This document shows, piece by piece, positions 1-36,518 of a DNA stretch of 36,518 nt (positions within the stretch are counted from its first letter, which is position 1; the number at the start of each line of letters is the position of its first letter). The position numbers and the translations under genes are program-made. The stretch comes from Octopus bimaculoides (lineage: Eukaryota): positions 40,969,214 to 41,005,731 of the forward strand of contig NC_069000.1 of the NCBI RefSeq assembly GCF_001194135.2, written 5' to 3'. The notes beneath the pieces are model-generated. The model ran no database searches. It was not told where the DNA came from and saw nothing but the letters and a program-made list of their open reading frames with translations.

Positions 1-31
<31 letters not shown>

Positions 32-322
32 GTATATATATGTCAGGACACTTCAAACGGAATATTCCCAGTTCACCAAACTGCAAGTACTTTAACAAAG
101 AATAAGAAGACTGAGCGTTGGAAACTATGGTAGCGTTGGAAGCTCACGAACTAGTTCATTAGACAGCAGTACGGATTTAAGCTTCTCTTTAAAGTGCAAT
201 TAGAAGTAGATTTGAATCTTAACTATTTCAGGTCTTCAGTAAATTTGTAATAATGAAAATACACATAATTTATTGCAAAATTTATTTCTAAAATTCCTTT
301 TATTTCTCATCTTCTCTTTTAG

Positions 323-341
323 CTGAAGTATGCTGCGACAG
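323..341 (+). CDS. Gene A microexon (19 nt), xEVCCD(S)
   Basis: cttctcttttag|CTGAAGTATGCTGCGACAG|gtaagt. Same length and phase as gene B microexon 33274-33292. Confidence 0.85.
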
Positions 342-517
342 GTAAGTAGTTTATCGATTACTTTTTATTTAAAAGAATTAACCACAATTAGCAAGTTGGT
401 TATATTTTGTCCTGAGCATTTAAAATGTGCAACTTATTTATAAATCCTTTCATACCTACCTACAAACATACATAAATACATACGAACACACATTCCCCCT
501 CAAATATGCATACGCAC

Positions 518-563
<46 letters not shown>

Positions 564-3391
564 TGTGTGTGTATGTTAGTGTGCGTGTTTGTGTGTGTAT
601 ATCTGTGTAGGCATACATATACAAATATATGCACAAACAACAAATAATTCGGACATAAGTGAGAACAAGAAAGAGACAAAATGACAGAACTACCTTGACA
701 GATGGATATTTTCTTGGGTTTACTTCGATCACAGATTGTGAATCTACAATTTATCATCACAACTTTATTTTTTAATATACATGCATATCACATTATATGT
801 TGATATATTCACATAAGAAATGAAATATGGGACTCCAGCTGTGTCTTCAGTTTTGGTGGCTTCTCATTTATAAATATCCATGAAAATTCTCTAAGTAAGG
901 CATAAAGAAAATCAATCGAAGTTACCGAAGAAAATGGACATATCGTGATCTAGAATCAACGCCCGCTCTATCTATTTATCCTTTCTTGCCCTCCTAAATT
1001 ATGGTAGCCAAAAGCGTATATAAATTGTATTATTATTGATATAAACTTTTTTGTATAAAATTAGCTGATAAAATTAGCTGATAAAATTAGCTCTTAAATA
1101 TTTCAAATTGTTCATTACATTCTCCTTTTGAAATTTCAGCTGTCTCGGTATTGCTACCAATGATCCACATGATGGACGTAATTGCTCTCCGTGTATGCCT
1201 TACTTTCGACCACTTCTCACAAATAATATCAGCTGTGAGGGTGGTAAGTCAAAAGTTCTTTCTTTTCATTTACAAAATGGTTTTAGACAAAATCACAACG
1301 AAGGTTGAGCATTGAATTAAATGCATCATAGTATTTAGATTCATTTATTTCAGTTCTAAGTTGAACTCCCATCTTTACCATGTAGGTCTTTGCATTTCAT
1401 CTGAAAGAAATTGACGAAATCAACACAACCGACACATGTACATGTAATCGATTATATTTCCATCTATAATCTTTCTAAAAAGTTTATATGACTAGTTTTA
1501 AATAATAGAGGACAGTCATAAAGGGATAATTTAGCTATCCACAAAACCTCGATCCGACCATACTCTACTCCATGTACAACCATATAGGTGCTTTAGATTT
1601 CATGCCATACTAAATGGTTAAATCTTCTATGAATAAACTCATGCAGAAGTTCAGTTCTTCAAGGGATTAATAAATAACTATCAGTATTCAAATTATCCCC
1701 TTCCATTTAAATCGACGTGCATCTCTGGCCTCACTTAACATTTTAAGTGATACGATGAGAAGAATATTACAGAGTTAATACCTAACATATGTCAATCATG
1801 CTATGTTTTACACTGTCAAAATCTAACACCAGACAAAAATTCCTGACACATGTGTAACAGGAATTCACCGTTTCGTTGCTCGTGGTGGTGTCAACTGAGA
1901 AGTAAAATTCTGTTTGAATTGTTTAGAATTTACCGCTGACCAGAGATCTAATAGCGAGGGAATCTGCTGTTTTTCTGGAAATTGACCTTGAACAGATGCA
2001 AAGACATACCTGTCTATATCGTTTGTTTTGTGCTGAAAACAATCCTTTGAGTTTCAAAGCAACCAGATCTTTCTTTAGGTATTTTAATCTGACCATAAAA
2101 GTCACAATGTTTAGATATCTATAACTTTCTGCAATGTTATTACCAGTTCGAATATTCTACAAACACTTTCTGACTTGTAAACAAGCCATTCACTGTGTTT
2201 CGTCATGGAGAAAATTTCTCACTGTAGACATATGGTGTAAATCAGCTCGCAGCACCACCTGTCCAGGCTGTGAGATGAAAGCATTTCGGAGTAGTTAACT
2301 TTTTTTCAGTCATAGAAACCGTACAGTGACGCTGCGAGCTGATAAGAAAGATAATCTCTTTTATGTTTTTCCAGTCAACATCCGTCGGCTGGAAGCGCAA
2401 ATCGAGGGCTCATCGTAATTAAATTACGGGCTAAGAGTGCTAAGCTATGATAAGTAGTAATACAATGTTATTACTGAATGTGATATTAGCTTAATCGAAC
2501 TGTTAATAACATTGTATTAATATATATCACTGCTTAGCGCTCTCACTCCGTAATACTATAAATTTCTATCAGAAATCATGGACAACCTACACTATAATGC
2601 AGAAATAATTTCTTAATTATGATATCTTTTCATTGTTTCAATTTATTTTATTTTATTCATGTTTTATCTTCTGTACAGGTATCAATCATGGTATAAATGA
2701 CGTCACCCATGTAATTGATGCTTCTTTTATGTTTCATGATACGCATTTAGAAACAAACTTAATGAACGCTGACGGTGAGTAATCCTTTTTCTCAGATTAC
2801 AAAGATCTACATATCTATCGAGTTATCTGCATATCTATCTATCATTTTCAAATGTATATGAATACGTGATGTAGGTGGAGTACATATTATTGTAAGCGGC
2901 AATAAAACAATTTAGTCAACGGGGATTTCATAGCCTCATTCAAAATATTACCTTTTTATATGACCTATCCAACCTTAGATTCACAATTCCTTCGAATGAT
3001 AAATTAAGACCTGATCAACAGACAGCCATTAATTTATCGAAGTCAGCATCTAATACTTGTTCTTTTTTGTGTTTTTTTTTGGGGGGGGGCGGAGGTCATT
3101 ACGTTAATATAATATATTGCAAAGCAAATACAAAAGCGAAAATATTTTTTAAAATTTCAGGGAAGTTTAATCTGAATTCAGGATTTCTTCCACAAGCAGG
3201 AAATAAATTTAAGGGAGGTAAGATACCCTTTGGCAGATAATTTCATTGATAAGACTGTTTTAAGTTACATAAAGTTTATTTAAATATATATAAAACAGAA
3301 CGTGAATCACCTTATAAACGTTATAGAAGTCTGTAAACATGCACGTACCTGTGTGAGTGTGTGTGTGCGTGTGTGTGTATGTGTGTGTGTA

Positions 3392-3429
<38 letters not shown>

Positions 3430-6400
3430 TGTGTGTGTGTGTGTGTGTGTGTGTAAATATTAGCACTTCCAACAACATAAATATTTCCCCATGCTAACAT
3501 GGATTTAAAACTAATAACCGGAAATAAGAATAAGACTAAATTGAAAAATATTAAATATGCGAATATTAAGAATCAAAGACAAAATATGAGAAATATTAGA
3601 AACAACGTACTACTTCGTTGTTTTAATCATTCTCGTACTATCGGGAGTAGGAATAATAAGATAAAAAAACAAACACCTTATATATCCAAAAATGGTCGGA
3701 GAGGTAGAGGTTATAATACATCTTCTAACAAGAACGAAACTATTTGGTTTATTGTTCCATTCGCTAAACAAATTAAAGGTAATTTGGTCGGTAATTTATA
3801 TAAACTTTTTTCCAAACATTTTACAAAATGATATTATTAACCCTAGGCTTTTTAGAATTGGTCATTCTGTATCTAATAATTTATACCAGATTATATCCTC
3901 GATCAACGAAAGAAAATTATATTGTTTTATAATCACTGTAAAGGTAGTAAACGCCATAGGATTAATACCAATCGAATAAACGTTAGCGAGGAAAGTATAA
4001 TTTGGACATTTAACGTACGAAGGGAAAACTACTCTAGTAAAATCTCACCCCAACCTTTTGAATGTAAATAAAACTACAAACAGTAAATATCTAATCTGTA
4101 ACGATAACAAACAGTAATAATATGAGTAATAAAGAAAATACTTTCCCTGATTGCAAGCTTAAAAGTGAATGCTTATTTAAGAATTTTTGTAAGATAATTT
4201 CTGAGAGTAAAAATTACATTTATATAGGAGCCACGCAGAATTATATTAAAAAAACGCATTTCTTACCATATTTACACCTTTATTAATAGAAACAGGTCTT
4301 CTTCTACTAGCCCTAATACATTTATTTGGGATTTAAAGGATAAGAAAAAAGTTTTTTCTGTGGAGTGGGAAATTATAAGCAAGACTACTGCTAATAAACC
4401 TGGGAACTCTTTCTGCTTTCTTTGTTTAGAAGAGCTGTATTTTATATTATTTTCTAGAAGACGTCTCGTAAATGCTAAGATAGAAATGTGCATGCATCAA
4501 AATGGATATTTAGGAACTATCATTAGGTTTATAGTAATTATTGATAATTGCTTATATATTAAAGATATTCATATATTTGAATAGATCAAAATTTCTGGTA
4601 TAATGCAATTTTTCGGGCTTCATATACTAAATAAGTATAAATACTAATTAGATATTATAAATATAAGTTAAATCTAATATAAGTGGCAGTATATATCTGA
4701 TTTACTGTAAGTTTGATTAAACATACTTTTCTGAAATATTTAGTTAAAATTCCTATAGTAACCTATAGTAAAATTCCTATAGTAACCTAAACTTTAGATA
4801 CAACATATCATCTTGAAGTAGTGGTAGCTTTGGTGTAATTGGTTATCGTATAGATTTTCGATGTGTAGTATCTGGTAATATGTAAGTTCTGCTTATGTTT
4901 ATGTAATAAGTATTGACCGTATATTTACACAAATAATAATTTATTGTCAATCTTCTTTGCTTAAATTGCTAATGCTATTGCTAATGGCATACACAACATC
5001 TCTTATCAATTATCTACTTCTATCTGATTAATGGAAGTTTCTTGTGAACACAAAGACGTATAAGAAACTCAGTTGACTGTAGTGATCTATTAAGACACAT
5101 TATTATGTACAGCTCGGTTTCGATTCTTGATTGTAGGTATTCCCTAGTACTTTGCAACTTATACTCACGTGAAATGTATTAACATCCCGTTTTTTACTCG
5201 CTTTGTCCTTAAAATTGATGTGACCTTGATTAGATGCCAGAGTCTGATAAAAAGATATTGGCTTAAAAGGAAGTAAGAAACATCGTCTTTCACTTTAAGT
5301 TATGCAAGTAAAATAATGGTAATATTTTGCTTTCATTCAAAGGTTACCAGTACTAAGATAAAATTCTGCAGGATGATAATTTCTGCATTTCAGTCGTCAT
5401 TGGCCTAATAAATAATGGTAATTAATATGCTAAATGTGATCCAGTTAGTTTTATCCATACATTTCTTTTCGCTAAAAAATTTAATTTTGTGTTTAATAAA
5501 GATACCTCATCTTTTTCTGTTTTCTAGTTGGAGATACTATCAGTGAAAACCCTTTACTGATGGCAATATATCATGTGTTTCTTCGTGAATACAATAAACT
5601 TGTCGATAAAATGATCGAATTTGGTTACGAAAACGCCTCGGAAGAAGCAAAGAAATTGCTGATTGGAATATTTCAACATATTACTTACAACGAATATTTA
5701 CCAATGTTACTCGGTGTCGACACTCCTCTTAAATCTAAGACTACTGGAACCCGCACTTACGATAACCAAAAGCTACCTATGGTTTCACATTCTTTCTCAC
5801 TTGCCTATGAATTAGTCGTGGCTTCGATGTTGAGAGAATCGGTACAAGTTGCTCCAAATACAAATGAAAATTTGATTGATATAATAAAAGACGCAACAAA
5901 AGTGGATGACGATACTGAAATGACAAATATTGTCAAAGGAATGCTGGAACAGGCTAGTTTGGAAATTGGGAAGTATGTCAGTTTCCATTCTACATTTAAT
6001 CTGCAGCAGTGTAGGTAGATTTTTTCCCGCACCGGGGTCTGTAAAATAAATCCGAATATGTATGTACTAGCTCTTGGACCTGGCGTTGCTCGTGTTTTCT
6101 GTGTTGAAGTTAACTCCACCTCTGACCTTGTACTGAAATCTTCTACGTTCCCTGTGCCAACTATTACCAATTAAGATGTTATATCTGGTTTGACAGGGAT
6201 TTTAATCGGTTAACGCTTTCGACATGCTCCTAGATACTGGACCGTCTGAAATCGTAGTCAAAGTTTTGGGTGTACCTCGACTCGTTGAAAATAATGCTTG
6301 TTTATTTCTTATTTCTTTACTGCTCACAAGGGGCCACACACAGAGAGGAGAAACAAGGACAGATATATGGATTAAGTCGATTATATCGACCTCAGTGCAT

Positions 6401-7109
6401 AACTGGTACTTATTTAATCGACTCCGAAAGGATGAAAGGCAAAGTCGACCTCGGCGGAATTTGAACTAAGCATTCACCCGGCTAAGCATTTCGCCCGGCG
6501 TGCTAACGTTTCTGCTAGCTCGCCGCCTTTTTTGTTTATTTCTCTCCTCTTAATGCCACCCTCTGTACAAAATTGATCAGCGTGTCCAATCTCAGCAAAA
6601 TCCAAAGAAAAGTGTTAAGGTTATGTCATAGAATAGAATCTATGCGACCATTTATATGAAAATATCCCATTGATTTTTAAATCCTAATACATTATATGAA
6701 AGATCGATGTTTCATATGTTGAAGTGCTTAATTTTATTCATGGGTCAATTTTCTTCAAAATCAGTTTATTATTTTATTGTGAGTGAATTTTGACGATTTC
6801 TGCCTTTCACCAGTTTAATTTTAATTCTACTACATGACTCCGACCATAAACTTTACCTAAATATAAAATTTTCCATAAGCCTCGCTCACTCATCGATTTT
6901 CATCAAAATGGGACAAAATATGCAAAAGCTGCAGGGAAAATAACATCGTAATGGGAATTTCCATTAAAACGCCCGATTGAGCTCACAAAAATCGATGCCA
7001 ACTAAGCATTATCGAGTTTTCGAAAAATTCCAGTCTTATTTGAACTTCAGGGCATGTGCCAAAATTCATTAAAATCTGTTGGATGATGTGGGAGGAGTTA
7101 GAGTAACCC

Positions 7110-7183
<74 letters not shown>

Positions 7184-7741
7184 CAGACATCATTACACAT
7201 TTATGTATATAGATTTATGTATATGTGTGCATACACGTGAGTGTGTATGTCTGTCATTTATAAGTCACCGATTATCCGCATTATGCTTATAGAGTTGGTG
7301 GCTGTCTGGTAGGCTACTTAAATATTTTCTGGTATTTTGTTACGATATCCTTTTATTTTCTGATAAAATATGAAACAACAAATCACTGAACTCAATTTAA
7401 TCCTCAGCCTCTCCTCAGATTGCGTGTTAAAGTACCAATAGTAGGTATTATTATCATTATGGGGGCATAATATTTTCTCATAAATTCTTATATTTTTGGT
7501 ATTTTTATTTGCCTTATATTTTTCAGTAAAATACCCTGTGCTTTCCGAAACAATTGTAACTTTTCCGATGTAGTGGCAACTGTAACCCAAGATACACGTT
7601 TTTACGGAATACCTCCATACATCGTTTGGCTGGCAATCATAAACCCGCTTACAAATATGTCGTTTAAAGCATTCCCACACCATGATACTAACGGAAGACA
7701 ACTCTTAGAAACAATGTACATGTGAGTGAAAATCATATTAT

Positions 7742-7782
<41 letters not shown>

Positions 7783-10700
7783 CTCTAGGTTATTTAAAAT
7801 ATGTTTGTAACTTCTAAAGGCAAATGCACTTAACGTAGAGACAAAATTATTTCTTATGGTACAAAGCGTAAAAATGCCATATCTGCCTAGTATTTCATCC
7901 TAGCGGACTTCTGGCTCTTTTGCCTTCAGTAAAATATCAAAGAGCGATATCTCTGGGCAGATTCGACGAGTTTTTGATATGCGATCCTAACTGTGCATAG
8001 GATATGCTTTTGCTAGAAGAGACTTACGCTTATATCGAGTTCCAGCATTTTGATCGACTGCAAGAGCTCTAGCTGAGAACCACTCATGTCTAGTGGGGAT
8101 GTAGTAAAATGGTGTGATTTTATTTTATATGAATAGTATGCAACAACATTGTTTTCACCGAGCATCTTTAAACCAAGAGTCCACAAGAGTACACAAAGTG
8201 TTTGTGCCAATCTTATCTACGTTCTCTTAAAGTATGTTCATCTCTTTCTTTCCACGATGTAACTACAACAACCAAGATTTCGTGGTCCCTTAGTGCGATA
8301 TGTTTCCCTAACGCATTAGTTTATCGATCTAAGGTATTTCATGTAATCAAATAATATAAAAAGTCTTATTTATGGTTCACTTAATATCTACTTAAAAAGG
8401 ATTCTAAAAATATATGTATACTTTCATACAGTTAGAAGGTGTTGCACCACATCATTCTTCAAATATATTTGGAATATAAACTGTGATGATATATTAACAA
8501 TTCTAAAATTGCTGAAACCAAGAAGAGGTGAGCTTTGTCTTACGAAGAATTACGACATCCTATTATAGTCTTTTTCAAATATCTGATCTGTTGGATTCTC
8601 GCAGATAATTCAGTCGCTATTTACTGAAGAAGTTTTCAATACCAAATCGCTAAAATTGTTTATTCCTCACATAATAGTTTTGCCAAAATCTTGCAAAATG
8701 TTCATGCACAGTAAAAAGCAAACAAATAAACAAACAATACATCCAGTGTTTCACCAAAATTAAATCTGCATTAATAATAGCCACCTTCCTTAATTTTATA
8801 TATTTTACACACATAAACTAGAAAACATGACATAACAGTCTGTTTTTACATGTGAATACAGGAGTAAATAAGTTATGTCAGTGTATTGAAACTAGATATT
8901 CAATTCTTTGTTTATATCCAATCAAATTTCAATTACTAATAACTTCAATATTTTCTCTCTTTTTTTCTCTCTCTACTTTCTTTCTCCCTCTCCCCCTTTT
9001 TTGTCTCTCTCGCACTTTTTGTATATTGGATTTACATTTCCTTTCCGTTTCACGATAATTTTCTCCCTGGTATTTCCCCCTCATACACATAACTCATTCT
9101 TTGTTTTGGTCATAAAACACCTCCTCCTCTTTTCCATCATCTCTTTATTTCATTTTCCCTCCTTTTTCTCACTCTTCTCGCTTTGCTTTTACACTTCCAT
9201 CCGCTTTAAAATTCGTTGGAATTTCATAGTAATCGAGGTTAGGTATTGTATCAGGAATTCATAATTCCTTTCTTTTTAGTTCATTTCTCCACTTGCTCTT
9301 CCTTCACTTGCTCCTTCCGTTACTTCATCACAAACATTTTCCCCAGGTAAGATGTATTTTTTTTTATCGTAGTCAAACGACAAATTGGCAGTGTTCAAAT
9401 ATGTTACTATTTGTTAATAACATTATTGAATAAATGTTAACTCTTGATGTATTAACGATAGTGACTTCCTAAAAAACCAACCAACTCTTTGTGTATTTGT
9501 GTGTATGTGTGTTTCTAAGACATACATGCATGCATACATAATTCTCATTTATATACTTATTTATGTATTGCAGAAGTGTCTTCGACGTTGATTTTTTAAG
9601 TGGAATGTTTACTGAGAAAAAAGATCCTAACCTGAAACTCAGCCAAACATTAATGAGACAGTTCGAAGATCAATTTTCTACATTGAAAGAGGGTGACAGA
9701 TTTTATTATGAGAACGTCAATGAATTCCAGTCCAGTAAGCTACCAATTATTCATTATTATTGTTTGACTTTATTTAATTAACTAAAGTTACCTCAATACG
9801 ACATTGATCCAATTCATCGAAAATCATTCAACTACCCGCTCCATAAAAGTTGTTTTCCCGTCAATGAATTTGCCAACTGATACAATGCAGTGTGCGCCTT
9901 GTAACATTCTAAATGCCAGACACCCAACAGTGGCCTACGTTGAAGCATGAGTGCAAGCTCGGTCAAGATGAACTGTGGAAAGACGTGTCGCACGAAGAAT
10001 GCCCAAACTAGTTCACTCTTGCTTTCGTCATTGTCGTTGACATCATTGGAGTGTTTTAGATATTTCTGCGGATATCGAGGCGATGTATGCATTTACTACT
10101 TCTGCTCAGGTAGTCATTCATTCGAATATTATTCTTTCATTTTGTATGCAATATTTGTATTGTTTAATAATGTGAAATACTCCGTAGTTTTATTTTTTTT
10201 TCTTTGTAGTTCATTGTTCTATTATTTTTGCTAACCTTTATTTTACCCCCTTTCAGACCAGCTTGCAGAGATCAGAAAAGTGACGATGGCTCAGCTATTG
10301 TGTCGCAACGTAGTCAATCTAGATCAAGTAAAACAGTTTGCTTTTAATAAAACTTCGTGAGTATTTACTTCATCATGATAAACATTAATGTTTCTTTTGT
10401 TCTTTTTCTCTTACTCGCCACACTTTTATACTCTAAGATATTTTTGTACTAACGTCAGTTGTAATCCAATTTAGGTGTATCCTTTTTGTATCGGAAATTA
10501 CGTAATATTCAATTACTACAGTGCAATGAATTCAAGTGAAAAAAAGAATATATTGATGAAGGTCAGGATAAATCTTAATGTAGATGCATTTTCATGTACT
10601 TGTGTAATATATATATATTTTAATTACACATATACAAACAGAACAACACATTGATTTATGTTGTAGCAAATCTCTATTGAACAGATCTGTTAGTAAATTG

Positions 10701-13137
10701 TCACCCGAAAAGCAAACTTCAATTCATAGTTCTCGTGTTCCAGATAAAAGATGCTTGAATCTATTTGGTAATTTAAAGACGATTTTGCAGAATTTTCTAG
10801 CAGTTCAAGTGGCAACACAGAGACTCCTTCGTGAGCTCTAAATTCACCCACAAAGTGGATGAGAGGAAGATGAACTCTGAGTTGCACAATTTTTGTGCAT
10901 TGTCACCTACATTTCATGATGTATGAGGTGGTATCGAAAGGTTCCTAAACGCCCTGTGTCCAATAAAAATAATTTATTCACCAAAATTTTAACATCATCT
11001 CCTTCGAAATAGTTACCTTGCGCAGCAAAACACCGGTCCCAGTGTTCCTGCCACTTATGGAATCTGGCCTAGAAGTCGTTCTTCGCAATCGAGTCGAGGG
11101 CCTTCTGCGATTCGCTCTGGATTTTGATAACAGAGTTAAAACGCGACATTTGAGGTGAATTTTCATATTCGGGGGAAAAGATGTAAATCCACAGGTCCTA
11201 AAATTTTATGAATATTGTGAGGAGAGCCCGGCGACTGGGTGCACTCTCCGCGTGAAGGATCCAATTCTTCGCACTTTCACCGAATTTCCTCCCTCAGACG
11301 CTTCAAAATGTCGCAGTAGAACTCCCAATTAACAGTATGGCTCTGGGGGACGAATTCTCGATGCACAATTCCACATTTCCGAGGGTGACGCTTGTGACAG
11401 GACTTCCAAATCACTCATCGTCTTCCAGGGACGATTTTCCGCTTTTGAAGCACCACTCGAAACATTGCGTATGACCCATCGCCTCGTCACCGTAAACTTG
11501 CTGAAGCATGCTCAATGTCTTTGTAGCAGATTTCTCAAGTTCAACGCAAAATTATTTAAAGTTGGCTCTTTGTTTCTGTCCATGACATCATGCATACGAT
11601 CACAAAATCACAAATTTTACACTTGCGAAATAAACACAGTAATGTCACTCGACACACTGCCCCATGAAGGTACTGCTAGCTCTCACTGCGTACGCAACCG
11701 TGTGTAGTGCTCTCACCAAATTCAGAAATTAATCGCAACACCTACGCACACCATGGTTCACTTCTTCAATTAGATCTTACGTAATCCTTATTCATGTACA
11801 TTTTTTTACTAACATTATTCATAAATCGTAATTCTCATATATATAACAGACTATAATGGTAATAGTAATAACATAAGTAACTAGTTAAATTGAAGTTTTA
11901 AATAATAAAAATATCGTTCATTCTGTCTACATGTAATTACGTCTACTGTTTCATGTGATTAAAGTGAACATTTCCACAGAGAACAATAGAATTCAAAGTA
12001 AACGCGTTATAGAATTACATTAAAATTTTTTTTTAAATTAAGGTCAAATTTTCTTGCTATGTTAATGAGATTGCACAGACGTAGACAGGCATATAAGCTT
12101 CATCTCCTTTCACAGTGACAGCCAGTGCGGTTCTCAAGTATCACACCATCTGTAGCGATACAAGTGTTTTCTGATGTCTTACGGAATGTATTAAAGTGGT
12201 CTAGGTTAAAGATGCGTCCCTTCCGTTTTGCTCGATTTTTCGAGAGTAATTCGGAAAAGCTTTTGACGAGTTTGTAATTAGAAAGCAAGTTTCTTACTTG
12301 TGCTTTACAGCTGGTCTTGTAGTTTATGTTATAGAATATTTTCCAGTTTAGGATGTTAGGATGATGTATTCTCATTCGTGTAATTTGGATTATATTAGTT
12401 ATGTTATGTTGTAATATTTGATTGCTGAAAGTTTGTACAATTATGTTATTGAATATATTTTCTGCAGTATTTATCACATCATTTGCACTGCCGATGCCTT
12501 TCTGTATATTTCTATCTTATATTTGTCTACACTGACTAGAATGCACTGTTTCTATGTAATAGGGTTGTCTCGTCCTGCAACGGGGTAGATGTGTTATGAT
12601 TGATCATATTTTCATAAAATTTGAGATCGATGCTTGGGTTGAACTGATTAGTAGTAAAGTGTATATTTCAGCATGTGTGTGAGTATTTGAATTTGAGAGC
12701 CGTCTCTTTTCGAATGAATATAGAGATAGTCCATCGTTGCAGTAGTTTTTATTAGCATTATTGAAATATTGTTGTTATTGTTATAAACTTCCTTTTTTTT
12801 TCTTCACTATTTTCGTTAAGCTTTCTGCTATATGTTTATTTATTTCGACATTTATTTTCCTTTTCTTTCTAGGCCCGAAGTCAGTTGCTCTAGTATAACG
12901 CAGATAGATTTTTGTACGTATGCCGGAGTCAGTAATGTATGGACTCCTTTTCAAGCATCTTTCTCTCAGTGTGACAAAATTAAAATAGAGTACCGTACAT
13001 GCCAGTCAACAAAACTAGATTTATGTCCTTGTGAAGGAGATCCATTTAAGATACAAAGTTGCCCGGGACAAATGATCACACCTGACGGCATCGAAATATT
13101 TATATATGATCAAATGTTTGGAGGTGTGATGTTATAA
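323..13137 (+). CDS. Gene A: animal heme peroxidase-family protein (5'-partial), predicted catalytically inactive, with C-terminal TSP1-like module. Exons 323-341, 1140-1243, 2679-2774, 3161-3217, 5528-5972, 7527-7721, 9574-9734, 10257-10356, 12873-13137
   Basis: Manual splicing at AG/GT sites gives one open frame (1442 nt) with peroxidase landmarks: EVCCD, CMPYFR, NDVTHVIDAS, ENPLLMAIYHVFLREYNK, FQHITYNEYLPMLLG, DFLSGMFTE, EGDRFYYEN, QLAEIRKVTMAQLLCRN. Exon phases match paralogue B. Confidence 0.92.
1140..1243 (+). CDS. Gene A exon, SCLGIATNDPHDGRNCSPCMPYFRPLLTNNISCEG
   Basis: tttcag| ... G|gtaagt, 104 nt. Matches the peroxidase C..I...DP....CM.Y.R segment and gene B 28789-28898. Confidence 0.9.
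2679..2774 (+). CDS. Gene A exon, Ca2+-loop region GINHGINDVTHVIDASFMFHDTHLETNLMNAD
   Basis: ctgtacag| ... G|gtgagt, 96 nt. Matches the N.xTSxxDAS motif. Confidence 0.9.
3161..3217 (+). CDS. Gene A exon, GKFNLNSGFLPQAGNKFKGG
   Basis: atttcag| ... G|gtaaga, 57 nt. Same length as gene B 27731-27787 (GKFDLTTGFLSKTGVKFSGG). Confidence 0.88.
3350..3454. repeat. (GT)n microsatellite
   Basis: Seen directly. Confidence 0.95.
3560..4560 (+). mobile_element. Decayed Penelope-like retroelement, C-terminal part (IWF..PF..segment and GIY-YIG endonuclease)
   Basis: Broken frames read ETIWFIVPFAKQIKGNLVGNLYKLFSKHF, YIGATQNYIK and FIWDLKDK...VEWEIISK...CFLCLEE...LVN. These follow the order of PLE motifs (IWFNPP..K..KTNIG, YIG.TE..FK.R, W.I......C.LCL.EK). 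Stops and frameshifts are present. Confidence 0.75.
5528..5972 (+). CDS. Gene A large exon (proximal helix region)
   Basis: ttctag| ... AA|gtatgt, 445 nt. Overlaps ORF 5560..6018 and encodes VGDTISENPLL...HVFLREYNK...FQHITYNEYLP...SFSLAYELVVASMLRE. Confidence 0.93.
6300..6527 (-). repeat. Octopus-type SINE-like interspersed repeat (family 1, head GGCGGCGAGCT..)
   Basis: Shares AAGTCGATT.ATCGACC.CAGTG.ATAACTGGTACTTATTTAATCGA core with copies at 19300, 20225, 21713 and 35795. Confidence 0.8.
6560..7186 (+). mobile_element. Possible non-autonomous Helentron-associated (HINE/DINE-like) element ending in (CA)n
   Basis: Contains 'ccaaaattcattaaaatctgttggatgatgtgggaggagtt' followed by (CA)n, a layout I associate with such elements. 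No protein evidence. Confidence 0.3.
7113..7186. repeat. (CA)n microsatellite
   Basis: Seen directly. Confidence 0.95.
7527..7721 (+). CDS. Gene A exon, NKIPCAFRNNCNFSDVVATVTQDTRFYGIPPYIVWL...
   Basis: tttcag| ... AT|gtgagt, 195 nt. Not in the ORF track. Aligns with the DLxxxNxQRxRDHGLPxY segment and gene B 24746-24940. Confidence 0.9.
9574..9734 (+). CDS. Gene A exon, SVFDVDFLSGMFTE...EGDRFYYENVNEFQS
   Basis: ttgcag| ... A|gtaagc, 161 nt. Contains the GDRFYYE motif. Confidence 0.92.
10257..10356 (+). CDS. Gene A exon, NQLAEIRKVTMAQLLCRNVVNLDQVKQFAFNKTS
   Basis: tttcag| ... TC|gtgagt, 100 nt. Contains the QL.EI.K.....LLC.N motif. Confidence 0.92.
10922..11748 (-). mobile_element. Internally deleted mariner (Tc1/mariner) element
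   Basis: The minus strand reads CVELEKSATKTLSMLQQVYG..QCFEW..SLEDDE, then jumps to GIVHREFVPQSHTVNWEFYCDILKRLRE and ends KWQEHWDRCFAAQGNYFEGD. One end is TATGAGGTGGTATCGAAAGGTTCC at 10922. The other TIR is degenerate near 11748. Confidence 0.88.
12873..13137 (+). CDS. Gene A last coding exon: end of peroxidase domain plus TSP1-like Cys-rich module
   Basis: ttctag|G CCC GAA... ending in TAA. Overlaps ORF 12832..13137. All Cys align with gene B's last exon. Confidence 0.88.
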
Positions 13138-13186
13138 TGTCGTTCACTCGAATTTGATGTTCTATGATCAATGTTTCTTTATGTCT

Positions 13187-13888
13187 NNNNNNNNNNNNNN
13201 NNNNNNNNNNNNNNNNNNNNNNNNNNNNNNNNNNNNNNNNNNNNNNNNNNNNNNNNNNNNNNNNNNNNNNNNNNNNNNNNNNNNNNNNNNNNNNNNNNNN
13301 NNNNNNNNNNNNNNNNNNNNNNNNNNNNNNNNNNNNNNNNNNNNNNNNNNNNNNNNNNNNNNNNNNNNNNNNNNNNNNNNNNNNNNNNNNNNNNNNNNNN
13401 NNNNNNNNNNNNNNNNNNNNNNNNNNNNNNNNNNNNNNNNNNNNNNNNNNNNNNNNNNNNNNNNNNNNNNNNNNNNNNNNNNNNNNNNNNNNNNNNNNNN
13501 NNNNNNNNNNNNNNNNNNNNNNNNNNNNNNNNNNNNNNNNNNNNNNNNNNNNNNNNNNNNNNNNNNNNNNNNNNNNNNNNNNNNNNNNNNNNNNNNNNNN
13601 NNNNNNNNNNNNNNNNNNNNNNNNNNNNNNNNNNNNNNNNNNNNNNNNNNNNNNNNNNNNNNNNNNNNNNNNNNNNNNNNNNNNNNNNNNNNNNNNNNNN
13701 NNNNNNNNNNNNNNNNNNNNNNNNNNNNNNNNNNNNNNNNNNNNNNNNNNNNNNNNNNNNNNNNNNNNNNNNNNNNNNNNNNNNNNNNNNNNNNNNNNNN
13801 NNNNNNNNNNNNNNNNNNNNNNNNNNNNNNNNNNNNNNNNNNNNNNNNNNNNNNNNNNNNNNNNNNNNNNNNNNNNNNNNNNNNNNNN
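13187..13888. other. Assembly gap (N run)
   Basis: N bases. Confidence 1.
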
Positions 13889-14287
13889 ACATACATAAAG
13901 TTTCATAAATATACACATGCGTTACGTGCATGCCTGTACGTGGTCATACAACTATACTGTTTTTATATGAATCTTTAATTATTTTTGCATGTTTTTCTCG
14001 ATAGGAAATCGTAATTTGATGATCCTAACATGGTGAAAAAAAAAAAAAAAAATTGGGAGCCTATCAGTATATATTTAAATTCTTGTCTTTTGATATTTCT
14101 CTTTCATTCTTCTCCATGTCGCAACGTGTCTTGTGACCATACCTTGAGACCAAACTAACACTCTGACAAATTCTGCACAAAGACAACAGAACAGATTTTG
14201 TAAGAATCAATTAATAATAGGATAAATAAATTTTCGTCTCAATGTATTGAGTGCTTTGTTGTGTTGCCGTTCCAAAGGAGACTAGAC

Positions 14288-14327
<40 letters not shown>

Positions 14328-15591
14328 TGCTAATTATATACTCATGAACTTTACTGTACATTTGTGTCCTTGTTACAATAACTTCTGCCTTTCATTGGGG
14401 TTTCATGTTGTGATACCTTCTCACAGGTGCACCGTATTCACTCTCCTCCTCATTTGGAAAGTTCGACATATTATGACAGTTTCATTATATTTGATGCCCT
14501 CTAATTATCATTCTTCTTTCTCGATTTGATGACTTTAATCTCTTAAGATTGGTGACCAGGCAGGTTGATATATAAATGCACAAAGTTGTTATGATCATTT
14601 GAATGATATTTGTTGAGAAATTAGCAACGTCTTATGTATGAATTTTCCGTTTGTTGTCTTTCTACCTACATTAGCAATGTCCTATGTGTGAATTTTCCGT
14701 TTATGTTTCTACTTGAATTTTTGAAATACTCACACACACACACACACACACACAACTGAAGTCCCCTATGATTACGGGTGTAAATCTGAAGTTTAGATCT
14801 TGGTATGCATAGTAGGTGTAAATTTCTCAGTAGTTCAGCGTAGATACTGTTTTTCCATGAATCTTTAGCTTTATGATAACATTCACCAGGTAACTGATTT
14901 CTCACTACTCTACACAATTTCTCTTTCTTATCTCCAATCAATATGGCGAGTCTATTATGTTTGTATTGTGTGTGCGTAATTTAGGCCGTCTTCACATCAT
15001 TTTGGTTTTTGCAGTGAATCCTTTCCATTCATCAGTATTTCTATGGGGGGGGGGCGGATATGTCACATGTGGCTCACACGCCAGAACGCATTTAGGGTGC
15101 CTGTTTGTGTATGATGGTTGGGTGCTATAGAATCTGTAGCTTAGAAGTCAGAGGTTTTTACTTTACTTGATGGAATACATATCACACACACACACTCACA
15201 CACACACACACACACACACACAAAGACACACATACACAGACACGCGCGCGCGCGCGCGCGCACACACACACACACACACAATAAAACAAACTATTTTAAT
15301 TTCTGATACTATTTACATTCCATTGTTCCAGCAATTCCTTGGTGACTAATTTTTGTCATGTTAATAAAGCAGTCCGTTATTAACGATCTAGCATCCATGA
15401 AAATTGTCTCATCAAAACTTTTATATATAAAAGAAATTCGAAGAAGCAATTTGTTATTCCGCTTCAATACAGGACATTCCGGTACGGCTATTATATTCTT
15501 GATAAAATAATAAATCTTAGTTCTGCCCTATGTAACTATTCCTGAACGTCCTGTATTTAAGGGATATAATCGATTCTTTGTGTGTGTTCTA

Positions 15592-15790
15592 TTTACTCTT
15601 TTACTCTTTTACTTGTTTCAGTCATTTGACTGCGGCCATGCTGTAGCACCACCTCTAGTCGAGTAAATCGACCCCAGGACTTATTCTTTGTAAGCCTAGT
15701 ACTTATTCTATCGGTCTCTTTTGCCGAACCGCTAAGTTACGGGAATGTAAACAGAACAGCATCGCATGTCAAGCGATGCTGGGGAACAAA
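15592..15790 (-). repeat. Octopus-type SINE (family 2), 3' portion
   Basis: GCCATGCT..AGCACC.CCT.TAGTCGA..AAATCGA.CC.AG..AAGCCTAGTACTTATT is shared with 20540-20893 and, in reverse, with 27405-27545. Confidence 0.75.
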
Positions 15791-15814
15791 CACAGACACA
15801 CAAACACAAACACA

Positions 15815-16564
15815 NNNNNNNNNNNNNNNNNNNNNNNNNNNNNNNNNNNNNNNNNNNNNNNNNNNNNNNNNNNNNNNNNNNNNNNNNNNNNNNNNNNNNN
15901 NNNNNNNNNNNNNNNNNNNNNNNNNNNNNNNNNNNNNNNNNNNNNNNNNNNNNNNNNNNNNNNNNNNNNNNNNNNNNNNNNNNNNNNNNNNNNNNNNNNN
16001 NNNNNNNNNNNNNNNNNNNNNNNNNNNNNNNNNNNNNNNNNNNNNNNNNNNNNNNNNNNNNNNNNNNNNNNNNNNNNNNNNNNNNNNNNNNNNNNNNNNN
16101 NNNNNNNNNNNNNNNNNNNNNNNNNNNNNNNNNNNNNNNNNNNNNNNNNNNNNNNNNNNNNNNNNNNNNNNNNNNNNNNNNNNNNNNNNNNNNNNNNNNN
16201 NNNNNNNNNNNNNNNNNNNNNNNNNNNNNNNNNNNNNNNNNNNNNNNNNNNNNNNNNNNNNNNNNNNNNNNNNNNNNNNNNNNNNNNNNNNNNNNNNNNN
16301 NNNNNNNNNNNNNNNNNNNNNNNNNNNNNNNNNNNNNNNNNNNNNNNNNNNNNNNNNNNNNNNNNNNNNNNNNNNNNNNNNNNNNNNNNNNNNNNNNNNN
16401 NNNNNNNNNNNNNNNNNNNNNNNNNNNNNNNNNNNNNNNNNNNNNNNNNNNNNNNNNNNNNNNNNNNNNNNNNNNNNNNNNNNNNNNNNNNNNNNNNNNN
16501 NNNNNNNNNNNNNNNNNNNNNNNNNNNNNNNNNNNNNNNNNNNNNNNNNNNNNNNNNNNNNNNN
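15815..16564. other. Assembly gap (N run)
   Basis: N bases. Confidence 1.
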
Positions 16565-16589
16565 TATATATATATATATATATATATAT

Positions 16590-16636
<47 letters not shown>

Positions 16637-16750
16637 CATACATACATACATACATAAATATATATATATATATACATATACATACATACATATACATACA
16701 CACACACGCATACACATATATACATTTATACATATACACATATATATATA
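16565..16750. repeat. Compound (TA)n/(GATA)n/(CATA)n microsatellite
   Basis: Seen directly, adjacent to a gap. Confidence 0.95.
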
Positions 16751-16817
16751 TTCTATATACTATTTTAATTCTTTTCTATACTTTATAAATCAACATTATA
16801 TATAGAAAAACATTACA

Positions 16818-16882
<65 letters not shown>

Positions 16883-16909
16883 TTACTATCACTGCTGCTG
16901 CTGCTGCTG
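16818..16909. repeat. (TAC)21 and (CTG)6 triplet repeats just downstream of the gene B stop
   Basis: (TAC)n 16818-16880 and (CTG)6 16892-16909, counted directly. Confidence 0.95.
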
Positions 16910-16930
16910 TTGCTAATCCTTGCATTGCTC

Positions 16931-17273
16931 TTATTTATTGGTCATTTCCTCAAATAGAAATTGCGCTCTTTCCATGAGCTTCTCGTAGTTATCCTTATAC
17001 GCCAGAGATTGCGCATCATTTCCCATCCTCATCTCTAAGAATCGATAGATGAGCTGCATTTCAGGAGTTGTAATTTGATTTGGGCAGCTCTCTATTTTAA
17101 ACGGACTACCAATGCAAGGACATGCATCTACTCTGCTTGACTGACATTTCCGGGCTTGTATCTGGAAAAATCTACATGTACCAGGAGCGATTCTAAAAGC
17201 AGTCCAAGTCGAAGCAACACCATGATACTTACAAAAATCTATTTCGGGTATTGTAGAACAATCGACATCACCC
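16931..17273 (-). CDS. Gene B last coding exon: end of peroxidase domain, TSP1-like module and helical tail
   Basis: ttctag|G GGT GAT... ending in TAA. Overlaps ORF 16931..17308. Confidence 0.9.
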
Positions 17274-19454
17274 CTAGAAACAATAAAAATGACAATAAAT
17301 AAATGCACAGTGTAAAGATAAACAATAATGAAAAAACGCTAGAAGAAATGAGAAGTAAAGATTAAGAATGATAAAAACAGCAACTACAATAATTGCGACT
17401 AGAAGAAACATAAATAATTCACTTGCTTGTTCTTATTAAAGTATACGCACGTATACACATACAGAGCTATGCAAAAGCACAACTACACATTTCTATTATT
17501 CAATTCAACCCGGACACAGTTCACAAATTACATGTAAAAACATGATCAACGATGAAACATCTAAACCCCGGAGGACATGACAGTAACTTTATTATATGGA
17601 AACAGTTAATTCCAGTCAGTGTAGACAAATATAAATAACAAATATACAGAATGGTATCGGCAATAAAAATGATGTCATACATACTACAAAGTATACATAC
17701 AATAAAATAATGTAGAAATTTTCAACAATTATATATTACAACGTAGCATAAGCAATAATCTAAATTACACGAATGAAATTGTCCGTCGGATAGAAGACAG
17801 GAACAACACCGAATACATCATACAAACACATACAACAGAAATAAACTGGAAAATATTTGTTTATAACATAGAATGCGAGACAAACTATAAAATACAAAAT
17901 AAACTATTAACATCAATTACTCTAAGGCCGGCTACAACATACCATATATGTGAAAAATAATAAATTCCAGACTCACATTCTCATAGCAAATTTGTCAAAT
18001 ACTTCTTAATTGTTTTCGAAAAACCGCACAAATTGCAAGAAACGCATCTATATCGCATAGAGCCCCGTCAATGTGACCGGTGTAGTAGGTGATGACCGGC
18101 TTGTACTGAGCGGAAGATCGTAGCTTAAATGAGTGTCAGTAATGTGGCTGTTATCACATTAACGTAACATCGGAATTTGACCTTAAAATCTATTTTACAT
18201 TGTTCGATGGCTGCTATGCTGTGCACCAATTTGAAGGGTTTAATCTAAGTAATCAACCTCGGAACTTACAAGAATTCTACGTTCACATGAATTCATTGCA
18301 CTGGAATGGTTGAATAGTACGTAATTTCCGATATATAATATGCATGAAATTTGAGCATAATTGTCTGTATAATTTTATTTCAGAGAATAATTAAGGAAAC
18401 AAGAGATTAAAAATAATCATTATTGCTTATAATGATGAAGTGAATACTCACGAAGCCAATTCAAAAGCTTTTTCTTTTACTTTATCTAAGTTGTCTATGT
18501 TACGACACAAGAGAAGAGCCATAGATGTTTTTTTTATCTCTGCAAGTTGGTCTGAAATACGAAATGAAAGAAAATAAAGGTTAAAAGAAATTGTAGAACA
18601 TCGAATTACAAAGAACAAAAATTAAAAAAAAAGCTACAGTGTATTTCATATCATTATAGAATACAAAAATATTATATACAAAAATGAAACAAAAACCAAA
18701 AAGAAAACTTGGAAAGACAAGTGGCAAAGTTTATTGCCGAATCAAATTGTTTTTTACCCCAGTTCCTGCAATTTCAAACAAAACAACGACGATACTAGTT
18801 TAGCAGTATTAAAACTCTTTCTATTTTATTTAATCAAACAAAATCGTTTATATTCATATCTAATATCTAATGTATATGTTACTTTCTCTTACGTTCTGGA
18901 ATCAAGCCTTGCCTGAATCCATTATTCCATCTATGCTCTAAAAAACAAAGAAAATTGAATGCATGTACGAAGATCAGATCATTCAACTACGAACCCCATC
19001 TCTGTAAATATGTCACCTTATCTTCTACCGAAACCCTGGAAATGTTTAAGTAGAAGTTAATAATCCTTTCAACTGTGGACACAAGACTTGGCATTTTGGG
19101 AGGCAAGAAAATATTCAACATAACTTGTTCACTATTATTCTCCCCTCTCTCTTACTCTTCCAAATACAAGCAAACACATGGACACACGCGAAAACATGCT
19201 TTCTTCCCACCCGCATCGAATCTTTCCAACGTTGAAATATCTTTGCAAGGAGGAGATACCACCAAGTAAATTGCAATATACAACAGCAACAATAATAAAG
19301 GCTTCAAATTTTGCCACAAGGGCAGCTTGCGGGAGGTGGGGATGAGTCGATTACATCGACCCCCAGTGTTCAACTGGTACTTATTTAATCGATCCCGAAA
19401 TGTTCAAAGCAAAGTCGACTTCGGCAGAATCTGAACTCAGTTCGCCGCCTTAAT

Positions 19455-19490
<36 letters not shown>

Positions 19491-19603
19491 AATAATAATA
19501 ATAATAATAATAATGATATGAACTTCTAACTTGTTGTCTCTTGAGGTCTCTGCGTGAGACTTGGATCCAACTTGTACAAATGCAAAGCAAAAGTCAAACA
19601 TAA

Positions 19604-19655
<52 letters not shown>

Positions 19656-22600
19656 TTTTGTGGGACTTTCCTATTCGAACGGACAAGATATTAGACTTAA
19701 TTCAAATTTCGCCTAAATCAGCTTCGCCTTTTATCCTTTCGGGGTCAATAAAATAGGTATCAGTTGAACACTGGGTATAATTGACTTACCCTCTACTCGC
19801 AGATTTGAGGCTTTGTGCCTATAGTAGATATTGTAACGTAGTTAGTCGTCGCCAATTATAGTAGTATAGCCACTATTGATGACGATGCTTGTTTACACTA
19901 TCACCTGGTAGTAACAATAAAACATATAATGAAGCGGGATACCAATAACCTAGCAATCCAACAAACTCTCCACGTACTATACACAAGCCAACAAGTGGTA
20001 TTCCGACAAACTGCCGAAACGACACCTAACGACTTCCGGTGATTAACGCCTACTCTCTGTATCTCTCACTCAGACCGCTATTGTTTATAGTCGTTCAGTC
20101 AAGTCTATTCTTGCAGCGCATGTCATGATACTCGCCACAGTAGTAGAAAGGATCATTCATATTCTTATTGGTGTTAGAATAGTGGATTGGCAAAGTCTTT
20201 AGAGTATCGAAATTGAGGTATTTATTTCTTCATTGCCTACATAGGCGGAACAAACAAGGACATACAAAGGGATTATGTCGATTTCATCGACCCCAGTGCA
20301 TAACTGGTACTTATTTAATCGATCACGAAAGGATGAAAGGCAAAAGAAATGTAGTCATTCTAGCAATGACCATCGCAACTATTTCGTTAGCTATCGTAAA
20401 CAACGATTTGTGTCATTTAAGTTGGAGTAGTTTGATTTGAGCGAAATACTGCTGCTATTTCTAACAGACCTGTAATCACGTTAGGGATTGTTCGTTGAAT
20501 TGACTCAAACAACATTGGTTCAGTATTCGTGTCAGTATTCGTTTAGTTTTCAGACATTGGACTGTTGGAGCACCGCCTTTAGTCGAACAAATCGATCCTA
20601 GAAATCATTCTTTTTAAGCCTAGTACTTATTCCATCAGTTTTTATGCCGAGCTTCTAGGTGACGGGGATCTAAACACACCAACATCGGTTGTCAAGCGAT
20701 GGTGGGCAGGAGGGGGGAGGGGGAGACCACACACACACATAGGCAACAGGCCTCTTTCAGTTTCCGTCTACCAAATCCACTCACAAGGCTTTGGTCAGCC
20801 CGAGGCTATAGTAGAAGACACTTACCCGAGGTGCCAAACAGTGGGACCATGTAGTTGAGAAGCATGCTTTTTTACCACACAGCCACGCTGCGCTAATCAA
20901 TTTTTTATTCACAATCACAAGATCTTTTGTAGGAGATGAATATAACTGTATGGTAGCCATACACATCACAAGTCTATTTCATTTTCATGTTTAAGGAAGG
21001 TAAAAGATCTAGTAGTGTGATATTAAGTTGTTTATTGCTGGCACTCCGTCGTTTACGACGTCGAGGGTTCCAGTTGATCCGATCAACGGAACAGCCTGCT
21101 CGTGAAATTAACGTGCAAGTGGCTGAGCACTCCACAGACACGTGTACCCTTAACGTAGTTTTCGGGGATATTCAGCGTGACACAGTGTGACAAGGCGGAC
21201 TCATTGAAATACAGGTACAACAGAAACAGGAAGAAAGAGTGAGAGAAAGTCGTGGTGGAAGAGTACAGCAGGGTTCGCCACCATCCCCTGCCGGAGCCTC
21301 GTGGAGCTTTAGGTGTTTTCGCTCAATAAACACTCACAACGCCCGGTCTGGGAATCGAAACCGCGATCCTATGACCACTGCCCTAACCACTGGGTCATTG
21401 CGCCTCCACTAAGTTGTTTATATAAAACTACTAAATATAATTACTTCTTTTCAGTAAAAATTGTGGAAATCTTTTTTTCGTTTCAACGTTTACATGAGGG
21501 TAGATACTACAGCGGGCCAGACTAAATGACCAGCAATATTTCNNNNNNNNNNNNNNNNNNNNNNNNNNNNNNNNNNNNNNNNNNNNNNNNNNNNNNNNNN
21601 NNNNNNNNNNNNNNNNNNNNNNNNNNNNNNNNNNNNNNNNNNNNNNNNNNNNNNNNNNNNNNNNNNNNNNNNNNNNNNNNNNNNNNNNNNNNNNNNNNNN
21701 NNNNNNNNNNNNCGTAGCGGTATTTCGTCTACCGTTTCGTTCTGAGTTCATATTCCGCCGAGGTCAAATGTACCTTTCATCCTGTTGGGGCCGAGTAAAT
21801 AAATACCAGTTATGCATTGGGGTCGATGTAATCGACTTAACCTCTTTGTCCTTGTTCTTCCCCTCTATGTTGGGCAATAAAAAAATAAATTTACTATGAT
21901 CTTTTCAGTTCATATTCTGTCGGGAATCTGTGATTTACCTGTTATCTTCCTGGAATCAATCACAAAAAAAAAAAACAAAAAAAACAACTAATAATATAAT
22001 GCCAACTATAGTATTAGCGACGCATACTTTCGTGGAATGAATATCTACACCAGAAAATGTTAGTGCAACGTAAAAAAAATAAATAAAAAAGAGAAAGACA
22101 AGACGATGACACATGGAGACTAAAATCGAAACGGGATTCTCAAAACGTCTCATTAATACAGGTTTTGTATATATTTGCCCAATGTAATAAATAGCAGTAG
22201 AAAATTAAATAAAGTCAAGCTATAATGATAAATCCTTTTATAACTTACCCGCCAGGAATACGCCGGTATGTTCATAGTAAAATCTGTCAGAGTTTTGTAT
22301 TGAAACGAATTGATCTTTCATAAGTTTCAATAGTGTTTTTCCAGCAGGCTTGTCATTATCGATAATCTCTGTGAACATGCCGCTTAGGAAATCCATGTCA
22401 TAGACGGTACTGTAAAATTGAAACATTCTCATATATATATATATGTGTGTATATATATGTATATATATATATATATATCTGTGTGTGTGTGTGTGTGCGT
22501 GTATATATAAATATATATATATATACATACGTTTTTCGACATAGGTCTTTGTGTTTCTGATGGCTAACTTATATATTTCACACAGCAATCACAACATATA

Positions 22601-23051
22601 TATATATATATATATANNNNNNNNNNNNNNNNNNNNNNNNNNNNNNNNNNNNNNNNNNNNNNNNNNNNNNNNNNNNNNNNNNNNNNNNNNNNNNNNNNNN
22701 NNNNNNNNNNNNNNNNNNNNNNNNNNNNNNNNNNNNNNNNNNNNNNNNNNNNNNNNNNNNNNNNNNNNNNNNNNNNNNNNNNNNNNNNNNNNNNNNNNNN
22801 NNNNNNNNNNNNNNNNNNNNNNNNNNNNNNNNNNNNNNNNNNNNNNNNNNNNNNNNNNNNNNNNNNNNNNNNNNNNNNNNNNNNNNNNNNNNNNNNNNNN
22901 NNNNNNNNNNNNNNNNNNNNNNNNNNNNNNNNNNNNNNNNNNNNNNNNNNNNNNNNNNNNNNNNNNNNNNNNNNNNNNNNNNNNNNNNNNNNNNNNNNNN
23001 NNNNNNNNNNNNNNNNNNNNNNNNNNNNNNNNNNNNNNNNNNNNNNNNNNN

Positions 23052-23093
<42 letters not shown>

Positions 23094-26000
23094 TGTGTGT
23101 GCAATGGAAGTGGGATGGTGAACAGTCAACACTGAAAAGAAAAATCAGTGTTTCATCTCTGTGTGAGTGTATGTGTGTATGTGTGTGCGTCTACAAGGGA
23201 AGTATGTGAATGTTTGTATGTGTGAACCAGTGTTCTTTCAGTAACAAAGGATGATCGGTGTCACATCTCTAAAGACAACCACTGGACAACATTGACAAGT
23301 GTATTGATTTGATTATTCTAACTGTTTTGTTAAAAATAATTATTACAATCACTCACACCTACAGAAACTCATTAGAGAAAATGATCATTGCCTGAGTGTA
23401 TCAAGAATATAAAACGATTGTAGTTGAAAGGTATATTATAAATTTGGTATTAAAAGAATCATTAAACTAAAAACTTGGTTTTGTACTTTATTTATATATA
23501 AAATACTACAAGTAACCGTCATTTTGGATGGCACGGGGCCAGCTAGTATTACAAATAAGTACTTAAGTGAAATTAACGGTCTTTGTTTCTGAATGGCTAA
23601 CTTATACCGTCCACGCTGCAACCACTTCAGTTTCAGTACATGGAGTAGGGTAGAATGGTGGAAAGGGAGGGGAAATGGCATACAGTAGTGAGTTTATCTG
23701 CCACATGGGGAGGGAGCTGAGTTATAGTTAATTTGGTGAACTCAAGTTTGGGCGGCTTGGACAAGAGTAGAGAACTATCCCCGAAGAAAAGAAGACGAGT
23801 CTGAACCGATACAGTCTTGTATATAACGTCCGTATAACTCCGTAGTCGGTTCAATGAACTGATCACCAAGAAGATTTGAGTTGCAACGTAGCCGATAAAT
23901 AAGATGGAGAGATTGGGAAACATTCCCATTCACACAGAAACCACAAGTATTCGTTGGTAGATCTCGCCCGGAATGAAATGCAGTTAAGTCTGATGTAAGC
24001 TCGGTGAGGCGGAAACGTGTGGGCGTACTAGAATTGAAGATGATCCAACGGTTGAGGAAGTATTCAAGAGCCTAGAGATGCGAAACAAGTAACTATAGGA
24101 ATTAGGGCTTACTTTTTGTTTACGTTAATCGCCCACTCTCTTATAATACACTCTCTGAAGCAGTAAAAAGTTCTTGGCTTATAACGAATTAAGATGGCCG
24201 TATTACATTTGTAGATTTGGCAGCTGTCATTATCAAGAATCATTACAGAACTATTTCACTGACACTGTGGCATGATTGAAATCTTTAATGTTGATTAAAC
24301 GTAGGTTAGACAGCGAAAAAATTTTGTTTTCCCGAAGTGAAAATGCTATTAATGTAAATCCTCTATCTCTTACCTTGATTTAATGATAATTAAGTATAGT
24401 GCCGTTGAGTGGATTAATAATTATTGAGAGCATTTGGATATATATTTTCGCACAGGCGATATAGTCAGATTAATGTATACTCATATCAAATCGATTAGTT
24501 TCGATATGTATGAGTAAAACTAACTGGATGTTTTTACGGCTTAACATCTCTTTCTTATAAATCTTCAATTCTATTTAAAGGCTTCCTTAATCATAGTTTA
24601 AACACAACGGATAGTTGAAATCAGAATTTTTTTTCTCTCAGGAATATAAAAAAAATGTTGGAACTGGTAAGTTACAACAGTTTCACAAGTATTTTTAAAA
24701 AGTATAACGGTTTAAAACATATGAAAAACAACAATTTCCACTCACTTATAAGTCTTCTCAAGCGCAGTTTTGTCCACTGCAGTGTGGAAGGGCAGGTCTC
24801 CAAAAGTTTGGATTTGATTTTCATTCCAGATTGCCAACCAAATAACGTAGGGTGGTATTGCGAGATAACGCGTGTCTTGGGTTAGGACTGACACTATGTC
24901 AGAATATTTGCAATTATCCCGAAAATTACAGGGTATTTTTCTGGAAAAAATAAACAAACAAAAATATCAGAAAAGAAAATAATATATTTGTAAGAATTAA
25001 ATTAGAGACACATAACTTCTATGACTGGTAAGATACCACGCGTTCTGGTGAGACATATAATAATTAAATTTATCTTGGTTTACTGTTTCTTATTTTATCA
25101 CCTCACTAAATGTAACATGTAAAGTTTTCTATGATAGAACGTAAAACGACGTAAACCAACAAAATATTTTGACCAGTGATCGAACCATGATGTCATCCAG
25201 TAACATTATAACAATTTGACAGATAATCAATGAGACACACGCAAAAACGTATACACATACATATTTGTCTACATACACAGACACATGAATTCAAAGTGGT
25301 ATTTATTTAAAAACACCGGTGAAATTAAAGAATTTTAATTCGGAAAATTGGATGTTGGTGAAATAGTATAGATTTACCTGCCGATTTTTAAACTGGCTTC
25401 ATTCAGCATTCCTTCGATGATATTTTTCAACTTGGTTTCATCGTCCACAACTGCTGCGTTGTTCATTAAATCGGTCAAATCTTTATTTTCAGTTGGAGAA
25501 ATTTTTACTGTTTCTCTCAACATTGAAGCCAATACTAATTCATAGGCAAGTGAAAATGAATTAGAAATTATAGGTAAGATCTCGGCTTCGTAAGTACTAG
25601 TTGGTAATTGTTCACCAATCAGCAGTGGTAAATATTCGTTGTAAGTAATATGCTGAAATATTCCAGTCAGCAACTTCTTTGTTGCTTCCAAGGGATTTGC
25701 ATTACCAAATTCAGTCATTTTATCGACAAGTTTATTGTGTTCACGGAGGAAAACATGATATAGTGCCATCACTAAGGGGTTTTCGTTGATTGCATCTGAA
25801 ACTACAAGATAAAGGAGAGATATGTTTTATTAAACACAACATCAATTTTCTTAATGAACCGATATGTATGAGTAAAACTTACTACGTCAAATTTAGCATA
25901 TTAATTACTATTATCTATTCAGTCACAAACGAGTGAAATGCATAAGTGTTCGTCTAACAAATTTTGAATTCAGTTCTGAAAGTAATTAAACGAAAGTAGA

Positions 26001-28044
26001 ATATAAGGGAAAAATCGTTCTGTCTTGACCTTCATAACTCCCGTTCCATTTAGAATATAAACATGTTAATTTCTTCTTTCATCAAGTTCTATAGTGATTT
26101 ATCGAAATGTTGTGGACAAATGGTGATGTTGATGAGTATCAGTTGCAAAAAAATAAATAAATAAATAAAATAACTACGATCAAAAATCGAACCTGGGCTA
26201 TACATAACAATTTATGTCTACAGGGATCACTGCAACGACTTGGCCTATATTGTGCTTCGTGTAGCTTTCAGAACCAACTGTGTTCTAATTCATTGATTTA
26301 GTAAAGACTAGATAATTGATAAGAGATGGTATAAACATACCATTAACAAGAGCATTATCAAGTTAATCAAAGAAAATTGGCTATAAATTGGAACTGAATC
26401 CCACTTTCGAGACGCCACTTTTCATTTAAAGACGAACAATATAAATGATTAAAGAACGAAATCACTGTTTTACGTAGAAGAATAGGCTCGTAGCCTGTTT
26501 TAATATTATGGGCAAACTGCGAACTAGCTACCTTCATGATCATCACCAAGGTCAGGAAATCAGCAGACGAACATACAGATGAAAGAAAAGTGGGTATTAG
26601 GATGCACCAAACAACTTTTGGTGAAAAAGGCTTTAATATTTGGAGTAGAAAAATATGGCTTCATTACAGAAAAGCGTTTTATTCAGTCATGGCTATAGAT
26701 TGCAAAAATATCTGCTGTTTTAGATACTGCCACAGAAAGTCTCACGAAGACCTTGTCCACATTCCTCACTCTTATAAATGAAACTGAAATGATTATGTGT
26801 GATGTTATAAATATTTCAATGAGAATATTTCAAGGCAATTGTATGTGCATCTATTTATTTTCTTGGCCTTATATCTACGATATCATTTTTGTTACGAAAA
26901 GCCAATGGCTATATAGTAGTGTAAGAGACATTGATATGATACGTAAGTTCTCTGTGAAAGATCTAAAAGTCTATGCCTGAAACTCTTACGATACTGAAAA
27001 CAGCCGCATATAAACATGTAATCTACTGGTATAGGAAGAGCGTTCAGCCGAAAGAAGGGTTTATATTTAACAACTGAACGTAGAAAATCTACTTTCCAAA
27101 CCCAAAATGCTTGCATCAGTTGTCTCTCTATCTCGCTTATTCTACGAAACAAGTATAGAAAATAACAAGATATCCTAGATATTGTTGAAAATATATCGTA
27201 TAAAGATACTGTGAAAACGTTAGAGTAACCCACACGCTACAGTAACATCAAATAAATATTCAAAATAATGAACAGAGATCAAGGTCAATCTTTGCCAAGC
27301 GACTTCACTCTGAATGCTTTAGCTTTGTTACTATGGCAATAGTCCGGATACTTATTGATCAGATTGCGTATATGTATATGTGAGTATGTCTGCATGCCTG
27401 TATATGTGTGTGTCCCTGCGTGATTATCTCCCACCATCGCTTCACAACCAGTGTTGGTGTGTTTGCGTCTCTGTAACCTAGCAGTTTTGCAAAGGAGCCC
27501 GATAGAATGCGTACCACACAAGCAAAACAACTACTAGGCTCAATCAGCTGGACTAAAATTTTTCCAGATGTTGCTCTTTTACTTGTTTTAGTTTAATGTC
27601 TGAAACAAGTAAAAGATAAAATACATACATACATACATACATACACGCACACACGCACACGCACACACACACGCACACACACACATATATAGACTTGACA
27701 ATGACAATAATCTAATAGTTAATAACCTACCTCCGGAAAATTTGACGCCTGTTTTTGAAAGAAATCCTGTAGTGAGGTCAAACTTGCCTGAAATTTGAAA
27801 GTAGAAAAGTAAGTATGAATACCAAGTTGGGTAAAATAATTGGACACCTTTCATATATTATTTCCATAGTGCGTAATGAGAGTGAAGAAGTCTTGGATCC
27901 AGTCACCCTTGAGTATATTCATGTGGAAAACTTCAAATCAATAGTGCAAGCTTTTGAATTGACCGTCTGTTATATTGATATTACAACAATCACACCTATC
28001 TCCATTGATATCCGTGTACATATACGCTTGGTAATAAGAAATTT

Positions 28045-28113
<69 letters not shown>

Positions 28114-31100
28114 AAGGTAGATATCTAGATAGATAGATACATCGATTTATTTACATGGGCCTTTGTAATCAATGGAAAATGCTGTTACTTACCGTTAGTT
28201 AAAGTGCCGCTAAAATCAGTTGAAGAATACAATAAAGAAAGATCAAGTGGGGCAGTAACATCATTTTTGCCTTGATTATTAGCTTTTTAAAAGATAGAAA
28301 AGATGGAAAAATAAGAAAATGTGACAATAAAATAATAACATTACGAAATTATTTCCGTATAATGAAAGAGTAAGTTTCCATTAACTTTTGACAGTTATCG
28401 ATAGAAATTTAAAATATTGTGAATTTTATAATGAGGTTAAATTTCTAAAGTTACTTGGATGTTCAAAGTACTGTTTCCAGCACAAAACAAGCCATATGCA
28501 TTTATAGTTGGGGTCATTTATCAAAAGAATATCAACTTTGCACACCGATAGATAACTGATTCTGGTTAATTATGAACAACTGTTATCGCATTTAGGTAGA
28601 AAGATTTGTTCTTATTTATCTATTTATCTATTCCAGAAGAACTAAACCTTTGCATGAGCCCACGTGTGAGCTCATAGCAAAGTTTTCTATGGCAAGTTTT
28701 AATGAATTTAATTCAATGTTCAGCTATCTTTGTCATTACATTTGAAATAATTTTATAAATAAAAGAAAGGAAGCTTTTAAATTATTACCCGTGCACTTGA
28801 GATCATATTCTAGAATTGGTTTTTTGTATGGCATACACTTAGCGCAGCCATTTGTAACACGTTCATCAGTTGCCGCATTGGTATCAATACCTAGACAACT
28901 GAAATATTCAAAGAAAACGTTATAAAAAGTTTGAAATATTTAAGAATAATTTTTTTAGCGGAATGTGTTTTGGATATTGCTAGACCAGAACTTCGATCTG
29001 AAAGTCTAGTTGCATTTACTTTTGAAAGCATGCTTTTGATCAGTCTAATGTAAGTAAAATGAGAGACAGCAATTAACCATATTGAACAAAACTAATGTAA
29101 TTCTCTAAAAAAAGTGTTTTTATTGACACAAATAGAAAAGAAATCAATATGGAAAGATGAAACAGTAAAAACTGTATAACAGAAGATATACAATAAAATG
29201 TAAGCAGCCAGTGTGTCAAATCTACTTCGTGACTTCGATTCCTAACTGTAAACTTACACTTCAGTTACGTTGCCGTGTCGGATTTCTTCTCCTCAACAAT
29301 AAATATAAGGTTCATGCTATGTTACAAAAAGCCAATATTTGAACCAAAGCCAAAAAATCTCTGTTGTTCTTTTAGTGTTTATTGAATGGCAGATGTATAT
29401 GATTATATTTTCACTTAGCACAGATATAGTATACGTGAGTAATAAACAGAAAATTTTGGCGCTCATTAAGCAAAATCAGTATTAATAAAATAGCTCATGA
29501 TTACTTTTGATTCTAAATGCTCATATGTTTCTTTAATAAAATCTGAAGAGTCTGAATTTATTTACAGTGAAGATAACCGAATAATTAGAAAAATATCACG
29601 TCTCCACTTCATTTTCTTGCCTGCATATAACGGTATTCAAATAGTTTATAAGCGATCTGAAGAGATATTTAATGTATCAATTGGATTATGTATTTTCGTG
29701 CTGCTTTACCATTTCTTTCATATTTTCTAGAATGCGCAATCTTTAGCGGTAGCTACATTTTTCTCAACAAACCTGAAATCTCACCTCTTAATCTGGTAAT
29801 GCTTACCACATATGAAAATGGAAACTCATTTTAACAACTTACAGAGCACTTTCTGTAGGATTGGAATTATAATTGATTGCAAAATGATATGTCATTCATT
29901 GGTCACAGACAAATATATCTGATTCTGTAAGAAATTGGACATAAAACGTAAATGGGTAACACTAAATAATTGTAAGACATTTAACTACACTATTTACTTT
30001 CCTATGCATTCCTACCGCCATTTTTACAATAACATCAAATAAAGAACTCCACGTTCAACACACACAATATATTCCCGTTACGTTAACAGAGTATTAAAAA
30101 AATTACAAAGGCAAAACCAGAAATCTTTTCTTAGGAATTGACAAATACCTTGAGAGTAGAACTTGATTGACTGGACTAAAAATCTCATGTATAAATAGCT
30201 AAGCAATTATTGTCTCTTGCTCAATAATCGTGGATAAAAGACCATATGCTCGCGGTGAAGCAAATGAAAAATTTGGATAAAACAAGTCGCAGACTATAAA
30301 TTAAAAATACAAAAATCTTGTGTAATTATGTTGGATAAAGATTAGGACGGTGAGGTTTCAAAGCATAAAGCATTTCTGCAAACATATAAAAAAAAGGTTT
30401 GGGATGTTACCCACTACAATTTGTAACTTAAAATCTAGACTTATTTATGGATGTATTTGGAGTGCTGATTCCAAAACTGGTATTGAGTTTTCTCTACAAC
30501 CTCTTACTAAATAATTAGCAGTTATTTTGATAAAAATATAATAATATTTTGTGCCATAGAAATAAACTGCATTCTGATATATGTTATTTTTCAGTTCAAG
30601 ATCTTAAGTTGAACTACATTAACATTTATAGTATTGGGTTGGTGCATAATTATTGCGGCTTTTTTTTTCAACAAATTGTATTCAACAAAAACAATAACAG
30701 CATGTAACAAAAACATCTTTAAATGATTAATCCGGAGCATATTCACCACCTACTTCAATTACTGCTTCCCATTTGTTTGGCAGACGGTTAGACCGTCATT
30801 TAAATATGTTTTTGTTAAATGTTGTTATTGTTTTTGTTGAAGAAAATTTATTGAAATAAAGCCGCAATAATTATGCACCGACCCAATAATTGTAACAAAG
30901 CAATAAAGATAGAATATACAACGATCACTCTAAAATATATTCTTTCTAAAGTTTCTTATAAGTTTATAGGTCAGTTTTCCCGAAGTATCCTTCAATAACC
31001 TATCACCATGTGTGTATCTCGTTTTCCCTGTTTTCCATTGCTTTTCCTTGCTCTTTGATTAAATCATCTGTTTAAGGGACTGTGGAGATAATAAACAATG

Positions 31101-32958
31101 ATATTCGTATTACAAACTCGCTTATTAAAATGGATCATTCCATCTACTAATTCAAAGTTGTTTATTGTTGGCTGCCAAGAAAATTCTCGGAAAATATAAA
31201 ACAAACGAAATTCATGTCCAAGACGGAGTGTTGTCCACCGATCATTTATAAACACTCTTAACATGGTACTATCCTAAATTTCTGCTTGGAGTTCTTTTCT
31301 CAAGCTCAGTCTGGGAATTTACTTTATGAATAATCAAAGCAGACATGTTCTTTATTCTTAACTTTTACAAGACTTTAAACAGCCCAAATTTGATATGTAT
31401 TGGTAGCTCGGTGGCATTTTCTCTTTCTTGACTAAGGTTTCGTTGGTAACATTTTCCTCCACAGCTACCCTATTTAATTTCAAATGATCACTGGTTTCCT
31501 ACTTAATGCTGTCCTCAAGAATATAAAAGCACAATGATTGTGGTTGCCACTTAGCTAAATTATGCGAAAGTTTACTATTTTTTGTCTTGCATAAAAGCCT
31601 TATTGATAATCTTAATACATCGTCTTTTTCAAGGGAAGAACAATTATGTTACTCGTCATTTATGCATGAATTGAGCAACATTTCTTGCCGATCTGTGTAA
31701 AGGATACATTTCTAAAGTCTGCTTTAATATACTTTGAAAAAAGTTGTAATTCAAGCATTATCCGAGGATGTTATATTTCGTTACAAAACAGTGTTGTCAT
31801 CTTAAGAAACGAAGACTGGTACATATTTTTTTCTTTGATCCGATATCACATAAGAATGTAGTTAAATATTTTCATCGAAGCTCAGGATTAGAAAATTCCC
31901 TTTAGTAGTTCAGATCAGTGAGGATATTGATTAGTTCAAATTTGTCAAAACACTCAGAAATTAATGAAGCTCCTTGAAAGTCAGTCATTTTCCATAGTTC
32001 TATTACATTCAATAGATATGACTGATTCAGCAGTACCACCATTTAAGAGTCCTAGCAAGAACCAAAAGATGAAACAGGCGCTGATTCTAGGTCAAAATAT
32101 ATCCTCTTGCTTCGATTATTTCAATAGGTGTCACTGATACCTTAACTAGAGAAATTCCATAGATTTATATTGAAAATGGTATAGATCGAGAAGTCCCTAA
32201 ATTTGAAAATGCGCATAGGAATTTCTAATTTCAGTAAACAGATGAATACATCATCATATAATGGAGTATATATAATGAAAATAGACCTGTTAATAGTAGA
32301 TGTGAATCCGTGCACACTCCACCATTCCTAACAATTAGCAAGACGATCTGTCTTGCTTATACTGTCGTCATCGTGCATTAATGAACGTGTATTTTGTGTA
32401 AATTTAAGGTTAGAAATATACATACACAAGTATAAACACACAAACACAGACACAAATGTGTGTGTATGTGTGTGTGTGTTTGCGTGTGTGTGTGCGCGCG
32501 TATGTGTTTTAAATATTTTTTAAAGTCAAAATAATGCATTATGAAAATAGATATTACAAGTCAATATTTGAATATCTCAGCGTTAAGACCCCTTCTTCAG
32601 GAAATTTACGAAGAAAAGTTGTTGATAGCCGGTGCCTCTGCTTTGCAGATAGAAATATTGAAATACCAAATAGTAGTACTAACCATCGATCTATATTATT
32701 GATAAGTCAGTACATGTTTTGGGCTTTAAAAAATTTATTCAAAACATCTATATATATATATATATATATATNNNNNNNNNNNNNNNNNNNNNNNNNNNNN
32801 NNNNNNNNNNNNNNNNNNNNNNNNNNNNNNNNNNNNNNNNNNNNNNNNNNNNNNNNNNNNNNNNNNNNNNNNNNNNNNNNNNNNNNNNNNNNNNNNNNNN
32901 NNNNNNNNNNNNNNNNNNNNNNNNNNNNNNNNNNNNNNNNNNNNNNNNNNNNNNNNNN

Positions 32959-33021
<63 letters not shown>

Positions 33022-34544
33022 TACACATACATACACCACCCACACACACACATATATATGTGTGTATCTGCATGTGTGGGTGTTTGTGTGTATAATATGT
33101 ATATATTATGCATGTATGTAGGTAAGTACGTGGGTATTTTGAGCATGAAAAGATTGATGAATAAGATGCACATTTTGAGGTTTTGAATTGTTAGAACGAA
33201 ATATATTTTTTTGATCTTATTCTACTCAATTGATTACTAAATATGAAAAGGAAAAAAAGAATATGTTAATTACTTTCCGCAGCACTCTTCATCTGAAAAA
33301 GAAGAGAAGAAATTATTAACACTTCAAAATTAGTTTTGCATTAGTTTTATTAATATTTCTAGGATAAAAGGAAAGAGCTTAAATCCGTACTAAAATGTAA
33401 TGACCTAGTTTATAATTTTCAAGTGCTACTATAGATTACAGTGTTTATTGTTCTTTCCCGTGTTTAGTATTTCCAAATTGATGAACTGGGCATTTCTCAT
33501 TTTAAATCTCACGACCATCGCTACTGCATAGTAAATTCGTGACACAAATCATCACCTTATCAGTTGTTTGGAAGCATATTCACTTAACTATCCGGTATTT
33601 CAGCTGTTTCTTTCTATTATCGAAATATTAGAAAAAGCTTTGAATTGAGTGACAGAAACACACTTTTGTTATTTCTTAAACTTAAACTATGATAAGAATA
33701 GAAACGCAATATTATTATGAAATAAAACTCATCTCATAAATCATATTAATGAAGTGAATGAGATGAAATAAAATTTCAAATTGATTGTAACATATAAAGC
33801 CAGATGAGGATTGTCTACAATCTTTTGAAACTACTCTCAATGTACTAAAATCAAGAGGAATAAGATGCAATATCATTTTATAAAAGAATGACAAGCAAAT
33901 GAGAAATACTAGGATCTCACCAATTATAAGCGAGAGTTTCCCATAAACTCTACCATAAAAAGCGAGAGTTTCCCATATGACGGGTTAGAAGAATGTTAAA
34001 AATACGTGCAGTATTCTTGAGCGGAATATTATTTTAGGGAATGTTCTAGTATATCAGTTTGCTTAGTTAAACACATCAGATTTGTCTTAGAATCATTTGA
34101 TAAATAAATATCAGTTTCTTAGATAATTACAATATGTTCCAGATGTATACGGGAAGACAATAGATTAACGTTGAGTTCACGCCTTTTTCAAACGCATTTG
34201 TCATGCAAGTGAATATCAACAACTGAAAATTGAAACTGGGTCGTAGAATAGGTTTCACGGAAGTATATCCCTCTCTTAAATATTGTTTTATTAAAACTGA
34301 TCTAACACTTTTTCTAGCAGGTGTAGAAGTAATGATTCAAAACTAAGAACAAGTGTCTAACTATTTACATGAAAATAGTAATTATCATACTATGTCAATA
34401 TGAAAATAATATTTCTTTGTTAGGAAAGCTAGTACTGCAAGAAAATTACTGATTAATAATTACATCAGTGTTGACCAATACAAGAGTACATGCATACACG
34501 TATATATACAGAAATATGAAATATATACATATACATATACAAAT

Positions 34545-34579
<35 letters not shown>

Positions 34580-35654
34580 NNNNNNNNNNNNNNNNNNNNN
34601 NNNNNNNNNNNNNNNNNNNNNNNNNNNNNNNNNNNNNNNNNNNNNNNNNNNNNNNNNNNNNNNNNNNNNNNNNNNNNNNNNNNNNNNNNNNNNNNNNNNN
34701 NNNNNNNNNNNNNNNNNNNNNNNNNNNNNNNNNNNNNNNNNNNNNNNNNNNNNNNNNNNNNNNNNNNNNNNNNNNNNNNNNNNNNNNNNNNNNNNNNNNN
34801 NNNNNNNNNNNNNNNNNNNNNNNNNNNNNNNNNNNNNNNNNNNNNNNNNNNNNNNNNNNNNNNNNNNNNNNNNNNNNNNNNNNNNNNNNNNNNNNNNNNN
34901 NNNNNNNNNNNNNNNNNNNNNNNNNNNNNNNNNNNNNNNNNNNNNNNNNNNNNNNNNNNNNNNNNNNNNNNNNNNNNNNNNNNNNNNNNNNNNNNNNNNN
35001 NNNNNNNNNNNNNNNNNNNNNNNNNNNNNNNNNNNNNNNNNNNNNNNNNNNNNNNNNNNNNNNNNNNNNNNNNNNNNNNNNNNNNNNNNNNNNNNNNNNN
35101 NNNNNNNNNNNNNNNNNNNNNNNNNNNNNNNNNNNNNNNNNNNNNNNNNNNNNNNNNNNNNNNNNNNNNNNNNNNNNNNNNNNNNNNNNNNNNNNNNNNN
35201 NNNNNNNNNNNNNNNNNNNNNNNNNNNNNNNNNNNNNNNNNNNNNNNNNNNNNNNNNNNNNNNNNNNNNNNNNNNNNNNNGTGTGTGTGTGTGTGTCTGT
35301 GTGTCTGTGTGTCTGTGTATGTGTGTGTGCAATGAGAGAGAGAGAGAGACAGAAAGGAGGAAGCTGGTTAAAACGAATTGAAGAAAGGAAATAAGGAAGG
35401 AAGAAAGACAAACAGAAAATCGAATAGGGAAGAAAGAAGTTAAAAAAAAAAGGATGATATTTTGCGATGCTTACCTGTAGTTCCTCTGCTAGTGCGAAAC
35501 ATATCAAACTTAAGGAGTTTTCCGAAAAGTGCAAAAAGGTGTGTTTTATCAGATAGTGTGCCATCGTGACAAGGGAACACGTCAGTGCTTACTTTCCTAG
35601 GTAAAGGTAATTTGACTCCGTAAAAACTCATGTATGGAACGTCCCCGGAACCAC
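16931..35654 (-). CDS. Gene B: animal heme peroxidase-family protein (5'-partial), predicted catalytically inactive, paralogue of gene A. Exons 35654-35475, 33292-33274, 28898-28789, 28282-28193, 27787-27731, 25801-25378, 24940-24746, 22409-22249, 18551-18452, 17273-16931
   Basis: Manual splicing gives one open frame (1679 nt) with GT-AG introns. Exons of 19, 57, 195, 161 and 100 nt equal the gene A lengths. Landmarks include LPLPRKVS, EECC, CMPY, HVFLREHNK, FQHITYNEYLP and SDRFYYE. Confidence 0.92.
18452..18551 (-). CDS. Gene B exon, DQLAEIKKTSMALLLCRNIDNLDKVKEKAFELAS
   Basis: tttcag| ... TC|gtgagt, 100 nt. Homologous to gene A 10257-10356 and not in the ORF track. Confidence 0.92.
19300..19449 (-). 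repeat. SINE-like repeat family 1, internally deleted copy
   Basis: Same core as 6300-6527 and ends in CGCCGCC. Confidence 0.75.
19604..19654. repeat. (AAT)n microsatellite
   Basis: Seen directly. Confidence 0.95.
20225..20344 (-). repeat. SINE-like repeat family 1 fragment
   Basis: CATCGACCCCAGTGCATAACTGGTACTTATTTAATCGA core. Confidence 0.75.
20540..20893 (-). repeat. SINE family 2, near full length with degenerate tRNA-like head
   Basis: The minus strand starts GCGCAGCGTGGCTGTGTGGTAA..GGCACCTCGGGTAAGTGTCTTC. The body matches 15592-15790. Confidence 0.75.
21030..21409 (-). repeat. tRNA-derived SINE (family 3)
   Basis: The minus-strand head GTGGAGGCGCAATGACCCAGTGGTTAGGGCAG..GGTTTCGATTCCCAGACC has A-box and B-box-like motifs, followed by about 300 nt of non-tRNA body. 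Confidence 0.75.
21543..21712. other. Assembly gap (N run)
   Basis: N bases. Confidence 1.
21713..21875 (+). repeat. SINE-like repeat family 1 copy (gap-truncated), opposite orientation to 19300 and 20225
   Basis: Reverse complement of the family 1 core: ACCAGTTATGCATTGGGGTCGATGTAATCGACTTAA. Confidence 0.78.
22249..22409 (-). CDS. Gene B exon, TVYDMDFLSGMFTE...SDRFYYEHTGVFLA
   Basis: ttacag| ... G|gtaagt, 161 nt. Lies within ORF 22238..22588. Confidence 0.92.
22617..23051. other. Assembly gap (N run)
   Basis: N bases. Confidence 1.
23610..24070 (-). mobile_element. Decayed Penelope-like reverse transcriptase core fragment
   Basis: The minus strand reads STPTRFRLTEL.., MGMFPNLSILFIGYVATQIF, RSYTDVI, PPKLEFT, DKLTTV and LPYS. 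These are collinear with PLE RT motifs (L.RLAELVL, MGPSYA.LF.GYVE.QIF, RYIDD, HP.L.FT, SIPYSQ). Confidence 0.65.
24746..24940 (-). CDS. Gene B exon, RKIPCNFRDNCKYSDIVSVLTQDTRYLAIPPY...
   Basis: ttccag| ... AA|gtgagt, 195 nt. Overlaps ORF 24742..24957. Confidence 0.92.
25378..25801 (-). CDS. Gene B large exon (proximal helix region)
   Basis: ttgtag| ... AG|gtaaat, 424 nt. Overlaps ORF 25374..25772. 47 of the first 63 residues are identical to gene A (counted by hand). Confidence 0.93.
27405..27545 (+). repeat. SINE family 2 fragment, opposite orientation to 20540-20893
   Basis: CCACCATCGCTT.ACAACC.GTGTTGGTGTGTTT.CGTC..CGTAAC.TAGC.GTT..GCAAA.GAG.CCGATAGAAT..GTAC is the reverse complement of the family 2 body. 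Confidence 0.7.
27731..27787 (-). CDS. Gene B exon, GKFDLTTGFLSKTGVKFSGG
   Basis: atttcag| ... G|gtaggt, 57 nt. Lies within ORF 27588..27854. Confidence 0.88.
28046..28112. repeat. (AGAT)n microsatellite
   Basis: Seen directly. Confidence 0.95.
28193..28282 (-). CDS. Gene B exon, ANNQGKNDVTAPLDLSLLYSSTDFSGTLTN (Ca2+ loop)
   Basis: aaaag| ... G|gtaagt, 90 nt. Homologous to gene A 2679-2774. Confidence 0.87.
28789..28898 (-). CDS. Gene B exon, CLGIDTNAATDERVTNGCAKCMPYKKPILEYDLKCT
   Basis: tttcag| ... G|gtaata, 110 nt. Homologous to gene A 1140-1243. Confidence 0.9.
30632..30888. mobile_element. Mariner-derived MITE with about 95-nt inverted arms and TA ends
   Basis: TATTGGGTTGGTGCATAATTATTGCGGCTTT ... 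AAAGCCGCAATAATTATGCACCGACCCAATA, resembling the Hsmar1/MADE1 TIR. The spacer encodes NRLPNKWEAVIEVGGEY on the minus strand, like a mariner transposase C-terminus. Confidence 0.92.
32772..32958. other. Assembly gap (N run)
   Basis: N bases. Confidence 1.
33274..33292 (-). CDS. Gene B microexon (19 nt), DEECCG(N)
   Basis: ttctcttctttttcag|ATGAAGAGTGCTGCGGAAA|gtaatt. Its phase joins 35475 to 28898 in frame. Confidence 0.85.
34580..35280. other. Assembly gap (N run)
   Basis: N bases. Confidence 1.
35475..35654 (-). CDS. Gene B exon with distal-helix region GSGDVPYMSFYGVKLPLPRKVSTDVFPCHDGTLSDKTHLFALFGKLLKFDMFRTSRGTT
   Basis: ccttttag| ... G|gtaagc, 180 nt. Overlaps ORF 35440..35631 and matches LPxPRxVS...WGQFLDHD of the family. 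Confidence 0.88.
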
Positions 35655-35794
35655 CTAAAAGGAAGAGATATACGATAAATTTATCAAAATTAACATAAAA
35701 AAAATATGCAATTCTTTCATTGTGATCAGGTTTTTCTAATTATTGTCATTATCATTATCATTATTATTATCATTATTATTATCATTATTATTAT

Positions 35795-36000
35795 GGCGGC
35801 GAGCTGGCGGAATCATTAGCACGCAGGACGAAATACTTCGTGGTATTTCGGCCGTCCCTACGTTTTGAGTTCAGATTCTGCCAAGTTCGACTTTGTCTTT
35901 GATCATTTTGGGGTCGATTAAATAAGTACCAGTTACGCGCTGGGGTTGTAATCGATGCTTCCCCACTTTCTCCAAGCTGCCCTTGTGGCAAAAATTTCAA
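35795..36000 (+). repeat. SINE-like repeat family 1 with (AAT)n tail. A second partial copy follows at about 36060-36178
   Basis: Head GGCGGCGAGCTGGCGGAATCATTAGCACG and core GGGGTCGATTAAATAAGTACCAGTT. Confidence 0.78.
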
Positions 36001-36518
36001 ATGATGATGATAATAATTATAATAATAATAATAATTGGTGTTGTTGTTATTAACATTAAGGCGGTGAGCTAGTAGAAGCATTAGCACGTTAGCGAAAATG
36101 CTTAACAGTAGTTCGTCCTTCTTTACGTTGAAATTGCACCGAAGTGGACTCCGAGGTAGACTTTGCTTTTCATCCATCCACAAAAATTAATACAATAATA
36201 TAATGTATAAAGTCAATACTTGTACATCGACTACGTGCGTTTCATGGCTGAATTAGGACTATATAAAATCATATAAGGAAACCATACACACGCAGATATA
36301 CGTACATAGTAACCAAACAAGTTTCAGATAACAAAATGGAAACCGTCCCATTTAACAAAAGTAGTGTAAATTTATTTATGTTAAGAAGAGAAAAGAGTCA
36401 GCTCATGATGACAGCTCTTTCAAATGATACAAGGAGGCATAATGTACGCTTGAATATTAGCATGAATGCATATGACTGTGTGATTATATATATATATATA
36501 TACATATATACATATATA

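Follow-up and report, generated by a model that had tools for sequence, protein, structure and literature searches.

A tail-to-tail pair of probable haem-less pseudo-peroxidases in Octopus bimaculoides

The window, a 36,518-nucleotide stretch of Octopus bimaculoides chromosome CM046620.1, contains two animal-peroxidase paralogues that lie tail-to-tail and are 52% identical. We consider it likely that the pair represents octopod-specific, tandemly clustered secreted pseudo-peroxidases, a haem-less scaffold kept for a non-catalytic extracellular binding role, with copy 1 conserved and copy 2 diversifying. Because copy 1 is conserved and copy 2 outpaces its own introns, the scaffold of a dead enzyme has probably been reused as a secreted binding protein.

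Gene models and predicted fold

Copy 1 (+ strand) comprises 479 codons in 9 exons with its stop at 13135-13137, and copy 2 (- strand) comprises 558 codons in 10 exons with its stop at 16931-16933. All junctions in both copies are AG...GT, the intron phases of the two are identical and the frames are open over all visible exons, bearing out a preliminary description of two paralogues with canonical splice sites and matching phases; the end-points it gave are exact exon starts (323, the 19-nt mini-exon of copy 1, and 35654, the distal-helix exon of copy 2). The copy 2 model contains the NCBI protein XP_014782529.1 as an exact substring, while NCBI annotation holds copy 1 only as a poor fused model. 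The features are as follows.

323..341, + strand: first visible exon of copy 1, a 19-nt mini-exon (..EVCCD..) with AG/GTAAGT boundaries, conserved with copy 2 33292-33274 and O. sinensis L002 10741-10759
1140..1243, + strand: copy 1 exon CLGIATNDP...CMPYFRP..., paired with copy 2 28898-28789 in equal phases
2679..2774, + strand: copy 1 exon with calcium-binding loop VTHVIDASF, Thr/Asp/Ser kept
3161..3217, + strand: copy 1 57-nt exon GKFNLNSGFLPQAGNKFKG, with homologous exons in the NCBI copy 2 model and the O. sinensis orthologue P0005
5528..5972, + strand: copy 1 core exon (Pfam An_peroxidase E = 3.5e-14)
7527..7721, + strand: copy 1 exon with DVVATVTQDTRF; Asn421 to Val (7582-7584), Arg424 to Asp (7591-7593), codons verified
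9574..9734, + strand: copy 1 exon ..DVDFLSG...EGDRFYYEN.. (Pfam An_peroxidase E = 8.8e-10)
10257..10356, + strand: copy 1 exon QLAEIRKVTMAQLLCRN...
12873..13137, + strand: copy 1 last exon, Cys-rich C-terminal module, stop 13135-13137
13138..16930, no strand: tail-to-tail intergenic spacer, collinear with O. sinensis L002 40287-48233
16931..17273, - strand: copy 2 last exon, Cys-rich module and intact helical tail, stop 16931-16933 (AF2 model pLDDT 86.5)
18452..18551, - strand: copy 2 exon QLAEIKKTSMALLLCRN...
22249..22409, - strand: copy 2 exon ..DMDFLSG...NSDRFYYEH.. (Pfam E = 1.1e-8)
24746..24940, - strand: copy 2 exon with DIVSVLTQDTRY; Asn421 to Leu (24885-24883), Arg424 to Asp (24876-24874), codons verified
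25378..25801, - strand: copy 2 core exon (Pfam E = 3.6e-14)
27731..27787, - strand: copy 2 57-nt exon GKFDLTTGFLSKTGVKFSG, present in XP_014782529.1
28193..28282, - strand: copy 2 exon with calcium loop VTAPLDLSLLY
28789..28898, - strand: copy 2 exon CLGIDTNAATDE...CMPYKKP..
33274..33292, - strand: copy 2 19-nt mini-exon (..DEECCG..)
35475..35654, - strand: copy 2 distal-helix exon LFALFGKLLKFDMF, placed by alignments, codons verified

No exon of either copy contains N or touches an assembly gap. Gaps lie in the introns of copy 2 (21543-21712, 22617-23051, 32772-32958 and 34580-35280) and in the spacer (13187-13888 and 15815-16564); the orthologous loci of O. vulgaris (L004) and O. sinensis (L002), which are free of gaps, match in the series and lengths of their exons, and thus no coding exon is hidden in these gaps. 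The tail-to-tail order and the collinear spacer are also kept in both species. At their 5′ ends both genes are incomplete in the window, cut by gaps at its edges. The distal-helix exon of copy 1 falls in a 2.5-kb gap just before position 1, so that copy 2 alone shows the residues at the distal His, Gln91 and Asp94 positions. The signal-peptide exon of copy 2 is located outside the window, and the second exon of this copy probably sits in a gap.

The Pfam An_peroxidase profile is matched by single exons, and for full-length orthologues the HMMER scores are 233-294 bits, with alignments spanning profile positions 2-530 of 530; no other domain was detected by Pfam search. The AF2 model of XP_014782529.1 has a pLDDT of 93.2 and a pTM of 0.91, with lactoperoxidase and myeloperoxidase as its top Foldseek matches (TM 0.73-0.74, rmsd ~3.5 Å, 19-22% identity). 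By these models the peroxidase fold of the pair is intact, and the HMMER, MAFFT and AlphaFold comparisons agree that the fold has outlasted its haem residues. Full-length orthologues carry signal peptides, in O. bimaculoides signal-peptide exons lie upstream of both genes, and the family members are predicted to be secreted. A search for expression or proteomic evidence returned none for copy 1 or copy 2.

Haem-pocket residues and the octopod clade

Residues were mapped by phmmer alignments to lactoperoxidase and myeloperoxidase and by a MAFFT alignment of 22 sequences, with codons checked in the window. For both copies, the two methods uphold the replacements first proposed by hand alignment (His336 to Ala, Arg333 to Leu, Arg424 to Asp). 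In the proximal helix, these are Leu 5812-5814 and Ala 5821-5823 in copy 1 (YELVVASML) and Leu 25538-25536 and Ala 25529-25527 in copy 2 (YELVLASML). No His occurs anywhere across the proximal helix segment, so the result that would have overturned the preliminary reading, a proximal His, is not seen. A Tyr lies four residues before the Ala. The Asn421 column holds Val in copy 1 and Leu in copy 2. An Arg in the GDxRxxE motif was absent from the alignments of both copies, its column (Arg239) being Thr in copy 1 (GDTISENP, 5536-5538) and Ala in copy 2 (SDAINENP, 25793-25791). On the distal side, readable in copy 2, Gln91 is replaced by Lys (35520-35518), Asp94 by Lys (35511-35509) and His95 by Phe (35508-35506). 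Nearly all residues required for holding haem have gone, but some catalytic positions are unchanged: Glu242 (5545-5547 in copy 1, 25784-25782 in copy 2), Asp96 (35505-35503) and the calcium-loop Thr/Asp/Ser are kept. Judged from these residues, haem would be neither ligated nor anchored, and the proteins would therefore bind no haem and have no peroxidase function.

The pair belongs to an octopod-only clade (Octopus, Argonauta) of at least 12 proteins, with 12-14 at E < 1e-97 before the next matches fall to 1e-24; among 1.84 billion representatives, no more than 19 have scores below 1e-10, and sequence searches placed no squid protein in the clade. Identity to any canonical peroxidase is ~22-28%. 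On the NJ tree the clade sits on its own long branch with 100% bootstrap support, copy 2 groups with P0222/P0223 (99%) and the X lineage is basal (97/94), while the grouping of copy 1 with Argonauta receives only 74% on the distance tree. The replacements are common to the whole His-less subclade, three Argonauta hians proteins from the copy 1 group among them, and the haem-less state occurs with intact ORFs in four species. Since the replacements are shared across the octopod clade, the loss predates the duplication, and on this point the phylogeny agrees with the preliminary description. The earlier-branching P0078/P0221 lineage shows an intermediate state of residue loss: in the basal P0078 lineage the Arg and the distal His persist, and some species also have a His in the proximal column, which is not conserved (His in O. 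sinensis, Tyr in O. bimaculoides).

These patterns would fit a stepwise loss. The proximal network and propionate anchors (Arg333, Asn421, Arg424) may have gone on the stem of the octopod clade, and the distal His, Gln and Arg together with the proximal His would have followed after the P0078/P0221 lineage split off, before both the copy 1/copy 2 duplication and the Octopus-Argonauta split. Retained in the family are the complete animal-haem-peroxidase fold, the structural calcium-site residues and the disulfide framework, to which a C-terminal Cys-rich module and a helical tail are added.

Selection and alternative explanations

The two copies evolve under different regimes. Between O. bimaculoides and O. 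sinensis, copy 1 has a dN of 0.038-0.041 and a dS of 0.096-0.114, giving an omega of 0.34-0.41 (bootstrap CI 0.23-0.59, p = 4e-5), with 94.9% identity in exons and 91.0% in alignable intron; the O. sinensis and O. vulgaris proteins differ at only 2 of 568 residues. Purifying selection on copy 1 is thus supported. In O. bimaculoides itself the conserved C-terminal tail of copy 1 is gone through a ~0.68-kb deletion relative to O. sinensis, the junction lying after 13095 and codons 13096-13134 being former 3′ flank. Tail-less and with its 5′ part hidden, this copy could be starting to decay in O. bimaculoides.

For copy 2, the case for positive selection is built on the contrast between exons and introns and on the sister-species pair. 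Against O. vulgaris, O. bimaculoides copy 2 has a dN of 0.28 and a dS of 0.19-0.21, with an omega of 1.33-1.55 whose bootstrap CI of 1.02-1.82 has a lower bound barely above 1; mismatches reach 22.3% in exons and 7.2% in introns. Between the sister species O. sinensis and O. vulgaris, 44.5 non-synonymous (Nd) and 2.5 synonymous (Sd) differences give an omega of ~4.9 (p = 0.005), and the exon rate of change is 3.7 times the intron rate (Fisher p = 1.6e-11), this ratio being 3-3.7 over comparisons. Although 40% of residues have turned over, none of the 17 Cys has been lost. Exons that outpace introns while cysteines and frame are kept indicate diversifying, not purifying, selection on copy 2. 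The earlier proposal that both copies stayed under selection therefore stands, purifying for one and diversifying for the other, except that copy 1 is truncated in O. bimaculoides.

Several observations could suit a reading of both copies as ordinary decaying pseudogenes, a dead peroxidase drifting neutrally: the lost catalytic residues, a copy 2 omega near or above 1, the deleted tail and the poor fused NCBI model of copy 1. Neutral drift of copy 2 relative to O. vulgaris would, however, predict ~13 stop codons, of which none is seen (P ~2e-6), and ~13 indels, of which three are seen, all in frame, with none of the ~10 expected frameshifts; nor can neutral decay yield exons that change about three times faster than introns, or the sister-species excess of non-synonymous change. 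Together with the open, phase-matched frames, a copy 1 omega of ~0.35, significantly below 1, and a haem-less state common to Argonauta, these results already largely refute the reading for the family, and we regard it as very improbable, the least likely of the three alternatives; the dN/dS comparison marks neither copy as a pseudogene. The fast evolution of copy 2 might instead be spurious, caused by mistaken orthology or by gene conversion with other cluster members, the latter being conceivable in a tandem cluster of similar paralogues; a copy 2 dS (~0.2) about twice that of copy 1 (~0.1) would suit this reading. Conversion tracts would, however, take introns and synonymous changes along, and the excess is confined to non-synonymous exon sites in the sister-species pair, where pS equals intron divergence. 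Moreover, the neighbouring gene is a positional orthologue, the intergenic DNA is collinear, the copy 2 introns align nearly end to end at 93% identity and the tree support for its grouping is firm. An artefact is thus very unlikely, if the least so of the three.

The third alternative holds that the proteins are still enzymes, binding haem or another cofactor unconventionally and keeping redox or other catalysis. A fully preserved fold modelled with high confidence, the retention of Asp96, the calcium site and Glu242 (one of two haem ester-link residues), the helix Tyr and the residues of the basal P0078 lineage leave a slight chance for such a mode. Set against it are the Ala at the proximal ligand position in a helix without His, the replacement of Asn421, Gln91, Asp94, distal His and catalytic Arg, and a propionate-binding Arg pair turned into Leu and Asp, the latter putting a negative charge at the propionate place. 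The P0078-lineage proximal column itself varies, and superfamily members without a proximal His, such as the DUOX domain, are haem-free and inactive (PMC4420034, PMC8956913). We hold continued catalysis to be very unlikely.

The preferred reading, a pair of non-catalytic secreted binding proteins, would make copy 1 the conserved and copy 2 the fast-diversifying member, in which positive selection may reshape a putative surface while cysteines and helical core stay fixed. Fast surface change on a fixed core is typical of proteins in molecular co-evolution, and the pace at which copy 2 evolves favours a binding role under co-evolution over a structural or matrix one. Candidate settings include saliva or venom targets, gamete/egg-coat recognition and pathogen interaction.

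Relation to known peroxidase-fold proteins

Cephalopod S-crystallins, offered at first as a precedent, are an acceptable analogy, but closer ones exist within the superfamily. The DUOX peroxidase-homology domain (peroxidase-cyclooxygenase superfamily, family 7) lacks the proximal His, haem and peroxidase activity while keeping its cation-binding sites (PMC4420034, PMC8956913). It has the same fold (Foldseek TM ~0.67 to DUOX1) and, like the octopus pair, represents a non-catalytic, protein-protein or structural use of it. It differs in being part of a membrane NADPH oxidase, as its N-terminal ectodomain, and in its ancient, widespread occurrence. The octopus proteins stand alone and are predicted to be secreted, with their own signal peptide and C-terminal Cys-rich module, and they are octopod-confined, tandemly expanded and partly fast-evolving. 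Peroxidasin-like protein (PXDNL) is likewise an inactive duplicate of an active animal peroxidase that has been retained (PMC8533639), but it belongs to a separate lineage, keeps the peroxidasin multidomain architecture (LRR, Ig, vWC) where the octopus proteins show An_peroxidase alone, and is not known to diversify rapidly.

Peroxinectins and peroxinectin-like proteins (family 3) are secreted invertebrate peroxidase folds with a second, non-catalytic cell-adhesion function and many paralogues per genome (PMC4420034), and the first domain of salmon-louse LsPxtl-1 lacks the classical distal and proximal motifs (PMC10579435). Classical peroxinectins, however, are catalytically active haem proteins that carry a KGD integrin motif, whereas neither KGD nor RGD was found in copies 1 and 2, which also lack the haem residues, and the octopod clade forms its own long branch. 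The NCBI names on these genes (C. elegans MLT-7, insect chorion peroxidase and myeloperoxidase) refer to proteins that share Pfam family PF03098 and the fold, but those are active haem enzymes of matrix cross-linking or hypohalous acid production, whereas catalytic and haem-binding residues are missing from the octopus proteins; the names reflect similarity, not orthology. A lineage-specific tandem peroxidase expansion in a cephalopod has been described from the Euprymna scolopes light organ (PMC6386654), a parallel to the octopod clade, but it includes an active halide peroxidase and postdates the split between squid and octopus. Haem-less peroxidase domains as such are thus already known from DUOX and PXDNL, while the probably secreted, expanded and fast-evolving octopod clade is undescribed.

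Gene models and assembly gaps

The window DNA is AT-rich (34% GC), is interrupted by six N gaps, and is identical to chromosome CM046620.1 of GCA_001194135.2 at ~40.98-41.01 Mb. When its halves are compared as protein, they share collinear conserved islands on opposite strands. Once refined by use of a guide protein and of collinearity at the DNA level, these islands resolved into two animal-peroxidase paralogues, copy 1 and copy 2, arranged tail to tail.

Exon models of the two genes (window positions)
323-341, 1140-1243, 2679-2774, 3161-3217, 5528-5972, 7527-7721, 9574-9734, 10257-10356, 12873-13137; plus strand; copy 1
35654-35475, 33292-33274, 28898-28789, 28282-28193, 27787-27731, 25801-25378, 24940-24746, 22409-22249, 18551-18452, 17273-16931; minus strand; copy 2

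All junctions in both copies are of the form AG...GT, intron phases are equal in each exon pair, and the frames are open over 479 codons in copy 1 and 558 codons in copy 2. Positions 323 and 35654, between which the preliminary description had placed the pair, are the exact first bases of two exons. The NCBI copy 2 protein, XP_014782529.1 ('peroxidase mlt-7'), is contained letter for letter in our model, and NCBI's model likewise includes the 57-nt exon (3161-3217 in copy 1; 27787-27731 in copy 2), the reading frame of which runs on into the intron.

None of the exons of either copy contains N bases; of the six gaps, four interrupt introns of copy 2 and the other two fall between the genes. 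The gaps hide nothing coding, since the gap-free orthologous loci of O. vulgaris (L004) and O. sinensis (L002) show the same exon series, with lengths of 180, 19, 110, 93, 57, 421, 195, 161, 100 and 337 nt that are matched in the window by 180, 19, 110, 90, 57, 424, 195, 161, 100 and 343 nt. Both ends of the window adjoin further gaps. Directly before position 1 lies a 2.5-kb gap, with the copy 1 signal-peptide exon beyond it, and the distal-helix exon of copy 1 should be located within that gap. After position 36518 there is a 1-kb gap, with the copy 2 signal-peptide exon ~5 kb further on. The 149-nt second exon of copy 2 was not found beyond the window end and is probably located in an assembly gap, which would explain why the NCBI copy 2 model begins at an internal Met. 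Microsatellites ((TA)n, (CA)n or similar) border all six internal gaps and those at the window edges.

The annotation of copy 1 is less faithful. XP_014782522.2 (LOC106877958; 1074 residues; positions 1001-68580 of the O. bimaculoides locus L006) fuses an upstream paralogue with copy 1 as its back half, leaves out exon 1140-1243, translates the 19-nt mini-exon in a different frame, and contains pieces derived from introns (about 10677-11166). That copy 1 has its own signal-peptide exon, at 51291-51338 of L006, shows that there are two genes. The O. vulgaris protein P0007 (875 aa) is a similar fusion model.

Introns and spacer also contain, in both orientations, a dispersed SINE-like repeat whose core of ~110 nt (including GTCGATTACATCGACCCCAGTGCATAACTGGTACTTATTTAATCGACCCCGAAAGGATGAAAGGCAAAG) is conserved. 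It matched no tRNA in ARAGORN and no Rfam family.

Copies of the SINE-like repeat
6200-6480, plus strand
20100-20380, plus strand
21735-21915, minus strand
35860-36010, minus strand
19690-19790, minus strand

Loss of the haem site and its age

Residues were mapped by aligning the copies to LPO and MPO with phmmer and, in MAFFT, together with five canonical peroxidases, and the codons were checked in the window.

Haem-site residues (mature MPO numbering) in the two copies
Proximal His336: Ala in copy 1 (5821-5823, plus strand); Ala in copy 2 (25529-25527, minus strand)
Arg333: Leu in copy 1; Leu in copy 2
Asn421, hydrogen-bond partner of His336: Val in copy 1; Leu in copy 2
Arg424: Asp in copy 1; Asp in copy 2
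Arg239 (GDxRxxE motif): absent from copy 1 (GDTISE); absent from copy 2 (SDAINE)
Distal helix GQxxDHD: exon outside the window in copy 1; GKLLKFD in copy 2, with Gln91 to Lys, Asp94 to Lys and His95 to Phe (35508-35506, minus strand)

The preliminary description had listed a proximal His among the findings that would speak against its reading; no His occurs anywhere in the proximal helix of either copy, and re-alignment therefore cannot rescue the ligand. The propionate anchors Arg333 and Arg424 are Leu and Asp in both copies and clade-wide. In O. sinensis and O. vulgaris, the distal helix of the copy 1 orthologue reads GKLLMFD, placing Lys, Met and Phe at Gln91, Asp94 and His95. Of the two residues that form the covalent haem link, Asp94 is thus replaced by Lys in copy 2 and, in the orthologue of copy 1, by Met; Glu242 is kept in both copies. 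The structural calcium site (Asp96, Thr168, Asp172, Ser174) also appears to be kept in both, as judged from the motifs K-F-D and V-T-x-x-x-D-x-S. The replacements originally assigned by hand are therefore right, but the statement that every visible haem residue had been replaced was too strong, given the retention of Glu242, Asp96 and the calcium-loop Thr, Asp and Ser; the distal residues are replaced in copy 2, but are not visible for copy 1 in the current assembly. On these residues, neither copy would be expected to bind haem or to be a peroxidase.

The fold, by comparison, is intact by a Pfam profile search with HMMER and by an AlphaFold model, two of the checks proposed at the outset. Single exons match An_peroxidase (PF03098) at E = 1e-8 to 1e-14, and full-length orthologues match it at 233-294 bits across the domain (profile positions 2-530 of 530). 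An AlphaFold2 model computed for copy 2 from an alignment of 68 sequences (mean pLDDT 93.2, pTM 0.91), a predicted structure, superposes on LPO and MPO in Foldseek (TM 0.73-0.74, rmsd ~3.5 Å, 19-22% identity), and on the haem-less DUOX1 domain with a TM of ~0.67.

A search of 5.8 billion clustered proteins returned 12-14 close relatives, after which scores drop from ~344 to ~104 bits; their source species are only Octopus bimaculoides, O. sinensis, O. vulgaris and Argonauta hians. When exon b was used to scan 1.84 billion representatives exhaustively with HMMER, only 19 matches fell below 1e-10. Arg333, Asn421 and Arg424 are missing in all clade members. This includes an intermediate lineage (P0078/XP_036366591 and P0224 of O. 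sinensis, P0221 of O. bimaculoides, P0079 and P0080), which has already lost these three residues and in which the distal His, Arg239 and Glu242 persist; the proximal column is not conserved, being His or Tyr depending on the species. A paralogue of this lineage lies on the same chromosome, upstream of the window. In a bootstrapped neighbor-joining tree, the octopod clade is monophyletic (100%) and the intermediate lineage is basal (97% and 94%), while copy 2 groups with its orthologues P0222 of O. sinensis and P0223 of O. vulgaris (99%), and copy 1 with its O. sinensis orthologue (100%) and then with three Argonauta proteins (74%).

Parsimony implies that the haem site was dismantled in at least two steps, and that its dismantling was finished before the duplication that produced copy 1 and copy 2 and before Octopus and Argonauta diverged. 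The split between these genera dates back on the order of 10^8 years on published clocks. The proposal that activity was lost before the duplication is supported by the residue table and the tree, and can be refined, as the loss is stepwise and common to the whole clade. What emerges is a dead peroxidase family that is stand-alone, secreted and lineage-expanded, with intermediates alive in the same gene cluster, such that living genes reveal in what order the haem site was taken apart.

Contrasting selection and the C-terminal tail

Copy 1 is conserved. Over 466 codons, without the tail, it has 91% amino acid identity to its O. sinensis orthologue, with a dN of 0.038-0.041 and a dS of 0.096-0.114, giving a dN/dS (omega) of 0.34-0.41 (bootstrap 95% CI 0.23-0.59; binomial p = 4e-5 against neutrality). 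Nucleotide identity is 94.9% in exons and 91.0% in alignable intron, and the O. sinensis and O. vulgaris orthologues differ from each other at 2 of 568 residues.

Copy 2 behaves differently. Its positional orthologues are P0223 (625 residues) and P0222, an assignment that follows from the neighbour conserved in tail-to-tail position, from the collinearity of the spacer, and from introns that can be aligned end to end. Over 555 codons, copy 2 and the O. vulgaris orthologue share only 59.5% amino acid identity (dN 0.28, dS 0.19-0.21), with an omega of 1.33-1.55 (bootstrap CI 1.02-1.82), and differ at 7.2% of intron sites versus 22.3% of exon sites. The orthologues of O. sinensis and O. vulgaris, which are sister species, differ by 44.5 non-synonymous and 2.5 synonymous changes (omega ~4.9, p = 0.005); here pS (0.65%) equals the intron divergence (0.74% over 15.8 kb), and exons change at 3.7 times the intron rate (Fisher p = 1.6e-11). 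N-X-S/T sequons number 0 in O. bimaculoides copy 2 (558 residues), 7 in its O. vulgaris orthologue, and 6-7 in the copy 1 lineage.

Relaxed decay and gene conversion could each be considered as sources of this divergence. Under decay, a neutral simulation of copy 2 predicts ~13 stop codons, with a probability of none of ~2e-6, and the reading frame is kept; the intron rate likewise predicts ~13 indels, against 3 observed, all 3 in frame. Conversion is very unlikely, because it would have brought introns and synonymous sites along. All 17 cysteines are retained in the copy 2 lineage despite 40% residue change, and omega varies by region, from ~0.5-0.6 in the helical core (codons ~121-210) up to 2-3 at codons ~181-300. 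This pattern indicates diversifying selection on a constrained scaffold, as read from the substitutions. Pseudogene status fares no better for the pair: the frames are open, the splice sites are canonical, copy 1 has an omega of 0.35, and copy 2 exons evolve faster than its introns, with the deleted tail of copy 1 as a caveat. The suggestion that both copies remained under selection thus stands as far as their maintenance is concerned, but its form differs, being purifying in copy 1 and diversifying in copy 2. The paralogues themselves, compared directly, are 52% identical, with an omega of 0.28-0.41 at a dS of 0.9-1.4 that is near saturation. Protein identity between O. bimaculoides and O. 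sinensis/O. vulgaris is 91% for copy 1, 77% for the intermediate lineage, 76% for the P0011 lineage and 59.5% for copy 2; by these values the family is fast-evolving as a whole, with copy 1 as the conserved exception.

The tail of copy 1 was lost in one clean event, a deletion of ~0.68 kb (window 13096-13137 compared with L002 39564-40240). At the junction after 13095 (...ITPDGIE), the next DNA lies ~680 nt further downstream in O. sinensis. The deletion took out 123 nt that code for the tail, together with the stop codon and a 3′ flank rich in (TA)n/(TG)n, and the last 13 codons and present stop of copy 1 derive from former flanking DNA. Scattered out-of-frame indels, an earlier view of this tail, were ruled out by a longer alignment. 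The lost segment is helical, of ~40 residues, and is present in copy 2 and other full-length clade members. The deletion is 90 nt away from an assembly gap; if it is real, copy 1 is a truncated variant in O. bimaculoides and may be starting to decay there.

In the C-terminal module encoded by the last exons (12873-13095, plus strand; 17273-16931, minus strand), six Cys and one Trp are invariant, a PF motif is present, and three helices follow. Even at E = 10, Pfam returns no match for its 110 residues, and when the domain alone is modelled with AF2 (pLDDT 86.5), nothing in the PDB matches below E = 1. Some members carry a WSxW...C...R.C pattern that recalls a thrombospondin type-1 repeat (TSR), an assignment that is unsupported: the TSR-containing hits have E > 1 and a match probability of 0.12-0.21, and would be only a hint. 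The module could be a small domain, so far undescribed, that is packed onto the peroxidase fold.

Possible function and relation to known peroxidases

Both genes are intact and are maintained by selection, and they encode proteins with signal peptides and a peroxidase fold that lacks the haem ligand, its hydrogen-bond partner, the propionate anchors and the distal catalytic residues. In the databases, the octopod genes are named 'peroxidase mlt-7', 'chorion peroxidase', 'myeloperoxidase' or 'heme peroxidase 2', and under these names octopus transcriptome and proteome studies will take the proteins as oxidative-defence or cross-linking enzymes, a reading that the sequences do not support. The proteins instead may act extracellularly, by binding. 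An omega of ~5 between sister species and exons that evolve several-fold faster than introns place copy 2 among the gene classes usual for venom, fertilisation and immunity, and we infer that its lineage takes part in molecular co-evolution. Copy 2 might, for example, be a component of saliva or venom, belong to the egg coat or interact with sperm, or bind a pathogen. Somewhat doubtfully, the octopod-specific family could be read as a haem-free secreted recognition scaffold, with at least one member, the copy 2 lineage, engaged in an arms race or sexual co-evolution. The variable interface of such a scaffold would be the former haem cavity or its surroundings, and this would be the first use of the peroxidase fold as a diversifying binding module. 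The family is a testable candidate for an octopod-specific molecular innovation.

Our literature search turned up no paper on the octopod clade, nor any expression evidence that could be used. The qPCR primers for the oviducal-gland 'chorion peroxidase' of O. maya have no match in the window, the 'chorion peroxidase-like' peptide QWCGLSFPR of the O. vulgaris ink proteome comes from a canonical peroxidase, and the Argonauta eggcase matrix paper names peroxidases in general terms only. Paroctopus digueti over-expresses, in its posterior salivary (venom) gland, a transcript for a 614-residue 'Peroxidase-like protein' (PMC12607849). By its length and its NCBI name, which P0222 shares, this protein could belong to the clade; the assignment is ambiguous, and it may equally be a canonical peroxidase. 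The same name is also borne by canonical cephalopod peroxidases.

Haem-less proteins within the peroxidase-cyclooxygenase superfamily are an already established concept, and a superfamily review describes clades that lost essential residues. The DUOX domain has been resolved by cryo-EM without haem and with cation sites (PMC8956913); the octopod proteins lack the proximal His as DUOX does, but have no NOX/transmembrane part. At 550-640 residues, they consist of a signal peptide with PF03098 as the sole Pfam domain. PXDNL has no peroxidase activity (PMC8533639); the LRR, Ig and vWC domains of peroxidasin/PXDNL were absent in the Pfam search of the octopod proteins, which detected An_peroxidase alone. 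A salmon-louse peroxinectin-like protein has one domain without the motifs (PMC10579435); KGD and RGD are absent from copy 1, copy 2 and their orthologues, as are the haem residues, which sets them apart from peroxinectins. The light-organ peroxidase expansion of Euprymna (PMC6386654) is a squid event of its own, with enzymatic activity. The observation of two heme-less paralogues is upheld and its interpretation supported, with stepwise clade-wide loss, contrasting selection and the truncation of copy 1 as refinements. New relative to these systems are the stand-alone secreted architecture, the octopod-restricted tandem expansion with surviving intermediates, and the strong positive selection on one member.

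Follow-up and report, generated by a model that had tools for sequence, protein, structure and literature searches.

Two neighbouring genes of Octopus bimaculoides probably (we would put it at roughly 70%) encode intact, fold-keeping, secreted pseudo-peroxidases that carry no heme, form an octopod-specific subfamily and serve a non-catalytic binding or scaffold role. The window, by which we mean the whole analysed stretch of 36,518 nucleotides (NC_069000.1, positions 40,969,214 to 41,005,731), holds them as tail-to-tail paralogues, gene A on the plus strand with 9 exons and gene B on the minus strand with 10, all with intact GT/AG sites and compatible phases. Exons E1b, E4b and the 19-nt micro-exon were located by tblastx of A against B, by tblastn with relatives and by a TGYTGY scan. 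Exon E4b and the 19-nt micro-exon were revealed by a phase mismatch common to both paralogues, while E1b, which is frame-neutral with a length that is a multiple of three, was spotted via an additional segment in P0004. The exons of gene A, in window coordinates, are:

323..341, plus strand: micro-exon of 19 nt (..EVCCD..), AG/GT flanks
1140..1243, plus strand: exon E0 (CLGIATNDPHDGRNCSPCMPYFRPLLTNNISCEG), from tblastx of A vs B, tblastn with P0004/P0005 and splice sites
2679..2774, plus strand: exon E1, Ca2+-binding loop NDVTHVIDAS, ligands kept
3161..3217, plus strand: exon E1b (GKFNLNSGFLPQAGNKFKG)
5528..5972, plus strand: exon E2, rewritten proximal helix and distal Arg site, preceded by ...ttttctag and followed by gtatgt
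7527..7721, plus strand: exon E3
9574..9734, plus strand: exon E4 (..DFLSGMFTE..GDRFYYEN..), conserved core motifs retained
10257..10356, plus strand: exon E4b (QLAEIRKVTMAQLLCRNVVNLDQVKQFAFNKT)
12873..13137, plus strand: last exon E5, putative divergent thrombospondin type-1 repeat, stop at 13135-13137

The exons of gene B, in the order of transcription, are:

35475..35654, minus strand: exon E-1, distal heme-side region
33274..33292, minus strand: micro-exon (..EECCG..)
28789..28898, minus strand: exon E0
28193..28282, minus strand: exon E1, Ca2+ loop NDVTAPLDLS
27731..27787, minus strand: exon E1b (GKFDLTTGFLSKTGVKFSG)
25378..25801, minus strand: exon E2, reading SDAINENP...ILPIISNSFSLAYELVLASMLRE
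24746..24940, minus strand: exon E3
22249..22409, minus strand: exon E4 (..DFLSGMFTE..SDRFYYEH..)
18452..18551, minus strand: exon E4b (QLAEIKKTSMALLLCRNIDNLDKVKEKAFELA)
16931..17273, minus strand: last exon E5, putative divergent thrombospondin type-1 repeat and helical tail, stop at 16933-16931

The micro-exon of gene A (323..341) restores the phase between a distal exon that lies off the window and E0, and its gene B counterpart stands at 33292-33274. Across 99% of its length the spliced model of gene B agrees residue for residue (100%) with the RefSeq protein 'peroxidase mlt-7 [Octopus bimaculoides]' (P0163). Gene A is ~90% identical to its O. sinensis orthologue, 'chorion peroxidase-like' (P0165), and has a shorter C-terminal tail. 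Both spliced proteins match the Pfam family PF03098 (cut-off 25 bits), gene B with E=4e-58 and 198 bits over profile positions 43-530 and gene A with E=8.5e-52 over positions 108-530; it is the only Pfam domain in these proteins and their relatives. Taken alone, the exons 5528-5972 and 25801-25378 match PF03098 (E=2.4e-16, profile positions 217-367) and also the MPO and LPO chains of the PDB, as the middle part of the peroxidase domain. The exon that should encode the N-terminal C..Y..NG.CNN region of gene B was looked for and not found in the window or 10 kb upstream, no transcript contigs with exactly the gene A or gene B protein turned up in our search, and Rfam and tRNA scans of the window gave no matches. 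The window contains six N gaps, all of them far from the exon 5528-5972.

The residues that define a heme peroxidase were examined by scoring alignment columns in profile alignments (53- and 50-sequence sets) that included 37 canonical relatives, with the family-defining heme motifs taken from PMC4420034. The column of the proximal ligand holds His in 37/37 canonical relatives and Ala in both A and B, and three columns before it Arg, present in 97% of the canonical relatives, is replaced by Leu. This upholds the preliminary description, which had read a rewritten proximal helix (R to L, H to A) from a gap-free register. That register has independent backing, since the paralogue P0006/P0153 carries His in that very column (AYKLAVHSML). 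In gene A, exon E2 is read in frame from 5530 (GDTISENPLLMAIYHVFLREYNKLV...YDNQKLPMVSHSFSLAYELVVASMLRES...SLEIG), with GDTISENP at 5530-5553, SHSF at 5785-5796 (the His codon of SHS at 5788-5790) and AYELVVASM at 5803-5829, the Ala codon GCT at 5821-5823 being the one that falls in the proximal His column. Gene B, which the preliminary description had placed at 25378-25801, proved to lie on the minus strand and to be built likewise, with SDAINENP at 25799-25776, AYELVLASM at 25547-25521 (AYELVLASML in full) and Ala again encoded by GCT (25529-25527). Ala occupies the column in 9/9 close subfamily members scored; in a wider octopod set we find Asp (P0164/P0167), His (P0006/P0153) and Tyr (P0007). 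The replacement helix is conserved in its turn and forms a new motif, AY[EK]L..[A]SM[LS]R. When looked for in other coleoids, as had been proposed, the signature was found in O. sinensis, O. vulgaris and Argonauta hians besides O. bimaculoides, and being common to orthologues and paralogues in four species, AYELV[VL]ASM is not a chance pattern.

The distal side is altered to a similar extent. Arg stands in the distal Arg column in 97% of canonical relatives, but gene A has Thr there and gene B has Ala; in a pairwise alignment with MPO the same site appears as a one-residue deletion (GDT.ISE vs GDTRSSE), and neither the profile nor the pairwise alignments place any Arg or Lys in this segment of A or B. 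Thus GDTISENP lacks the distal Arg and keeps the ester-forming Glu, as first noticed. The Glu is retained in both genes, but it is Gln, Lys or deleted in the paralogues P0001, P0151 and P0164, and because of this variability and the loss of its partner Asp its retention has little meaning. In exon E-1 of gene B the motif FGKLLKFDMF (35526-35497) replaces x-G-Q-x-x-D-H-D-x, so that within FGKLLKFDM the Gln has become Lys, the ester Asp Lys and the distal His Phe, while the Ca2+ Asp is retained. Since the distal exon of gene A lies off the window, its residues were taken from the O. sinensis orthologue P0165, whose FGKLLMFDM has Lys for Gln, Met for the ester Asp and Phe for His. In exon E3, where the family has D-L-x-A-x-N-I-Q-R-G-R-D-H-G, gene A reads DVVATVTQDTRFYG (7567-7608) and gene B DIVSVLTQDTRYLA (24900-24859). 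The counterparts of NIQRGRDHG are therefore VTQDTRFYG and LTQDTRYLA, in which Val (A) or Leu (B) takes the place of the Asn that hydrogen-bonds to the proximal His, and the first conserved Arg is Asp. Elements outside the heme site are kept: the Ca2+ motif (the Asp of FDM and the T-x-x-x-D-x-S loop, NDVTHVIDAS in A and NDVTAPLDLS in B) and the core motifs REHN, QHITYNEYLP, GDRFYYE and LLCRN.

In peroxidasin, altering the Gln and the ester Asp alone abolishes activity (PMC8533639), and gene B has lost these two and five more. With the proximal His, its Asn partner and the distal His, Gln, Asp and Arg all replaced, canonical heme binding, and with it peroxidase and halogenating activity, would be gone from both proteins, which supports the earlier suggestion that neither can ligate iron, as far as residues and predicted models can tell. 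An alternative register bringing the SHS His to the iron had been named as one way in which this could fail. It does not hold, as that residue sits in a conserved Asn column (I-x-N-x-F), where gene B and several paralogues have Asn, and AlphaFold models place the SHS equivalent at residue 1 of the proximal helix, which is 14 residues long; the ligand position comes 11 residues further on.

Loss of the heme residues does not appear to have affected the fold. In ligand-free models, AlphaFold2 predicts the gene B protein with pLDDT 92.6 and pTM 0.90 and an O. vulgaris relative with pLDDT 88.5. The best Foldseek matches of the models are lactoperoxidase and MPO (TMq 0.72-0.74 for gene B, TM 0.80-0.83 for P0004), and the DUOX1 ectodomain is also matched structurally (TM 0.66-0.75). 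On domain matches and models together, the animal heme-peroxidase fold is predicted to be retained in both proteins. Signal peptides were found in P0004 and P0164, and for gene B a matching signal-peptide exon is present upstream on the same chromosome, beyond the window. C-terminal to the peroxidase domain lies a putative divergent thrombospondin type-1 repeat (TSR) followed by a helical tail. A profile of 13 tails matches thrombospondin-1 repeats in the PDB (E=6e-10) as well as properdin, C7 and UNC5; taken singly, 2/13 tails match Pfam TSP_1 (PF00090; best E=1e-4), those of A and B not being among them. The A and B tails are degenerate, with WxxW cut to a single Trp. The spliced proteins contain no RGD or KGD; the 'SRGD' seen in the raw open reading frame of gene B straddles an intron-exon boundary and is not part of the mRNA.

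Genes A and B are intact genes under purifying selection and not pseudogenes. Between them pN is 0.298 and pS 0.535 (Fisher p=1.5e-13, omega 0.27-0.57), and between A and its O. sinensis orthologue dN is 0.039 and dS 0.12-0.13 (omega 0.30-0.35), with 64 identical residues in an unbroken run (LPMLLG...SVQVAP) that includes the rewritten helix. It is very unlikely that they are decaying copies of a true peroxidase whose heme pocket was rewritten by neutral drift: although A and B have diverged to dS ~0.9-1.4, ~1,400 coding nucleotides spread over 9-10 exons contain 0 stops or frameshifts, every splice site is intact in both, pN lies far below pS, four species conserve the new helix motif and the AlphaFold models are highly confident. 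What would fit decay is that gene B differs at 32/64 highly conserved columns, that one disulfide pair is gone, that an omega of 0.3-0.5 is relaxed and above values typical for enzymes, that the tail of gene A seems truncated relative to its orthologue, and that the RefSeq models here are incomplete at the 5' end or fused. An error of register, annotation or assembly, with the true protein having His at the iron, is extremely improbable. MPO is one residue shorter before AFRYGH, so that the pairwise register shifts by one and sets its His against Val instead of Ala, and the window does have six N gaps; however, no His appears under either register, and in gene B there is none in the proximal helix or within 15 residues to either side. 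The His of P0006 in the predicted column fixes the register, the exon is distant from the gaps, and the same sequence recurs in the RefSeq protein (100%) and in the O. sinensis, O. vulgaris and Argonauta assemblies, which are independent. A-to-I editing is extensive in coleoid cephalopods and changes the coding of many of their transcripts, and one might imagine that it restores a functional enzyme at the RNA level. This, which the preliminary description had already called unlikely, has practically no chance of being correct, because the codons concerned (GCT for Ala in both genes, TTT for the distal Phe, ACT/ATC at the Arg site of A and GCA/ATC at that of B) yield neither His (CAY) nor Arg (CGN/AGR) by A-to-G changes.

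Two other readings accept the loss of the canonical ligands. The proteins might still coordinate heme, or carry a different metal or cofactor, by way of non-canonical ligands such as the Tyr or Met of AY.L...SM, the Glu or the SHS His, and keep some redox or carrier function. Heme proteins with Tyr or Met ligation are known elsewhere. Canonical enzymes have Ala where 8/9 subfamily members have Tyr, the former His column is followed by SM in 9/9 close members (in the wider octopod set also by SI, in Argonauta P0168/P0170), both genes retain the Glu, and with the fold the cavity has presumably been retained. We nevertheless consider this quite unlikely. All distal catalytic residues have turned into Phe, Lys, Met, Thr, Ala or Ile, and the first Arg of NIQRGRDHG, beside the partner Asn, into Asp. 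Of the candidate ligands, the SHS His stands 11 residues away from the ligand position and gives way to Asn in gene B and several paralogues, and in paralogues the Glu has changed to Gln or Lys or is missing; our analysis gave no positive sign of cofactor binding. It is also unlikely that the cavity has been repurposed for a different ligand, be it a lipid, a product of pigment or tetrapyrrole breakdown or a Tyr/Met-held cofactor, or that the proteins are secreted decoys or antagonists of active peroxidases of the same cluster. The candidate lining of such a cavity, Phe in the distal His column and the proximal AY[EK]L..ASM, is hydrophobic and aromatic. Were either true, octopods would have in this subfamily an innovation of their own, one whose molecular function is new and goes beyond that of a scaffold.

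In the reading we prefer, that of secreted heme-free scaffold or binding proteins, the proteins, whose residues for heme ligation and catalysis have been swapped mostly for hydrophobic side chains, may act extracellularly without catalysis, as their domain content suggests. The old fold could then offer a surface or a pocket, and the putative TSR could be the module that binds matrix or cell surface. Dead peroxidase domains, namely the DUOX ectodomain and PXDNL, and the adhesive side of peroxinectins might be functional analogues. The peroxidase-homology ectodomain of DUOX (family 7 of the peroxidase-cyclooxygenase superfamily) has kept the fold while the proximal His is absent and activity is lost (PMC4420034), and the octopus proteins likewise have a peroxidase fold without this His. 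In contrast to the DUOX domain, which is ancient, widespread and fused to a transmembrane NADPH oxidase, they are free, secreted and octopod-restricted, carry a putative C-terminal TSR and derive from a lineage of secreted mollusc peroxidases, and their loss of residues goes further. Human PXDNL, restricted to one lineage, has an active secreted peroxidase as its paralogue; changes in its own active-site residues have left it without enzymatic activity, and it is presumed to work via its other domains (PMC8533639). It alters only the halide-binding Gln and the ester Asp, keeps the His ligands and has LRR, Ig and vWC domains, whereas in the octopus proteins both His are gone together with Arg, Asn, Gln and Asp. 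They have neither the DUOX architecture (TM, EF hands, NOX) nor that of peroxidasin (LRR, Ig, vWC), and since PF03098 is their only Pfam domain and the tail a putative TSR, the resemblance to DUOX and PXDNL is one of functional analogy and not of orthology. Peroxinectins (family 3), invertebrate secreted peroxidase-domain proteins, have a recognised non-catalytic role in cell adhesion (PMC4420034); they retain heme and activity and carry an integrin-binding motif, unlike A and B, where RGD/KGD is absent and the heme residues are gone.

The family of genes A and B is, judged by homology searches, an octopod-specific, locally duplicated group of secreted animal-heme-peroxidase homologues. Among 1.84 billion representative proteins, seven matched the query P0002 below 1e-30, all from Octopus or Argonauta; a separate search shows a gap from 1e-83 to 1e-27. 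The next-closest relatives that lack the His are P0013, P0184 and P0019 (Logan assemblies SRR27666058/79), and their nearest named match is a bivalve protein at 32%. Secreted mollusc heme peroxidases with a TSR, such as Mercenaria 'heme peroxidase 2-like' (P0185) and P0030, P0038 and P0068, have a corresponding architecture of signal peptide, peroxidase domain and (putative in the octopus proteins) TSR; they are the closest intact relatives in the tree, are just 25-30% identical to the octopus proteins and keep G-Q-F-L-x-H-D, GD-x-R, AAFRFGHS and NIQRGRDHG. In the literature we found generic names only and no account of this octopod subfamily. Published qPCR primers for an O. maya oviducal-gland 'chorion peroxidase' (PMC8976471) have no match in the window with up to 3 mismatches allowed, so that expression result is not applicable here.

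Octopus proteins labelled 'peroxidase mlt-7', 'myeloperoxidase', 'heme peroxidase 2' or 'chorion peroxidase-like' should accordingly not be taken as proof of oxidant production, a caution that bears on transcriptome and proteome studies in which such matches are treated as enzymes of antimicrobial action or cross-linking. Peroxidase domains that are dead have been known before, and the octopod group, though our literature searches gave no description of it, opens no long-standing question; if a function is found, it would be an addition to the short list of lineage-specific cephalopod gene-family innovations.

The cluster also presents a clean series from enzyme to pseudoenzyme, from intact mollusc relatives through a paralogue with both His and the Arg to stripped copies that were later duplicated and remained under selection in octopods. 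In a neighbour-joining tree the His-retaining paralogues are sister to the stripped clade. This intermediate lineage (P0006, P0153 and the N-terminal half of P0166, O. sinensis and O. vulgaris 'chorion peroxidase-like') shares with A and B the helix scaffold FSVAYKLAVHSMLR and the putative TSR tail. Unlike them, it keeps the distal His, GDDRINE with its Arg and Glu, and the proximal His, while its Gln and ester Asp are gone, as are the Asn and the Arg that precedes the His. With these residues still present in the sister lineage (O. sinensis P0006/P0153), the loss was stepwise, and the fully stripped state is older than the Octopus-Argonauta split. In O. vulgaris the intermediate gene lies directly upstream of the orthologue of gene A, and the two are fused in P0166.

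Genes A (+ strand) and B (- strand), two neighbouring peroxidase-like genes of Octopus bimaculoides, have completely lost the heme ligands and catalytic residues of canonical enzymes. Enzymes of this superfamily carry a distal motif x-G-Q-x-x-D-H-D-x (halide Gln, ester Asp, catalytic His and Ca2+ Asp), a second motif x-R-x-x-E-x (catalytic Arg and second ester Glu), a proximal His hydrogen-bonded to Asn, and a Ca2+ site (PMC4420034). Both genes and their relatives were aligned to a profile of 53 relatives, drawn from the whole 1.84-billion-protein representative library.

Heme-site columns in canonical relatives and in genes A and B
Proximal His: canonical His (37/37); A, Ala; B, Ala
Arg three residues before proximal His: canonical Arg (97%); A, Leu; B, Leu
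Gly before proximal His: canonical Gly; A, Val; B, Leu
Distal Arg: canonical Arg (97%); A, Thr; B, Ala
Asn of N-I-Q-R-G-R-D-H-G: canonical Asn; A, Val; B, Leu
First conserved Arg of N-I-Q-R-G-R-D-H-G: canonical Arg; A, Asp; B, Asp

The His-to-Ala and Arg-to-Leu changes of the proximal helix, read in the preliminary description from the sequence, are thus found in both genes, and the distal Arg that it reported missing is indeed replaced by Thr or Ala or, in pairwise alignment with myeloperoxidase (MPO), falls in a one-residue deletion (GDT.ISE versus GDTRSSE). The distal exon of gene B reads FGKLLKFDM, with Gln and the ester Asp both changed to Lys and His to Phe, and the gene A orthologue has FGKLLMFDM. 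The Ca2+ ligands (Asp of F-D-M and the T..D.S loop) and the non-heme core motifs REHN, QHITYNEYLP, GDRFYYE and LLCRN are kept, as are 32 of the 64 highly conserved canonical columns in gene B. Neither gene has Cys in two columns where about 90% of canonical relatives do (Ile/Arg in A, exons 7527-7721 and 9574-9734; Trp/Lys in B, 24940-24746 and 22409-22249). The segment from the Ca2+ loop to the GD motif is some 15-25 residues shorter than canonical and is without the Cys pair of that segment.

The assignment of the proximal column depends on alignment register. MPO lacks one residue that most family members have just before AFRYGH, and therefore pairwise alignment with it sets the His opposite the second Val and not the Ala; His is absent in either register. 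The gap-free register of the preliminary description is the correct one, since the O. sinensis paralogue P0006/P0153, whose sequence is FSVAYKLAVHSMLR, has its His precisely where this register predicts it. The SHS His of gene A was considered as a substitute iron ligand and rejected: it occupies the family's conserved Asn column (I-x-N-x-F), where gene B, P0003, P0004 and P0006 have Asn. In AlphaFold models NSFS.AYEL.LASM forms one 14-residue helix (pLDDT >93; 302-315 in the O. vulgaris relative P0004, 225-238 in P0163, the RefSeq gene B protein) that begins at the SHS position, 11 residues upstream of the ligand column. Rescue by RNA editing, already doubted in the preliminary description, is rejected at the codon level: A-to-G changes produce neither His nor Arg from GCT (the Ala codon in both genes), TTT (distal Phe), ACT/ATC (Arg site in A) or GCA/ATC (Arg site in B).

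Exon structure was derived from blastn and tblastx of A versus B, tblastn with relatives and splice-site inspection.

323-341, 1140-1243, 2679-2774, 3161-3217, 5528-5972, 7527-7721, 9574-9734, 10257-10356 and 12873-13137, + strand: nine exons of gene A, whose 5' end is cut by the window edge
35654-35475 down to 17273-16931, - strand: ten exons of gene B

All junctions are AG/GT, with matching phases in the two copies, and neither spliced frame is interrupted before its stop codon. The gene A exon with the rewritten helix, E2, is a clean internal exon (5528-5972, ...ttttctag before and gtatgt after), translated from 5530 as GDTISENPLL...YDNQKLPMVSHSFSLAYELVVASMLRES...SLEIG; its gene B counterpart (25378-25801, minus strand) gives SDAINENP...ILPIISNSFSLAYELVLASMLRE. 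Both match Pfam PF03098 'Animal haem peroxidase' (E=2.4e-16, profile positions 217-367) and, in the PDB, myeloperoxidase, lactoperoxidase (LPO) and eosinophil peroxidase chains. The gene B model is validated by its 100% identity, over 99% of length, to RefSeq 'peroxidase mlt-7 [Octopus bimaculoides]' (P0163, 551 aa). Gene A has about 90% identity with O. sinensis 'chorion peroxidase-like' (P0165), and in RefSeq it sits within a 1074-aa model, apparently a fusion with a neighbouring gene.

Both are functional genes for a well-folded peroxidase-like domain and not pseudogenes. The two proteins share 52% of their amino acids, with pN 0.298 versus pS 0.535 (Fisher p=1.5e-13; omega 0.27-0.57 by method), and no disabling mutation was found in either, with synonymous divergence near saturation. 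The comparison of gene A with its O. sinensis orthologue also shows purifying selection (dN 0.039, dS 0.12-0.13, omega 0.30-0.35); in this pair a 64-residue stretch, LPMLLG...SVQVAP, that includes the rewritten helix is identical without a break. AlphaFold2 gives pLDDT 92.6 and pTM 0.90 for the gene B protein, and 88.5 and 0.90 for P0004; Foldseek places lactoperoxidase and myeloperoxidase on top (TM 0.73-0.83), with the heme-less DUOX1 ectodomain next.

All close relatives belong to Octopoda, and at the edge of this set the E-value goes from 1e-83 to 1e-27.

O. bimaculoides: gene A, gene B (P0163), P0003, P0169, P0171
O. sinensis: P0165, P0164, P0151, P0002
O. vulgaris: P0004, P0152, P0167, P0001, fused model P0166
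Argonauta hians: P0005, P0168, P0170

The AYELVxASM-type signature, proposed earlier as a possible mark of a coleoid subfamily, is conserved across the octopod subfamily as AY[EK]L..[A]SM[LS]R; no decapodiform member was found in the searched collections, which may cover the annotated proteomes of squid and cuttlefish incompletely. The Euprymna genome paper notes tandem peroxidase clusters, independent of each other, in squid and octopus and does not discuss active-site loss (PMC6386654). Most relatives have Ala in the proximal column; P0164/P0167 have Asp there, P0007 and P0022 have Tyr, and P0006/P0153, which also keeps the distal His and GDDRINE, has His. In a neighbour-joining tree (without bootstrap) this His/Tyr lineage is sister to the fully stripped clade; further out lie the His-less P0013/P0184, then P0019/P0028, then intact mollusc enzymes. 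P0013 (Asp in the proximal column) and P0019 (Ala), which both keep distal His and Arg, are among the His-less peroxidase-TSR proteins encoded by the intron-less transcript contigs L002 and L003 (Logan assemblies of SRR27666058 and SRR27666079); their nearest named relative is from a bivalve (32% identity). These sequences suggest that proximal-His loss was repeated in the mollusc-type clade. In O. vulgaris the gene A orthologue lies directly downstream of the His-retaining paralogue, the two being fused in P0166.

The last exon (12873-13137, +, in A; 17273-16931, -, in B) encodes a Cys-rich module, followed in gene B by a predicted helical tail. The single A and B tails have no Pfam match; a profile of 13 tails picks up thrombospondin-1 type-1 repeats (E=6e-10) as well as properdin, C7 and UNC5. 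In the same place intact mollusc relatives have a textbook W-x-x-W...R-x-R-x-C thrombospondin type-1 repeat (TSR), and A and B keep one Trp of WxxW (WTPF/WTAF). Judged from these alignments, the module is probably a divergent TSR.

In both proteins the architecture is of the secreted type, fold and Ca2+ site are intact, selection is purifying, and the heme site would support neither canonical heme binding nor peroxidase chemistry. The earlier view that neither protein can ligate iron is upheld as far as canonical heme binding can be inferred from the lost ligand residues. In peroxidasin, Gln and ester Asp changes alone already abolish activity (PMC8533639). The likely role is extracellular and non-catalytic, in binding or as a scaffold, and the TSR may serve as an anchor; the exact nature of this role is the weakest step of this proposal. 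Dead peroxidase domains are already known, in the DUOX ectodomain, which lacks the proximal His (PMC4420034), and in the inactive PXDNL (PMC8533639), so genes A and B are a further example of a known phenomenon, in a subfamily apparently undescribed so far. What sets them apart is the completeness of the loss, the intermediate paralogue kept next door and the octopod-specific expansion. The names 'myeloperoxidase', 'peroxidase mlt-7' and 'chorion peroxidase-like' imply an activity that such proteins very probably lack; the loss is useful to annotators and as an example of a pseudoenzyme, and would be of little surprise to specialists.

Several features of the gene models and the locus are worth recording.

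323-341 (+) and 33292-33274 (-): 19-nt micro-exon with the family C-C motif (EVCCD/EECCG), kept in both genes, easily missed and required for reading phase
L004 (O. bimaculoides chromosome CM046620.1) 4432-4482, upstream of the window's right end: candidate signal-peptide exon RLFVALILTGIAVIVQG of gene B
L004 32495-38701, with P0166: public models joining gene A or its orthologue to the upstream His-retaining paralogue (1074 aa in O. bimaculoides, 875 aa in O. vulgaris)
6333-6470, 19345-19440, 19696-19788, 20239-20344, 21742-21875, 35795-35955 and 36058-36175: copies of an interspersed repeat

The RLFVALILTGIAVIVQG exon resembles its counterpart in the O. vulgaris relative, sits outside the window some 5.5 kb upstream from the first in-window exon of gene B, and is likely the signal-peptide exon of this gene; P0163 lacks it and begins at an internal Met. 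An exon for the C..Y..NG.CNN region of gene B was not found upstream, in a stretch with N gaps. The C-terminal tail of gene A (…ITPDGIEIFIYDQMFGGVML, stop 13135-13137) is about 25 residues shorter than that of the O. sinensis orthologue (…ITPDNIEKLADIMRYDQLMQYFLRQGEITDMEIRVHELYDMISVTK), which looks like a small deletion plus frameshift (13080-13190); an N gap (13187-13888) begins 50 bp further on, and the short tail could be a genuine truncation or the result of misassembly. The window consists of AT-rich eukaryotic DNA (GC about 30%) with six N gaps and many microsatellites. The interspersed repeat (100-140 bp, copies 67-84% identical) occurs in both orientations in the introns of the two genes and in their flanks; it has a SINE-like appearance and no tRNA or Rfam match. 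Genes A and B form an inverted, tail-to-tail duplication (A 42-13085 pairs with B 33515-17061), and the whole locus (1-13085 versus 33515-17061) is an inverted segmental duplication whose intron blocks still align at 62-72% identity, for example 10129-10540 with 18695-18282 around the small exon E4b.

What the first reader, a model, noticed from the sequence alone, without database searches (positions are those of the whole stretch)
35475..35654. Distal catalytic triad absent in gene B (WGQxxDHD to FGKLLKFD)
Seen: THLFALFGKLLKFDMFRT sits after LPLPRKVS. Established: this helix normally carries Gln91, Asp94 (heme ester) and His95 (acid-base catalyst). Here they are Lys, Lys and Phe, while Asp96 is kept. 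Two Lys and a Phe at former pocket positions may form a new, differently charged binding site (inference). The matching gene A exon lies upstream of the window.
Basis: partly seen in the sequence, partly recalled or inferred. Interest (0 to 1): 0.7.

Follow-up and report, generated by a model that had tools for sequence, protein, structure and literature searches.

The report
Heme-less, fast-evolving octopus peroxidase-like gene
This exon belongs to an Octopus bimaculoides gene for a peroxidase-shaped protein that has lost every residue needed to hold and use heme, so it is a non-catalytic "dead enzyme", and it is changing unusually fast between octopus species.

Summary
Window 35475-35654 (minus strand) is a real, correctly bounded exon of an Octopus bimaculoides gene, "peroxidase mlt-7", XP_014782529.1. 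It encodes LPLPRKVS...THLFALFGKLLKFDMFRT. Aligned to lactoperoxidase, the distal Gln, Asp and His are Lys, Lys and Phe, and the calcium-binding Asp is kept.

The loss goes well beyond the distal helix. The catalytic Arg, the proximal His, its Asn partner and a nearby Arg are also gone. The same is true of gene A's O. sinensis orthologue and of every member of an octopod-only clade (Octopus and Argonauta).

The calcium site and all cysteines are invariant, so these are heme-less pseudo-peroxidases, not broken genes. Gene A is under purifying selection (dN/dS 0.24). Gene B evolves very fast (dN/dS 1.18). Its exons diverge three times faster than its introns, with 17 of 17 Cys conserved and the reading frame intact. 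That indicates diversifying selection.

Those three positions vary among orthologues and paralogues (K/T/R, K/M, F/A).

The likely role is a secreted binding or recognition protein. Tissue and partner are unknown.

The parts
35475..35654 (-). Gene B exon named in the finding. It encodes GGSGDVPY-MSFYGVKLPLPRKVS...FGKLLKFD...RGTT. The annotated start ATG is at 35631. Homology to full-length paralogues continues up to the acceptor at 35654.
35503..35526 (-). Codons for FGKLLKFD, the former distal helix. Lys 35520-35518 sits at the Gln91 position, Lys 35511-35509 at Asp94, Phe 35508-35506 at His95, and the retained Asp 35505-35503 at the Ca-binding Asp96.
33274..33292 (-). Gene B 19-nt micro-exon, ag|ATGAAGAGTGCTGCGGAAA|gt, encoding (D)EECCG(N).
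28789..28898 (-). Gene B exon 3.
28193..28282 (-). Gene B exon 4. It carries the retained calcium-site motif T-A-P-L-D-L-S at 28256-28236.
27731..27787 (-). Gene B exon 5.
25378..25801 (-). Gene B exon 6. Ala 25793-25791 replaces the catalytic Arg239, Glu 25784-25782 is retained at the Glu242 position, and Ala 25529-25527 replaces the proximal His336.
24746..24940 (-). Gene B exon 7. Leu 24885-24883 replaces Asn421 and Asp 24876-24874 replaces Arg424.
22249..22409 (-). Gene B exon 8, containing the GDRFYYE-type motif region.
18452..18551 (-). Gene B exon 9.
16931..17273 (-). Gene B last exon, including the stop codon. It encodes a Cys-rich module that is tentatively TSR-like, followed by a helical tail.
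323..13137 (+). Gene A, the convergent paralogue, with nine in-window exons: 323-341, 1140-1243, 2679-2774, 3161-3217, 5528-5972, 7527-7721, 9574-9734, 10257-10356 and 12873-13137. All have AG/GT splice sites and the frame is intact. Its distal-helix exon lies just upstream of position 1.

Best explanation
Gene B, and its convergent neighbour gene A, belong to an octopod-specific clade of stand-alone peroxidase-fold proteins that no longer bind or use heme. Full-length paralogues carry a signal peptide, so secretion is inferred. After duplication from catalytic molluscan peroxidases, the clade replaced every residue that ligates heme or drives compound I formation. The distal Gln/Asp/His became K/K/F in gene B, Arg239 became Ala, the proximal His became Ala, Asn421 became Leu and Arg424 became Asp. 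The clade kept the structural calcium site, the helical core, all cysteines and a C-terminal Cys-rich module with a helical tail. These proteins therefore cannot act as heme peroxidases. That part follows from established knowledge of the family and is shown at the sequence level. I infer that they work as extracellular binding or structural proteins that use the peroxidase fold as a scaffold. Gene A is held by purifying selection. Gene B is being remodelled quickly by diversifying selection on a fixed disulfide and calcium framework, which is the pattern expected for a protein that tracks a changing partner, such as gamete, pathogen or prey recognition. They are not a conserved new site.
For: Identity and fold: P0001 is reproduced exactly from the window and matches An_peroxidase at E=6e-58. 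Its best solved relatives are lactoperoxidase and myeloperoxidase.

Residue losses: shown by the alignments to LPO and to canonical peroxidases.

Conservation in the clade: Gly90, Asp96, Thr168, Asp172 and Ser174 are invariant. His336 is Ala in 10 of 11 sequences. Arg424 is Asp in 10 of 10. Positions 91, 94, 95 and 239 vary.

Phylogeny: the heme-less clade, including Argonauta, is monophyletic. Its sister is an O. sinensis paralogue that still has the distal His, Arg, Glu and proximal His.

Gene A is functional: dN/dS is 0.24 over 427 codons with 92% aa identity. The exons are intact, and exon K of 0.055 is below intron K of 0.081.

Gene B is functional and fast-evolving:
- dN 0.269, dS 0.228, omega 1.18, bootstrap interval 0.88-1.64.
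- Exon K of 0.248 against intron K of 0.084.
- 59.7% aa identity to the O. vulgaris orthologue with 17 of 17 Cys conserved.
- A neutral simulation expects 8.4 stop codons, with P(no stop)=0.0002.
- All splice sites are GT-AG.
- Orthology is supported by the conserved convergent arrangement with gene A and by a paralogue dS of 0.92.

Secretion: full-length paralogues start with MRxxVALxxTGI.... A homologous, phase-compatible exon lies 5.5 kb upstream of the finding exon.
Against: There is no expression, heme-binding or activity data. No transcript-derived copy of the protein appears in the searched collections. The annotated model is N-terminally truncated, and the usual 'CNN' exon was not found, although assembly gaps are present. 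The omega interval includes 1. The selection estimates are pairwise Nei-Gojobori values, and intron K comes only from alignable stretches. The binding or recognition role is an inference from architecture and evolutionary rate, not from any direct evidence. The structure model is poor (mean pLDDT 60.5), so nothing can be said about whether a cavity persists.
Confidence: 0.75

Rival explanations
1. One reading: the former heme pocket of gene B has been rebuilt into a new, positively charged ligand site (Lys, Lys, Phe) that binds anions, phenolics or melanin precursors.
For: The three residues are present as stated. The closest catalytic relative on the same chromosome is the type found as an abundant ink peroxidase, so a link to melanin chemistry is conceivable. 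Diversifying selection in gene B could in principle act on a ligand site.
Against: The three positions are not conserved among orthologues or paralogues (K/T/R, K/M, F/A) and have average column entropy. The O. sinensis and O. vulgaris orthologues of gene B have Thr at the first position. The heme-less paralogues were not found by name or accession in the searchable (partly truncated) supplements of the O. vulgaris ink proteome paper. No reliable model of the pocket could be made.
Confidence: 0.1
2. Gene B is a decaying or nearly neutral gene (relaxed constraint or an incipient pseudogene), and the odd residues are just drift.
For: Omega is about 1.2 and its interval includes 1. There is no transcript-level evidence in the collections searched. 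The N-terminal 'CNN' exon was not found.
Against: The reading frame is intact in three species, although the neutral expectation is 8.4 stop codons (P=0.0002). All ten exons keep GT-AG splice sites. All 17 Cys and all calcium-site residues are conserved. Exons diverge three times faster than introns, whereas neutrality predicts equal rates.
Confidence: 0.07
3. The excess exon divergence of gene B comes from exon-limited gene conversion by a paralogue in one lineage, not from positive selection.
For: The genes sit in a cluster of paralogues on one chromosome. Conversion tracts between old paralogues would be confined to exons, where similarity remains.
Against: No paralogue found is close to O. 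bimaculoides gene B. The best are 52-55% identical, lower than the 59.7% identity to the orthologue. The searches returned no nearer O. bimaculoides copy. Divergence is spread over all exons.
Confidence: 0.05
4. The proteins still bind heme or another cofactor through non-canonical ligands and keep some redox activity.
For: Glu at the Glu242 position is kept in gene B. The fold and the calcium site are intact. A conserved Tyr lies five residues before the former proximal His.
Against: The distal His, catalytic Arg, proximal His, Asn421 and Arg424 are all replaced. The retained Glu is itself Lys in the O. sinensis orthologue and in paralogues.
Confidence: 0.03

Closest known systems
Peroxidase-homology domain of dual oxidases (mammalian DUOX1/2, C. 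elegans BLI-3)
   Same: It is an extracellular An_peroxidase-fold domain that lacks amino acids critical for heme binding and activity (PMC6411640). DUOX1 chains appear among the sequence and fold matches.
   Different: The DUOX domain is fused to a membrane NADPH oxidase. The octopus proteins are stand-alone, apparently secreted, carry a C-terminal Cys-rich module, are tandemly duplicated, and one of them evolves under diversifying selection. The loss of heme residues is independent.
Human peroxidasin-like protein PXDNL (from my own knowledge, not tested here)
   Same: It is a paralogue of a catalytic animal peroxidase that is reported to lack peroxidase activity because conserved active-site residues are substituted.
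   Different: PXDNL keeps the LRR, Ig and vWC architecture of peroxidasin. It is not closely related to the molluscan clade.
Catalytic cephalopod peroxidases with a TSR-like tail: O. bimaculoides 'heme peroxidase 2' (P0172) and the O. vulgaris ink-proteome 'chorion peroxidase-like' A0A7E6FFI6
   Same: Same chromosome. Same overall layout of a peroxidase domain followed by a short Cys-rich C-terminal module. They are the nearest catalytic-looking relatives.
   Different: They keep GQFLNHD, GDxRxN, FRFGH and LNIQRGRD. One of this type is abundant in ink. Genes A and B have none of these motifs.
MLT-7 and insect chorion peroxidase (Pxt), the names NCBI gives these octopus genes
   Same: They belong to the same Pfam family, PF03098.
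   Different: MLT-7 and chorion peroxidase are active cross-linking enzymes (PMC6411640; PMC8976471). The octopus proteins lack the catalytic residues, so the names should not be read as function.
Peroxinectin (crustacean cell-adhesion peroxidase; from my own knowledge)
   Same: It is a secreted member of the family whose main described role is adhesion or recognition, not bulk oxidation. This gives a precedent for the fold acting as a binding scaffold.
   Different: Peroxinectin keeps heme and activity and uses an integrin-binding KGD motif. Gene B has no RGD or KGD motif.

Membership tests
Animal haem peroxidase fold (Pfam PF03098, peroxidase-cyclooxygenase superfamily) | Significant match to the family profile over the whole domain | tested here: met
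   E=6.1e-58 and 197 bits against a cut-off of 25, covering residues 5-434. The best solved relatives are LPO and MPO.
Catalytically competent animal heme peroxidase | Distal His (MPO His95 / LPO His109) | tested here: not met
   Phe in gene B and in the other Octopus clade members whose N-terminal region is available, Ala in Argonauta.
Catalytically competent animal heme peroxidase | Distal Gln91 and heme-ester Asp94 | tested here: not met
   Lys and Lys in gene B. The positions read K/T/R and K/M across the clade.
Catalytically competent animal heme peroxidase | Catalytic Arg239 | tested here: not met
   Ala in gene B. This is a highly variable column in the clade, reading A/P/T/D/S.
Catalytically competent animal heme peroxidase | Heme-ester Glu242 | tested here: inconclusive
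   Glu is kept in gene B (E151), but it is Lys in the O. sinensis orthologue and in some paralogues. The alignment could shift by one position.
Catalytically competent animal heme peroxidase | Proximal His336 with its Asn421 partner | tested here: not met
   His is replaced by Ala (10 of 11 clade sequences; Asp in one). Asn is replaced by Leu, Val or Ser. The neighbouring Arg424 is Asp in all.
Catalytically competent animal heme peroxidase | Structural calcium site (Asp96, Thr168, Asp172, Ser174) | tested here: met
   All four side-chain ligands are invariant in the clade.
Catalytically competent animal heme peroxidase | Bound heme and H2O2-dependent activity | not testable with these tools
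   This needs purified protein.
Functional pseudoenzyme (non-catalytic homologue kept by selection) | Evidence of selection maintaining the gene after catalytic loss | tested here: met
   Gene A has omega 0.24. Gene B keeps an intact frame (P=0.0002 under neutrality), has 17 of 17 Cys conserved, and its exons diverge faster than its introns. The clade is shared by Octopus and Argonauta.
Thrombospondin type-1 repeat (Pfam TSP_1) for the C-terminal module | Profile match, or a significant fold match to TSR domains | tested here: inconclusive
   The gene B and Argonauta tails give no Pfam hit. Catalytic relatives give sub-threshold TSP_1 hits of 17-18 bits against a cut-off of 21.6. An AlphaFold2 model of the tail has pLDDT 83.5. 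Its best fold matches are properdin, F-spondin TSR and C9, but only at E=0.25-0.6.

The most novel reading that the evidence does not exclude
Gene B is a secreted recognition protein built on a dead peroxidase scaffold and caught in an evolutionary arms race, for example gamete recognition, pathogen binding or a salivary/venom component. The selected sites would lie around the mouth of the emptied heme cavity.
Probability: 0.3. Interest if true: 0.6.

Novelty: new variant of a known kind. Interest (0 to 1): 0.4.

Why it matters
Peroxidase-fold domains without heme are already known (DUOX, PXDNL), so the loss of catalytic residues is not surprising in itself. Three things appear to be undescribed in the papers I could search:

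- An octopod-wide clade of stand-alone, probably secreted, heme-less peroxidase-like genes.
- A living intermediate paralogue that still has the distal His, Arg, Glu and proximal His.
- Two adjacent members under opposite regimes, one conserved and one with exons diverging three times faster than its introns.

On the practical side, the database names "peroxidase mlt-7" and "chorion peroxidase-like" should not be taken as enzymatic function when octopus transcriptomes are interpreted. For research, gene B is a tractable candidate for studying how a dead enzyme scaffold is reused for fast-evolving recognition in cephalopods.

Tried and rejected
- **O. maya primers.** The qPCR primers for O. maya 'chorion peroxidase' (PMC8976471) do not match the window with up to 3 mismatches. 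That oviducal-gland transcript is therefore not shown to be gene A or B.
- **Literature.** Searches by gene name, by accession, and for octopus peroxidase residues, pseudoenzymes or salivary gland found no description of these genes. The O. vulgaris ink proteome supplements list only the catalytic relative. The supplement for the P. digueti salivary-gland 'Peroxidase-like protein' holds no sequence.
- **Whole-protein structure.** AlphaFold2 with a 10-sequence alignment gave mean pLDDT 60.5 and below 50 for the distal region. It was not used for any statement about the pocket. Foldseek on that model only confirms the MPO/LPO fold at a low TM-score.
- **C-terminal tail.** Pfam gave no hit and the fold search was not significant. 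The tail is called TSR-like only tentatively.
- **Look-ups that failed.** P0004 (O. vulgaris) is not on record for a locus look-up. The O. sinensis cluster member P0174 was used in its place.
- **Gene A's upstream exon.** The O. bimaculoides gene A exon upstream of the window could not be retrieved. The fetched loci do not reach it, so the O. sinensis orthologue was used.
- **The 'CNN' exon.** The N-terminal 'CNN' exon of gene B was not found in the 9 kb upstream. Assembly gaps there leave the question open.
- **Other checks.** No tRNA-like genes are present in the window. There are no integrin-type RGD or KGD motifs outside the conserved GDRF motif.
Full report
**What is in the sequence**

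The window is AT-rich animal DNA with microsatellites and six runs of N. It is 100% identical to chromosome CM046620.1 of the Octopus bimaculoides assembly GCA_001194135.2.

The minus strand of 35475-35654 translates to GGSGDVPYMSFYGVKLPLPRKVSTDVFPCHDGTLSDKTHLFALFGKLLKFDMFRTSRGTTG. It has a ttttag acceptor and a gtaagc donor exactly at the reported ends.

A homology search returned the annotated product, "peroxidase mlt-7" (XP_014782529.1, P0001, 551 aa), and only a handful of relatives, all from octopods. I rebuilt its coding sequence from the window as ten exons, all GT-AG, and it translates to P0001 exactly. One of the ten is a 19-nt micro-exon at 33292-33274. P0001 matches Pfam An_peroxidase at E=6e-58.

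The exon and the peptide are therefore real.

**The residues**

HMMER aligns the helix to lactoperoxidase as LLFMQWGQIVDHDL against HLFALFGKLLKFDM. MAFFT alignments to canonical peroxidases agree. In myeloperoxidase numbering, gene B reads:

| Position | Role | Gene B |
|---|---|---|
| Gln91 | distal | Lys |
| Asp94 | heme ester | Lys |
| His95 | distal catalyst | Phe |
| Asp96 | calcium site | Asp (kept) |
| Arg239 | catalytic | Ala |
| Glu242 | heme ester | Glu (kept) |
| His336 | proximal ligand | Ala |
| Asn421 | partner of proximal His | Leu |
| Arg424 | neighbouring Arg | Asp |
| Thr168, Asp172, Ser174 | calcium site | kept |

In fact the whole heme-handling apparatus is missing.

**It is a family trait, not a gene B oddity**

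Gene A lies on the plus strand, convergent with gene B. Nine of its exons are in the window, all with AG/GT splice sites and an intact frame.

Its O. sinensis orthologue (P0003, XP_036366593.1) reads FGKLLMFD. Other members read:

- FGRLLKFD in the O. sinensis paralogue P0002.
- FGTLLKFD in gene B's orthologues in O. vulgaris and O. sinensis.
- FGKLLMAD in three Argonauta hians proteins.

An exhaustive profile search found 6813 family members. Only a few close relatives stand apart from the canonical mass. The named ones are all octopod.

Lined up, the sequences look like a degeneration series:

1. Canonical enzymes have GQFLDHD, GDxRxNE, FRFGH and LNIQRGRDHG.
2. The O. bimaculoides "heme peroxidase 2" type has GQFLNHD.
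3. An O. sinensis paralogue (XP_029647656.2) has GLFLMHD but still carries Arg, Glu and the proximal His.
4. The clade containing genes A and B has none of these.

A neighbour-joining tree places the heme-less sequences, Argonauta included, in one group, with the His-retaining paralogue as sister. This is a quick distance tree without support values.

**Are the genes alive?**

I fetched the O. sinensis loci (L002 and L004). The convergent A/B arrangement is conserved there.

| Measure (O. bimaculoides vs O. sinensis) | Gene A | Gene B |
|---|---|---|
| Codons compared | 427 | 395 |
| dS | 0.152 | 0.228 |
| dN | 0.037 | 0.269 |
| dN/dS | 0.24 | 1.18 (bootstrap 0.88-1.64) |
| Amino-acid identity | 92% | 60% |
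| Exon divergence K | 0.055 | 0.248 |
| Intron divergence K | 0.081 | 0.084 |

Gene B's last exon, measured separately, gives omega 1.5.

This is not simply a comparison of paralogues. The dS between A and B within O. bimaculoides is 0.92, far above the 0.23 seen between the gene B copies.

Gene B's exons diverge three times faster than its own introns, while gene A shows the normal pattern of exons slower than introns. All 17 cysteines are conserved between the O. bimaculoides and O. vulgaris proteins at 59.7% identity. A simulation that places the observed number of substitutions at random expects 8.4 stop codons, and none occurred in only 0.02% of runs.

Together these results argue for diversifying selection on a fixed disulfide and calcium framework, and against decay.

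There are caveats. These are pairwise Nei-Gojobori estimates. Intron divergence comes only from alignable stretches. The omega interval includes 1.

Within the clade, the calcium ligands and Gly90 are invariant. His336 is almost always Ala, and Arg424 is always Asp.

That is what relaxed former active-site positions look like. It is not what a conserved new site looks like.

I could not model the pocket. The whole-protein AlphaFold2 model has mean pLDDT 60.5 and below 50 around the distal helix. No coordinates are available for volume or electrostatics calculations.

**Architecture and likely role**

Full-length paralogues begin with a signal-peptide-like MRxxVALxxTGI segment. A homologous exon lies 5.5 kb upstream of the finding exon, outside the window. 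Its phase-1 donor fits the phase-1 acceptor at 35654. The annotated gene B product is therefore probably N-terminally truncated, and the protein is probably secreted.

The last exon encodes a Cys-rich module followed by helices. It models well (pLDDT 83.5). Its best fold matches are thrombospondin-type repeats (properdin, F-spondin, C9), but they are not significant. Catalytic molluscan relatives give sub-threshold Pfam TSP_1 hits in the same place.

From this I infer an extracellular binding or structural role for the family, and a partner-tracking role for gene B. Tissue and partner are unknown.

Two leads from the literature:

- The catalytic relative is an abundant ink protein in O. vulgaris, but the heme-less paralogues are not listed there.
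- A 614-aa "Peroxidase-like protein" of unknown identity is highly expressed in the posterior salivary gland of Paroctopus digueti.

**Comparison with what is known**

The closest known kind is the heme-less peroxidase-homology domain of dual oxidases. A review describes it as lacking critical residues in mammals and in C. elegans BLI-3 (PMC6411640). From my own knowledge, human PXDNL is another example.

The octopus clade shares the fold and the type of loss. It differs in being stand-alone, in being tandemly duplicated on one chromosome, in carrying the C-terminal module, and in the opposite selection regimes of two neighbouring genes.

Tandem clusters of heme peroxidases in cephalopods have been reported (PMC6386654). 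The passages I read there do not mention loss of catalytic residues. My searches found no paper describing these genes.

**Verdict**

This is a new variant of a known kind, the pseudo-peroxidase. It is of moderate interest, mainly because gene B's exons outrun its introns.

Noticed in passing
L001 4432-4478 (outside the window, about 5.5 kb upstream of 35654 on the minus strand): A signal-peptide-like exon, (R)LFVALILTGIAVIVQ followed by G|gtaag, is homologous to the N-termini of full-length paralogues and is phase-compatible with the acceptor at 35654. The annotated gene B product XP_014782529.1 therefore looks N-terminally truncated. The usual 'CNN' exon between the two was not found, but the assembly has gaps there.
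   Followed up: partly
window 33274-33292 (-) and 323-341 (+): Both paralogues have a conserved 19-nt micro-exon encoding the (D/E)xCC motif. tblastn misses them, and the gene models fail without them.
   Followed up: yes
window 16931-35654 compared with L004 and L002: Between O. bimaculoides and O. sinensis, gene B exons diverge about three times faster than gene B introns (K 0.248 against 0.084). Gene A shows the opposite pattern (0.055 against 0.081).
   Followed up: yes
window 13100-13186, next to the N run at 13187-13888: Gene A's reading frame ends 26 codons earlier than in O. sinensis (...ITPDGIEIFIYDQMFGGVML*), right beside an assembly gap. This could be a real truncation of the helical tail or an assembly artefact. 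Gene A also has an in-frame 9-nt shorter exon at 1140-1243, with one PHD repeat fewer.
   Followed up: partly
L001 32495-38701 (window about 6931-13137): In GCA_001194135.2, gene A is annotated as part of a 1074-residue An_peroxidase product that runs off the locus. This may be a fusion of gene A with an upstream tandem paralogue. That protein did not appear in the protein searches.
   Followed up: no
P0160 / XP_029647656.2 (O. sinensis, same chromosome as the gene A and B orthologues): This sister paralogue has GLFLMHD and GDDRINE and keeps the proximal His. It is an apparent intermediate that has lost Gln91, Asp94 and Asn421 but kept the distal His, Arg, Glu and proximal His. It would be a useful comparison protein for heme-binding tests.
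   Followed up: partly
L003 (CM046620.1 41,080,185-41,114,982, about 75 kb beyond the window end): Two more heme-less paralogues, of 401 aa and 414 aa (P0012-like and P0008), lie in divergent orientation. The family therefore forms a cluster on this chromosome.
   Followed up: partly
window about 10910-11551 (-), inside a gene A intron: A degraded mariner/Mos1-type transposon remnant. Pfam gives HTH_48 at E=2e-5 and a partial Transposase_1 match at E=7e-4, and the frames are broken.
   Followed up: partly
window 6377-6527, 19306-19439, 20278-20344, 35795-35996: Copies of a dispersed repeat of about 130-165 bp, 74-82% identical to each other, possibly a SINE. ARAGORN finds no tRNA-like gene in the window.
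   Followed up: partly
PMC12607849 (Paroctopus digueti): A 614-aa 'Peroxidase-like protein' is reported as highly expressed in the posterior salivary (venom) gland.
   Followed up: partly
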